Made by a program: the position numbers and the translations under genes. The notes beneath the pieces were generated by a model. The model saw only the letters and a list, made by a program, of their open reading frames with translations. It did not search any database and was not told the origin of the DNA. From positions 1 through 32,000 of the forward strand of contig NBVN01000007.1 of assembly GCA_003056265.1 (NCBI GenBank): a stretch of DNA of 32,000 nt. Reading direction: 5' to 3'. This DNA is from Zestosphaera tikiterensis. GTDB lineage: Archaea; Thermoproteota; Thermoprotei_A; Sulfolobales; NBVN01. Shown here piece by piece: positions 1-32,000 of the stretch (positions are counted from its first letter, which is position 1; the number at the start of each line of letters is the position of its first letter).

Positions 1-151
1 CTATAGTGCTGTATTCCGTATATGGTGAAGTAATCGTTTTAGTTACGGTAGTTACTTCACTCGGTAATGAAAGCCGATTAATGCTATACGCTATCATAGC
101 TATAAGTATTATGAAAAACAATACCTTTAATAAAGTATTCCTACTAGACAT
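1..151 (-). CDS. Partial CDS, 5' end only (runs off the window start). N-terminal signal-anchor/TM segment, product unknown.
   Basis: Own minus-strand translation from the ATG at 151-149 gives MSSRNTLLKVLFFIILIAMIAYSINRLSLPSEVTTVTKTITSPYTEYSTI..., open to position 1. A basic N-terminus is followed by a hydrophobic stretch. It is not in the ORF track because it is truncated. Confidence 0.35.
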   Translation of the reverse strand, partial: MSSRNTLLKVLFFIILIAMIAYSINRLSLPSEVTTVTKTITSPYTEYSTI

Positions 152-785
152 TAACGACCCCACATCATAACTATAGAGTAAACACCTTTAAACTTAGTTA
201 TCCCTACTTAACACCTAAGTACTGTGATGCCTTCTTTTCAGCTTCTCCTACGATTTCGCGGTATATCCTTGGACCTTTCAACATCTCTTCATTCTGACGC
301 TTCCCTCGACAAACTCCTCAACGCACTTAAATGCATTCTTAAATTCGGCATCGCTGAGCAGATGTTTCAGTATCTCAACGATATAGTCAATCCTTAGAGT
401 AAGCTAGAAGAAAAGTGGAGAAGCGTACTAACCTCAGGGTTCGAGAGGCACGGCTTGCAGTTCTGTTCCTCAGTTACCGTTATTCATCGGGGGGTTATTG
501 CTTCGTCTTTCCGCATTATAGAATTGAGATGCGTAGTGTTGATTATGCTTAAGACAAGAAGTGTGATAGCTATCGATGGTATCATTACTTTATCACTGCA
601 TTATAACTACCTAGCACTATCACACTTTTGATTATGGGATACTCTTTAAAGCTATTCCTTTTGAAACTAATTATTCTCAGAACCAATCCAATCTTTCTTT
701 TCAACATTTCCAGAAACAAGGAGCTATTTTGGGTTATATCTTATTAAAAGATTCTACATCTATAGATTAAATGGAGGTGTAGGGA

Positions 786-1073
786 GTGAAATGCCTAGAG
801 AGCGACTATAGTTATAGTGGAGCTAAAGTTCACGTGGTGGTGTATACTTCATCTGAAGATATATGCAGGGAGGTTAAAGATGCAGAATCGAGAGGAGTTG
901 CTGGTGTTATGGAGTTTCTCGAAAGGCATGGTGGATGCTATGTAAAATCTGAGAAACCTCTAGTTGCTGAGTCAGGAGATGGAAGTGTATCTGTTGAGAT
1001 AAAGCCCATGAACTTTATTGCTAGAACCTTCTGGGCTTCAGCAGTAGAGAAGGCTAGGGAAGTCTGTAGATAG
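786..1073 (+). CDS. Hypothetical protein (95 aa)
   Basis: ORF track. GTG start at 786 preceded by GGAGGTG at 773-779. No recognisable motif. Confidence 0.5.
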   Translation: MKCLESDYSYSGAKVHVVVYTSSEDICREVKDAESRGVAGVMEFLERHGGCYVKSEKPLVAESGDGSVSVEIKPMNFIARTFWASAVEKAREVCR

Positions 1074-1178
1074 TGCACTATACTGTCTAAAAAAGATCGG
1101 CTCATTATAACGTTGCTGATGCGTGTTTGAATAAAAGTTATGAACATGGATGCTAGGTATTGAGCTAGGTGTTAAGTA

Positions 1179-2201
1179 ATGAGAGTGGGTGTTATCGGTT
1201 GTGGCGGTGCTGGCGAAACCCACGTTAGAGGGTATTTAGAGAATGGTTTTAACGTAGGAAGTATATACCTATGTGATGTGGATAAAGGTAGAGTTACTGA
1301 CGTAGCTAGTTCTTTCAACATACCGAGTGAGAACGTCTTCTACGGGGATAAATGCCACCTAGATTTTATCGGTAAAGTCGACGTTGTTAGCATAGCTACA
1401 CCACCTTTCGAAAGGGTTAACATAGTTGAGGACTTATCTCAATACGTTAAAGGCGTTTTAATAGAGAAACCCCTCGCCCATAACGTTGAGGACGCTGTTA
1501 GAATCGTAAATATCTTAAGAAGCTACGGGGTTGTTGACGCTATGGTTTATAACTTGAGGTTCTCGCCGGTGTTTGACTACCTTAAAGGCGTTATTAAGGA
1601 TGCTTCCGTTGTGTTCGTATATCATGAGTTTGGATTCGATTATTTAAACGCAACTGGTTGGAGGGGTAAGCCTGAGTTTGGCGGTGATCACATTGTCGAG
1701 CTCGATATACACGTCATTAACTACGTTAGGTATCTTTTAGGTGAGCCTAAAGCCATACATTCACATGCTTACGACTGCGTTAATGAAGGGATGTGTAGAG
1801 ACGTATATACGATATTCTACTTCAGCAGCAATTCCGCCCACACCTACGTAAGGCATGGAACTGGCAGATCCGGCGATAGGTATTTCTACATGAACGTAGA
1901 GGTTCACAACCCTATGGACGACAGCTACAGAGCCTTCACCGACTGGCCTAACTTCAAATTACTGCATGGAAGTAGGGAGGTGCCTATCGAAGAACCACAT
2001 ATATGGAGAAACATCTACATTACAAACATTATTAAAAACTTCATAAGCAGCGTTAAAGGCGTTGAGAAACCCAAGGCAAACGCTATAGACGGCTATAGAG
2101 ACCTCACTATAGCTTACAGCATTAGAAAATCCATCAAGGAAGGCTATAGATTAAATAAACACGTAATTGGAAAGCCCGTAGAAATAGAGTATATACTATA
2201 G
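1179..2201 (+). CDS. Gfo/Idh/MocA-family NAD(P)-dependent oxidoreductase
   Basis: N-terminal Rossmann signature MRVGVIGCGGAGETH. The family-typical EKP motif is present (VLIEKPLAHNVEDA). Length of 340 aa is typical for the family. Confidence 0.85.
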   Translation: MRVGVIGCGGAGETHVRGYLENGFNVGSIYLCDVDKGRVTDVASSFNIPSENVFYGDKCHLDFIGKVDVVSIATPPFERVNIVEDLSQYVKGVLIEKPLAHNVEDAVRIVNILRSYGVVDAMVYNLRFSPVFDYLKGVIKDASVVFVYHEFGFDYLNATGWRGKPEFGGDHIVELDIHVINYVRYLLGEPKAIHSHAYDCVNEGMCRDVYTIFYFSSNSAHTYVRHGTGRSGDRYFYMNVEVHNPMDDSYRAFTDWPNFKLLHGSREVPIEEPHIWRNIYITNIIKNFISSVKGVEKPKANAIDGYRDLTIAYSIRKSIKEGYRLNKHVIGKPVEIEYIL

Positions 2202-2389
2202 ACTAGATTTACGTCCATATATAGGCTTCAGTCTTTCCGTCTCTATTGTTACACAGCTTCCTATGTAGATAGAAGCTAAATACTAGAAAGAAACCTATCG
2301 AGGGACTTACGGGAGACGTATAAATTAAGAAGAATATGCTTGTTCATGCTTACTGCGAGAAATCACGAAATCTTTTAAGTGCTCTGTGT

Positions 2390-2719
2390 TTAATACTCGC
2401 ATATAACAACGCATGGTGTGAGGACCTCAACGTTTTTAACTAACCTACCCTCGAAGTCTCTAACTCTTATGGCTGCCGCGTTTTTATCCTTCCTAACGAA
2501 CACTTCAGCTTTCAAACCCTTCCCCCTCTCAACGCTTTTTAAGATTTCGAAAACACCGAATTGAGTGATTAGTTGGATGGACTTCATAGGCTGCCTACCG
2601 TAGAAAACCTCCTCAGCCTCAACCCTTAACCGAGTTGAAGTTAAGCTGGTGTAGCTGAAGCCAACGCTACGCGTTGAACCCACCCTTAACCCCCTCAACC
2701 ACTTTGATAAGCTTAACAA
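2390..2719 (-). CDS. Hypothetical small protein; start uncertain (internal ATG at 2587 would give 65 aa)
   Basis: ORF track. The annotated start is a TTG that lies inside the CTTTGATAAGCTTAACAAA motif, so the N-terminal MLSLSK is probably an artefact. The C-terminal part MKSIQLITQFGVFEILKSVERGKG... looks protein-like. Confidence 0.35.
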   Translation of the reverse strand: MLSLSKWLRGLRVGSTRSVGFSYTSLTSTRLRVEAEEVFYGRQPMKSIQLITQFGVFEILKSVERGKGLKAEVFVRKDKNAAAIRVRDFEGRLVKNVEVLTPCVVICEY

Positions 2720-2750
2720 AGCTTATAAACTTTGATAAACTTAACAAAGC
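2702..2750. repeat. Tandem direct repeat (period 28) of CTTTGATAA(G/A)CTTAACAAAGC, overlapping a TATA-like box (CTTATAAA, 2722-2729) about 31-38 nt upstream of the ATG at 2760
   Basis: 2702-2722 and 2730-2750 match at 20 of 21 positions. The same 19-mer, CTTTGATAAGCTTAACAAA, recurs at 29507-29525. Confidence 0.7.
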
Positions 2751-2759
2751 GGTGGACTT

Positions 2760-3110
2760 ATGGGTGGTGAGGAACGTAAGCCTTCATGCCCTAGGTGTGG
2801 CTTACCTATCGAGCGTTTAGTAAGTAAGAAGGTTTTCGGGAGGGTTTATATATACGCATACCATAGGGGTGGTAGGCAATGTTACTTAGGTCCTGAGGGT
2901 GAGTACGTCCTCGTGTCTAAACTTCAGCCATTCACACTCTACCCAATACACGACGCGGATAGGTTAGTTGATTACGCGTTCGGCTTCCTAGAATCTATAA
3001 CACACGAATCTCAAAAACTCACTAAAGAACAAATAAAACAAGTAATAGAATACCTACGTGAAACACTAGAGAAGTTAGAGGAAGAGCTGAAAAGAAGAGA
3101 AGGAGGCTAA
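2760..3110 (+). CDS. Zinc-ribbon protein with a C-terminal coiled-coil-like tail, function unknown
   Basis: CPRCGLP near the N-terminus. A second Cys lies in GGRQCYLGP. E/K-rich C-terminus (LRETLEKLEEELKRREGG). Sits immediately upstream of orc1. Confidence 0.6.
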   Translation: MGGEERKPSCPRCGLPIERLVSKKVFGRVYIYAYHRGGRQCYLGPEGEYVLVSKLQPFTLYPIHDADRLVDYAFGFLESITHESQKLTKEQIKQVIEYLRETLEKLEEELKRREGG

Positions 3111-3236
3111 CACCTTCCTCTACTTAGGTGGGGTTAGCGGAATTTTGAGCGTGTTTGCAGACCGTTAAGTTTATTTTAGCGGAAAAAGACGGGTGTTAGG
3201 GGAAATAGGGGGAAGTAGGGGTTTGGGTGTTCCTCC

Positions 3237-4277
3237 ATGAAAATTCTAAACATTGAAGCGTTATTTCATGACTACATACCGTCGTCTCTACCCTGTAGGG
3301 AAGTTGAGTACAGTCGAATTGCTGAAGAATTCATGTTTGTTGATAAGGGGTTTATGCCTTCGAACATCGTTGTTTTAGGTCCGACGGGAAGCGGTAAGAC
3401 AGTTACTGTTAGGAAGGTGTTAAGTGATATGAAGGTGAATTACGTCTATACGGTCGCTGATAAGTTGGCGTACGCGACGCTCGTGTCTATTGCGGAGAAC
3501 CTAATTAAAAAGAGGTTGTGGGGTTTCTCGTTTGCGGATGTGTGGCGAAGGCTTGATGAGGCGTTGGATAAGAACGTAACTATAGTGATAGATGAGGCGG
3601 AGAGGTTTATAATGAAGGACGAGAGGAGTGATGAGCTCCTCTACTATCTAAGCAGGAGACCTAAGACGAGCGTTATCCTCATAAGTAAGGTGATGAACGT
3701 CTTAGATTACGTGCGGGATGCGGGGGTTCGGTCCTCCCTACGTTCTAAAGTAGTTGTTTTCAAACCTTATAACGCTGATGAGTTGCTGAGGATCTTAACT
3801 GAGAGGGCGAGGGAGGCGTTCGAAGGGGATTTTGCTGAGGAGGGTGTGTTAAGCTACATTTCAGCTATAGCGGCTCAACGCGGAGGGGACGCGAGGTACG
3901 CGATAGACATCTTAAGGGAGGCTGTGAAGTGGGCGTTAAAGACTGGAAGCGAAAAGATAACGCTGGAGCACGCTGAAAAAGCGAAGAAAAGCGTTGAGGA
4001 GAGGTACGTGGAGGAAAGCATGTCAGCACTTTCCACAGCACAGAAGCTAATGCTTCTCGCTGCGGTGAAGTCAAGAACTGTTGGGGAGGCTTACAGAAAC
4101 TTCAACGAGTTAGCGATGAAATACCTCGGAACAACCTACAGCGAAAGAAGGTTAAGAGACATCCTCGGGGAACTGGAGGAGATGGGCTTCATCTCAATAA
4201 AGAGAGAAAAGAAAAGCTGGATCATAGAGAAAAGCACGTGGCTGCCGAAAAACATAGAATCATACCTAACACCCTAA
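3237..4277 (+). CDS. orc1: Orc1/Cdc6 replication initiator (AAA+ plus C-terminal winged helix)
   Basis: Walker A is VVLGPTGSGKT and Walker B is TIVIDEAE. The Orc1/Cdc6 hallmark GGDARYAIDILREA is present. Winged-helix-like C-terminus (LRDILGELEEMGFISIKRE). An ORB-like inverted repeat and an AT-rich unwinding region lie directly downstream. At 346 aa it is short for the family. Confidence 0.92.
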   Translation: MKILNIEALFHDYIPSSLPCREVEYSRIAEEFMFVDKGFMPSNIVVLGPTGSGKTVTVRKVLSDMKVNYVYTVADKLAYATLVSIAENLIKKRLWGFSFADVWRRLDEALDKNVTIVIDEAERFIMKDERSDELLYYLSRRPKTSVILISKVMNVLDYVRDAGVRSSLRSKVVVFKPYNADELLRILTERAREAFEGDFAEEGVLSYISAIAAQRGGDARYAIDILREAVKWALKTGSEKITLEHAEKAKKSVEERYVEESMSALSTAQKLMLLAAVKSRTVGEAYRNFNELAMKYLGTTYSERRLRDILGELEEMGFISIKREKKSWIIEKSTWLPKNIESYLTP

Positions 4278-4279
4278 CA

Positions 4280-4307
4280 CAGACACCCCCGGGGGTATTT
4301 CCGGTAA
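4280..4307 (+). repeat. ORB-like box, left arm of the 28-bp perfect inverted repeat
   Basis: CAGACACCCCCGGGGGTATTTCCGGTAA. It combines a G/C string with a TTTCCGG element, the general architecture of archaeal origin recognition boxes. Confidence 0.8.
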
Positions 4308-4680
4308 AAATCGAAACTGTAAACTCTGCAATTTTAGTTTTATCATTCTCTCATTATAGAACCTTCTATTAATAAAAATTAAAAATAAAAATTTAATAAA
4401 AATAAAAATAAAAAATAAAAATAAAATTTAAAATTAATTAAATAAATTAAAAATTATTTCTTATTCTATATTAATTATATTATTTTTATTTAATGAATTC
4501 TTTATTTAGAGATCATGATACAAACCGCGCCTTCAATGCTTTTGCTTATTTGCACATCGGTCTCTTTTGAAGATTCTCATGTGATAGTATGGAAGGATTT
4601 TCGGTTTTTTGATGGTGGTTTTGAATTTTGTTTTTATTTTTGTGTTTTTTGTTTTGTTTTCGTTCTCTTTATTGTTTGTT

Positions 4681-4696
4681 TTGATAAGCTTATCAA
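4681..4696. promoter_or_regulatory. Perfect 16-bp palindrome TTGATAAGCTTATCAA (candidate protein-binding site inside the origin region)
   Basis: Read directly. One member of a motif family in this window (2702, 2730, 5004, 5100, 29507). Confidence 0.5.
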
Positions 4697-4728
4697 AGAA
4701 CTTTTCTGATCTGCATATCTTTTAGTGG

Positions 4729-4756
4729 TTACCGGAAATACCCCCGGGGGTGTCTG
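4729..4756 (-). repeat. ORB-like box, right arm of the 28-bp perfect inverted repeat
   Basis: TTACCGGAAATACCCCCGGGGGTGTCTG is the exact reverse complement of 4280-4307. Confidence 0.8.
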
Positions 4757-5003
4757 CGTTAGTAATTTTGGGTTTCTCTGGTTTTGGTTTCCACTTGAAG
4801 TGAACTCCCCCTTCCTTTCTGTGTTAGTTTTCTTAACTTGAAGCATTTACCTACAGAAGTACTTACTTGAAGTGTTTGAAGTTCTCGTCATGTCGTATTC
4901 ACGCGCGGGGTAACGCAGGACTGTTCAGCTTCCGTTTCGTTTTATCGAGTTCTCTACCTACAGATCATGACACAAACTCCACTTGCATTTTCTGCGTGGT
5001 TTG

Positions 5004-5015
5004 GATAAGCTTATC
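5004..5015. promoter_or_regulatory. GATAAGCTTATC palindrome (same family)
   Basis: 12-bp perfect palindrome core read directly. Confidence 0.45.
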
Positions 5016-5099
5016 AGAAACACATCATTTAAAGTTAGTAGTTGCTGCGTGTGTATCGTAACTCTCACTCTAGAAGCGAGGCTGAATTAATGTTTCTTA

Positions 5100-5115
5100 T
5101 TGATAAGCTTATCAG
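5100..5115. promoter_or_regulatory. TTGATAAGCTTATCAG palindrome (same family; 15 of 16 identical to 4681-4696)
   Basis: Read directly. Confidence 0.45.
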
Positions 5116-5327
5116 AGTTCCTGCGCTTTAGCTGTCCGCAACCGTCCTAGTGGGCAGTTGGGCACTTAAATAAAGCTAGAAAGAAGCGAGTTCTACAACC
5201 ATCTCACATCTATCTAGTTGATTTGTTAAATAAATGAGGAACGGCATTCATAACTACTACTAAGCCCTATTGTTTAAAGAGTTTGTAAACCTGATTTAAT
5301 GCTTAACTTTACTTTTTTTTATTTCGT

Positions 5328-5891
5328 CTAGAGGTACTTTCTCAGTTCTTCTTCGTACTTCTTTTTTAGTTCTTGGTATTTCTCTTCACTTATTCTTCCG
5401 AACTCATATTCCTTCTCAAGTTCTTTTATCTTCTCCTCGATTTTACTTCTTTCTTTATACCTCCTCAGCAATTCCTCAATCTTAGTTCTTATGTTCATCG
5501 GATCTGAAACACCTATCATAATGACTGACCCAGCATACTGGCCTGGAGTACTTATAATCACATTCCCATAGTTTAGGATTCTCCCCATTAAGCCTTGAGA
5601 TATAGCTGTGCCAGTAATCCACTCGTTCTTAATCTCAAATACGTGCCTAGCAATTATACCGTACTTAACGTAAATACGCTTGTTTGACATAAAATACTCA
5701 GAGGCATAGACTCTAAGCACAGCGATTATGAAGAAGATTATACCAAGCCCAAAGAGGAAAATTGTTAACACTCCAAGAAGGAGGAGTACCCAGTTCGCCT
5801 TCCAACTCATCCTACCGTACCAGTAAGGAATTTCTCCCTCAACTAAAACAAAACCGCTAGGAATCTTTAATTTATCCAATATTAACACCAC
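5328..5891 (-). CDS. Membrane protein with a bacterial-type PH domain (bPH_2/YdbS-like) and a SHOCT-like C-terminal helix
   Basis: Two hydrophobic helices (WVLLLLGVLTIFLFGLGIIFFIIAVL). These are followed by the bPH_2-like pattern FMSNKRIYVKYGIIARHVFEIKNEWITGTAISQGLMGRILNYGNVIISTPG. The C-terminus GRISEEKYQELKKKYEEEL resembles SHOCT. Confidence 0.75.
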   Translation of the reverse strand: MVLILDKLKIPSGFVLVEGEIPYWYGRMSWKANWVLLLLGVLTIFLFGLGIIFFIIAVLRVYASEYFMSNKRIYVKYGIIARHVFEIKNEWITGTAISQGLMGRILNYGNVIISTPGQYAGSVIMIGVSDPMNIRTKIEELLRRYKERSKIEEKIKELEKEYEFGRISEEKYQELKKKYEEELRKYL

Positions 5892-6253
5892 CTAATATAA
5901 CTACATCTACCATATAAGAATAGTAAAATAACAAATATAAATCTTACCTTACTTATCGAGGCTTATCAAGGAAAGCTAGCTTCCCTTCCGTTTCGTTGTA
6001 GAGCTAGATATAATATGATATGGGGAAGTAGTTTCCTCTTACTGCATCCCTAGGGTTGGAGCACTCCACCGTAGGGCGGGTTATGAATGTTATGAAGCTT
6101 CGTAAATTTCATAAGTCCCAAGGGGAACAGGTGTTAACACCGTTGTGGAGTATATAATTAAGTGTAAATTTACACCCAAATAATGAAACAAATTTTTAGT
6201 ACTCATGCTAGTTGTTATATATGTGAAAAACTCTTGAAATGAGGTTTTCCCTT

Positions 6254-6535
6254 GAAAATCTAACTCACGGGTAAAGCAGTAGAAAATCTACCCCTCGATA
6301 AGAGTGAGTGTTAGAAAATCTAATAGAGGGTTAGACCCTGAGAGTAGATTCTCTGGGGGTAAGCCTAGAAAATCTAGTTCCTACGTGAGTTAGATTTCAT
6401 GAGGTTTTAGAGGTCTTGAAAAGCTAATCCCCCCTCAAGTGTAGATTTACACTCTACTAGAGTGTAAGCCTACGCCCACGCTTGAAGCCCTGAAAATCTA
6501 GTTGGAGGTGTAGTTAAGCCTCGATTAACTACACC
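6254..6535. repeat. Non-coding iteron-like block: five or more GAAAATCTA units plus inverted TAGATT(T/C)xx units and nested hairpins
   Basis: GAAAATCTA occurs at 6254, 6282, 6314, 6368 and 6492, with GAAAAGCTA at 6418. Inverted TAGATT units lie at 6345, 6391 and 6442. Inverted repeat between 6254-6269 and 6384-6398. An 11-bp-stem hairpin pairs GGTGTAGTTAA (6507-6517) with TTAACTACACC (6525-6535). No ORF spans the block. Confidence 0.7.
6415..6500 (+). repeat. Copy A of an ~85-bp repeat (inverted partner at 26362-26446)
   Basis: By-eye alignment of 6415-6500 with the reverse complement of 26362-26446 gives about 80 percent identity with one 1-nt gap. The identical 22-mer core is ATTTACACTCTACTAGAGTGTA. 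Confidence 0.75.
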
Positions 6536-6607
6536 CCCTAGGCGGTTAAACCACCCTACATGTGTCAGTATTATATATTATATTATAGGAAGCTAATTCT
6601 TTTTCAA

Positions 6608-7258
6608 CTACCCCTCTTTATGTTTGGTTTTCATGTTCTCAACCATTCCAATCTTTTCCTTCCGTTCAAACACTCGTATCTCCTCAGGCTTCGGGAGATC
6701 CTTAATACTGTAAACCTTAGCGTAAACCCTAGATCCATAAACCCTGAAGACCGCGTCCCTCCCGACTGGTTCTACGCCTAAGTCCAAACCAACCCTCACT
6801 TCCTTACCTCTCTTCACAATCCTATCCACAAACCCAACCTCCTCAATAAAACCTAAGAAGACGAACGGAGCGATAACACGTTGGATATAACACCTATCGG
6901 GAGTTAAAGAGAAGGAAACGTTAACAACCCTATACACTATTGGAACAGCATGCATAAAGCTCCAGACGAACGTCACCCACCCGTAATCGTCAACGCACAT
7001 ATCAGTCATTTTTCTCATAGGACCAACTGTGTAGTAAAGGTTGAAGTAGTCATAATTTGGATTAAGAAGAGAAAGAAAGTTACCAAGAGAAACATATATC
7101 TTTCTTAATTTTAACGTTTCATGATCTATCACCGTGTCAACTAAGACGTTAAGCTCAGGAAACACGTCACAAACAATCTTCACTTTACACATTGCCATTT
7201 CCAATGCTATGAAGTGAAAAGAAAATGAATAAACTTTCACGTGAATGTGTCTAGACAT
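6608..7258 (-). CDS. Hypothetical protein (216 aa; real start possibly the internal Met at about 7198)
   Basis: ORF track, no recognisable motif. The A/T-rich TATA-like sequence abuts the annotated ATG, so a downstream start (MAMCKVKIV...) is plausible. Confidence 0.5.
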   Translation of the reverse strand: MSRHIHVKVYSFSFHFIALEMAMCKVKIVCDVFPELNVLVDTVIDHETLKLRKIYVSLGNFLSLLNPNYDYFNLYYTVGPMRKMTDMCVDDYGWVTFVWSFMHAVPIVYRVVNVSFSLTPDRCYIQRVIAPFVFLGFIEEVGFVDRIVKRGKEVRVGLDLGVEPVGRDAVFRVYGSRVYAKVYSIKDLPKPEEIRVFERKEKIGMVENMKTKHKEG

Positions 7259-7947
7259 AGATATAATATATAATAGGAAACATTTTCTTTTTTTAACTAG
7301 TTAAACCCTCTTCACCCTCTGGTGCATATTGTTGCTTCTGCTTAAGTTCTTCTAAATGTAGGTCTAGAGGGGAATTTCGCTAAGTAGATATAATATATTT
7401 TTATTATAGGCAGACTTTGGTTTACCTAAAGGTAAACTTTCTTTCCTACGTTACCTTTTCTACGTTACTTGGTACCCCCTTTAGGGGGTAAGAACGGGTT
7501 CGCTTATGATGGAAATGAAATCGCAATCGCTATTATCATTATTATTAGAACTGGAATAATAATAGTATTAGGATTAGTTTCCCTTTACTCAGCGATACCC
7601 CCCGTCTAGAAAAAAGGTAGTAAAACTTTACCTCTGCTTTTCAGTCCTTTTCCCTAGAGTTTTATCTGTTATTAGAACCTTTCTTTGAAATGAATCTTCG
7701 GATAAAACAGATTTGCTTTACTAGTTGCTGAATTTAAAAAGCACTTTGAAGGGTTATAGGTAGGCCGGTAACAAGCAGATAAACACAACGAGTATTAGGA
7801 GTAGGATCAACGATGTTGGAGTAGGTCTGATCAAGGAGAAAATCTACACGCTAGATACTGGAGAGTATGTTGAAGTCCAAAGTTTAACAGAAATTCTAGG
7901 CTGGCTTAGCGATAATAACCGTACATTACTGGAGAAGCAATAGTGCT

Positions 7948-8572
7948 AGGCTGGATACGCTTCTTAAAAGGTTTAGGAAGGAGGGAAAGCACGGCGAGCA
8001 GCGTAAAGCCCTGAGAATAATAGCAAAGATTGTGGCCAACACGAGGCACTTGGTTGAGGACTACGCGGCATGGATAGCGGCAAAGACAGGACTAGCAGTA
8101 GGGAAGATAGCATCACTCCTACGATAAGCGACAGAGCACTATTCGGGACTCCGACCACTCACCCGCTTAAGCCTTGCACAAAACCGATAATCCCTCGACA
8201 AGTCGAGATACCTGCATCGGTGTCATGTACGTGCGATTGGGCCAGTATGATATCGTCTTTCGAGCTCGATAAGGGAGTATAAAAGGAGTATACAGGATCC
8301 TGCTTGTAAGCAAAGACGGTTCCGAGACATTTATAGTACTGAGAGTTAAAGACATGTATAGAGCTTGGCTACTAGCTTTTGGCGATCAGAGTACAAGAGT
8401 TGCTGATGAGCTAAAATGGGGGACTACTCATGTGTTAGCTGGTATGGTTTTTAATACTCGACGTGATATTGTACTCATTAAAGATCCTAACGAAAATATC
8501 CTAGATGTTAAAGTATCACAAGAGAGGGAAACAGCTCATTTCTTTTTAACCCACCTTAAGACGGTGTTGTGA
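7948..8572 (+). pseudogene. Possible decayed transposase-like gene, broken over at least two frames
   Basis: Own translation: 7948-8127 reads RLDTLLKRFRKEGKHGEQRKALRIIAKIVANTRHLVEDYAAWIAAKTGLAVGKIASLLR then a stop. ORF 8354-8572 ends ...ILDVKVSQERETAHFFLTHLKTVL. That ending resembles, from memory, the (V/L)DxxxSxxRxxxxAxxFLxxxL region of IS6-type DDE transposases. Only short overlapping ORFs lie between the two pieces. Confidence 0.3.
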
Positions 8573-8755
8573 AGGGGTAGCTCTGTTTTCAACTAAAGTT
8601 ACTTCCGTGTCCTTTAGTATTGTAGTTAGCTCATTTAGGTTCTCTTTAAAGATTCCGTAAGTGATTGCCGTGAGAGAACAGCTAGTCTGGGCATATTTAG
8701 AAATATGCATACCCTATTATAACCCTATATTATAGTATATAGTGGTGCATCCAAT

Positions 8756-9586
8756 ATGGTTGGACCAGTATTTTTGACGCTAATTATATTAGGATTTATA
8801 ATGATTTTGTTCATAAGATTATGCGGTATGTTGCTTTGGTATACTATTATGTCTCTTTATGTTTTTTGTGTTTCTCTATTTTTAACAATTAAATACGTTG
8901 ATAATATATTTTTAAAAGTAAATGGACTGATACTTCTTTCTATTATTTTATTACTAACATCTATCGATATTATAGCGTCAATAACTCAAAATCTAGCTTT
9001 TATAAAAAACCTTCTATTAAAATTTGGTCATGATTGGGCATATGCTTCTTCAATAGGGATTATCCATTCTTTAAGTTCGTTATATTCATATTTATTAGGT
9101 ATAAATTTCTATATGAATAATGATGTATTCTTAGAACAATTAGAACCCTATCTTACTACAATGCATTTAGGTATATTAACAATGACAGCGATAGTAACAA
9201 CAATAATATCATTAATGATTTACTTGCCAAGGTTACAAGAATATTATTCTTTTAGTATAAGAGTAACTTTGATAATGGCTGCAGCATTATTATCAATTTC
9301 AGCTTTTTCTCTAGGTATGTTTTCTGGTATGGCTTCAGAGAGAATTTTAGTTTATACTTTTATAATAGGATCTATCATTGCATTAGGGCTTGGGGGAATT
9401 TTTGGTGTACCTTTATTAGCTTTTTCTTCAGTTAAAATTGTTGATGATAAAAGAGTACCACTATTCTCAATACCAGCTATGTTAGCTGGTGTAATATTAT
9501 TTGTATCATTATTCATATACTCTACATTATCTATTAAATCTGAGCTATATAATGAAATAAAAGCTATTTTGGACTTAATATCATAA
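8756..9586 (+). CDS. Polytopic integral membrane protein (about 8 hydrophobic segments), function unknown
   Basis: The 276-aa ORF is dominated by I/L/F-rich hydrophobic helices. It lies in a visibly AT-rich islet. A TATA-like sequence, TATATTATAGTATATA, lies about 25-40 nt upstream. Confidence 0.7.
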   Translation: MVGPVFLTLIILGFIMILFIRLCGMLLWYTIMSLYVFCVSLFLTIKYVDNIFLKVNGLILLSIILLLTSIDIIASITQNLAFIKNLLLKFGHDWAYASSIGIIHSLSSLYSYLLGINFYMNNDVFLEQLEPYLTTMHLGILTMTAIVTTIISLMIYLPRLQEYYSFSIRVTLIMAAALLSISAFSLGMFSGMASERILVYTFIIGSIIALGLGGIFGVPLLAFSSVKIVDDKRVPLFSIPAMLAGVILFVSLFIYSTLSIKSELYNEIKAILDLIS

Positions 9587-9924
9587 TTTAAATTTAAGGA
9601 TATGGTACACATGTGCTATAGGGTTATCAGCTATGGTATCTGTTTGAAATTCTCATCAAGTGTTAGGATCCTCTCTATGCTATAGTGCTTGCAAGTTAGA
9701 TTAGGGCTACTAGTGCATATGCAGGTAGTAGGTGATGTCTGCAACAGCATCCCAGAATACCTAATACCTACACAGCCTAGGTCTTAACGATCCTGACATT
9801 ATGATTATCTCTATTCTTTTGCTAACCTCAATGCCTGAAGTTATGAAGTTTAAAACTACATTAACATAACTATATAGCGGTAATTAGTCAAAACGCTAAA
9901 ACATAGAGGTAAGGAGGATTTGCT

Positions 9925-10290
9925 ATGTCTGTGAGAGACAGCCAGTTCCATAATAAAGCGATAGTAGATGAGATTATTGGATTTATTGCAGAGCATTATA
10001 GCAGTTTTATGGTTGAGGACGCACTATTTCAGGAATTGAGGGAGTCCATTAAGAATTTATCAATAGAACTCTATATGAAATACCTTTATGAATGCGAGCA
10101 AGTGAGTTATACGTCTAGTTGCCGAGGAGGGATTGAGAAATATCTTAATGAGCTGCTAAGAACGTTCTATGCTACAAGCAATGAGCCTGTTAGGCTTGGA
10201 GCATTTAGAGCATTGCTCCATGAGGTATATAGACGAGTTCATGGCAGTTGTAACCATACTATAATCGGATTGCAATGGGTTACATTATGA
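9925..10290 (+). CDS. Hypothetical protein (121 aa)
   Basis: ORF track. AGGAGGA lies 7 nt upstream of the ATG. No recognisable motif. Confidence 0.55.
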   Translation: MSVRDSQFHNKAIVDEIIGFIAEHYSSFMVEDALFQELRESIKNLSIELYMKYLYECEQVSYTSSCRGGIEKYLNELLRTFYATSNEPVRLGAFRALLHEVYRRVHGSCNHTIIGLQWVTL

Positions 10291-10480
10291 TTGCTTTTAG
10301 TTACTGACGGATTAAGCGTTTGCAGTAGTATTTGATAGTATCACTACCTTATCACTACAGCATAACTATCAATAACTACCGCATAGAGTGAAAAACATTA
10401 GAATAGAATAAGTGTTATGTATTGTTATGTCTGTTAATTAAGTTTCTAATAAAAACATATTTAATTTAGGATGCGGGATC

Positions 10481-11527
10481 TTATCGCCTTAAGACAGCCA
10501 GAACTATGGCTAACCCGATGAAGAGGGCAATGAATGGCCAGTAATTCTTTAAGATTTCATTAATTCTCTCTATTGTATCTTCTATGCGTATTAAAGGTTG
10601 AGCAGTTGGTACTATGGCCGTTTTGTTAATGGTTCTTGCATCTTCGCCTATAGATATTGCTATTGATTTATGTCCTAGGCTATCGTTGGTGGGAGTCACT
10701 ACTTTATGAATGATTTCATCGTTCGGAAGTCGTAGTACTGCTCCTGTGAGGTTATAAGTGGCGCTGATCTTAGCATAAGTTACGAGTGATTCGTCCCTCC
10801 ACCCTTCCAGCTGAACAGCCGAGCCCGCCGTCCAGTCTATAATACCCTCAATCCGTAGTAAGGTGGTATGATTATAAGTAAGCAACACCTTGAACGGAGC
10901 TTTCAATGCCTTTGCAGTAACCTTATGAAGACCCGAAAGGACATTGTTTACAGGCTCTATAACGTAACTGCTAGCCTCAGAACTCGAAAAGTCCCCAGAG
11001 AGATCCCCATCAACGAGGATTGTCAAGTTGTAGGGCGAATGCTTTACAACCCCTACTTCGACATTTATTATTCCCTCAATAGAGACTGTTGAAATAGTAA
11101 TTACGCTAGGTGATAAAGGTATCGACAGCTTAGTAGGGTCGTAGTAGGTTCTCACGAACCAAGCCTGCGGTTGCTCTTTCCTCAAGTCTACAACGCCTTC
11201 AAGATCTAACATAACAGAGCCATTCTCTATGTCTATAATTCTCACATACCAGACCCCAACATCTTTTGAAGCATTGAAGATACCGACAACTTTAATGACA
11301 TCACCAGAAGCTAGGCTTATACTCTTGTTGATTACCTGCTGCACCCCATCGTTGAATGAAAGTAAAAGTATAACGGTAGCATTGATATTCTTCAAAGCTC
11401 TGATATTATCTAAACTTAGAGAAAGTTTATCGGCTTCAGAATTTGAAGCTGTTAAAGTGGTGTTTAGAGGGATACTCACAACAATGATAAGAACCGCTGC
11501 TATGACCGTCAAATTAACTCGTCTCAT
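10481..11527 (-). CDS. Secreted, C-terminally membrane-anchored surface (glyco)protein
   Basis: N-terminal signal/TM (MRRVNLTVIAAVLIIVVSIPL). C-terminal TM plus basic tail (YWPFIALFIGLAIVLAVLRR). Many N-x-S/T sequons (NAT, NKS, NAS, NGS, NLT, NHT, NDS, NKT). The start overlaps the upstream gene by 14 nt. Confidence 0.75.
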   Translation of the reverse strand: MRRVNLTVIAAVLIIVVSIPLNTTLTASNSEADKLSLSLDNIRALKNINATVILLLSFNDGVQQVINKSISLASGDVIKVVGIFNASKDVGVWYVRIIDIENGSVMLDLEGVVDLRKEQPQAWFVRTYYDPTKLSIPLSPSVITISTVSIEGIINVEVGVVKHSPYNLTILVDGDLSGDFSSSEASSYVIEPVNNVLSGLHKVTAKALKAPFKVLLTYNHTTLLRIEGIIDWTAGSAVQLEGWRDESLVTYAKISATYNLTGAVLRLPNDEIIHKVVTPTNDSLGHKSIAISIGEDARTINKTAIVPTAQPLIRIEDTIERINEILKNYWPFIALFIGLAIVLAVLRR

Positions 11528-12242
11528 CGCTTTTCACCTCCTGGGATGTAGCCGAAAGTCGTAGAAGCCCTTCTTCAATTTCTGACTCAGCCAGAGGAAG
11601 AAGCAGGACGCAGTACACTTCATTGACGTCGTCGAACCTAGCCTTAAAGATCGCCTTAGCCCGACCGAGGATATGTTCAATTAGATTCACTGCGGTATCA
11701 ATGTATTCGTCACTTCCGACAGCGAAAATCGCGTAGTCTACATCTTTCCTAGGCTCGTGTATCGGATACAGAACCAGGATCTCGTTGGTCCTGTCGTCTA
11801 TGTGTTTACCGCTTTTGAGTAGGTTGAGAATCTCTGCGAATTCATATCCTTCCATTGGCCTGAACACGAGAGGCTTGGTTACTACGTATAGACCAGGTCC
11901 TAAGTTTGTGAGTAAATGTGACGCGTCAGAATGTTCAGAGTTTGTTAAGGCTACGGCCATGATAATATAGGTCGGTTCAAGAATTTTGTTCATCTCAGTG
12001 TGGTTTAGTAGGTTCTCAACTAGGATTAATATATGTCTCCCACCGTTGATTGCGTCGTTTGCTAGGCCCATGAAGTACTCGAGTTTTTGTTGGGAGACTC
12101 TATCATGAGGGTTCACCGCGTCTATGTCGCCGTTAGCATTGTTTGTTGGTGTTGGATCTTCTCTTTTTGTAGAATTCTTCTTGAGCCATTTTGTATTGTC
12201 ACCATTCATTTTTAGAATCACCCCCCATTTTTTGATCGGCAA
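11514..12242 (-). CDS. Hypothetical soluble protein, middle gene of a three-gene operon (likely start is the ATG at 12209)
   Basis: ORF track. Overlaps the upstream gene (11 nt if the start is MNGDNTKW) and the downstream gene (14 nt). No recognisable motif. Confidence 0.6.
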   Translation of the reverse strand: MPIKKWGVILKMNGDNTKWLKKNSTKREDPTPTNNANGDIDAVNPHDRVSQQKLEYFMGLANDAINGGRHILILVENLLNHTEMNKILEPTYIIMAVALTNSEHSDASHLLTNLGPGLYVVTKPLVFRPMEGYEFAEILNLLKSGKHIDDRTNEILVLYPIHEPRKDVDYAIFAVGSDEYIDTAVNLIEHILGRAKAIFKARFDDVNEVYCVLLLPLAESEIEEGLLRLSATSQEVKSDETS

Positions 12243-12942
12243 CGACGAATACTATGTGGGTATTGGCTGACGGCTTCGGGAAGTGTTTGTCACACGTGTA
12301 GGATGTTATGCCGTGTCCAAGTAACCTTATAGCTACTGAGAAGGTATTGCTTCTGCGGGCTCTTTCAACTTGGCGGATTAGTTTCCGGGCAAATGGCAGC
12401 TCGGATCTTCTTTGAGCCTCAGCGTAGCGTACGTCCTGATTTGAATGTCTGACGTTCATTATATACGTAGGAACTCCTTTAATTATAGTTCTCTTTATCG
12501 AGCCAATCTTTCCGCGGAACTTCCTTACACCGCCCTCTAGTGGATTATATGCTATGAGTAGGGTCGACTGACAGAACGCTTTGAGCACGGCCTCAGGCAA
12601 TTCAGGATTTATTTCCTTGTTAAGAAGGGGTAGCTTCGTAATGCTCCCTGCACTAATTAAAGCTATTTTTCTTTGCTGGTCTCTTACGCTTATTGTGAAT
12701 CTTATCTTGTTTCTCAGTACCACAGTCGCTAAAGCTATAATCGCACCGAAGTAACTCAAGAGTATCAACGTTAGAATCATTCTTTCCAATGATCCGAGTG
12801 AGTTCCAGGAAGCATATAGTAGTGGACCGAAAGCTTCGTAGAACCTAATGCCAGCATATAAGCCTGTGATGACCAAGCTTATCGCTAGAGCTACCTTAAA
12901 TATCGATCTGCCGACTGCCTTATAGGAAGTTCCGGACTGCAT
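12199..12942 (-). CDS. Membrane protein (two N-terminal TM helices plus a cytoplasmic domain), first gene of the three-gene operon
   Basis: The hydrophobic segments are FKVALAISLVITGLYAGI and MILTLILLSYFGAIIALATVVL. The rest is basic and soluble-looking with no motif recognised. Confidence 0.6.
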   Translation of the reverse strand: MQSGTSYKAVGRSIFKVALAISLVITGLYAGIRFYEAFGPLLYASWNSLGSLERMILTLILLSYFGAIIALATVVLRNKIRFTISVRDQQRKIALISAGSITKLPLLNKEINPELPEAVLKAFCQSTLLIAYNPLEGGVRKFRGKIGSIKRTIIKGVPTYIMNVRHSNQDVRYAEAQRRSELPFARKLIRQVERARRSNTFSVAIRLLGHGITSYTCDKHFPKPSANTHIVFVVADQKMGGDSKNEW

Positions 12943-13080
12943 GAGTTTACCCTCATAGTTTAATTCTTTTTCGAGGTTAATAAACCTTTTGGAAGAATTC
13001 TACCATTAGAAGAATTAAGCTATTTTAAATGAACTCCAATATATAGAAATATTTTAAATCATTTTACGAAAATTATAACA

Positions 13081-13947
13081 ATGGTGCATAGAAATCTTCG
13101 TGGGGTGTATACGGTGGTGGAGCAAGAACATCGTTTGGGTTATGTGAAGATTCCTAATTTTCATGAGGTGCGTGAGTTACCTACGTGTGGTTCTTGGTTT
13201 GTGGTGGAGGAGAAGGTTGATGGGAAGACGTTTGACGGTAGTTCGGCGTGTGTTGAGGTGTGGGGTGTTGAGTTGTGTGTGTTTGGTGAGTATGTAGGGG
13301 TAACTCATTTAATATTTTACAAGGATTTAATGAGTTACGTGTTTGTTTTTGATGTGCGGTTGAATGGCATGTATTTAAAACCTCTTCCTAAGGTGTTGAT
13401 TTCTACTTTGCTTGGTATTCCTCACGCCCCTATAAAAGGTTTTATAAGGGAAGTTACTGAAGAAGTGGTTACTCAATACTATATAGAGGAAAAAAGCTAT
13501 TTTAAAACAGACCTCAACCCCGTAGTATGTAAAAAACATCCGCAAATATGTCAAAACTTTAAAGAACTATACGGCGAGAACTTCAGCGAAGGCATAGTCG
13601 TAAAATGTTATGAAGACGGAAAAATAAAAGCAGTAAAATACGTTAAACCAGAATTCGATAAAATAATAAACGAAATAGGAAGATATGAAAACTACCCAAA
13701 CACTAACATAGTAAAATTCAACATAGATACAGCAGCAAAACTACAGAAAACAAACCTAGAAAAAGTAATAAAGAATAACGCAAGTCAAACACACATTCAG
13801 AACCTTCTAAAACTCTTCATAGAAGCATATGAAAACACATACTCAAGTAAAACCATAGAAGAAGCGGTTAAAACGCTCCCTGGAAGGAACAAGGATATGT
13901 TGAAGATAGCTATAGAAAGATGTGTTAGTAATTTAGAAGCCTGTTAA
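13081..13947 (+). CDS. ATP-dependent RNA/DNA ligase-like nucleotidyltransferase (small RNA-ligase type)
   Basis: Covalent nucleotidyltransferase motifs occur in the correct order: I is EEKVDGK (KxDG), III is VFGEYVG, IIIa is FVFDV, IV is SEGIVVK (EGxxxK), and V is AVKYVKPEF (KxK). At 288 aa it fits stand-alone RNA-ligase-type enzymes better than a replicative DNA ligase. Confidence 0.75.
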   Translation: MVHRNLRGVYTVVEQEHRLGYVKIPNFHEVRELPTCGSWFVVEEKVDGKTFDGSSACVEVWGVELCVFGEYVGVTHLIFYKDLMSYVFVFDVRLNGMYLKPLPKVLISTLLGIPHAPIKGFIREVTEEVVTQYYIEEKSYFKTDLNPVVCKKHPQICQNFKELYGENFSEGIVVKCYEDGKIKAVKYVKPEFDKIINEIGRYENYPNTNIVKFNIDTAAKLQKTNLEKVIKNNASQTHIQNLLKLFIEAYENTYSSKTIEEAVKTLPGRNKDMLKIAIERCVSNLEAC

Positions 13948-13979
13948 TACTTAATATAAAAGGTTTATATATTGTTCTA

Positions 13980-14480
13980 TTAGAAAAAAGCTAGTGTTTT
14001 TAGTGTCTTTTTTATTCTTACTATTGATTCATGATCCCCTTCTTTAAATAGCTTTAGCAACGGGAGGAGAGATTTCAGAATTTCTTCTCTCTTTAACGCT
14101 TCTTGCGTTGGAGTATCGTGAACTGAATAAGGTTCTATTATGTAGCTTGAACCAAATACGTGCTGGAATATCTTGAGAGCTCTTTCCATGTGAAAATCTG
14201 AGGTAACTAAAGCTATGTTTTTAGCGTTTACTTTCTGAGCGATGAGCTTAGCGTAATAAGCATTATCTAACGTATCCTCCGAGTTAGGATCAGAAAGAAG
14301 CTTTTCTGGAGATATTCCTTCACGAAGAGCTATGTGTGTCATATACTCAACTTCATCCCTGTTTCCAACAAGCAGTAATTGTTTACAGACACCATTCTTA
14401 ATTAGCTCAACACCTTTTAAGGTTCTCATCTTTCCAGCCTCTCCAAGACCACCGCCTAAGACTACTGCTAAATCACACAT
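13980..14480 (-). CDS. DUF218 (YdcF/SanA-like) domain protein
   Basis: CDLAVVLGGG ... LLLVGNRDEVEYM ... EDTLDNAYY ... IALVTSDFHMERA follows the DUF218 pattern. It lies 11 nt downstream of the HExxH gene on the same strand. Confidence 0.7.
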   Translation of the reverse strand: MCDLAVVLGGGLGEAGKMRTLKGVELIKNGVCKQLLLVGNRDEVEYMTHIALREGISPEKLLSDPNSEDTLDNAYYAKLIAQKVNAKNIALVTSDFHMERALKIFQHVFGSSYIIEPYSVHDTPTQEALKREEILKSLLPLLKLFKEGDHESIVRIKKTLKTLAFF

Positions 14481-14491
14481 AGCCTACAACC

Positions 14492-16198
14492 TCAGAAAAA
14501 CATTCCATGAAGACCCGAAAGCTTGTTTAGTGCTCTACCTAGCCTGAGAACTAGGTACAACCATAACTTTAGGAAGAGCTCAAAATGGTACTCATCAAAA
14601 CTGCTTAGATCTAAGATTTCTCCTGCCACTGACTTATTTGGATCCTCAGTACTTATAAGCTCCTTCAACTCTTTAATTACTTCACAATACCTCTTAAACT
14701 CATCTCCCATGAGCACTCTTCCCTTTTCTAGGACTTCATCTTGTTCTCCTAAGCTTAGCAAGTAGAGTATTTCAAACGCTGTTCTCATGGTTAACGGAAG
14801 ATCGCCAACAAGATCCTCTAACGTTCCAAACTCCCTGTTAGTTCTTTTTACATGAACTCCCCTCATGCCTCCTTCTTCCCTGCTTAATGTAGGCTCTGCT
14901 AGGGGATCATATCTCAGTATTTCACAGTTTCCATCCCAACATACTCTCGTGAAAACTGTAGCATTCTCATAAGTGCGTTGAGATGCAAGCGATACTAGAC
15001 TAGCGAATCTTGACGCAAGGTAGTCAAAGACCTCAGGTTCTTCAGCAATGATCTCCGAAAGTAGTCTAATGACCTTGGCATTAACCTCATAACGTTCATA
15101 TAAAATATAATGCAGTACTGTTGTAAGCCTCTTTTCTTCGTTGGTCGATGTTTCTATATATTCGCCTTTAAGACCTAGTTCAAACCTCTTCTTAATTTCT
15201 TCAGGAAGGTGATGAAGTCCGATCTCTAACCTATATCTGTCCACTAAGTTAAGGGGGATATCTAGGGAAGTCTTAGCGATTTCAACGAGTTTTCCTTTGT
15301 TACCTCCTTTGTTTAGGAAATCCTCCGATAGATTAAGAATTTCAGTAGCATATTTTCTTAGGGCATCGTCTTGAAAATATATTCTTAGGTACTCATCCCT
15401 TCGATTAACGAATTCTGGTTCAACAAGAACCCAAGTTACAGGCTCTACAACGATTCCTATTATTGAACTATAGAAACCTCGCAAAAACAAATGGTGAGTT
15501 AAAAAGTCCCTAAAGACTTCTACATGATCTGGGTTTTTACTAAATTCTCTAACAGCATTCTCAAGTTTTTTAAGCTCGTTAAAAGTTTCATTTCTCCCTA
15601 TACCATTACCTCCATTTTCTCTTGGAAACCCAGTAAATCTATGAAACTTCTCGAGTAGGTAGATAAGATCAAGCCTTTCTTTCCAGCTAAGGGCATCTAC
15701 CAGAGTAGCAAGGGATGTTCCTCTAAGTATCATCCAGTGCACGTATTCGTGTATAAAGGCTCTCATAAATCTGCTTTCCGGAGGAGATTTTAAGTTTAAG
15801 TTATATATATTGTTCTCTAGCTCATTAAGGATTCCCTTAATCTTAGTACTGTACAACAATTCACATCTTTCCCTACTTTCACCACTACACTGTAAACCCA
15901 ACTCTGTTACTGGTATTGGCCCATTGATATATATAATCCTACCAGTATACATGCCTTCGCTAACATACGATAGCCGTGTAGTCCTTGAAAGAGATAAGAG
16001 CTGGAAAGGGGTATGGTTCTCTATTATTATGCCAGCAAAGGGGTTAAGTAGTGGAATCCGTCTGCTAACTCTGATTACTTTTGGAAGAGTCTTAAAAGCT
16101 TGAGTAAGGATATACCTCTTAACGGATGCAGGTGATTTATTGAAGACATTAGCTATCAAGCGTAACATTCTATCACTCTTTCTTCTCCAGATCCTCAA
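14492..16198 (-). CDS. Large uncharacterised protein with an HExxH motif (putative metallopeptidase-like). Likely start is the ATG at 16168.
   Basis: HEYVH is encoded at 15737-15751 (checked on the DNA: CAC GAA TAC GTG CAC). The track start at 16198 is a TTG. The ATG at 16168 lies 4 nt after the TGA of the upstream wHTH gene. No other motif recognised. Confidence 0.7.
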   Translation of the reverse strand: MRIWRRKSDRMLRLIANVFNKSPASVKRYILTQAFKTLPKVIRVSRRIPLLNPFAGIIIENHTPFQLLSLSRTTRLSYVSEGMYTGRIIYINGPIPVTELGLQCSGESRERCELLYSTKIKGILNELENNIYNLNLKSPPESRFMRAFIHEYVHWMILRGTSLATLVDALSWKERLDLIYLLEKFHRFTGFPRENGGNGIGRNETFNELKKLENAVREFSKNPDHVEVFRDFLTHHLFLRGFYSSIIGIVVEPVTWVLVEPEFVNRRDEYLRIYFQDDALRKYATEILNLSEDFLNKGGNKGKLVEIAKTSLDIPLNLVDRYRLEIGLHHLPEEIKKRFELGLKGEYIETSTNEEKRLTTVLHYILYERYEVNAKVIRLLSEIIAEEPEVFDYLASRFASLVSLASQRTYENATVFTRVCWDGNCEILRYDPLAEPTLSREEGGMRGVHVKRTNREFGTLEDLVGDLPLTMRTAFEILYLLSLGEQDEVLEKGRVLMGDEFKRYCEVIKELKELISTEDPNKSVAGEILDLSSFDEYHFELFLKLWLYLVLRLGRALNKLSGLHGMFF

Positions 16199-16511
16199 TC
16201 AATCCTTTAAGTTTCTCTTCATGGTTTTCATCCATTTTATCCACTAAACGAGCAAGGCGCATTAGCAACACTCTCCTTCTAATAGCTGTACTGCTTTCAA
16301 TTTCCTTTAAAACACGCAATCCTGCTTCAGTTAAACTATATACGTTAAATTCATCCTTTCTAACTAAACCCTCTCTTAAAAGTTTCTGAAGGGTGTGCCA
16401 TACAGTTTTCTCATTAAGACCAGTAGCTTTAGCTATGTCAGCAGCTCTCCCCCTACCTTTTTGCGAGAGATAGTGAAGGACTTCAACCTCTGTTGGAGTT
16501 CTAGCCGACAT
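16173..16511 (-). CDS. Winged-helix (MarR/TrmB/ArsR-like) transcriptional regulator
   Basis: VLHYLSQKGRGRAADIAKATGLNEKTVWHTLQKLLREGLVRKDEFNVYSLTEAG is a typical wHTH. It is tightly coupled to the downstream 568-aa gene. Confidence 0.8.
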   Translation of the reverse strand: MSARTPTEVEVLHYLSQKGRGRAADIAKATGLNEKTVWHTLQKLLREGLVRKDEFNVYSLTEAGLRVLKEIESSTAIRRRVLLMRLARLVDKMDENHEEKLKGLIEDLEKKE

Positions 16512-16556
16512 TACTTGCCACCAGCATATTGTATTTTTCTATGGAAGTTAATAAGC

Positions 16557-16576
16557 TTTTGAAGAATTCTTCAAAA
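16557..16576. promoter_or_regulatory. Perfect 20-bp palindrome TTTTGAAGAATTCTTCAAAA, a candidate operator upstream of the wHTH operon
   Basis: Read directly. It lies 46 nt upstream of the wHTH start (16511), in the 121-bp intergenic region. The half-site GAAGAATTC recurs at 12992-13000. Confidence 0.5.
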
Positions 16577-16632
16577 TCAGAAATACTTGCTATAGAATAC
16601 TTTAATTGATGTTTACTATTTGCCAGTCATTT

Positions 16633-17808
16633 TTATAGTATGGTTTGAACTTCTCTATGCTTAAACCTATTCGATTCAAATCTAATCGTTTTTCCTATGG
16701 CGCAGATTAGGGATCGTATCTTTTCTCTTAATTGGTAAACTTCATCTACTTTATCTTTAAGGACGGATATGTTTTTGTTGTCTATGGCTTCCTTCTTTAG
16801 GTTTTCTACTCTTTCGATGACTTCAAGATAGTTTGGATCTACTCTACGCGTGTTTATGAATTCCTTCTTAAACGCTTCTTTAACGCTCATACCTAAACGC
16901 TTCTCCAACTCCTCGACGCTCATTTCCTTAGGTAGATCATGCAAGGCTTTCAAAGCACGGGCAATAGCCTCCAGCATGATCACATAAGTTCGTTTTAGAG
17001 CATCTATTGCTTTAAGAAGCTCTAAAGCGGCAGATAAGTCAAGCATTTCAGAAACGAACTCATCCGCTTTATTTATCCATTCATCAACAAGAGTTCCTGG
17101 AACTTCCGTTACTTCTCCATGTTCTACCTTCTTTCTAAACTTTATAATGTCTTCGAGCCATTTAACATACTCTAACTTAAGCAGACCTGCGTCGACGAGC
17201 TTTTCCTTCACCTTTACGGGCAATTTACTAGGCGGGGACGGTTCTTGATCTAAGAGCATTAACACGGCTTGAGCTGAGTTGGTCATAGCTTTATAGCAGT
17301 TTTCCGCTACTATGAGAACCTTAGATGCTTTAGCTTCAAGCAACTTTCTAGGAACTTCCTCCAGATATTTTTCCGCAGCCTCCTTAGTCCTAGGTATTTT
17401 TCCACTCTTTAAGAGTATCTTCCAAGGCGTAAAGAAGCCTACATCGTATAGGGGTATCCCATCCTTGATAAAAGTGTATACTATTGGATGTCCATTACTC
17501 GCATATTCCGTGAATTCTGTTAAACTCCATAAATGTATGGAAAGCCTTCTCGAAACGTTACGGGCTATATTATTTAAAATATCTTCTATTTTATCCATAT
17601 TTATTTTAATTTCCTCTTCTTCTATATGAATAGTATCATCTATTATGACGAGGATATCTATGTCGCTGGATTCATTTAGTTCGTTTCGAGCAGCAGAACC
17701 AACTAACACAATAGACTTAATGAGTTTATTGATGTTTGCGTCACTAAGAACCTTTTTAACAAACAAGCTAACTATTTCCCCAACTTTAGACGCTAATTCC
17801 ATAGTCAA
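16633..17808 (-). CDS. Fused minimal nucleotidyltransferase (MNT) and HEPN-domain protein with an extra C-terminal helical region. Likely start is the ATG at 17802.
   Basis: MNT motif is VGSAARNELNESSDIDILVIIDD. The HEPN-like helical domain carries an Rx4H motif (FRKKVEHGE). The track start is a TTG. The ATG two codons in gives MELASKV. Confidence 0.85.
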   Translation of the reverse strand: MTMELASKVGEIVSLFVKKVLSDANINKLIKSIVLVGSAARNELNESSDIDILVIIDDTIHIEEEEIKINMDKIEDILNNIARNVSRRLSIHLWSLTEFTEYASNGHPIVYTFIKDGIPLYDVGFFTPWKILLKSGKIPRTKEAAEKYLEEVPRKLLEAKASKVLIVAENCYKAMTNSAQAVLMLLDQEPSPPSKLPVKVKEKLVDAGLLKLEYVKWLEDIIKFRKKVEHGEVTEVPGTLVDEWINKADEFVSEMLDLSAALELLKAIDALKRTYVIMLEAIARALKALHDLPKEMSVEELEKRLGMSVKEAFKKEFINTRRVDPNYLEVIERVENLKKEAIDNKNISVLKDKVDEVYQLREKIRSLICAIGKTIRFESNRFKHREVQTIL

Positions 17809-18002
17809 GGCTCTCTCACCCTCTTATGAAGCCATTTATCTCCGGTTCTACCTATAGGCCATGGAAAATCTTCGCCGTATACATGCACCATGAATTCGTT
17901 CCCCTTCAGACTGACATGTTCCTCTTGATCACTTCGAGATATATGTAAGGGTGTATACCAGTCAGACTGTTTCTTAAAGTTGAATTTCTCCTTCCACGAC
18001 AT
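17805..18002 (-). CDS. Small protein (65 aa) co-transcribed with the MNT-HEPN gene
   Basis: ORF track. Its stop abuts or overlaps the MNT-HEPN start. TATA-like TTTATATA lies about 30-38 nt upstream of its ATG on the minus strand. Confidence 0.5.
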   Translation of the reverse strand: MSWKEKFNFKKQSDWYTPLHISRSDQEEHVSLKGNEFMVHVYGEDFPWPIGRTGDKWLHKRVREP

Positions 18003-18056
18003 ATTTCCACCATTTATATATTTACTAAGAGGGTATATAAACTTTTAGGAGATAAG

Positions 18057-18099
18057 TTCTAATAGTAGATATGTTCACTGAACATATCTACTATTAGAA
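18057..18099. promoter_or_regulatory. Perfect 43-bp palindrome (21-bp arms, 1-nt centre) upstream of the 65-aa/MNT-HEPN operon
   Basis: TTCTAATAGTAGATATGTTCA C TGAACATATCTACTATTAGAA, verified base by base. Confidence 0.5.
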
Positions 18100-18430
18100 T
18101 ATTCCACTAAACAAACAGAAAACTCCATCCATGATATTTTGAAGAGATTATGTTCTGATAACTTAAATGCTAACGCCCTATGCTTCTAGTGATAAGTTTA
18201 AATTAGGGGTAGTAAAGAAATAATTGTAGGGTCAAATGAATAAAGACAAATTAGAGACTCTGCTAACCGCAATGAAAGAACTGAAAGAACATTTGGAGAG
18301 ATCTCGATAACAGAATCTACCCTGTTTGTGGCAAACTGATATATGCTACAGTTTGATACGATGGTCAGAACCAATAATAATAATTTTTATGATATTTCAT
18401 TGAAAGACCTAGAGTAAAACATTGCAGAGA

Positions 18431-18454
18431 GAAGCGGTTAAAAGAGACTGAAAG
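18431..18454 (+). repeat. Isolated CRISPR-repeat-like 24-mer (18 of 24 identical to the array consensus)
   Basis: GAAGCGGTTAAAAGAGACTGAAAG compared with the consensus GAAGTAATAGAAAAAGACTGAAAG. The 5' GAAG and the 3' 9-mer GACTGAAAG are identical. Confidence 0.3.
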
Positions 18455-18635
18455 AGAGAAAGAAATAAGTAAATGGGAAAAGCTGTTATATACTAGATGT
18501 TGTTAAAGGTTAGAAAGTCTTTAACTTAGAAGACTTCCTAGCCCATAAGAGAGGTAGGGTCCTAAAGGATCCCCTCCTTATCTGATTACGTGACCCCACC
18601 ATCACTACTAAGCCCAAAACGGTCTCTGGTGCTAC

Positions 18636-19310
18636 TTAACTAGTCTTTAGATTGTTCTTACCTAGCTTTAGCCCGTATTTCATCGCTGCCTCGTTTACTT
18701 TCTTTACGAACCTGGGGTAGCTTATCCTGTAGTTTTCGGCTCTCGCCATTCTCCATAAGTCTTTCTTGCTTAGGTATGGGTATTTACGGATTAGCTTAAC
18801 GACGAATTCCTCGGGGATCGACGGTGGTCTGCCGACGTGCTTCCCTTCCTTCCTAGCTCTTTCCATCCCCGCTTTGATTTTCTCCTTCAATGCCTCAACG
18901 TATTTTTGGTAGCCGTACGCTAAAGCCCTCACAACTATGTCGAACATTAACTTCCTCAACGCTTCGTCAGGTATTGCCGTCAGCGACTGAAGCCACTCCT
19001 CTTGATAAGTTATTACGTTCACGCCCCTCTCCCTTAAGCCGTCGAGTGTTTTAACTAGGTAGTCATACCTTCTTGAGATCCTGTCAAGCGAAAAAACGAG
19101 TATAGCGGCACCCTCCTTAGAAGCTAACTCAACCGCCTTAACCCACCCAACCCTCTCCTCAGGCTTCGTTTCATACCCGCTAACACCCGGATCCTCAAAC
19201 ACTCCAACAACCTCAACACCCCTCGACTCGGCGAACCTCCTTAAAGCAAGAACTTGATTCTCAACCTTCTGATCCTCCGTCGACACCCTAGCGTAGATCA
19301 CGGCCTTCAA
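18636..19310 (-). CDS. Serine recombinase (resolvase/invertase type: N-terminal catalytic domain, C-terminal HTH)
   Basis: MKAVIYARVSTEDQ (catalytic Ser motif), DPGVSGY, SLDRISRR, and the HVGRPP linker followed by an HTH-like C-terminus. TTG start. TTTAAATA lies about 35-40 nt upstream on the minus strand. Confidence 0.92.
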   Translation of the reverse strand: MKAVIYARVSTEDQKVENQVLALRRFAESRGVEVVGVFEDPGVSGYETKPEERVGWVKAVELASKEGAAILVFSLDRISRRYDYLVKTLDGLRERGVNVITYQEEWLQSLTAIPDEALRKLMFDIVVRALAYGYQKYVEALKEKIKAGMERARKEGKHVGRPPSIPEEFVVKLIRKYPYLSKKDLWRMARAENYRISYPRFVKKVNEAAMKYGLKLGKNNLKTS

Positions 19311-19512
19311 TTCTTCATCCCCGTAATCAAAATACTTAATACCCTTATTTAAACGTTTTGTTTATGAAAACACCCCTTAAGAAACAGTTGCGAAACCACC
19401 CCCTTCCGTTAACAAACCCTATAAAGAGGTAATGAGACAAACCTTCACCGTATATGCTAGTTATTATATGTTAGGAAAATCTAAAATTGCGTTTTTCTAG
19501 TGTTTAGGGTCT

Positions 19513-19674
19513 TTAGTTTTTAAAGCTGGTTCGTCGGTAGATCCCTCTTTCAGTTCTTTCTATATACTCTAAATCTTTCTTTAAGTTCTTAAGTTCTTCC
19601 TTCAATTCGACAAAGTGAAGAGTTCTAAGGGTTGTGGTGGAATGCCAACACTTATAAACTTTGTCATTAAGCAT
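19513..19674 (-). CDS. Possible small ORF (53 aa, coiled-coil-like)
   Basis: Own translation: MLNDKVYKCWHSTTTLRTLHFVELKEELKNLKKDLEYIERTERGIYRRTSFKN. It is below the ORF-track length cutoff and has no supporting signal beyond being open. Confidence 0.25.
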   Translation of the reverse strand: MLNDKVYKCWHSTTTLRTLHFVELKEELKNLKKDLEYIERTERGIYRRTSFKN

Positions 19675-19891
19675 CAAATACGTTGAAGCCCCTGATAGTA
19701 CGTTTTTTAAACTTAATAGAGAGCAACCTCCCGGACATCCTTAGGGAAGATGGTAAGCTAAAATCGCCTAAGTCCATAGTAGAGAAACTTCATAAGCTAT
19801 TGAAACAGGATTGATACGTACGTTACTAGGGATTCTTAGAAAGATGACTTACGTTGAAGAAAGACCTTTAATTTCTTTCTAGTGAACGAAG

Positions 19892-21805
19892 TTACTTATG
19901 GATTACAGTTAACGTTGGGGTTTTCTCAGGTTCAGCAAGTCTAGTGATTATGACGTACTTACCGTATTTACTAAGTTCAGAGACAACTTTGTCGAATCTC
20001 CTAGGGTCGAAAGCTACTAAAGCTTCATCCGCTATAATGGGTGCCACACCTTGATATTCCTCAATGATCTTTAACCTATAGCCTACGAGTACGGCTATCA
20101 ACGCTAGAGCTGTTCTCTCGCTAGTGCTTAAAACCTCAATCGGTTGTTCGTATTCTCTACCACTTGGGAATTTTCTAATAACTCTAATATCAAATACTCG
20201 CTTAAGCATACCAGTAGTGGGGTCTTTCTCCTCCCTTTTATATAGCCTCACACCTTTAATCCAAGTGAAGCCCAGTTCTTTAATGACTTCAGAAGCTATT
20301 CTAGAGAACTCATCGCTTATACGTGATAGTGTTTCATATAATTCCTTCTCAACGTTTTCAAGTTCTTTACTTGTCTTTTCGATCTTCTCCCTTACTTCAG
20401 TTAATTTCCTACCAGCTTCACTTCTTTTAGCGATTTTTTCTTCTAAATCTCTTATGTGTTGCTCTACTTCACCAAGCCTTCTCTCTAGCTCAGCTCTTCT
20501 GTCAGCAGCAACGCGTTCTTCTTCTGTAAGTTGCTTTCTTAATTCTTCCAACTCTTTTTCAATTAACCCCCTCTCGTTTTTAAGCCTTGCTACCTCATCT
20601 TTATAATGTTCAAACGCTCTCTCAAGCTCTTCAATCCTCCTCTTAAGAGATGGTAGCTTAACATCCACGATTTCTCTAACTTCGTTGTATTTCTTCTGTA
20701 GACTCTCTAACTCCTTCCATAATTCCTTAAGCTTTTCATTTGCGTTAGCTATCCTAACCTCATAATCTTTTACTATAGACTCCTTACTCTTCATAACCTC
20801 GTCTTCTACTTCCACCTCACGTCTAGACCAGAACTCTTCAGGGTTTTCAATAGGTTTACCGCATACTGGACACGCAGATGCTTTTGTAGCTTTAGCTAGG
20901 TGTACAACTGGGATTCTAGCGTCTTGACCAACGAGATACTCTCTACGTTCGTTCTCCAGCTTCTTTATAAGGCTGTCAGTCCTGTCTATTTCTCCTTTAA
21001 TCTTTGCTAACTCTTCCTCAGGATTCTCGTGAATGGCGTAAAACTCTCTAACCATAGTTTCATACCTCTCTAGATCCGCACGTGCGTCATCTATAGCTTT
21101 CGCAGTAGTTGCTATGATGCCCTCAGGTTTCTCTAGGTCTTCTATTCTCTTACTGACTTCACCAAGTCTTCTATTGAGGGTGGCTATCCTATCTTGTAAA
21201 CCTCTTACTCTTTCAATAGATATAGCCCTCAGCTTCTTAAGCTCTTCCTCTAAATCCTTCTTTAACTCCTCATATTTCTGTCTTTCCTCACTTACCTTCT
21301 TAAGTTCTTCAACATCCTTAAGGAGGAGGTTCTCCTCAGATTTTAGCTTATCTAACTCCTCCCTTAAGCTTTCCCTCATCTTTTCATACTCATCAAGCCT
21401 GAAGACCTTAACTAAGTAGTCAGTAATATCGGCGTTTGCTTGAGTTACAACCCTTCTGGCAACCTCCCCTAAGTAAGGATCTAATATGACATACTTCAAC
21501 CTATCGCTAACGATAACAGGCTTAGATTCAACCTCTAAAACCCTACCGTTTACTCTCTTAAACCTCCTAATGAATTCCCTACTGTCAATAACTATCTTTA
21601 TATATCCCTCATCAGCATCGATGTTTAGAAGCTGTTCAAGAGGGATAGTGTTGGGTGCGTACATCGCTAGTATAGCTTTAACAAGGGAGGTTTTACCAGC
21701 AGCATTCGGTGCTACAACTTCGTTTAACCCTTCACTAAACTCAAACTTATGTTTGCCTATAAGACCTCCTACATTTTCAACTTCGACCACTATCATGGGC
21801 ACCAC
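19892..21805 (-). CDS. SMC/Rad50-like ABC ATPase with a long coiled coil and a central CxxC zinc-hook-like motif. Likely start is Met4 at 21796.
   Basis: Walker A is APNAAGKTS. About 400 aa of E/K/L-rich heptad sequence follow. CPVCGKP is encoded at 20861-20872 mid-coil. The signature-like motif is LSTSERT and Walker B is PIIADEA. Met4 forms an ATGA overlap with the upstream gene's stop. Confidence 0.85.
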   Translation of the reverse strand: MVPMIVVEVENVGGLIGKHKFEFSEGLNEVVAPNAAGKTSLVKAILAMYAPNTIPLEQLLNIDADEGYIKIVIDSREFIRRFKRVNGRVLEVESKPVIVSDRLKYVILDPYLGEVARRVVTQANADITDYLVKVFRLDEYEKMRESLREELDKLKSEENLLLKDVEELKKVSEERQKYEELKKDLEEELKKLRAISIERVRGLQDRIATLNRRLGEVSKRIEDLEKPEGIIATTAKAIDDARADLERYETMVREFYAIHENPEEELAKIKGEIDRTDSLIKKLENERREYLVGQDARIPVVHLAKATKASACPVCGKPIENPEEFWSRREVEVEDEVMKSKESIVKDYEVRIANANEKLKELWKELESLQKKYNEVREIVDVKLPSLKRRIEELERAFEHYKDEVARLKNERGLIEKELEELRKQLTEEERVAADRRAELERRLGEVEQHIRDLEEKIAKRSEAGRKLTEVREKIEKTSKELENVEKELYETLSRISDEFSRIASEVIKELGFTWIKGVRLYKREEKDPTTGMLKRVFDIRVIRKFPSGREYEQPIEVLSTSERTALALIAVLVGYRLKIIEEYQGVAPIIADEALVAFDPRRFDKVVSELSKYGKYVIITRLAEPEKTPTLTVIHK

Positions 21806-22158
21806 CTGTTAAGCACGTGTTCGGTTATACCGAGCTTTTTAAGAGTTTCAACTTCGCTAGAGCTAAGACCCTTTGAAAGCCATCTTTCAGCAGCTCTCCT
21901 GATCTCCTTAGGTATCCAGTCTTCGTCAATATACCTAGCATACATCAGAGACGTCTGCAGACCCCTCTCCTTGGCTTTGAGATATGCTTGGTAAACGAAA
22001 GTAACTGAGTAACCATCGTCGAGACTGAGTAAGTATACAATATCGCCTCTCTTTAATACATCTACATGAATGGGATGCTTTTGCTTTATCTTGTTTAGCT
22101 TTGTCACAGTATTCCTATACAAGTTCAAATCTGGATCTTCAACCTTTAATATCAGCAC
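21793..22158 (-). CDS. Small protein (121 aa) translationally coupled to the Rad50-like ATPase
   Basis: ORF track. GTG start, with TATA-like CTTAAATA about 40 nt upstream. The basic/helical C-terminus (RRAAERWLSKGLSSSEVETLKKLGITEHVLNRW) could be an HTH, but this is not established. Confidence 0.6.
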   Translation of the reverse strand: MLILKVEDPDLNLYRNTVTKLNKIKQKHPIHVDVLKRGDIVYLLSLDDGYSVTFVYQAYLKAKERGLQTSLMYARYIDEDWIPKEIRRAAERWLSKGLSSSEVETLKKLGITEHVLNRWCP

Positions 22159-22222
22159 GTGTTATTTCACCAATAAATGGTAATGGTTTCAGAAGTATTT
22201 AAGCATTAATACAGAAATATTA

Positions 22223-22260
22223 AATAAAATCATTAATATAATAATATTAATGATTTTATT
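22223..22260. repeat. All-but-one A/T hairpin: 17-bp perfect stem and 4-nt loop, in the 129-bp spacer between the AAA+ gene and the 121-aa gene
   Basis: AATAAAATCATTAATAT / AATA / ATATTAATGATTTTATT, read directly. Confidence 0.6.
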
Positions 22261-22287
22261 AATACAAAAATATTAGAGCTTTAGAGT

Positions 22288-23046
22288 TCATATTACTTCG
22301 AGTCTCTCCAGCTTCTCTATGTAGTGCCTTATCACTATTCTCTCCACTTCTCTTGCGGATCTCGGCAACGGATTCATTGACGTTATCTCCTCCTTAACTC
22401 TGTTGTAGGGTACTCCGAGTTCTCTGCACCTCTTCTCTGCTATTGCTAAAGCCGTATCTATGTCGAGGGGTTTGAACTCTATCGGGTAGAGTCTGTCTAT
22501 TAGTGCTTTATCAACTAACTCGTACCAGTTGGTTGTTGCTATGACTCCTATTCTAGAGGTGTCTAGCTCGTCAAGCATGTGGAAGAAGACGTTGTCTTGG
22601 GCTATATGCCAAGACTCTATGCCTTCTCTCCCGCGTGACATGAATATTGACTCTACGTCGTCGAAGAGTATTATGGTATACCCCATAAGTTTTTTCGATT
22701 CTTCAAAAATCTCAACGATCCTTATCTCAGATTCGCCATATAGCGGTCTAGCTATGTCGGATGCGTCTACGAGGATAAGGTATACGTCCTTAAACTTTTT
22801 ACCTAATTCCCTAGCGACTGCGTAAGCAAGGCTGGTTTTCCCTGTTCCAGGCTCTCCATAGAGTAGGAAACCTTTAATACCTCTTTTAACTCCCTCTCTA
22901 AACTGATAGTAGAATGTCTTGAAGATTAGGTTGAATATCCTCTTATATTCCTCACCTACAAACCTACTGACGTCATAATCTTCAGGAACTCCAACAGCCT
23001 TAATTACCTTTAAAGGTTTGCTAAGTTCTTTAGCTCTTCTACTCAT
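22288..23046 (-). CDS. Classic-clade AAA+ ATPase, single ATPase module without a recognisable N-domain
   Basis: Walker A is LLYGEPGTGKTS. The pore-loop-region-like sequence is PLYGESEIRIVEIFEE. Walker B is IILFDDVE. Sensor-1/SRH is VIATTNWYELVDKALIDRL. Confidence 0.9.
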   Translation of the reverse strand: MSRRAKELSKPLKVIKAVGVPEDYDVSRFVGEEYKRIFNLIFKTFYYQFREGVKRGIKGFLLYGEPGTGKTSLAYAVARELGKKFKDVYLILVDASDIARPLYGESEIRIVEIFEESKKLMGYTIILFDDVESIFMSRGREGIESWHIAQDNVFFHMLDELDTSRIGVIATTNWYELVDKALIDRLYPIEFKPLDIDTALAIAEKRCRELGVPYNRVKEEITSMNPLPRSAREVERIVIRHYIEKLERLEVI

Positions 23047-23503
23047 AGGTTAATCTCCTTTTTCTAGATTCGTTTTCTAGGATATGCTTAATCATTATGT
23101 ACGTGTCTTTAGAAATTTCATATTCTTCGCAATATCCAGCAACTACTCCACCCATAATTGACCCGCTCTCTACATCAAAACGATCTTTTATGAATTTAAG
23201 CACCAGTTCATTTCTTTTTCTGCCTTCTGAATATTCTGAAGACGTAGAAGGTGAGGAGTACTTCTCTTCTATCGCATCTATAGGTATAGATTCCTTATGT
23301 TCATAAACGTGTATGTACCCGTGATTGTAGCCCGGATCGAACACGACGTAGTACTTTCTATCTTTACTTACGTAGAATAAGTAAAGACGACGGAAGTGCT
23401 CTCCCCACTTAGTGTTTTCACAGATGTTTACTTTAATACCCTCTATAGATCCTTTCGTATCTCTCCCTAACTCTCCTAACATACCTTTTAACACCTTCTT
23501 CAT
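23039..23503 (-). CDS. Hypothetical protein (154 aa), overlapping both neighbours
   Basis: ORF track. It shares an 8-nt overlap (ATGAGTAG) with the AAA+ gene start and a 50-71 nt overlap with the upstream 302-aa ORF. No motif recognised. Confidence 0.55.
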   Translation of the reverse strand: MKKVLKGMLGELGRDTKGSIEGIKVNICENTKWGEHFRRLYLFYVSKDRKYYVVFDPGYNHGYIHVYEHKESIPIDAIEEKYSSPSTSSEYSEGRKRNELVLKFIKDRFDVESGSIMGGVVAGYCEEYEISKDTYIMIKHILENESRKRRLTYE

Positions 23504-24341
23504 GCATTCTACACCATAGAATGTTTAACCTATATCCGTTTGAAGTAACTTGCTCAATGATGTCGTTACTTACCATAAATTCAAACGCTTCAGTTCTAAC
23601 GCTTCTCCACCACTCAATCGGCGGTCTTTTCTTATTTTCATCACTAAGGAAGTAGTTATCTACGTAGTTCACTCTAGCTACCTCCAACACATCCCTGATT
23701 CTCATTGAATGCGATTCAAGACCTGATAAAGTGTATATCATTGGAAGCTTGATAAACCAAGGTATCACGGGTTTCTCGCCGAGAGTTCTATGTAGTTTAA
23801 CTGCTGTGCTCATTATGTAGACACCTATTAACCCGCTTATGACACTTAGCATTTCTTTAAATTGTCTAGGGTCGATGAGCGTTACTAGGTGTTGAGCTAC
23901 GGGACCTACAAGTTGGAAGAATTCATCGTTTATTCTATACACATATCGAGGATCGTCACTACTAACCAAGATTTTATAATAAGGTAGCGGCTTCAGATAA
24001 TCCAGCAATCTATCTGTCGGTATCTGAAAAGCATAGCTCCATTCTTCAAGTATGTCCTTAGATATGTACAGTTTTGTCAAGTCTTTACTATAGTACGCTT
24101 CACCACAACGGTCAACAACAGACCATAGAATCTTAAGAGGTTTCTGCCTGAAGAAGCGGTACCTGAGCAAGACGTCTCTAAACCTAGAAGCTAAAGCATA
24201 TGCTTCACTAGGGCTAGAAAGTACGCGAGTTTCCTTCTTTGATGTTTGTGCGTTTAACTCATCAAGTATTGCAAGTATAGTCTCCTCTGTAAGGGGTTTG
24301 TAGTTTTTCAATGCCCAAACATTTACTGTTGGTTGAGCCAA
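23433..24341 (-). CDS. Hypothetical protein (302 aa)
   Basis: ORF track. TTG start overlapping the upstream ORF by 19 nt. No motif recognised. Confidence 0.65.
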   Translation of the reverse strand: MAQPTVNVWALKNYKPLTEETILAILDELNAQTSKKETRVLSSPSEAYALASRFRDVLLRYRFFRQKPLKILWSVVDRCGEAYYSKDLTKLYISKDILEEWSYAFQIPTDRLLDYLKPLPYYKILVSSDDPRYVYRINDEFFQLVGPVAQHLVTLIDPRQFKEMLSVISGLIGVYIMSTAVKLHRTLGEKPVIPWFIKLPMIYTLSGLESHSMRIRDVLEVARVNYVDNYFLSDENKKRPPIEWWRSVRTEAFEFMVSNDIIEQVTSNGYRLNILWCRMHEEGVKRYVRRVRERYERIYRGY

Positions 24342-25204
24342 GGTCTCCCCCTCGAAAGTCTTCTCTCCCTCTTCAACATGTAGTATCTACGGTAAGCTGG
24401 CGCTACCACCATGTTTGCGAAAGTTCCTGAGACTTCTAGGGGGTATGTCCTCACGATTATTTTGTTGTCGTAAAGCACTCCTATAGCTTTAAAGTATTCA
24501 ACTTCAAACCTATCCCTTAAAGGTCTTAAAGACGCTATGAGTTTCTTAGCTTCACTCCACTCGGTTGGTTCTATCGTTGGTTTAGTAACTACCGTTCCAT
24601 CTCTTTTAACGTAGGCTAAAGGCGTTAGCAAACCAATCATCGTGGTGTAGCTTTTTGGAAGTCTTGAAGTTTTCTGCATTACGTAAAGTGAGCTTATACC
24701 TGACACAACTTTATGGGGGTAGGAAAACGCGTCTGATTCAAAACCTGCGAGTGATTTAAAATCAACTTTTTCAGCAACGTAAACCGCTACGTGTCTAATA
24801 AGCTCGTTGATTACGTCGGGTTTAAGCCTGATTTTACTTGGTGTTGTATTTACAACGTCGGCAAGCCTTAAGTCTTCCATAGATTTAAAGGCTGACCTAA
24901 CGTTATCGACCTCATCCGGTTCAAAACCCGGCACTTCATCCTCAGAAATTTCATATAGGTTCATATCCTTCTTTAGGAAGCCGTAGCTAGCCTTAGCTAA
25001 AGAATAAACAAGCACCTTCTCTAGGCTTTTAGAAGTGAAGGGAAGGAAGTAAATTAACCCAGCGAAAAACGAAGAAACGTCTACATGACCCTGCACAACA
25101 GCTTCAAGAGCTACATCAACTGTAATACCCGCAAACCTTCTTAAGGAAACCCATCTCTTATCTATATATCTATAATCCACGTAAACTGACAAATGCACCA
25201 CCAA
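24323..25204 (-). CDS. Hypothetical protein (293 aa), first gene of the operon
   Basis: ORF track. GTG start. TATA-like TTTATAAG lies about 30 nt upstream on the minus strand (plus-strand 25226-25240 region). No motif recognised. Confidence 0.65.
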   Translation of the reverse strand: MVVHLSVYVDYRYIDKRWVSLRRFAGITVDVALEAVVQGHVDVSSFFAGLIYFLPFTSKSLEKVLVYSLAKASYGFLKKDMNLYEISEDEVPGFEPDEVDNVRSAFKSMEDLRLADVVNTTPSKIRLKPDVINELIRHVAVYVAEKVDFKSLAGFESDAFSYPHKVVSGISSLYVMQKTSRLPKSYTTMIGLLTPLAYVKRDGTVVTKPTIEPTEWSEAKKLIASLRPLRDRFEVEYFKAIGVLYDNKIIVRTYPLEVSGTFANMVVAPAYRRYYMLKRERRLSRGRPWLNQQ

Positions 25205-25318
25205 TAAGTATTTCTTTTTCGTAGCTTATAAACTTTATATCTAGCTAGTCGTAAAACTCAAAGCAACGTCTTAATTAAACTTTATTTTAAGTAGATGAAG
25301 AAACAATGCCAAAACCCT

Positions 25319-25495
25319 TTATATTCTATTTATAAGGTATAATACATTGTTTAGTGCTCCAAGTTTGAAGTCGGCTCTATTATCTCTCCTTAGTACTTCG
25401 TCGAGTGTTCTGCTGAGGTCTTTTCTCAGCTTAATCTTCTCTATTCTTACTTTCTGTATCGCTCCATTTGGTAGGGAGTACTCGTATTCACGCAC
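25319..25495 (-). CDS. Possible small ORF (58 aa) between the operon promoter and the CRISPR array
   Basis: Own translation from a GTG: (M)REYEYSLPNGAIQKVRIEKIKLRKDLSRTLDEVLRRDNRADFKLGALNNVLYLINRI. AGGGAGAAGGAA lies directly upstream. It is below the ORF-track cutoff. Confidence 0.3.
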   Translation of the reverse strand: MREYEYSLPNGAIQKVRIEKIKLRKDLSRTLDEVLRRDNRADFKLGALNNVLYLINRI

Positions 25496-25516
25496 TTCCT
25501 TCTCCCTACCTAGGTG

Positions 25517-25910
25517 GTTATAGTTTTTCCCTCAATCTTCAGCTATTAGGACATGAAGTTGAAGTATAGACCTAATCGGATGCCACTCTTTCAGTCTTTT
25601 TCTATTGTTTCGATACCCGAGGTCTCTCAAAGCCCTCATAGTGTCGTAGATCAGCTGCGTCTTTCAGTCTTTTTCGATTGCTTCGGAGTATGAAGTGCTT
25701 GACTACGCCACGAAATACGTGGTGGGGGAGGACACCGCTTTCAGTCTTTTTCTATTACTTCCCTACTTCTTTCGTAGTCTTGAGGTTCTGCACTACGTGT
25801 TGCCTGAGCCATCTTTCAGTCTTTTTCTATTACTTCCCATATCCGCTTCTAATTTCGGCTTCGCCTTCCAGCCTAGACTCTAATACCTTTCAGTCTTTTT
25901 CTATTACTTC
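25517..25910 (-). CRISPR. CRISPR mini-array: five clear 24-nt repeats plus one heavily degenerate terminal repeat, with spacers of 49-53 nt
   Basis: Repeats start at 25588, 25661, 25738, 25813 and 25887. Plus-strand form is CTTTCAGTCTTTTTCTATTACTTC; transcribed-strand form is GAAGTAATAGAAAAAGACTGAAAG. The GAAAG 3' end sets the orientation to minus. The two low-coordinate repeats carry substitutions (TTGTTTC, CGATTGCTTC), and 25517-25540 is a decayed copy, consistent with a leader at the high-coordinate side. The spacers are unique. Confidence 0.85.
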
Positions 25911-26038
25911 AAGTTATTGTTTGACGTAGGAGTATTTAAATATTTCCGTGGTGGTTTTCGGAAAGACCATCAAACACCATCAGATGCCGACCATCACGTT
26001 GTCGGGTCGTAAACGTATGATTTATACTCCAGTTGTTA
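25911..26038 (-). promoter_or_regulatory. Putative CRISPR leader with a palindromic TATA-like box TATTTAAATA (25933-25942)
   Basis: A 128-nt unique sequence lies between the newest repeat (25887-25910) and an oppositely oriented solitary repeat (26039-26062). The TATA-like element lies about 23-32 nt from the first repeat. Confidence 0.45.
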
Positions 26039-26062
26039 GAAGCAATCATAAAAGACTGAAAG
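26039..26062 (+). repeat. Solitary CRISPR repeat in the opposite orientation (20 of 24 identical to consensus)
   Basis: GAAGCAATCATAAAAGACTGAAAG. No further repeat follows at the expected 73-77 nt spacing. Confidence 0.6.
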
Positions 26063-26184
26063 GAATCATCTAGTTAAATCGGATTAAGTCCGATTACCGG
26101 ACACTTCACGTGTGCTTTGATGGACACCCCCTATAACCCCCTATTTAAATACTGTCCGGTTACCGGATTAAGTGGGGTGAGTAC

Positions 26185-26346
26185 ATGACGAAAGGAGGAG
26201 AATCTATCTCTCCGCGGTTAATGCGTTCGGTTTACGCCACGTATAAAATCATATGCGGGCACGGCAGTATTAAGCTCGCAGATCTGGAAGTTCTGCAAGA
26301 ACCTCAAAAAACTTGTAACAGAAAGGCTGTTTTTCTACTTAAATAA
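26185..26346 (+). CDS. Possible small ORF (53 aa)
   Basis: Own translation: MTKGGESISPRLMRSVYATYKIICGHGSIKLADLEVLQEPQKTCNRKAVFLLK. GGGGTGAG lies 4 nt upstream, and TATTTAAATA (26142-26151) lies about 35-43 nt upstream. Confidence 0.3.
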   Translation: MTKGGESISPRLMRSVYATYKIICGHGSIKLADLEVLQEPQKTCNRKAVFLLK

Positions 26347-26361
26347 CTAAACTAATGTAAT

Positions 26362-26446
26362 TAGATTTTCTGGGTTTTAGGCATGAGAGTAAGCATACAC
26401 TCTAGTAGAGTGTAAATTTACACTTAGGAAGGATTAGCTTTTCGAG
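26362..26446 (-). repeat. Copy B of the ~85-bp repeat (inverted relative to 6415-6500)
   Basis: See copy A. Contains GTGTAAATTTACAC (26410-26423) and the TACACTCTA-C-TAGAGTGTA palindrome. Confidence 0.75.
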
Positions 26447-26671
26447 AGCAAGCCTGAAAAATCATTAAGGGTATTGCTTTTCCGTTGTTTCCCAACAGCC
26501 CCTAATACAGGAATATTAATGGTTTCATTATAACTGGGGTTAAAGGGGAAGCATTATAACGGGAATTATAGAGAAAACCACTATAACTCTAGTTAATATG
26601 CACGCGCTGAAGCCGCTTTTTAAACCCCTGCATATTATAGTGGGGGCGCGTTCACCCCAAGCTGGAGGTGA

Positions 26672-27700
26672 GTGAGGAGAGGTGGGGATGGGGTGTCCAC
26701 GCGGTTCGATGTTGGGAATTATGTAGGCGAGGGTGTGGGGAGGAGGACGCACGCGACTGAGGATCCGCTGGAAGAAGCGCGGAGGCTGTACAGGGAGAAG
26801 GGGATCAGCTACACGCTGTGGTGGTTCATCAGAGAGATATGGGCTAGGCGTAGGCACGCGGTAAAGTTCGAAGACCTATTCAGGTTGCACCAGTACATCG
26901 CAGGTGCCCGGAGTAAGAACTCAACTAGAAAGGCGCTGAAGCGGTTGGAGGAATACGGGCTGATAGAGAACCTAGGCGACGGGTACTACAAACCGCTTAT
27001 CATGGATCAGGCAATAGTCGAAGGTTCCATAGACTTTAGCAGAATTAGAACAAGGGATCAGGTGTTAAGGAATCGCAAGGACGCTGTTGAAACGTCCATG
27101 CAGCTGAAGGATATGCCTAGGGAGTTGATGCCTGTGGTTAAAGAAGCACAGAAGCTGATAGAGCGGGGCGATAAGTGGAAGGCGGTAGACCTAATAGCAC
27201 ACACGTTATTACCAATCCGCAAAACCGGAGTCCTTATAGCTAGGAAGGACGACCTGTTTTTATATTATGAGAGGAAGACGGATAAGATGCACATGATAAG
27301 GAGCTGGCGACTCACAGCACTACTAGACTTTCTAGGAATAAAAGATGAAGTACTAGTCGCACACAGACACAGCGAGGCCGACGGCATTATCCGCAAGTTA
27401 TTCGGTTCACACGACAACGCCCGGAGGCTACACTACTTACTAAAGGAGAGGGGCTGGTTCGAATACCCGGCTGAAAACTATTTCTATAGAATCTTCGAGA
27501 ACCCCATGACCCACGACTGGTGGATCTCGGTCTACAAGCTAAACAGAGAAACAGACAGAATGGAAGAAGACCTCAGAGTAGAGGTCGGCAGAAGCGCAAT
27601 CACGGGGATTCAGGTGAAGGCCGGCACAATAGTGACGAGGGAGCACATTAAAAAAGAGAATGAAGACACATATTTCCGCCGCACGAAGGGGTGGATCTAG
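26672..27700 (+). CDS. Hypothetical protein with an N-terminal winged-helix-like segment (342 aa); start codon uncertain
   Basis: NSTRKALKRLEEYGLIENLGDGYYKP is wHTH-like. The region is visibly more GC-rich than its flanks. The GTG start is very close to GGAGGTGA, so the true start may be a few codons downstream. Confidence 0.65.
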   Translation: MRRGGDGVSTRFDVGNYVGEGVGRRTHATEDPLEEARRLYREKGISYTLWWFIREIWARRRHAVKFEDLFRLHQYIAGARSKNSTRKALKRLEEYGLIENLGDGYYKPLIMDQAIVEGSIDFSRIRTRDQVLRNRKDAVETSMQLKDMPRELMPVVKEAQKLIERGDKWKAVDLIAHTLLPIRKTGVLIARKDDLFLYYERKTDKMHMIRSWRLTALLDFLGIKDEVLVAHRHSEADGIIRKLFGSHDNARRLHYLLKERGWFEYPAENYFYRIFENPMTHDWWISVYKLNRETDRMEEDLRVEVGRSAITGIQVKAGTIVTREHIKKENEDTYFRRTKGWI

Positions 27701-27997
27701 CTCTGAAGTGGCATAAAGAATGGAGTATCAGGCACTCCTTTCATTGTTTTAATGGGTTCTGAATTCCGGTTTGGACAATATCAGTATTCCTAATACTAGT
27801 ACTAGGGTTTGGAACATGGCAATGAACCCCGCTGGTAGATTCCCCGCAATAGCTTCAGAGATAGATTCAAAGTACTGAGCTTGATGTGAATCACTGCCGC
27901 CGTTAATCTGGGTACCGGGATCAGATTGCCTCCCAGATGATGAGATTGGCTTCACTATGCTCTGAGTATCTTAATAGTACTTGAGGTTCTGCTTGTC

Positions 27998-29002
27998 TTA
28001 GTGTACTGGTTTTCCTTTCTGCTCTTTGTCGGGGGTGCCGAGTTCTATCCTTGTGTGATACGTCATTAGCAAGGCTAGACGTAGCGGTAAAGGTGGGTGA
28101 GTATAGTAAAAGGGGTTTATAATCAGGTCTAGGATCCATTTTGGGAAGTTCCAGCTGTATTTCAGTAGTGTGTTATATATTTGCTTAGGCGTGGCTGAAG
28201 CAGTAATGACGTCTATTATCTCTTTTGCTTCCTTTATTTTTACGTTGTCTATGAATGATGAGTACCTTCTCAACGAACCATATACATAAGTTTTTATTAA
28301 TGCTGCCATAAAGGGTTGTAAACCAGACTTTAGAAGTGCTTCCCTATCGCACTCGTGCTCATTAACCCAGCTAATCACTGTTGCGGAGAGGGTTATGGCA
28401 GCTTCGGAAAACACTAAATATAGAATTGTTAACATAGATATAAGTGAAATTTCACGTAAGAGAGTTATCAGAAGGGCTATGCCTGTTACCGCATAAAGCC
28501 AAGAATAATCTATAAAAGACGTAAATAAACCAAGCTTACGATGCTTCGCATGACCCGATTCATGGTGTATAACTGCTTTGAGTTCTTCTTCGGAAAGCAC
28601 TTCTTTAAGACGGGAGGAAACACATATTATCTTGCCCCGATAGTCATACCAAGCATTTGCGACGTCGCTGCGACAAACGATATATTTAATTCCGTCTAAC
28701 TCCTCCTCTTTTCTTTCTAAGCACCTGAGGCTAAAACGCAACCTTATTGCACGTACCAATACTGCCATCACAAACAGTACAACTACTAATATTATGATCG
28801 ACTGTAGTACTAACAGCACGACGCATAAAAATAAGGCAAAAACAGCTACAGAAAACGCGATGGCTCTCTTCCTTGCTACCTGAGGATTACCGCCGAAAAC
28901 GTAACTTCGATAATGCTGTGATAATTCATAGAGAAAGAACAAGTACGCTATGGCTTGAGCGAAAGCAGCTACAGTTATGGATAACAGGTCGAGACTATCC
29001 AC
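27998..29002 (-). CDS. Membrane-embedded M48-family (HtpX/Ste24-like) zinc metallopeptidase
   Basis: Several TM helices. HExxH is present as IHHESGHAKH. A downstream Glu/Asp motif is NEHECDREA. The near-C-terminal THPPLPLRLALL matches the family's (S/T)HPPxxxR motif. GTG start. Confidence 0.85.
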   Translation of the reverse strand: MDSLDLLSITVAAFAQAIAYLFFLYELSQHYRSYVFGGNPQVARKRAIAFSVAVFALFLCVVLLVLQSIIILVVVLFVMAVLVRAIRLRFSLRCLERKEEELDGIKYIVCRSDVANAWYDYRGKIICVSSRLKEVLSEEELKAVIHHESGHAKHRKLGLFTSFIDYSWLYAVTGIALLITLLREISLISMLTILYLVFSEAAITLSATVISWVNEHECDREALLKSGLQPFMAALIKTYVYGSLRRYSSFIDNVKIKEAKEIIDVITASATPKQIYNTLLKYSWNFPKWILDLIINPFYYTHPPLPLRLALLMTYHTRIELGTPDKEQKGKPVH

Positions 29003-29506
29003 CCTATCACCTTTACCTGATTACTCAGGTTACTAGACGATACTACCACCTGCATGTTAATTACAGCACCGTAATCGACCCTCCCGCTTACCTCAAACTT
29101 AGTCTCACTCATGGTACCACGTGTTCTTGAAGGTTTCAAACATATATATGCGTGGTCATGCGTGAGGACGTCCCAAAATACACACCCATGGTTTGGCTAA
29201 AACAGTAAGAGTACCGCAAAACTAAAGACCTAACCGAAAAACAGTCCCGCAACCACCTTAAGAAAGTGCCGAAACGATACCGCACACCGTGAAATCAACG
29301 AATATAAAGTACGTATGTATGTGGTTCGTATACGACATAGAACTCGCTAAACCGCAACGCCATACCCTCCCTTCAGGTAGATGTAAATTTACACTTATGT
29401 ATGAAGCCGATCGCAAATCTCTTAAGCATGGAATTAAAACTGGCAGCAACATTTTGCGATATAGCTCAAATGTTGCAGATGCACCTACACCTAAGTGAAA
29501 CCATGC

Positions 29507-29526
29507 CTTTGATAAGCTTAACAAAA
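29507..29526. promoter_or_regulatory. CTTTGATAAGCTTAACAAAA motif copy, upstream of the methyltransferase operon
   Basis: A 19-mer identical to 2702-2720. It lies about 75 nt upstream of the ATG at 29602, followed by TTTATAAGCTTCTATAA. Confidence 0.45.
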
Positions 29527-29601
29527 TAAAGTTAAGTATGAGCTATGTAGCGACATGTTTATAAGCTTCTATAACACTATAGTATATAGGGGATTAGGCT
29601 T

Positions 29602-29937
29602 ATGGTGATAAGTGGTATAGGGTTATCTACACCAGAAGAGCCTAAAGACGTTAAGAACTTCATAAAGTCCGTAAGAGCAGGACTTGGCGAAAGTCCCAAT
29701 ATGGACTACGACTCTCTCGCTGTTTGGAGTTTCAATAGACTTCCCAAATATCTCTGGAAGCTCTGGGGGGATGAGTTGATAAAGAGGGGTATTACATGGC
29801 AGAAGTTTCTAAGGATTTTGAAGCTCCATACTATAGATATTGTAGAGTGGGCGTTAAGGGATTCACTAAGCTGGGAGGAGCTTGTTAAAAGGATCGAGAA
29901 GAGCATTGATAGTTATTCGAGGAGTGGGAATAGATAA
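29602..29937 (+). CDS. Hypothetical protein (111 aa) translationally coupled to the methyltransferase
   Basis: ORF track. Its stop TAA overlaps the methyltransferase ATG by 1 nt (TAATG). No HTH recognised, so a C-protein role is not supported. Confidence 0.6.
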   Translation: MVISGIGLSTPEEPKDVKNFIKSVRAGLGESPNMDYDSLAVWSFNRLPKYLWKLWGDELIKRGITWQKFLRILKLHTIDIVEWALRDSLSWEELVKRIEKSIDSYSRSGNR

Positions 29938-31154
29938 TGGGTTGTGCGTACCATGTAAAAGATATGCATTTAGTCAGACTGACTTACCCTGGAAAGATTA
30001 GCAAAGAGGAACTCTATAAAATAGTGCAACCTGCAGAATTAAAGGTCGTGAAGGAGTTTAGAGTAGGCAAGCCACTTATAGATGATGGTTGGAGAAACAT
30101 GCTGATACTAGGAGATAATCTTCCCGTTCTTAAAGCTCTTCTACAAGATGATAGAATTCGTGGAAAGGTTAGACTCATATACATAGATCCACCCTTCGGT
30201 ACAGGATCTATTTACCGCGGTAAGAGGCATATAAGTGCAAGCTCAGAGGATGAAATAGCTTATCAAGATATGTCGCTAAGCCCAGAATACCTAGAGTTCC
30301 TGCGAAGGAGATTAATATTTCTATACAATTTGTTAGCCGAAGATGGATCTATATATGTTCACATGGATGTAGATGCTATACACTATGTGAAGGTGTTAAT
30401 GGATGAAATATTCGGCATAGAGAATTTTGCAAATGATATAGCCAGAGTTAAATGTAACCCAAAAAACTTTGAGAGAAGAGCTTACGGGAATATTAGAGAT
30501 TCGATACTCTTTTACGCTAAGAACTATGGAAAAAATGTATGGAATGAGCCTAGAGAGCCTTATACAGAAGAGGAAATTGAGAGACTCTTTCCTAAAGTGG
30601 ATAAAGATGGCAGAAGATATACCACAGTACCTCTACACGCTCCTGGCGAAACAAAGAATGGCCCTACAGGTCAATCTTGGAGAGGGATCAAACCACCGCC
30701 TGGGAGGCATTGGAGATATCCTCCAGAAGTCCTAGATGAATTAGATAGAAGGGGTCTTATTGAGTGGAGTAGCACAGGCAACCCTAGACTTAAGATATAT
30801 GCTGATGAATACGTAAAGAGAGGTAAGAGAATACAAGATGTGTGGCTGAACTATAAGGATCCAGTCTATCCTGAATATCCTACAGAGAAAAACTTAGAAA
30901 TGGTTATGAAGATTGTTGAAGTGTCTAGTAATGTTGGAGATATTGTATTGGACGCATTCTGCGGCTCAGGCACCTTGGCTGTCGCAGCTGAGAAGCTAGG
31001 CAGGAAGTGGATATGTATAGACATTTCACCGCTTGCTATAGAGATAGGTTTGAAAAGAATATTGGAGCTCAAGACTTATAGACCCTTTGTACTAGTTAAT
31101 GCTACTGGTAGAGAGTTACCTGAAAGGCTGAGAAAGTTCCTCGAAGGTATCTAG
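29937..31154 (+). CDS. DNA methyltransferase, N6-adenine/N4-cytosine family, beta-class motif order
   Basis: The catalytic motif IV, IYIDPPFGTG, is near the N-terminus. The AdoMet motif I, LDAFCGSGTLAVAAEKLGRKWICIDISP, is near the C-terminus. Confidence 0.92.
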   Translation: MGCAYHVKDMHLVRLTYPGKISKEELYKIVQPAELKVVKEFRVGKPLIDDGWRNMLILGDNLPVLKALLQDDRIRGKVRLIYIDPPFGTGSIYRGKRHISASSEDEIAYQDMSLSPEYLEFLRRRLIFLYNLLAEDGSIYVHMDVDAIHYVKVLMDEIFGIENFANDIARVKCNPKNFERRAYGNIRDSILFYAKNYGKNVWNEPREPYTEEEIERLFPKVDKDGRRYTTVPLHAPGETKNGPTGQSWRGIKPPPGRHWRYPPEVLDELDRRGLIEWSSTGNPRLKIYADEYVKRGKRIQDVWLNYKDPVYPEYPTEKNLEMVMKIVEVSSNVGDIVLDAFCGSGTLAVAAEKLGRKWICIDISPLAIEIGLKRILELKTYRPFVLVNATGRELPERLRKFLEGI

Positions 31155-31979
31155 GAGATACTCCTCTAGGAAAAGGGCCGACATAACAACTTTATCACCT
31201 ACAGCTACCTTTATCACTCTGTCTGTATACTTCTTATAATACCATACAATGCCATCAATTAGAGCTATGCCCTTTATTTTTACTCCTTTCATGACTCTCA
31301 GCATCTCCTCCATTTTTTCAACGAAGTTAAGTGTATTGCCTAGGTCTCTGTTTTGGGATCCACCTGGCGTGCTCAGAAACCTTGCCTCACCCACTATATA
31401 GATATCTTTAACTTTAGCTATTACATCGCGATTAAAGAACCCCTGTTCTGGTTCTTTTAGTCCAAGTCTATTCTTTATGAAATCTGCTATTGATTCATCT
31501 GAACCTGCGTAAATACATATTTCATTGCTCCTACATTCTAGTAGCTGATTTGGATTGTTTACAACGTTAAAAGGCTCTTTTCTAAACTTTCTATTTATCC
31601 ACTCCTTGAACTTCGCTCCAAGCATTCGGTTTATATCTTTAGGTCTTTCTACTCCTCTTATTATGTTGTCTAGACCCAGAGAAGCTGTGGCCTCGGCTAA
31701 TATCCTAATAATTTGAGGGTTACAACTTATGACCTTTTTACGATTAGAATCTCCTAAGTGACGCAATAGAGCTGCATAAGGATGTTCTATAGGGAATGGA
31801 TAATCCTTTAAACTAATTAGAAGAGTAACTAAATCTTCGTATTTTTCGCTTTGATAGAGACGTACTATCTGGTTCTTAACGTTATTTGGAAGAGGCCTTT
31901 CAGGAGGAAGTTCTGCAGGATAAATCTCAAGCAATTTATCAAGATAATTGCTTTTCTGAGCTAATTCCCATGTTTTCAA
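31116..31979 (-). CDS. Putative type II restriction endonuclease partner. The N-terminus may extend past the window end.
   Basis: It is convergent with the methyltransferase, and their 3' ends overlap by 39 nt. The sequence DIYIVGEARFLSTPGGSQNRD is a plausible PD-(D/E)xK-like core. From memory it resembles the E-x-x-F-x-S-x-x-G-S region of DpnII/MboI-type enzymes, but this is unverified. The track start is a TTG, and the frame stays open upstream to position 32000. Confidence 0.55.
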   Translation of the reverse strand: MKTWELAQKSNYLDKLLEIYPAELPPERPLPNNVKNQIVRLYQSEKYEDLVTLLISLKDYPFPIEHPYAALLRHLGDSNRKKVISCNPQIIRILAEATASLGLDNIIRGVERPKDINRMLGAKFKEWINRKFRKEPFNVVNNPNQLLECRSNEICIYAGSDESIADFIKNRLGLKEPEQGFFNRDVIAKVKDIYIVGEARFLSTPGGSQNRDLGNTLNFVEKMEEMLRVMKGVKIKGIALIDGIVWYYKKYTDRVIKVAVGDKVVMSALFLEEYLLDTFEELSQPFR

Positions 31980-32000
31980 CGTCCATGGATTAAGCCTATC

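What the first reader, a model, noticed from the sequence alone, without database searches (positions are those of the whole stretch)
6415..26446. Inverted ~85-bp repeats bracket ~20 kb of accessory genes that include a serine recombinase
The segment 6415-6500 and the reverse complement of 26362-26446 align at about 80 percent identity with one 1-nt gap, including an identical 22-mer. The enclosed about 19.9 kb contains almost all of the defence-like cargo: the transposase remnant, the ligase-like gene, MNT-HEPN, a resolvase/invertase-type recombinase at 18636-19310, the Rad50-like/AAA+ operon and the CRISPR array.

There are three possibilities. The repeats may be terminal inverted repeats of a large composite or integrated element. 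They may be substrates for recombinase- or homology-driven inversion of the segment. Or they may simply be two copies of a small dispersed element or ncRNA gene.
Basis: partly seen in the sequence, partly recalled or inferred. Interest (0 to 1): 0.65.

Follow-up and report, generated by a model that had tools for sequence, protein, structure and literature searches.

The report
Repeated intergenic binding-site module, archaeal plasmid
The two inverted ~90-bp repeats are real, but they are most likely two copies of a recurring intergenic protein-binding module on a ~33.5-kb mobile replicon of a hyperthermophilic archaeon, not the ends of a 20-kb island or a proven inversion switch.

Summary
Window 6414-6503 and the reverse complement of 26359-26447 align at 83.3% over 90 columns with one gap (E 3e-19) and share an identical 22-mer.

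The boundary and inversion readings are not supported.
- A metagenome contig joins the window's end to its start through 1,529 bp. The source therefore behaves as a ~33.5-kb circular or permuted mobile replicon, with Orc1/Cdc6, an origin and a restriction-modification system outside the bracket.
- There is no target-site duplication and no transposase.
- Every junction-spanning contig from four datasets shows the window orientation.
- The serine recombinase lies 7 kb from the nearer repeat and has its own perfect 15-nt inverted repeats 1.26 kb apart.

The core of each repeat is an 18-bp palindrome, AAGTGTAAATTTACACTT. It occurs five times on the replicon, always between genes. It recurs about 210-280 bp upstream of homologues of the adjacent winged-helix gene (26693-27700, called "P342" here) in other elements. 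One lineage carries symmetric half-site changes.

A co-existing variant contig diverges right beside the repeat.

Best reading: operator- or iteron-like binding modules, probably for P342, that also mark mosaic recombination junctions. This is modestly interesting, and function remains inferred.

The parts
6414..6503 (+). Left copy of the ~90-bp module (GAAAAGCTAATCC ... two overlapping palindromes ... GAAAATCTA)
26359..26447 (-). Right copy of the module, inverted; it ends about 245 bp upstream of the P342 start codon
6437..6454 (.). 18-bp palindrome AAGTGTAGATTTACACTC inside the left copy; it overlaps a second 17-bp palindrome, ACACTCTACTAGAGTGT, at 6449-6465
26408..26425 (.). 18-bp palindrome GAGTGTAAATTTACACTT inside the right copy; the 17-bp palindrome lies at 26397-26413
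6160..6177 (.). Third copy of the 18-bp palindrome (AAGTGTAAATTTACACCC), without the rest of the module
29379..29396 (.). Fourth copy of the palindrome (AGATGTAAATTTACACTT), in the intergenic region upstream of the restriction-modification module. It lies next to the second breakpoint of variant L093. A fifth copy lies 135 bp beyond the window end, in L005.
6254..6500 (+). Cluster of GAAAATCTA / GAAAAGCTA 9-mers: six in one orientation plus three degenerate inverted ones
   Evidence: 8 exact copies in the window vs 0.74 expected
5892..6607 (.). ORF-free, repeat-rich region that holds the left copy. About 450 nt of it is conserved at ~75% in variant contig L093.
26693..27700 (+). 'P342': a 335-aa protein with an N-terminal winged helix and an uncharacterised C-terminal domain. 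It is the only protein shared with the other element that carries the module, and the candidate binder of the palindrome.
5328..5879 (-). bPH_2-domain membrane protein gene, the outward-facing gene on the left side
18636..19310 (-). Small serine recombinase of resolvase/invertase type: N-terminal catalytic domain, with a C-terminal region (about residues 160-224) that would hold the HTH in this family but gave no HTH-domain hit
18274..18288 (+). Perfect 15-nt inverted repeat GAAAGAACTGAAAGA. Its partner lies at 19546-19560, so the pair brackets the recombinase gene. These are the nearer candidate sites for the recombinase.
25588..25912 (-). Mini CRISPR array: 5 repeats, with its own TATA-like box about 25 bp upstream of the first repeat. 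The right module copy lies about 450 bp further upstream.

Best explanation
The two repeats are members of a small family of conserved intergenic cis-elements on an archaeal mobile replicon. The host range is Desulfurococcales/Thermoproteota. The replication unit is about 33.5 kb and is circular or circularly permuted. Each copy is built around an 18-bp palindrome (consensus AAGTGTAAATTTACACTT). This overlaps a second 17-bp palindrome and is flanked by GGATTAGCTTTTC / TAGATTTTC motifs. The most likely function is a cluster of protein-binding sites of operator or iteron type, recognised by a dimeric DNA-binding protein. The best candidate binder is the winged-helix protein P342, encoded next to the right copy. 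The copies appear inverted because each has the same polarity relative to an outward-facing gene: P342 on the right and the bPH gene on the left. They do not delimit the 20 kb between them. As stretches of similarity shared by related co-resident elements, they also sit where gene modules have been exchanged. Shown: the repeat, the palindrome family, its conservation next to P342 homologues, circular closure, and the variant junction. Inferred: protein binding, the identity of the binder, and the regulatory, replication or partition role.
For: 1. The 16-mer core of the palindrome has 8 strand-matches at 4 sites in the window, against 0.07 expected. A fifth site lies in the 1,529-bp closing piece. 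All five sites are intergenic.
2. L050 is a different element from the same environment. It shares only the P342 homologue with the window (63% aa identity; tblastx). It carries the module core GAGTGTGAATTTACACTTAGGAAAGATTAGATTTTC 229 bp upstream of that gene, in the same orientation as the window's right copy. It has two more palindromes, at -127 and at +50 after the stop codon.
3. L056 and L057 have P342 homologues at about 41% identity. They carry GAGGGTAAATTTACCCCC at -209, where both half-sites have changed symmetrically. The core motif density is 0.24/kb in the 500 bp upstream of P342 homologues, against 0.03/kb overall.
4. P342 has a confident winged-helix domain (AF2 pLDDT 77.5; Foldseek matches only to wHTH proteins).
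5. L005 joins window 32000 to window 1 through 1,529 bp at 99.9-100% identity. The bracket is therefore only one arc of a replicon. Orc1/Cdc6, an ORB-like origin and the restriction-modification system lie in the other arc.
6. L093 is 99.2% identical to window 25160-26463. It then continues into sequence about 75% similar to the window's left outer flank, and after that into sequence like 29418-29470.
7. Sulfolobus conjugative plasmids have an analogous ORF-free, repeat-rich section interpreted as a replication origin (PMC4390865).
Against: - No binding data exist.
- P342 homologues in most other loci (L048, L049, L051 and others) have no recognisable palindrome upstream, so the association is restricted to certain lineages.
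- Similarity between the two copies extends over about 90 nt, more than a simple operator needs. This includes about 40 nt with no obvious symmetry.
- The extended 37-nt hairpin keeps one pair through a double change (G-C to A-T), which would also fit a structured RNA or DNA hairpin.
- P342 has many invariant charged and His residues in its C-terminal domain. This hints at an enzyme rather than a plain regulator.
Confidence: 0.5

Rival explanations
1. Inversion substrates. The two copies are crossover sites at which a site-specific recombinase (the serine recombinase at 18636-19310, or P342 if it is an unrecognised recombinase) or homologous recombination flips the 19.9-kb arc relative to the 13.6-kb arc of the circle.
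For: - The repeats are inverted, share an identical 22-mer, and contain dyad-symmetric cores of the kind recombinases use.
- A resolvase/invertase-type recombinase is on the replicon.
- Several contigs end at or near the repeats: L005 starts at 26369, L004 ends at 6380, and L002 ends at 6532.
Against: - Every contig that spans a junction shows the window orientation: L003 and L006 in JGI 3300005801, L004 in SRR17863203, and L102 overlapping L002 in SRR17771679.
- The one aberrant junction, L093, is not the inversion isomer. Its outer flank is only about 75% identical to the window's left flank.
- The recombinase gene lies 7 kb from the nearer repeat and is bracketed by its own perfect 15-nt inverted repeat.
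- L050 has the module but no serine recombinase on its 12.7-kb contig.
- The palindrome has five copies in mixed contexts, not an exclusive pair.
- The longest identical run between the copies is 22 nt at 83% overall identity, which is poor for homologous recombination.
Confidence: 0.12
2. Structured RNA, or a transcribed hairpin element. Each copy encodes a roughly 40-nt stem-loop within a small non-coding RNA or a long leader transcript.
For: - The left copy with its downstream hairpin folds much better than shuffled sequence (z = -5.1 on + and -5.3 on -).
- The consensus hairpin is conserved in three copies, with one compensatory pair and several G-U pairs on the outward-facing strand.
- TATA-like boxes lie upstream in both orientations.
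Against: - No Rfam match, even at E <= 1.
- The right copy does not fold better than shuffles on the strand homologous to the left + strand (z = -0.6).
- Wobble and mismatch changes in the 14-bp palindrome favour different strands in different copies, by inspection of the sequences.
- The conserved P342 promoter lies downstream of the module, so the module is not in that mRNA.
- Only 3-4 sequences are available, so covariation has no statistical power.
Confidence: 0.15
3. Functionless duplication or a recombination scar. The copies are leftovers of module shuffling between related co-resident elements and have no activity of their own.
For: - L093 and L050 show that the same non-coding sequence sits at different junctions in related elements.
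- The right copy looks like a truncated version of the longer left region.
Against: - The palindrome core is kept nearly perfect in five intergenic sites, while the flanks have diverged to 75-83%.
- The palindrome is retained at the same distance from P342 homologues down to 41% protein identity. This argues for selection on the core.
Confidence: 0.15
4. Terminal inverted repeats of a ~20-kb composite transposon or integrated island.
For: The repeats are inverted and enclose many accessory genes.
Against: - There is no direct duplication outside the repeats: TTTTAGAGGT on the left vs GCAAGCCTGA on the right.
- No transposase domain appears in any ORF scanned.
- The flanks belong to the same replicon and also carry accessory genes.
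- The variant L093 differs outside the bracket, not by presence or absence of it.
Confidence: 0.02

Closest known systems
Hin/Gin/Cin/Pin invertible segments (small serine invertases with 26-bp hix/gix inverted sites)
   Same: The window has inverted repeats with dyad-symmetric cores, and the same replicon carries a small serine recombinase with an N-terminal catalytic domain (PF00239, phrog_125 'DNA invertase').
   Different: - In the known systems the sites are about 26 bp and flank a 1-4 kb segment that contains or abuts the recombinase gene (own knowledge).
- Here the repeats are 90 bp at 83% identity and 19.9 kb apart.
- The recombinase gene is 7 kb from either repeat.
- The core motif has five copies.
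- No second orientation was seen.
- The 15-nt inverted repeat at 18274/19546, which brackets the recombinase gene, resembles a Hin-like layout more closely.
Operator or iteron clusters of plasmids, for example the ORF-free repeat-rich 'section B' putative origin of Sulfolobus conjugative plasmids
   Same: The left copy sits in an ORF-free region of about 700 bp packed with several families of short direct and inverted repeats. It lies on an archaeal plasmid-like replicon and is partly conserved between related elements (PMC4390865).
   Different: - There is no sequence similarity to those plasmids.
- This replicon also has a separate Orc1/Cdc6-linked origin-like region at 4274-4762.
- The protein linked to the sites, P342, belongs to no described family.
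Dispersed palindromic 'recombination motifs' at borders of variable regions in Sulfolobus conjugative plasmids (pING/pNOB8 family; recalled from Greve et al. 2004, not retrievable here)
   Same: A short near-palindromic motif occurs several times per plasmid and lies at the edges of segments that differ between variants. Here the L093 breakpoints lie next to the palindromes at 26408 and 29379.
   Different: The motif sequence and the host lineage are different. The comparison rests on memory only: literature searches for the motif returned nothing.
Archaeal MITEs (for example the Sulfolobus SM elements and the MITE on pTC1)
   Same: It is a short non-coding repeat, found more than once and in more than one element (PMC4390865 for a plasmid-borne MITE).
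   Different: The unit has no terminal inverted repeats of its own and no target-site duplication. Copies share a core but have different extents. No genome-wide multiplicity could be shown: exact 20-mer scans of the genome, metagenome and viral collections found nothing.

Membership tests
Serine-invertase invertible segment (Hin/Gin type) | A pair of short inverted recombination sites with dyad symmetry flanks the segment | tested here: inconclusive
   Inverted copies with palindromic cores exist. However, they are 90 bp long, only 83% identical, and belong to a five-copy motif family.
Serine-invertase invertible segment (Hin/Gin type) | The recombinase gene lies inside or next to the segment, close to one site | tested here: not met
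   The gene at 18636-19310 is 7.0 kb from the right copy and 12.1 kb from the left copy. It is bracketed by its own perfect 15-nt inverted repeat at 18274/19546.
Serine-invertase invertible segment (Hin/Gin type) | Both orientations are present in a population | tested here: not met
   Junction-spanning contigs from JGI 3300005801, SRR17863203 and SRR17771679 all show the window orientation. L093 is not the inversion isomer. Raw reads could not be examined, so a minority form is not excluded.
Composite transposon / element with terminal inverted repeats | Target-site duplication directly outside the repeats | tested here: not met
   The outside flanks are ...TTTTAGAGGT and GCAAGCCTGA..., with no direct repeat.
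Composite transposon / element with terminal inverted repeats | A transposase is encoded within the element | tested here: not met
   Pfam, PHROGs and NCBIfam scans of the ORFs submitted (the longest ORF at each locus of 6608-25204, plus seven short ORFs between 7973 and 26346) gave only a resolvase-type recombinase. The ORF-poor stretch 7258-8756 gave no hit.
Composite transposon / element with terminal inverted repeats | The flanks belong to a different (host) context | tested here: not met
   L005 closes the window on itself through 1,529 bp. The flanks carry the replicon's own Orc1/Cdc6, origin and restriction-modification system.
MITE / dispersed small mobile element | Many near-identical copies with defined ends, their own terminal inverted repeats and target-site duplications | tested here: inconclusive
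   There are two full copies here, one in L093 and a partial one in L050. The ends differ between copies and no terminal repeats or duplications were seen. The host genome was not available. Exact 20-mer scans were negative, but they demonstrably miss the source samples.
Non-coding RNA gene | Match to a described RNA family, or a conserved structure supported by covariation | tested here: inconclusive
   No Rfam match. One compensatory pair among three sequences. Fold z-scores are strong for the left copy only.
Non-coding RNA gene | A transcript with defined ends | not testable with these tools
   No expression data are available.
Operator/iteron-type protein-binding site family | A short symmetric motif repeated in intergenic regions far above chance | tested here: met
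   Five intergenic sites. In the window there are 8 strand-matches against 0.07 expected.
Operator/iteron-type protein-binding site family | Conserved linkage to the gene of a DNA-binding protein, with the site changing together with the protein | tested here: met
   The palindrome lies at -209 to -283 of P342 homologues in the window, L050, L056 and L057. L056/57 show a symmetric change to GGGTAAATTTACCC. The motif is absent from most other homologue loci, so the linkage is restricted to certain lineages.
Operator/iteron-type protein-binding site family | Demonstrated binding by the protein | not testable with these tools
   This needs EMSA, footprinting or ChIP.

The most novel reading that the evidence does not exclude
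P342 is not a simple regulator. It may be the DNA-recognition and catalytic protein of an undescribed site-specific recombination or integration module of Desulfurococcales mobile elements. In that case the 18-bp palindromes, including the two inside the inverted repeat, would be its recombination sites. The two large copies could then mediate arc inversion or cassette exchange between co-resident elements. Hints:
- P342 has about 20 invariant charged, His and Tyr residues in a C-terminal domain with no known fold match.
- P342 homologues sit 230-293 bp from tRNA 3' fragments at the edges of integrated elements, often at contig ends.
- The P342 gene is bracketed by palindromes in L050 and in the window.
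- The variant L093 lacks exactly the palindrome-bounded P342-M48 segment.
Probability: 0.1. Interest if true: 0.7.

Novelty: new member of a known kind. Interest (0 to 1): 0.3.

Why it matters
If the reading is right, the finding is mainly a correction. What looked like a 20-kb island bounded by inverted repeats is one arc of a small archaeal replicon. The repeats are cis-acting sites that recur between its gene modules.

It still has some value:
- It defines a cognate pair, an 18-bp palindrome and an uncharacterised winged-helix protein family. The family is widespread at the edges of tRNA-integrating elements in hyperthermophilic Thermoproteota, and the pair can be tested directly in vitro.
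- It documents a compact plasmid-like element that combines Orc1/Cdc6, an archaea-specific SMC-related protein, a mini-CRISPR array, a restriction-modification system and a possible self-contained recombinase switch.
- It shows where related elements exchange modules.

None of this overturns current understanding of archaeal mobile elements.

Tried and rejected
- **Genome-wide copy count.** Exact 20-mer scans of genome contigs, metagenome contigs and viral contigs returned 0 hits. The negative is weak, because contig L003 from a JGI metagenome does contain the 20-mer and was still not found. A 16-mer scan of viral contigs gave only 39 scattered hits in unrelated contigs, none followed up and taken to be chance.
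- **Near-identical DNA in plasmid and phage collections.** No match.
- **Relatives of Orc1/Cdc6 and P342 in viral contigs.** None found.
- **CRISPR-leader reading of the right copy.** Rejected. The array has its own TATA-like box about 25 bp upstream of the first repeat, and the module lies 450 bp further away.
- **P342 as a tyrosine recombinase.**
  - No Pfam hit, even at E <= 1, across 20 homologues.
  - hhalign probability against a real Phage_integrase ORF was 0.6%.
  - No fold match beyond the winged helix.
- **P342 as the transposase of an IS-like unit.** Flanking inverted repeats were found only in L050, not in 30 other loci.
- **P342 pseudogene next to the left copy.** None found by tblastn.
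- **tRNA or attP in the window.** ARAGORN found no tRNA, and no T-arm-like fragment is present.
Not verifiable.
- **Contig ends near the repeats as evidence for inversion.** The L002/L102 break is a 30-bp overlap at a 29-nt hairpin (6508-6537). The L005/L093 branch is explained by a variant element.

Full report

Yes. A minus-strand self-comparison of the window gives 6414-6503 against 26447-26359. The alignment has 83.3% identity over 90 columns with one gap, E 3e-19, and is by far the best long-range inverted repeat. The ungapped core is 67 nt at 84%, and the alignment is shown. Both copies contain the identical 22-mer ATTTACACTCTACTAGAGTGTA.

Each copy has the same internal anatomy:
- GAAAAGCTAATCC;
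- a few bases, then the 18-bp palindrome AAGTGTA(A/G)ATTTACACTC;
- an overlapping 17-bp palindrome, ACACTCTACTAGAGTGT;
- about 30 less conserved bases;
- GAAAATCTA.

**2. What the surroundings are**

The window is archaeal and looks like a mobile element.
- The CRISPR repeat ends in GACTGAAAG.
- An Orc1/Cdc6 gene (3237-4277) abuts an AT-rich stretch flanked by 34-nt inverted repeats at 97% identity, at 4274-4307 and 4729-4762.
- The 637-aa 'Rad50-like' protein scores above the NCBIfam cutoff for archaea-specific SMC-related protein (345 bits against 300).
- Homologues of P342 occur in Desulfurococcales and other Thermoproteota MAGs, and homologues of the serine recombinase in Desulfurococcaceae, Sulfolobales, Thermofilaceae and Bathyarchaeia MAGs.

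The key context result concerns contig L005 (JGI 3300005800, 10,486 bp). It equals window 26369-32000, then 1,529 bp, then window 1-3325, at 99.9-100% identity. The sequence therefore closes on itself as a 33,529-bp unit. The inverted repeats split that circle into arcs of 19.9 kb and 13.6 kb.

One caveat applies. The database lists a 48,380-bp contig for the identical P342 protein. I could not fetch it. A permuted or redundant assembly, or a larger variant, therefore remains possible.

The arc outside the bracket carries the replication genes and a Tsp45I-type restriction enzyme with an N6/N4 methylase. The bracket thus does not separate cargo from backbone.

**3. Tests of the boundary reading**

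- The bases just outside the repeats, TTTTAGAGGT and GCAAGCCTGA, are not a direct duplication.
- No transposase domain was found in any enclosed ORF that was scanned or in the ORF-poor stretch 7258-8756.
- The flanks belong to the same replicon.

This reading is rejected.

**4. Tests of the inversion reading**

I used exact-protein look-ups to collect contigs from four independent datasets.
- Left junction in window configuration: L003 (JGI 3300005801), L004 (SRR17863203), and L102 overlapping L002 by 30 bp (SRR17771679).
- Right junction in window configuration: L006/L092 (JGI 3300005801).
- The one deviant contig is L093 (JGI 3300005800).
  - It is 99.2% identical to window 25160-26463, covering the CRISPR array, a 53-aa ORF and the right repeat.
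  - It then runs into about 350 bp that is only about 75% similar to the window's left outer flank.
  - After that it runs into sequence 88.7% similar to 29418-29470.

L093 is a variant or related element that lacks the P342-M48 peptidase segment. It is not the inversion isomer.

The serine recombinase is of resolvase/invertase type (PF00239, E 6.5e-27; phrog_125 'DNA invertase'). It lies 7 kb from the nearer repeat. It is also bracketed by a perfect 15-nt inverted repeat, GAAAGAACTGAAAGA, at 18274-18288 and 19546-19560. Only five such exact pairs within 3 kb of each other exist in the whole window. That 1.29-kb unit resembles a Hin-like layout more than the 20-kb bracket does.

Assemblies report only majority forms, so a rare inversion is not excluded. 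I give it 0.12.

**5. What the repeats are**

The 18-bp palindrome is not confined to the two copies. It also occurs at 6160-6177 and 29379-29396 (8 strand-matches against 0.07 expected). A fifth site lies 135 bp past the window end. All five are intergenic.

The left copy sits in a 716-bp ORF-free region (5892-6607). That region also holds six GAAAATCTA/GAAAAGCTA units in one orientation, degenerate inverted ones, and TTCATAA repeats.

A search with the adjacent protein P342 (26693-27700) found 22 homologues besides P342 itself and later 49 loci.
- **L050.** This is a different element that shares only the P342 gene with the window. It carries the module core GAGTGTGAATTTACACTTAGGAAAGATTAGATTTTC. 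It also has a second GGATTAGCTTTTC, a second palindrome upstream of its P342 gene, and a third palindrome just downstream.
- **L056 and L057.** Their P342 proteins are about 41% identical to the window's. They have GAGGGTAAATTTACCCCC at -209, so both half-sites changed symmetrically.
- **Other homologue loci.** Most have no recognisable palindrome.

P342 has no Pfam, PHROG, NCBIfam or PADLOC match. Its model (pLDDT 77.5) has an N-terminal winged helix and an unmatched C-terminal domain.

Both window copies have the same polarity, palindrome then GGATTAGCTTTTC, pointing toward an outward-facing gene. That gene is P342 on the right and the bPH_2 gene on the left. This polarity explains why the copies are inverted relative to each other.

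**6. Mechanism**

The best-supported account is that the copies are clusters of protein-binding sites of operator or iteron type.

The palindrome is probably read by a P342 dimer through its winged helix. The sites could regulate adjacent promoters, or they could serve replication, partition or integration functions of the element. They are also stretches of similarity shared by related co-resident elements, and they lie where modules differ between variants (L093, L050).

Shown:
- the repeat family;
- its intergenic placement;
- its linkage to P342;
- the site-protein co-variation in one lineage;
- circular closure;
- the variant junction.

Inferred:
- protein binding;
- the identity of the binder;
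- the physiological role.

Confidence is 0.5.

A structured-RNA alternative rests on three observations:
- a conserved 37-nt hairpin with one compensatory pair;
- strong fold z-scores for the left copy only;
- no Rfam match.

I give this 0.15. A functionless scar gets 0.15. Terminal inverted repeats of a transposon get 0.02.

**7. Comparison with known systems**

The repeats work most like plasmid operator or iteron clusters. Sulfolobus conjugative plasmids have an ORF-free repeat-rich section interpreted as a replication origin (PMC4390865). From memory, those plasmids also carry dispersed near-palindromic motifs at the borders of variable regions. I could not retrieve that source.

The arrangement is not a member of the Hin/Gin invertible-segment class, because two defining features were tested and not met. 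It is not a composite transposon, because three were not met. Membership as a MITE or an ncRNA is inconclusive.

**8. A more novel possibility**

P342 homologues lie 230-293 bp from tRNA 3' fragments in L048, L058 and L059. They lie 370-660 bp from such fragments in L054, L064 and L068. These fragments are often at contig ends. The family therefore marks the edges of tRNA-integrating elements.

Three further facts leave about a 10% chance that P342 and its palindromes form an undescribed recombination module:
- P342 has many invariant polar residues.
- Palindromes bracket its gene.
- The palindrome-bounded P342-M48 segment is absent from L093.

Profile comparison with a tyrosine integrase was negative.

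**9. Verdict**

The result is a new instance of a known kind of feature. Interest is modest, at 0.3.

Noticed in passing
window 26369-32000 plus window 1-3325, via L005 5633-7161: Contig L005 joins the window's end to its start through 1,529 bp, giving a 33,529-bp circular or permuted replicon. The joining piece encodes an HTH protein and a 189-aa protein. A 48,380-bp contig is recorded for the identical P342 protein but could not be fetched.
   Followed up: partly
window 3237-4762: An Orc1/Cdc6 gene is followed directly by an AT-rich stretch (AATAAA-type tandem repeats at 4371-4456). This stretch is flanked by 34-nt inverted repeats at 97% identity, at 4274-4307 and 4729-4762. The layout matches an archaeal ORB-flanked replication origin.
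   Followed up: no
window 2704, 2732, 4681, 5002, 5100, 29509; L050 about 9441: A second palindromic motif family, TTGATAAGCTTATCAA, occurs six times in intergenic regions. It also lies between the two P342-type palindromes in L050. It is probably the site of another regulator.
   Followed up: no
window 18274-18288 and 19546-19560: A perfect 15-nt inverted repeat, GAAAGAACTGAAAGA, brackets the serine recombinase gene. The arms start 1,272 bp apart, with 1,257 nt between them. This is a possible Hin-like self-contained invertible unit. It is one of only five such exact pairs within 3 kb in the window.
   Followed up: partly
window 18057-18099: A 43-bp perfect palindrome (21-nt arms, 1-nt centre) lies in the 830-bp non-coding gap between the nucleotidyltransferase gene and the recombinase gene.
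   Followed up: no
window 25588-25912, 26039-26062 and 18431-18455: A mini CRISPR array has five repeats and four spacers on the minus strand. Two solitary repeat-like units are also present. One is inverted 128 nt upstream of the array, and one lies near the recombinase. No cas genes are in the window.
   Followed up: no
L093 1306-1721 vs window 26463-29418: A co-existing variant contig replaces the P342 plus M48-peptidase segment (about 2.9 kb) with about 350 bp. That 350 bp is homologous at about 75% to the window's left ORF-free region. Both breakpoints lie next to copies of the 18-bp palindrome.
   Followed up: partly
L048 9757-9805, L058 43-90, L059 about 640-690; L054 about 6650-6690, L064 about 4975-5016, L068 about 2400-2445: tRNA 3'-half fragments lie a few hundred bp from P342 homologues, frequently at contig ends. 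L048 is a 47-kb chromosomal contig with ribosomal protein genes. P342-family genes therefore sit at the edges of tRNA-integrated elements.
   Followed up: partly
window 19892-25204: An operon on the minus strand encodes an archaea-specific SMC-related protein (NF045487, above cutoff), a 121-aa protein, an AAA+ ATPase (TRIP13/IetA-like in PADLOC) and three proteins with no family match.
   Followed up: partly
window 6566-6590 and 7252-7280: The unannotated ORF 6608-7258 is bracketed by inverted TATA-like 15-mers (TATTATATATTATAT). Similar TAGATATAATAT boxes recur at 5999 and 7383 and look like the element's standard promoter.
   Followed up: no
window 7258-8756: This 1.5-kb stretch has only short ORFs and no Pfam hits.
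   Followed up: partly
window 6205-6235 and 19454-19483: A shared ~30-nt promoter-like sequence, ATGCTAGTT(G/A)TTATAT...GAAAA(A)TCT, lies in the left repeat-rich region and upstream of the recombinase gene.
   Followed up: no

Follow-up and report, generated by a model that had tools for sequence, protein, structure and literature searches.

Does the block of six tightly packed genes found beside a CRISPR array in an archaeal contig form one functional unit, and what might such a unit do? The window, that is, the whole stretch analysed, comprises 32,000 nt of Zestosphaera tikiterensis DNA. The six genes, called here the cassette, and their neighbours are placed as follows.

16633-17808: nucleotidyltransferase (MNT)
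18636-19310: resolvase (serine recombinase)
19892-21805, minus strand: g6, 637 aa, SMC-like zinc-hook ATPase of the ASRP family
21793-22158, minus strand: g5, 121 aa, partner of the ASRP
22159-22287, minus strand: g4-g5 spacer, 129 nt, A/T-rich, palindrome-bearing
22288-23046, minus strand: g4, 252 aa, single-module classic-clade AAA+ ATPase
23039-23503, minus strand: g3, 154 aa, optional, between g2 and the AAA+ gene
23433-24341, minus strand: g2, 302 aa, mostly helical, paralogue of g1
24323-25204, minus strand: g1, 293 aa, first gene of the cassette, paralogue of g2
25588-25912: five 26-nt repeats with 73-77-nt spacing (CRISPR array)
29937-31979: N6_N4 methylase and Tsp45I endonuclease

From these coordinates, the overlaps are 19 nt for g1/g2, 71 nt for g2/g3 and 8 nt for g3/g4, and the stop codon of g5 (21795-21793) shares bases with the Met4 ATG of g6 (21796-21794) in an ATGA. 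The layout given in the preliminary description, with six packed minus-strand ORFs, a 129-bp spacer and a g5/g6 junction through a Met4 start, is thus accurate, and the motifs it listed (GEPGTGKT, ILFDDVE, ATTN, APNAAGKTS, LSTSERT, IIADEA and CPVCG) are all found in the translations. Are the six ORFs real genes? Each has homologues at 33-98% identity, on dozens of contigs, and AF2 models g2 and g5 with high confidence; therefore they are real genes and not chance ORFs.

The two ATPases

The g6 product matches NCBIfam NF045487 ("archaea-specific SMC-related protein", ASRP) over model positions 1-593 of 593, with an E-value of 5.9e-103 and 345.5 bits against a cut-off of 300. By this match it is a full-length member of a family already classified. 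It had been described as an SMC/Rad50-like zinc-hook ATPase; the hook, the ABC motifs and the generic class are right, but the protein belongs to a named family. Its N-terminal Walker A and its C-terminal LSTSER signature and ADEA Walker B are separated by ~370 aa of coiled coil, with the zinc hook CPVCG (C312/C315) at the centre. Residues invariant in 15 homologues are G37, K38 and T39; C312, P313 and C315; L559-S-T-S-E-R564; and D593 and E594. Like Rad50, g6 is a zinc-hook coiled-coil ABC ATPase, and in PDB sequence searches its closest solved relatives are Rad50 heads, for the N-lobe only. However, its coiled coil is much shorter, it scores far below the Rad50 equivalog cut-offs (NF003034: 58 bits, where 700 are required; Sulfolobales Rad50 model: 43.1 bits, where 1000 are), and the cassette has no Mre11 phosphoesterase. 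The locus is not a fragment of a canonical Rad50-Mre11 repair operon. The ASRP family (Yoshinaga, Nakayama & Inagaki 2022; PMC9389158) includes the Sulfolobus coalescin ClsN and haloarchaeal Sph. Its flanking genes were reported without consensus, yet Table S1 of that paper has AAA ATPases near several ASRPs. Among the characterised members, ClsN acts in chromosome compartmentalisation, and Sph has roles in gene conversion and cell shape; defence is the role of neither (PMC9389158, PMC10869688, PMC11276520).

The g4 product is a classic AAA+ ATPase, as first described. It matches Pfam PF00004 with an E-value of 2.2e-22 (80.3 bits, cut-off 21.2), and its best solved relatives are the D2 domains of Cdc48/p97/VAT (E 2e-25). 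With Cdc48/VAT, Vps4/CdvC, NSF and TRIP13 it shares the classic-clade module and a conserved aromatic-Gly pore loop. It differs from AAA+ remodellers with adaptors in being a single 252-aa module, to which a ~55-aa N-terminal extension is the sole addition, and in its Walker B. Across 57 members of its family, GxxGxGKT, the pore loop Y/W103-G104, the sensors and the arginine finger are unchanged (T171-T172-N173, D184-R185 and R232 being invariant), and the Walker B is invariantly DDxE (D129-D130-x-E132) rather than DExD, so the enzyme may hydrolyse ATP slowly. Its top PADLOC match is TRIP13 (5e-17); unlike TRIP13 of CBASS, it has no HORMA or CD-NTase partner.

Conservation of the gene set

Is the neighbourhood kept in other genomes? 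We took a close-clade set of 30 non-redundant relatives and counted each gene only where the contig reached far enough. Beside the ASRP gene, g5 was present in 29/29, the AAA+ gene in 27/27, g2 in 24/24, g1 in 20/20 and g3 in 10/24. The order g1, g2, (g3), AAA+, g5, ASRP was found wherever the contig allowed, and the genes thus form a genuine co-conserved unit. The AAA+ ATPase, a ~120-aa protein and the ASRP occur together again in 26 further loci, whose ASRPs are ~25% identical, and carriers of this distant core include Asgard archaea (Promethearchaeota), Nanoarchaeota, Nitrosotalea and two bacterial MAGs. In one locus, L098, the order is permuted; an AAA+ homologue is present, and the remaining partners have counterparts by position. 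The core is absent next to the ASRPs of ClsN type, of Methanosarcinales and of Bathyarchaeia. Relatives at 53-55% identity occur in Desulfurococcales and Korarchaeota alike, and single metagenomes hold several distinct variants. While the family of g6 was already known, the cassette of ASRP, AAA+ ATPase and small partners is new, and no precedent for pairing an SMC-like ATPase with a dedicated AAA+ ATPase and small partners was found in the literature searched.

The partner proteins

The four products other than the ATPases had been called ORFans without readable domains. The latter is correct, since searches of Pfam, NCBIfam, PADLOC, PHROGs and the PDB gave no match; the former needs amending for g1 and g2, which are related to each other: hhalign aligns them over 254 columns (100%, E 8e-44), and by this profile comparison they are paralogues. 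The AF2 model of g2 (pLDDT 93.7, pTM 0.91) is mostly helical and includes two units resembling winged helices and a long helix at the C-terminus. Foldseek searches of the PDB and BFVD with this model gave nothing below E 0.05 and local wHTH matches only; ScpB, MukE and Nse proteins were not among the matches. The g2 profile had 0 matches among PDB sequences, and an exhaustive search of 1.84 billion representatives gave only 12. The g1 and g2 proteins contain winged helices and have no relatives outside the close clade; a possible KITE-like reading comes from secondary-structure elements and local wHTH matches only. In the distant loci their position, ahead of the core, is taken by one or two paralogues of ~270 aa (~243-330 aa), which show no detectable similarity to g1/g2 in hhalign, so a four-component complex common to all loci is only a possibility. 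For g3, no domain was recognised; its counterparts elsewhere are 63-137 aa long.

The g5 model (pLDDT 90.7, pTM 0.86) shows a ferredoxin-like beta-alpha-beta-beta-alpha-beta domain followed by three helices, and its Foldseek matches in the PDB are generic or de novo ferredoxin folds only. An acidic cluster (H31/D33/D47/D48) is not kept beyond the close clade. The g5 protein is probably a non-catalytic adaptor. It is homologous to the ~120-aa gene between the AAA+ and ASRP genes of the distant loci (hhalign 88.8%, E 2.5e-6), and the HMM of that distant family recovers close-clade g5 at E<1e-3. In family, PDB and Foldseek searches none of the six proteins showed an effector domain, be it a nuclease, a protease, an NADase or another type, and the domain and PADLOC searches agree with the early statement that the cassette has no nuclease motif, kleisin or Mre11.

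Mobility and genomic neighbourhood

Does the cassette stay at a fixed chromosomal site? Between cassette loci with 50-95% ASRP identity, and likewise at 70-95%, only 1% of flanking ORFs are in common, while the same comparison of Sulfolobales clsN loci gives 65-83%. Because of this difference, the cassette can be said to move between archaeal genomes as a unit. Its neighbourhoods are island-like and seem enriched in defence genes: restriction-modification (R-M) methylases, DarT, PIN, DDE transposases, SNF2/ResIII, HerA and NurA are found nearby, as are a DndC-like protein, a BrxC/D-like protein, PDC-M57B and, at some loci, MCM_C-containing genes. In two related loci (L102 and L061) NurA, with or without HerA, lies directly downstream of the cassette. 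The conflict-type neighbourhood proposed earlier, with the R-M and MNT genes of the window, is thus supported, but the CRISPR array is incidental, nothing comparable having been found near other close-clade cassettes.

What might the cassette do?

Since the six proteins have no effector domain and the cassette travels among islands with many restriction, toxin and mobile-element genes, it most likely acts on extrachromosomal or invading DNA. The scenario we propose, to which we give about an even chance, is a self-contained mobile cassette of five conserved genes and one optional gene encoding an ASRP-centred, SMC-like DNA complex that is reset by the AAA+ ATPase, probably on foreign DNA. The ASRP would dimerise through its CPxC zinc hook, and ATP-driven head engagement would bind or entrap DNA, as in its Rad50 and SMC relatives. 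The g5 protein would be made in fixed proportion to the ASRP and dock there as adaptor, and g1 and g2 would pair and contact DNA and/or the ATPase heads, akin to the tandem-winged-helix (KITE-type) subunits of SMC complexes. A hexameric AAA+ ATPase, its pore loop being intact, could thread a substrate protein through the pore and thereby load, reset or dismantle the complex. The outcome would be entrapment or silencing and not cleavage. Against an immune role speak the lack of an executioner among the six proteins, the non-defence roles of the characterised ASRPs, and the absence of relatives from viral contigs and of this cassette from PLSDB plasmids. The next most likely job of the complex would be upkeep of the mobile DNA that carries it. 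Wadjet (MksBEFG, JetABCD), which targets extrachromosomal DNA, and the SMC-kleisin-KITE complexes likewise join a coiled-coil ABC ATPase with winged-helix accessory subunits. In contrast to them, g6 has a zinc hook in place of a hinge, its JetC matches cover only the coiled coil or P-loop, PADLOC models of kleisin, KITE and JetD/Toprim match none of the six proteins, and g2 matches no structure of the KITE-type subunits ScpB, MukE and Nse.

Could the complex instead organise the host chromosome or nucleoid as a condensin substitute, by coalescin-like compaction or compartmentalisation with the AAA+ ATPase as loader and unloader? Like ClsN, g6 is an ASRP, a full-length member of ~600-640 aa with Walker A and B at its termini and a central zinc hook. 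In the NJ tree the ClsN clade has the AAA-linked ASRP of L098 as its nearest relative (146/200), and the window clade joins weakly (99/200). The lack of an effector domain suits this role, which could matter in Desulfurococcales, reportedly without canonical SMC (PMC10769869). However, ClsN and g6 are only ~25% identical; the clsN gene is stand-alone and strongly syntenic, with no AAA+, g5 or g1/g2 neighbours, while the flanks of the cassette are unconserved even at 70-95% ASRP identity. The spread over phyla, bacteria included, is sparse and patchy, single metagenomes hold multiple variants, and the confinement of g1/g2 to a narrow clade, with unrelated sequences elsewhere, would be unusual for core chromosome machinery; we consider this role unlikely. 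More doubtful again is a module by which a mobile element, integrated or extrachromosomal, would secure its own maintenance or partition, serving segregation, replication control or competitor exclusion. Movement as a unit, the serine recombinase in the window, the transposase and MCM_C-containing genes elsewhere and the frequency of haloarchaeal ASRPs on megaplasmids speak for it. Yet the cassette has no constant companion among integrases, replication genes or tRNA/att signatures, and the window has no tRNA; 2.9 million viral contigs held no relatives, PLSDB plasmids carry only ASRPs of haloarchaeal Sph type, and the flanks are mostly of R-M and toxin type, not conjugation or replication genes.

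The cassette belongs to none of Lamassu, Wadjet, Rad50-Mre11 and Sph-RdfA, and the early failure to map it to Lamassu, Wadjet, Gabija, PARIS, Septu, Dnd or CBASS was confirmed by PADLOC models and by searching g6 heads and coil separately. A divergent Lamassu acting by abortive infection, with the ASRP for LmuB, g5 for LmuC and the AAA+ ATPase, g1 and g2 for the effector LmuA, is very unlikely in our view. The plans are alike: a Rad50-like ATPase (~640 aa here, ~650 aa in Lamassu) with short coiled coils and a CPxCG hook, a small gene ahead (PMC10586767), and horizontal mobility, Lamassu being found in defence islands. PADLOC LmuB models match g6 at E 1e-19, and the g2 model matches a chain of the type II LmuACB structure 9uxh very weakly (Foldseek E 0.1). 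But the coiled coil alone accounts for the LmuB matches (4.5e-15), the head lobes giving a generic P-loop only; PDB sequence searches match no LmuB chain even at E<=10; and the g6 Walker B keeps D-E where LmuB typically has E-to-Q. No partner matches an LmuA or LmuC model, the curated ASRP model being matched instead, and Lamassu has no AAA+ ATPase or paralogous winged-helix pair. Present data point to ASRP heads outside the LmuB clade. Also very unlikely, and slightly more so, is a cytoskeletal or cell-shape module, in which a Vps4/CdvC-like AAA+ ATPase would remodel ASRP filaments or scaffolds. Its parallels are arcadin-4 with crenactin and Sph3-RdfA in rod formation, the rod shape of Haloferax requiring Sph3 and RdfA (PMC10869688), and g4 lies in the classic clade that includes CdvC (NCBIfam model, 6.5e-12). 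Sph-RdfA also joins an ASRP with a small adjacent partner gene in conserved synteny. Nevertheless, RdfA (176-203 aa), which is homologous to the Methanosarcinales partner (hhalign 97.8%), is unrelated to g1, g2, g3 and g5 (<=1.1%), an AAA+ ATPase is missing from the Sph loci examined, and the mobility and island setting speak against a role in cell shape; the intact ABC heads and the winged-helix proteins point to DNA.

Transcription units

There is a further question, how are the genes of the cassette expressed? Through the ATGA overlap, g5 is predicted to be translationally coupled to the ASRP. The spacer ahead of g5 contains the 17-bp-stem hairpin noticed early; its arms, 22223-22239 and 22244-22260, form a perfect inverted repeat of 17 nt around a 4-nt loop. 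The spacer is likely an internal promoter/operator for g5-g6, and the cassette probably has two transcription units, g1-g4 and g5-g6, parted by this palindromic spacer. The term six-gene operon therefore holds for a co-conserved multi-gene unit, but the conserved unit has five genes, and transcription is probably divided. Perfect inverted repeats of 10-19 nt occur in 8 of the 30 distinct AAA+/g5 spacers listed for related loci, and TTTATA is present in several.

Gene layout and conservation of the cassette

All six minus-strand ORFs proposed in the preliminary description were reproduced by ORF listing at the coordinates claimed for them. So were their overlaps of 19, 71 and 8 nt, the 129-nt spacer between the AAA+ gene and the 121-aa gene, and, given a Met4 start of the 637-aa ATPase, the ATGA stop/start overlap that joins it to the 121-aa gene. 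The motifs quoted there were all found in the ORFs. From upstream to downstream the genes are:

24323-25204, minus strand, g1, 293 aa
23433-24341, minus strand, g2, 302 aa
23039-23503, minus strand, g3, 154 aa
22288-23046, minus strand, g4, AAA+ ATPase, 252 aa
21793-22158, minus strand, g5, 121 aa
19892-21805, minus strand, g6, archaea-specific SMC-related protein (ASRP), 637 aa

Is this arrangement particular to the window? Homologues of g6 were gathered from a protein collection, from one representative genome per species and from metagenomes, giving 131 loci in all (L numbers below), and all ORFs of these loci were searched with profile HMMs of the six window proteins. Presence was then counted over the non-redundant ASRPs of the close clade, the near relatives of the window cassette, that have enough upstream DNA.

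Presence of the cassette genes beside close-clade ASRPs
Gene	Present
g5	29/29
AAA+	26/27 by distance threshold; true figure 27/27
g2	24/24
g1	20/20
g3	10/24

The true figure for the AAA+ gene is 27/27 because the single miss, L082, has the gene just past the distance threshold. Wherever a close-clade contig is long enough, it has the same set of genes in unchanged order. Five genes make up the conserved unit, with g3 as an optional sixth; conservation of the neighbourhood, which had been left as a check, is borne out by this fixed order across the close clade.

The partnership reaches further than the close clade. An AAA+ gene lies directly upstream of ASRPs of about 25% identity in 26 further non-redundant loci, which come from Nanoarchaeota, Nitrosotalea, Promethearchaeota, a Desulfurococcaceae MAG, unclassified archaea and two bacterial MAGs. 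The layout there is one or two genes of about 243-330 aa, the AAA+ gene, a small gene mostly of about 120 aa (74-184), and the ASRP gene. The small gene is homologous to g5 over its full length (hhalign 88.8%, E 2.5e-6), and an HMM built from the distant small-gene sequences alone retrieves the close-clade g5. The upstream genes of about 270 aa (up1/up2) are duplicated paralogues of each other (hhalign 100%) and have no similarity to g1/g2 detectable by hhalign. Since the AAA+, small-protein and ASRP cassettes are complete in the bacterial carriers, a Dehalococcoidia MAG (L020, 84-kb contig) and a Deferrimicrobium MAG (L025), the term archaea-specific is not strict. The multi-gene unit is real, and more general than the preliminary description saw. 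One distant locus, L098 (563-4631), has a permuted order of a 153-aa gene, ASRP, a 260-aa gene and an AAA+ homologue. Neither the 153-aa nor the 260-aa gene could be matched significantly to the profiles of g5/small or g1/g2/up1, and just upstream, at 563-720, is a direct repeat in 3 copies (GAACTTTATACCAA...).

ASRPs were defined in 2022 by Yoshinaga, Nakayama and Inagaki, in a clade that includes Sulfolobus coalescin (ClsN) and Halobacterium Sph1/2; the zinc hook is present in most of them, and no apparent consensus was seen among the flanking genes (PMC9389158). In several rows of Table S1 of that paper, among them the one for the close-clade HHQ49854, an "AAA family ATPase" is the first or second gene away from the ASRP; orientation is not normalised in the table, and the association is absent from the text; a Dehalococcoidia contig with an ASRP was already noted there (PMC9389158). 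In the literature searched, no operon of an ASRP or SMC-like protein with an AAA+ protein is described, nor was any SMC-like complex with a dedicated AAA+ subunit found there. What is known is the family of g6; what is newly seen is a broad partnership of ASRP, AAA+ and a small putative adaptor that moves as a unit.

Some loci depart from the common plan in single genes. A second, shorter ASRP-like gene (509-518 aa, E ~1e-18 to the ASRP profile) directly follows the cassette ASRP at L071:3491-5044 and L073:5359-6885. An extra g5 paralogue lies on the opposite strand 2 kb upstream of the L052 cassette (L052:3213-3581). On the 42-kb contig of L084, an isolated gene fragment (L084:5217-6146) encodes just the C-terminal part of an ASRP, residues 333-637, and lacks partner genes; it is probably a decayed copy.

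The two ATPases

By its profile match g6 is a member of the ASRP family: it reaches the NCBIfam equivalog NF045487 (ASRP) with 345.5 bits (cut-off 300) and E 5.9e-103, over model positions 1-593 of 593. It has the ASRP layout of an N-terminal Walker A, a C-terminal Walker B and a central zinc-hook CxxC with coiled coil between, the coiled coil being indicated by multiple coiled-coil family matches. Walker A G37-K38-T39, the hook C312-P313-x-C315, the LSTSER signature and Walker B D593-E594 are invariant in 15 homologues. The nearest solved structures by sequence are Rad50 head N-lobes only. The earlier reading of an SMC/Rad50-like ATPase with a zinc hook stands, while its treatment as an unclassified Rad50-like protein gives way to the family named by NF045487.

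The AAA+ protein g4 had been called a classic AAA+ ATPase, and its match to Pfam PF00004 (80.3 bits, cut-off 21.2) as a single classic-clade AAA module, with Walker A and B, sensor 1, arginine finger and pore loop 1, agrees with this. Among solved structures, the D2 domains of Cdc48, p97 and VAT come closest to it. Among 57 members of the family, Walker A, the Y/W-G pore loop, sensor 1 (TTN), one arginine finger (D-R) and the sensor-2 arginine are invariant, and so is a Walker B of the form D-D-x-E, where D-E-x-D is usual. With its pore loop intact, g4 looks like a remodeller that threads proteins.

The accessory proteins

The other four products had been described as ORFans without readable motifs. 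Indeed, g1, g2, g3 and g5 have no usable match in Pfam, NCBIfam, PADLOC or PHROGs, nor have ten of their distant counterparts, and profile searches of g2 and g5 against PDB sequences gave no match. Yet they are not four unrelated proteins, for hhalign shows g2 to be a paralogue of g1 (100%, E 8e-44).

In the confident AlphaFold2 model of g5 (pLDDT 90.7), three helices come after a ferredoxin-like beta-alpha-beta-beta-alpha-beta domain, and the Foldseek neighbours of the model in the PDB are generic or designed ferredoxin folds only. Could it be a hidden enzyme? Its H-x-D...D-D cluster is conserved in the close clade alone, which speaks against this. Since what the whole g5 family retains is limited to core hydrophobic positions and an [IL]-P junction motif, we read g5 as an adaptor and not an enzyme. 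A protein on record from a Zestosphaera tikiterensis MAG (Desulfurococcales) has 100% identity to g5 and points to the likely source of the window.

The g2 model is very confident (pLDDT 93.7, pTM 0.91) and mostly helical, with two winged-helix-like (WH) units and a long C-terminal helix. Foldseek searches against PDB and BFVD gave nothing below E 0.05 and no ScpB, MukE or Nse structural match; local wHTH matches were to MarR/ArsR regulators, Rio2-N and AspA, and a further, very weak match was to chain 9uxh_D of a type II Lamassu complex (E 0.1, probability 0.25). An exhaustive profile search with g2 and g1 over 1.84 billion representative proteins gave just 12 matches, all from the same narrow family and none of them a bridge to the distant genes of about 270 aa, so that the g1/g2 family is, judged by this search, restricted to one clade. 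Family and structure searches gave no sign of a nuclease, a protease or another effector in the cassette proteins, and the preliminary description had likewise seen no nuclease motif.

Mobility and genomic neighbours

Does the cassette stay in one place during evolution? The flanking ORFs shared between loci were compared at different levels of ASRP identity, with the clsN loci of Sulfolobales alongside.

Flanking ORFs shared between loci, by ASRP identity
Loci	ASRP identity	Flanking ORFs shared
Cassette	>=95%	73%
Cassette	70-95%	1%
Cassette	50-70%	1%
Sulfolobales clsN	70-95%	83%
Sulfolobales clsN	50-70%	74%
Sulfolobales clsN	<50%	65%

The cassette moves as a unit between genomic islands. Unlike the cassette ASRPs, clsN of Sulfolobales stands alone in conserved synteny, its flanks being 65-83% shared among Sulfolobales and unrelated to the cassette flanks. 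Close-clade ASRPs at 53-55% identity are found in Desulfurococcales, a Guaymas Thermoprotei MAG and the korarchaeon Ca. Methanodesulfokora, and many distinct cassette variants occur within single hot-spring metagenomes. A viral origin was rejected, no relatives being present among IMG/VR viral contigs, and so was plasmid carriage of this cassette type, as the catalogued plasmids hold only haloarchaeal Sph-type ASRPs. A tRNA/att integration signature was rejected too, no tRNA being present in the window.

The surroundings that had been described for the window, with a recombinase, an MNT protein, a CRISPR array and an R-M pair, were found as follows:

18636-19310, resolvase
16633-17808, nucleotidyltransferase (MNT)
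25588-25912, repeat array, five 26-nt repeats, 73-77 nt apart
29937-31979, N6_N4 methylase and Tsp45I endonuclease

Among 143 non-redundant flanking ORFs, taken as raw counts, the recurrent families are archaeal ATPase_2 and N6_N4 methylases (5 each), DUF2400, PIN and helicases (3 each), and DarT, DDE transposases, NOV_C, PAPS reductase, SNF2, ResIII, HerA and MCM_C (2 each); PADLOC identified five type II methylases in the flanks. The gene immediately after the L001 cassette matches PDC-M57B of PADLOC (2e-55), and downstream of the L018 cassette are a DndC-like PAPS reductase, a NucS_C-like protein and a BrxC/D-like ATPase. Just 2 of about 45 loci have HerA/NurA type neighbours, the archaeal partners of Rad50-Mre11, and in both these adjoin the cassette downstream and on the same strand: HerA (DUF87) with NurA at L102:8909-11653, and NurA at L061:7637-8809, where a radical SAM gene also adjoins. 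Just downstream of an Asgard cassette (L032:8155-11714), genes for a 273-aa protein, a 253-aa protein and a 665-aa SMC-like ABC ATPase (AAA_23/AAA_15/SMC_N) may form a second SMC-like system in tandem.

Relation to coalescin and to other ASRP loci

A bootstrapped neighbour-joining tree was built from 571 alignment columns with bounded distance and 200 replicates. The protein g6 is not an orthologue of ClsN, with which it shares about 25% identity: the close clade and the ClsN clade are separate, each with support of 200/200. ClsN joins the permuted AAA-linked L098 in 146 of the 200 replicates, and the window clade joins both in 99. AAA-linked loci account for most deep branches of a rough tree, which suggests that ClsN may have descended from an AAA-linked ancestor that lost its partners; as the method is crude and the tree unrooted, we put this forward as a hypothesis. 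In twelve Sulfolobales loci (L012, L015, L019, L022, L023, L031, L092, L093, L097, L100, L101, L105) clsN is preceded on its own strand, at a distance of about 5-8 kb, by an ORF of 858-896 aa with a weak ASRP-profile match. We take this ORF by its size to be Rad50, and if so, coalescin is close to the Rad50 locus.

The Sph-RdfA pair is a different arrangement, for RdfA scores at most 1.1% by hhalign against g1, g2, g3, g5 and the distant counterparts, and no cassette partner matches RdfA in NCBIfam. The ASRPs of Methanosarcinales (L027, L028, L030, L033) are followed by an RdfA homologue of about 210 aa (hhalign 97.8% to haloarchaeal RdfA) and then a conserved gene of about 175 aa; this homologue extends the published Sph-RdfA pairing past haloarchaea. 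The 499-aa ASRP-like ATPase of Bathyarchaeia (L035, L039, L040, L042, L048) is consistently followed by genes of about 131, 350 and 300 aa, a further conserved and uncharacterised partner set. No relationship was found between the partner genes of these two groups and g1, g2, g3 or g5.

Comparison with named systems and proposed mechanism

SMC-family complexes are defined by their partners, a kleisin with KITE or HAWK, Mre11, or LmuA/C, and ASRPs are the least understood SMC branch. The cassette is not a fragment of a canonical Rad50-Mre11 operon, a reading that the preliminary description had held open: the Rad50 equivalog models give g6 19-58 bits against cut-offs of 700-1087, and no Metallophos (Mre11 phosphoesterase) domain was found in the cassette by Pfam. 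Wadjet and other SMC-kleisin-KITE systems were rejected, g6 having a zinc hook and not a hinge and no protein matching JetA, JetB or JetD. The TRIP13 match (5e-17) is generic AAA similarity, with no HORMA or cyclase match in the cassette, so CBASS TRIP13-HORMA was rejected as well, and the matches to MADS mad3/mad8 are weak, the MADS paper offering no informative domain link.

How might the proteins, whose gene set, motifs, folds, co-occurrence, mobility and island context are observed, work together? A zinc-hook ASRP dimer would bind or entrap DNA under ATP control, with g5 docked on it as a stoichiometric adaptor. A g1/g2 heterodimer would add DNA or head binding through its WH units, and the AAA+ hexamer, by threading a target protein or one of the subunits, would load the assembly, reset it or take it apart. 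Since the cassette has no effector domain, its action on DNA would be mechanical, namely entrapment, compaction or silencing. The mobility and the neighbours favour a role against extrachromosomal elements, or in competition between them; taken as a whole package, such a complex with a conflict-type role has in our view an even chance of being right. A host nucleoid-organising role is unlikely, and maintenance of a mobile element is still less probable.

A divergent Lamassu deserves closer comparison, being closest in plan to the cassette among the systems compared. LmuB is about 650 aa with short coiled coils and often a CPxCG hook, and a small LmuC precedes it, so that a hooked ATPase of this size with a small gene ahead is common to both (PMC10586767). 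The PADLOC LmuB models match g6 at 1e-19, but the coiled-coil fragment alone gives 4.5e-15, whereas the N-lobe has generic P-loop matches only and the C-lobe no LmuB match; no LmuB chain appeared at E<=10 in PDB sequence searches with g6. The Walker B E-to-Q substitution is typical of LmuB (PMC10586767), and g6 keeps the glutamate. No LmuA or LmuC match in PADLOC and no effector domain was detected in g1-g5. Membership of LmuB was rejected, as the match is driven by the coiled coil and the heads are not LmuB-like, and we consider a divergent Lamassu very improbable. A cytoskeletal role is slightly less probable still. The preliminary description could map the gene set to none of Lamassu, Wadjet, Dnd-type or CBASS systems, and Lamassu, Wadjet and CBASS were excluded here too; on these searches the cassette is a member of no described multi-gene system testable here.

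What does the partnership mean? A specific AAA+ protein and a small putative adaptor are fixed partners of a large part of the ASRP family, across no fewer than five archaeal phyla as well as some bacteria, and thermophile versions add a winged-helix paralogue pair. Biochemical work gains from this a definite list of subunits. The cassette may handle foreign DNA in a new, nuclease-free manner, and it may explain the origin of coalescin. It is also relevant to Desulfurococcales, which are reported to lack canonical SMC (PMC10769869). A more specific and tentative proposal, somewhat doubtful in our judgement, is a mobile nuclease-free SMC-like system of ASRP, adaptor and AAA+ unfoldase that entraps or silences foreign DNA, with ClsN possibly its domesticated, partner-less descendant.

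The g4-g5 spacer and the window array

The 17-bp-stem hairpin claimed for the g4-g5 spacer is a perfect 17-nt A/T palindrome at 22223-22239 / 22244-22260. Perfect inverted repeats of 10-19 nt were found in 8 (L001, L010, L054, L070, L074, L078, L079, L081) of 30 distinct AAA+/g5 spacers listed from related loci, with palindrome sequences that differ between loci and TTTATA within several of them. The palindromes may be operators overlapping an archaeal TATA box. Their recurrence together with TTTATA fits an internal promoter and operator ahead of g5-g6, hence two transcription units, the promoter scan covering bacterial-type promoters only.

The repeat array at 25588-25912 has no cas genes. 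An association of the cassette with CRISPR was rejected, since a comparable array lies beside 0 other close-clade cassettes, and short 3-4-copy repeats were found in two distant AAA-linked loci only (L032, L098). The crenarchaeal 8-nt crRNA handle is AUUGAAAG, and the minus-strand repeat end of the window array, ...ACTGAAAG, resembles it. As its degenerate repeats, too, are at the end with the low coordinates, transcription of the array probably follows the minus strand and so runs the same way as that of the operon, which puts the trailer 384 nt upstream of g1. Elsewhere in the window, the ORFs at 26672-27700 (342 aa) and 14492-16198 (568 aa) have no Pfam match, and the G+C content of the 26-28 kb region is 0.46, compared with a window average of about 0.40.

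Follow-up and report, generated by a model that had tools for sequence, protein, structure and literature searches.

Gene E of Zestosphaera tikiterensis encodes a zinc-hook, SMC-like ATPase of the archaea-specific SMC-related protein (ASRP) family, and it belongs to a conserved gene cassette that we consider, with a probability of roughly 0.55, to work as an accessory, horizontally moving module. The gene occupies positions 19892-21805 (minus strand) of the window, i.e., of the whole 32,000-nucleotide stretch of DNA that was analyzed. The head motifs, the hook and the family placement of the protein are documented below, followed by the cassette, its distribution, and the explanations that compete for it.

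Head motifs of the gene E protein

The open reading frame is 637 amino acids long when read from its GTG, and 634 when read from an alternative ATG at codon 4 (nucleotides 21794-21796); the initial annotation had likewise given about 634-637. This ATG and the TGA of the upstream 121-residue ORF (gene D) overlap as ATGA, and the homologue P0001, 98% identical, also has 634 residues; the ATG is probably the true start. The head motifs, all on the minus strand, comprise a Walker A sequence APNAAGKTS (21689-21715, aa 31-39, with GKT at aa 37-39), the signature LSTSE (20117-20131, aa 559-563), and the Walker B sequence IIADE (20024-20038, aa 590-594), which is followed by the D-loop AFD. The position of the H-loop is taken by a VIITR strand that contains no His (19940-19954, aa 618-622).

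Conservation was scored in 33 homologues with identities down to 21%. S560, S562 and E563 of LSTSE were invariant, and APNAxGKT[ST] and LSTSER were at least 90% conserved across the gene E clade, as was each of the Walker B residues D593 and E594. Since the motif set is conserved in homologues of such low identity, it is not due to chance. In alignment with the profile of the PfRad50 head, LSTSER fell opposite LSGGER, APNAaGKTS opposite GQNGSGKSS, and ilaDE opposite LILDE, which sustains the earlier reading of LSTSE as the counterpart of LSGGE. The assignment of VIITR to the H-loop position held as well: His was found there in 0 of the 33 homologues, T621 was kept in at least 90% of them and was followed by R or K in the thermophile clade, and residues 617-623 form a beta strand in the AlphaFold2 (AF2) model of the protein. 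Judged by its sequence, the product is an ABC-type ATPase, in which Walker A and Walker B (DE) are intact and a variant signature, LSTSE, is conserved.

A zinc hook at the apex of the coiled coil

The CPVC motif of the hook (20861-20872, aa 312-315), exactly where the initial annotation had placed it, contains the sole two cysteines of the protein. Among the same 33 homologues C312 was invariant, while P313, C315 and G316 were each at least 90% conserved. In the AF2 model (pLDDT 88.9), an ascending coiled-coil arm (aa 137-306; 20888-21397, minus strand) and a descending arm (aa 322-511; 20273-20842, minus strand) are joined by a hook loop at aa 307-321 (20843-20887, minus strand), in which residues 311 and 318 form a beta-bridge. 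By DSSP, the ascending arm consists of helices 137-193, 198-225, 230-258, 262-295 and 297-306, and the descending arm of helices 322-423, 428-461 and 464-511. The arms are 170 and 190 residues long. Since CPVC lies in the loop connecting the two long helices, the model places it at the apex of the predicted antiparallel coiled coil, which links the two lobes of the head and the length of which is estimated at roughly 25 nm from about 170 residues per arm. The initial annotation also gave C-P-V-C-G as the sequence of archaeal Rad50 hooks, and the P. furiosus Rad50 (PfRad50) hook peptide is indeed AKGKCPVCG (10.1101/2022.06.02.494512). When phmmer was run with only the hook region of gene E, the Rad50 hook structure 1L8D was not recovered, the motif being too short for such a search.

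Placement in the ASRP family

The NCBIfam model NF045487 (archaea-specific SMC-related protein) matched the gene E protein with E 5.9e-103 and a score of 345.5 bits, the cut-off being 300 bits, residues 11-625 aligning with profile positions 1-593 of 593. Models of rival families scored about six times lower: Rad50, SMC and arcadin-4 models reached 43-58 bits against cut-offs of 567-1000, the arcadin-4 model Rkd4 in particular 45.9 against 860, while the best Rad50 family HMM gave 58 bits against 700 and the rest 17-43 against 847-1087. Foldseek with the AF2 model returned Rad50, SMC, Smc5/6, MukB, LmuB and JetC as top matches, led by the Rad50 structure 7zr1_C (E 3.4e-16), and the best matches in a sequence search of the PDB were PfRad50 heads. 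Because the NF045487 score exceeds the curated cut-off over the full length, the family of gene E is not new; by sequence, the protein is a member of ASRP, the family of coalescin (ClsN) and of Sph1/Sph2 of Halobacterium.

The published work on this family bears on the placement. Close homologues of gene E, from the same clade, were among the data that defined ASRP (Yoshinaga, Nakayama & Inagaki 2022). The gene E protein shares 53% identity with a protein of Ca. Methanodesulfokora and 37% with P0037, the N-terminus of which nearly equals HHQ49854.1, and ASRPs of both organisms are present in the published set. The family, including the zinc hook that the great majority of its members possess, has been described, AlphaFold models of ASRPs have been published, one of them being that of HHQ49854.1, and in the published tree the ASRP clade stands apart from Rad50 with full support, while arcadin-4 falls within Rad50, away from ASRP (PMC9389158). 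The initial annotation had proposed a distinct, small family of hook ATPases; its distinctness from Rad50 was borne out, whereas the novelty has to be given up, the family being ASRP (NF045487, PMC9389158), one of the groups that the annotation had itself proposed for comparison. Distant homologues of gene E are also carried by 96 haloarchaeal plasmids, and those listed are mostly annotated as ASRP.

Within the family, gene E is not an orthologue of coalescin by the test used (membership of the Sulfolobales clade together with a nucleoside hydrolase/Fur neighborhood). Sulfolobus ClsN was absent from the 46 homologue matches to the gene E protein at E ≤1e-5, and the ClsN neighborhoods in the published Table S1 do not contain the cassette described next. 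It is to be noted that the host of gene E is a member of Desulfurococcaceae, while the ClsN clade is that of Sulfolobales.

A conserved cassette around gene E

Ten genomic contexts had enough flanking sequence for comparison (the window, L001, L004/L012, L005, L007, L009, L013, L014, L015 and L016). In 10 of these 10 independent contigs the order was A (~285 aa)-B (~300 aa)-(S)-AAA+ (252 aa)-D (~120 aa)-ASRP, so that the cassette comprises five to six genes, begins with A, ends with ASRP, and always has D immediately 5' of the latter. The ASRP family paper found 'no apparent consensus' among the genes flanking ASRPs (PMC9389158), and this partner set appears to be new to the literature searched. 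The claim that gene E is coupled to a 121-residue partner rather than to Mre11 is therefore best restated: D is indeed conserved and coupled, and no Mre11 is adjacent, but the partners are the whole cassette, including an AAA+ ATPase. Clustering in a known family with known partners had been named as grounds for abandoning the proposal; the family did prove to be known, and the partner set is unreported in the literature searched. A deep-branching cassette (L021) has four genes and retains the AAA+ gene, a small protein and ASRP, the AAA+ protein being 44% identical to that of gene C and the ASRP 26% identical to that of gene E; comparison of single sequences revealed no relation of its 292-aa and 148-aa proteins to A/B and D.

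The cassette genes all lie on the minus strand. Gene A (24323-25204) encodes a 293-aa orphan and gene B (23433-24341) a 302-aa orphan. By hhalign, A matched B with a probability of 88% (E 3e-6 over 222 columns), and is probably a distant paralogue of it. The AF2 model of B (pLDDT 92.6, pTM 0.90) shows a pair of winged-helix-like units, with a basic helix at the C-terminus. Foldseek of this model against PDB and BFVD yielded local wHTH matches only and no whole-fold match; these included a local likeness to AspA, the pNOB8 centromere-binding protein (probability about 0.8, E 0.6), and a match to the LmuC-like chain 9uxh_D of LmuACB that was not significant (E 0.18, probability 0.18). The B family comprises 72 clusters at 90% identity. 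HMMER with the B profile against 1.84 billion representative proteins gave 10 matches, all of the B family, and did not reach the probable paralogue A.

Gene S (23039-23503) encodes a small, optional protein, 154 aa here and 91-137 aa elsewhere, that is missing from about half of the cassette loci; homologues in the equivalent position (L004/L012, L005, L009 and L015) share the motif FDPGYxxG..Y. Gene C (22288-23046) encodes a single-domain, classical AAA+ ATPase of 252 aa (Pfam AAA, E 2.2e-22), the profile of which matches the Cdc48/p97 D2 domain with E 5e-25. It keeps a pore-loop-like LYG. Its Walker B reads DD, not DE, and the ATPase may therefore be slow. A link to MADS, raised by a PADLOC match to mad3 (E 9.5e-13) and a weak mad8 match of the AAA+ protein, was dropped, the MADS preprint offering no supporting domain information. 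Gene D (21793-22158), the 121-aa orphan translationally coupled to E through the ATGA overlap, belongs to a family that forms 106 clusters at 90% identity; its members all measure about 120 aa and are free of Pfam domains. The C-terminus of D is HTH-like.

Neither A, B, D nor S gave a significant match in Pfam, NCBIfam, PHROGs, PADLOC or PDB. Comparison of A, B and D with kleisin and KITE proteins likewise produced no significant sequence, profile or fold match (fold comparison being made with the B model), and RdfA aligned with D, A and B by hhalign at probabilities below 1%. Since domain and profile searches recognized no nuclease, protease or toxin domain in any cassette protein, a recognizable defense effector is missing from the cassette.

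The junctions between the cassette genes overlap or abut, except that between C and D, which is a gap of 77-243 nucleotides in every locus. In the window this gap (22159-22287, minus strand) holds a perfect 17-nucleotide palindrome (22223-22260) and A+T-rich, TATA-like boxes, with TTTAAA/TTTATA boxes and GGTG ahead of the D start. The gap is probably an internal promoter or operator for D-E.

Distribution and genomic surroundings

The cassette is patchily spread and confined to relatively few archaea, mostly hyperthermophiles, of several phyla; Ignisphaera, Nanopusillaceae, and MAGs of 'Thaumarchaeota' and Sulfolobales are among the other hosts. A pattern-limited scan of 185,579 GTDB species representatives found 3 cassette loci. 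The AAA+ protein is 77-81% identical between loci of different phyla, reaching 81% between Desulfurococcaceae and Korarchaeota, and identity of about 80% across phyla points to horizontal transfer.

The surroundings of the cassette vary, and restriction-modification and other defense genes often adjoin it. In the window, its neighbors comprise a mini CRISPR-like array and genes for a serine recombinase, a nucleotidyltransferase, and a methylase that is accompanied by a Tsp45I restriction enzyme; in other loci the flanks contain N6_N4 methylases, DpnII, Mrr, PDC-M57B, ShosA, an AbiL-like ATPase and Piwi. Housekeeping genes surround the cassette in L014 and, in part, in L016, and some copies are clearly chromosomal (62-kb and 950-kb contigs). 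The window itself is probably part of a circular element of about 34 kb with its own Orc1/Cdc6. No direct repeats that would mark an integration site flank the cassette, and apart from the distant haloarchaeal ASRPs, it was not found in viral contigs or in phage or plasmid collections.

Proposed mechanism and competing explanations

The cassette most likely produces a hook-dimerized, DNA-tethering complex. By analogy with Rad50, two ASRP chains would be joined through one Zn2+ held on four cysteines; ATP would drive engagement of the ASRP heads on DNA, and the dimer would tether or entrap it. D, with its coupling and HTH-like C-terminus, the winged-helix-like A, and B may serve as head-binding or DNA-binding accessory subunits, in the role that kleisin/KITE proteins or LmuC play in other SMC-like complexes, and the Cdc48-like AAA+ protein may remodel, load or strip the ASRP complex. 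We lean slightly towards action of the module on extrachromosomal or foreign DNA, in defense or in maintenance of mobile elements, rather than as a housekeeping organizer of the chromosome. The characterized ASRPs (ClsN and the RdfA-paired members) do other things, an observation that speaks against this reading, as do the missing effector and the housekeeping surroundings in L014 and partly in L016. More tentatively, the cassette may constitute an unrecognized mobile archaeal system, made up of a hook ATPase, winged-helix subunits and a Cdc48-like unfoldase, that works for or against extrachromosomal DNA.

A housekeeping chromosome organizer, i.e., a coalescin-like protein that replaces condensin in crenarchaea devoid of SMC and uses A, B, D and the AAA+ protein as loader or regulatory subunits, is a rather unlikely alternative, even though ClsN of the same family structures Sulfolobus chromosomes (PMC10769869), crenarchaea including Desulfurococcales have no condensin (PMC10769869, PMC11344861), and the L014 and L016 cassettes are chromosomal and sit among housekeeping genes. 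Such a function fits poorly with the very patchy distribution (3 of 185,579 species representatives in the pattern-limited scan), with a B family of 10 representatives among 1.84 billion proteins, and with the horizontal transfer indicated by an AAA+ protein about 80% identical across phyla; moreover, the flanks are variable and often rich in defense genes, ClsN has none of these cassette neighbors, and the copy in the window is probably plasmid-borne. The last point, together with the Orc1/Cdc6 and serine recombinase of the probable ~34-kb circle, the 96 haloarchaeal plasmids with ASRPs, and the local wHTH likeness of B to pNOB8 AspA (probability about 0.8, E 0.6), would suit a plasmid maintenance or partition module, in which plasmid copies would be bridged or condensed by the hook ATPase, with D or A/B serving as site-specific adaptors. 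We hold this to be improbable, as other copies are clearly chromosomal (on the 62-kb and 950-kb contigs), a ParA-type partner is absent, repeated centromere-like sites were not found beside the cassette, one palindrome aside, and no copy occurs in viral contigs or plasmid databases.

Resemblance to Lamassu (ABC-3C) raises the prospect of abortive infection, with ASRP as the LmuB sensor, D as LmuC, and A/B (or S) as unrecognized effectors released when foreign DNA is sensed. LmuB is about 650 aa long with a short coiled coil and often a CPxCG hook, and is accompanied by a small middle component and an effector (PMC10586767); the LmuB models of PADLOC are the best defense-library matches of the gene E protein (E 1.6e-19 and 3.6e-19), Foldseek matches its model to LmuB structures at 1.3e-9, more weakly than to Rad50 and SMC, and several cassette loci are flanked by defense genes. 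The top LmuB matches (E 1e-16 to 1e-19), however, span aa 120-523, nearly all of which is coiled coil, leaving the heads uncovered, whereas the full-length match is ASRP. In addition, no cassette protein is matched by the LmuA and LmuC models of PADLOC, Lamassu systems have no AAA+ partner, and Walker B of gene E keeps DE where LmuB typically, though not universally, has an E-to-Q change (PMC10586767); the Lamassu reading is accordingly doubtful. Least probable is a Rad50 paralogue that repairs double-strand breaks with a nuclease partner other than Mre11. The best structural match (7zr1_C, E 3.4e-16) and the best PDB sequence matches (PfRad50 heads) are to Rad50, and the CPVCG hook is that of PfRad50; nevertheless, Rad50 HMMs gave 17-58 bits against cut-offs of 700-1087, the ASRP clade is separated from Rad50 with full support (PMC9389158), and neither Mre11 or another metallophosphatase nor a recognizable nuclease was found in the cassette or in those window ORFs that reach 100 aa or more. 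The preferred reading remains that of an ASRP-family hook ATPase in an accessory, horizontally moving cassette.

Implications

The gene E protein by itself adds little, being one more ASRP with a hook that is a published trait of its family. For the ASRPs, coalescin among them, no partner proteins are known; the cassette supplies testable candidates for accessory subunits. ASRPs now present themselves in three situations, namely the AAA+ cassette clade, the RdfA-paired clade and the solitary ClsN, which suggests that evolution has repeatedly put the family to different uses. Furthermore, some Desulfurococcales, an order described as having no SMC-like proteins beyond Rad50, possess an ASRP on accessory DNA. 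If the cassette acts on foreign DNA, SMC-based immunity would extend to hyperthermophilic archaea, with an unusual unfoldase. If the cassette is indeed a mobile system of its own, it would give the coalescin/ASRP family its first candidate partner subunits, and would be a third lineage of SMC-based immunity alongside Wadjet and Lamassu, acting for or against extrachromosomal DNA such as plasmids and viruses of hyperthermophiles.

Comparison with known systems

The gene E protein shares with the ASRP family at large its archaeal origin, a length of ~600-650 aa, an N-terminal Walker A, a C-terminal signature and Walker B, and, between these, an antiparallel coiled coil that carries a CxxC zinc hook at its middle. 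The differences lie in the gene context. The ClsN gene is solitary and lies beside nucleoside hydrolase and Fur genes, whereas gene E is part of an AAA+ cassette. Chromosomes are compartmentalized by ClsN (PMC10769869); a coalescin orthologue would be expected to bind the B compartment, which is transcriptionally quiet, and to define it. The ASRPs of haloarchaea (Halobacterium) and of Methanosarcina are paired with rdfA, encoding the rod-determining factor RdfA, unlike gene E, and the five- to six-gene, AAA+-containing cassette of the gene E clade was not recognized in the family paper.

With Rad50/SbcC, the protein has in common the ABC head fold, the antiparallel coiled coil and the apical CPVCG, but its coiled coil is about half as long as that of Rad50, its signature is LSTSE in place of LSGG(E/Q), its Walker A is APNAxGKT, and it has neither an H-loop His nor an Mre11 partner. 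Arcadin-4 (Rkd4) of Thermoproteales is similar in being a crenarchaeal, Rad50-derived coiled-coil ATPase. Lamassu LmuB resembles gene E in its ~650 aa, short coil and frequent CPxCG hook, and the Lamassu locus in the small protein encoded just upstream and in the defense-island setting; nonetheless, the sequences resemble each other in the coiled coil only, the Walker B Glu is kept in gene E, LmuA and LmuC homologues are absent, and the gene E cassette contains in addition an AAA+ ATPase and two winged-helix-like proteins that are probably paralogues.

The Smc-ScpAB, MukBEF, Wadjet JetABC and Smc5/6-Nse1/3/4 complexes, of which Wadjet and Smc5/6 target extrachromosomal DNA, likewise combine a coiled-coil ABC ATPase with small winged-helix subunits. 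They dimerize through a hinge, in place of which the AF2 model of gene E has a hook loop of 15 residues; they have no AAA+ ATPase, and the gene E cassette has no Toprim nuclease. In Smc5/6, the paralogous Nse1/Nse3 pair parallels the A/B pair of the gene E cassette.

The hook ATPase belongs to the ASRP family

The ORF at 19892-21805 (gene E, minus strand) encodes 637 amino acids from its GTG start, but translation more likely begins at codon 4, an ATG (nt 21794-21796) that shares an ATGA with the stop codon (TGA) of the 121-aa ORF upstream. The product is then 634 amino acids long, as is a homologue of 98% identity (P0001). The product matched the NCBIfam model of archaea-specific SMC-related proteins (ASRP; NF045487) over its full length (E = 5.9e-103; 345.5 bits, with a curated cut-off of 300), and the Rad50, SMC and arcadin-4 models gave 43-58 bits, far below their cut-offs (567-1000). 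Yoshinaga, Nakayama and Inagaki, who defined the family (PMC9389158), count among its members ClsN, the Sulfolobales coalescin, and the Halobacterium proteins Sph1/Sph2. The alignments of that paper hold HHQ49854.1 (Ignisphaera/Desulfurococcaceae), the N-terminal part of which is nearly identical to P0037, a homologue with 37% identity to the E protein, as well as a Ca. Methanodesulfokores protein, and the homologue from the same organism (locus L013) is 53% identical to E. The E protein is thus a new member of an already named family, not a Rad50, and the hook of that family has been published. The initial annotation had proposed a distinct, small hook-ATPase family; it is indeed distinct and small, but not new, as is clear from the NF045487 match and the content of PMC9389158. 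Desulfurococcales are reported to have no SMC-superfamily protein except Rad50 (PMC10769869, PMC11344861). The Z. tikiterensis MAG falls in the Desulfurococcaceae, and its accessory ASRP is an exception to this rule, one already implied by PMC9389158.

The coordinates initially given are exact, and the motifs, all on the minus strand, are GKT (Walker A) at aa 37-39, the CPVC hook at aa 312-315 (nt 20861-20872), LSTSE (signature) at aa 559-563, IIADE (Walker B) at aa 590-594 and VIITR at aa 618-622. The only two cysteines of the protein are both in the hook. In an alignment of 33 homologues, with identity as low as 21%, every sequence has C312, and at least 90% have P313, C315 and G316 (each counted alone). 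The family also keeps APNAxGKT[ST], LSTSER, the Walker B DE (D593, E594), D600 and T621, after which the thermophile clade has R or K, and none of the 33 has a His at the H-loop position around T621. These odd head motifs are family traits and not signs of decay. The alignment profile matched the P. furiosus Rad50 head, placing APNAaGKTS on GQNGSGKSS, LStSER on LSGGER and ilaDE on LILDE. It is to be noted that in two Halobacteriota ASRPs (P0043, P0044) the Walker A reads ENATNRTS, in which Arg replaces the P-loop Lys, and ATP binding or hydrolysis may perhaps be unusual in them.

In the AlphaFold2 model of E (pLDDT 88.9), the N-terminal head lobe (aa 1-135) is followed by rising helices (aa 137-306), a 15-residue loop bearing CPVC (aa 307-321; beta-bridge linking residues 311 and 318), descending helices (aa 322-511) and the C-terminal head lobe (aa 516-637). 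Because the loop lies between the rising and descending helices, the CxxC is predicted to sit at the coiled-coil apex, between arms of 170 and 190 residues, as the proposal of a mid-coil hook had it, so that the proposal withstands its own refuting condition of a CxxC outside the apex. The accompanying statement that archaeal Rad50 hooks read C-P-V-C-G was also correct, the P. furiosus hook peptide being AKGKCPVCG... (10.1101/2022.06.02.494512). A Foldseek search with the model returned Rad50 at the top (7zr1_C, E = 3.4e-16), followed by SMC, Smc5/6, MukB, LmuB and JetC. Overall, the analysis establishes that E is an ASRP, that its nucleotide-binding site is intact and that, in the predicted fold, its CxxC is apical.

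The ASRP gene is part of a conserved AAA+-containing cassette

The 121-aa partner noted initially is indeed coupled to the ASRP, but is only one piece of a larger unit. The gene order A-B-(S)-AAA+-D-ASRP, in which S is optional, was the same in all ten independent contexts, namely the window, L001-3, L004/L012, L005/6, L007/8, L009/10, L013 (Korarchaeota), L014, L015 (Ignisphaera) and L016 (a 950-kb contig). In the window, all on the minus strand, the genes are A (24323-25204), B (23433-24341), S (23039-23503), C, the AAA+ ATPase (22288-23046), and D (21793-22158); the typical products are ~285, ~300, 91-154, 252 and ~120 amino acids, respectively. The pairs A/B, B/S, S/C and D/E overlap, and C and D are separated in every locus by 77-243 nt with TATA-like boxes, an arrangement that suggests separate transcription of A-B-(S)-C and of D-E. 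The C-D gap of the window carries a perfect 17-nt inverted repeat (22223-22260; arms AATAAAATCATTAATAT / ATATTAATGATTTTATT), which may be an operator. Kin copies of the gap motif were seen at 26458-26530, upstream of a 342-aa wHTH-like ORF, and at 17704-17731.

The AAA+ protein belongs to the classical clade, nearest to Cdc48/p97 D2 (profile E = 5e-25), and its sequence retains GEPGTGKT, ATTN at sensor 1, a single Arg finger and an LYG that resembles a pore loop. The Walker B motif, LFDDVE (22657-22674, aa 125-130), has DD and not DE, which is invariant in all loci, including a deep-branching AAA+ of 44% identity, and suggests a slow or switch-like ATPase. Between loci of different phyla, the AAA+ is 77-81% identical, the ASRP only 37-66%.

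An hhalign comparison suggests that A is a distant paralogue of B (probability 88%, E = 3e-6). The model of B is confident (pLDDT 92.6, pTM 0.90) and helical, contains two winged-helix-like units (~95-137 and ~221-272) and ends in a long helix of basic character. Foldseek found no relative across its whole fold in PDB or BFVD; the wHTH matches, to the Rio2 N-domain, AspA and MarR, were local only, and the match to the LmuACB chain 9uxh_D was not significant. A, B, S and D had no match in Pfam, NCBIfam, PHROGs, PADLOC or PDB. These families are very small: the B family comprises 72 clusters at 90% identity, with 10 representatives among 1.84 billion proteins, and the D family 106 clusters. The genomic tie of this ASRP to a Cdc48-like AAA+ and orphan proteins, at least one with wHTH-like units, is obligatory. 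A literature search found no paper describing the cassette, and it is this conserved unit that is the part to pursue.

ASRP clades differ in their partners

A deep-branching ASRP (P0042, 26% identical to E), in which CPFDKQAC replaces the CxxC, lies in a four-gene form of the cassette, whose products are, in order, 292 aa long, an AAA+, 148 aa long and the ASRP (L021 1012-5005; also L022). Its AAA+ is 44% identical to that of the window, with the LFDDVESIFMSR signature in both; the 292-aa and 148-aa proteins have no recognisable kinship to A/B or D. In Halobacteriota, a Haloferax plasmid and Methanosarcina, the ASRP gene adjoins rdfA (L017 7230-9950; L020 5252-7914; L023 6001-8709), and RdfA (rod-determining factor A) was unrelated to D, A and B by hhalign. 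ClsN genes adjoin nucleoside hydrolase and Fur genes. The partner sets thus differ between ASRP clades. Table S1 of PMC9389158 lists 'AAA family ATPase - hypothetical - ASRP' for entries from Bathyarchaeota and Methanodesulfokores, and for a Desulfurococcaceae entry it has an AAA family ATPase immediately upstream, although the text reports no consensus among flanking genes.

The window is probably part of a circular element

The genes of 1179-14480 are present twice on the 48,380-nt contig, 34 genes apart (B7O98_08660-08730 and _08830-08900, two accessions each), whereas the later window genes (16173-29937) are single-copy, with one accession each. The simplest reading is a ~34-kb circular element assembled past its own start; the same pattern would result from a large tandem duplication. 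An Orc1/Cdc6 is encoded in the window itself (3237-4277), and its best plasmid matches are small Methanothermobacter plasmids. The window contains no tRNA, no Rfam match (rRNA included) and no core informational gene. It also encodes a serine recombinase (18636-19310), a methylase with a Tsp45I restriction enzyme (29937-31979) and, ~0.8 kb from the recombinase, a 391-aa nucleotidyltransferase (NTP_transf_2/Polbeta; 16633-17808) that matches the PADLOC defence candidates PDC-S09 (E = 1e-11) and PDC-M05A.

A CRISPR-like mini array of five 24-nt repeats (CTTTCAGTCTTTTTCTATTACTTC), spaced 73-77 nt, lies at 25588-25910, ~380 nt upstream of gene A; it matched no Rfam CRISPR family, and cas genes were not recognised in the window. 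Lone degenerate inverted copies of the repeat (26039-26062 and 18431-18454) bracket the recombinase-plus-cassette segment. A perfect 21-nt palindrome (18057-18099; TTCTAATAGTAGATATGTTCA / TGAACATATCTACTATTAGAA) is located ~540 nt beyond where the recombinase gene ends (3' side), a short way past the start of a small ORF (17805-18002), and may serve in recombination or as a terminator.

Possible role and mechanism

Among the carriers of the cassette are Korarchaeota, Nanopusillaceae, Desulfurococcaceae, Ignisphaera, unclassified Thermoproteota and MAGs that bear the label 'Thaumarchaeota' or Sulfolobales, and a pattern-limited scan of 185,579 GTDB species representatives found only three loci, a patchy distribution consistent with horizontal transfer. 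The flanks vary between loci and hold methylases, DpnII, Mrr and GIY-YIG/PDC-M57B in L001, ShosA, an AbiL-like ATPase with PDC-M38B and a PD-T4-4-like ATPase in L005, Piwi in L004/L012, a methylase in L009, and genes of unknown kind in L007 and L015. Distant ASRPs are common on haloarchaeal plasmids (96 records); cassette genes were not found in viral contigs or phage records. Given how the cassette is distributed, what flanks it and that it is probably plasmid-borne here, we lean slightly towards a role in handling foreign or extrachromosomal DNA, be it defence or mobile-element maintenance. Nonetheless, a coalescin-like chromosome organiser is a serious rival, since no effector domain is recognisable in the cassette, which counts against the foreign-DNA role, since L014 and partly L016 lie among housekeeping genes, and since those ASRPs that have been characterised act in cell shape or in the architecture of the chromosome.

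By analogy to Rad50, SMC complexes and LmuB, the SMC-like ATPase of Lamassu, the hook would dimerise ASRP chains through zinc, and ATP-dependent engagement of the heads on DNA would lead to its tethering or entrapment, over ~25 nm per arm. D and A/B would act as head- or DNA-binding subunits, and the AAA+ would remodel the complex, whether to load, reset or extract it.
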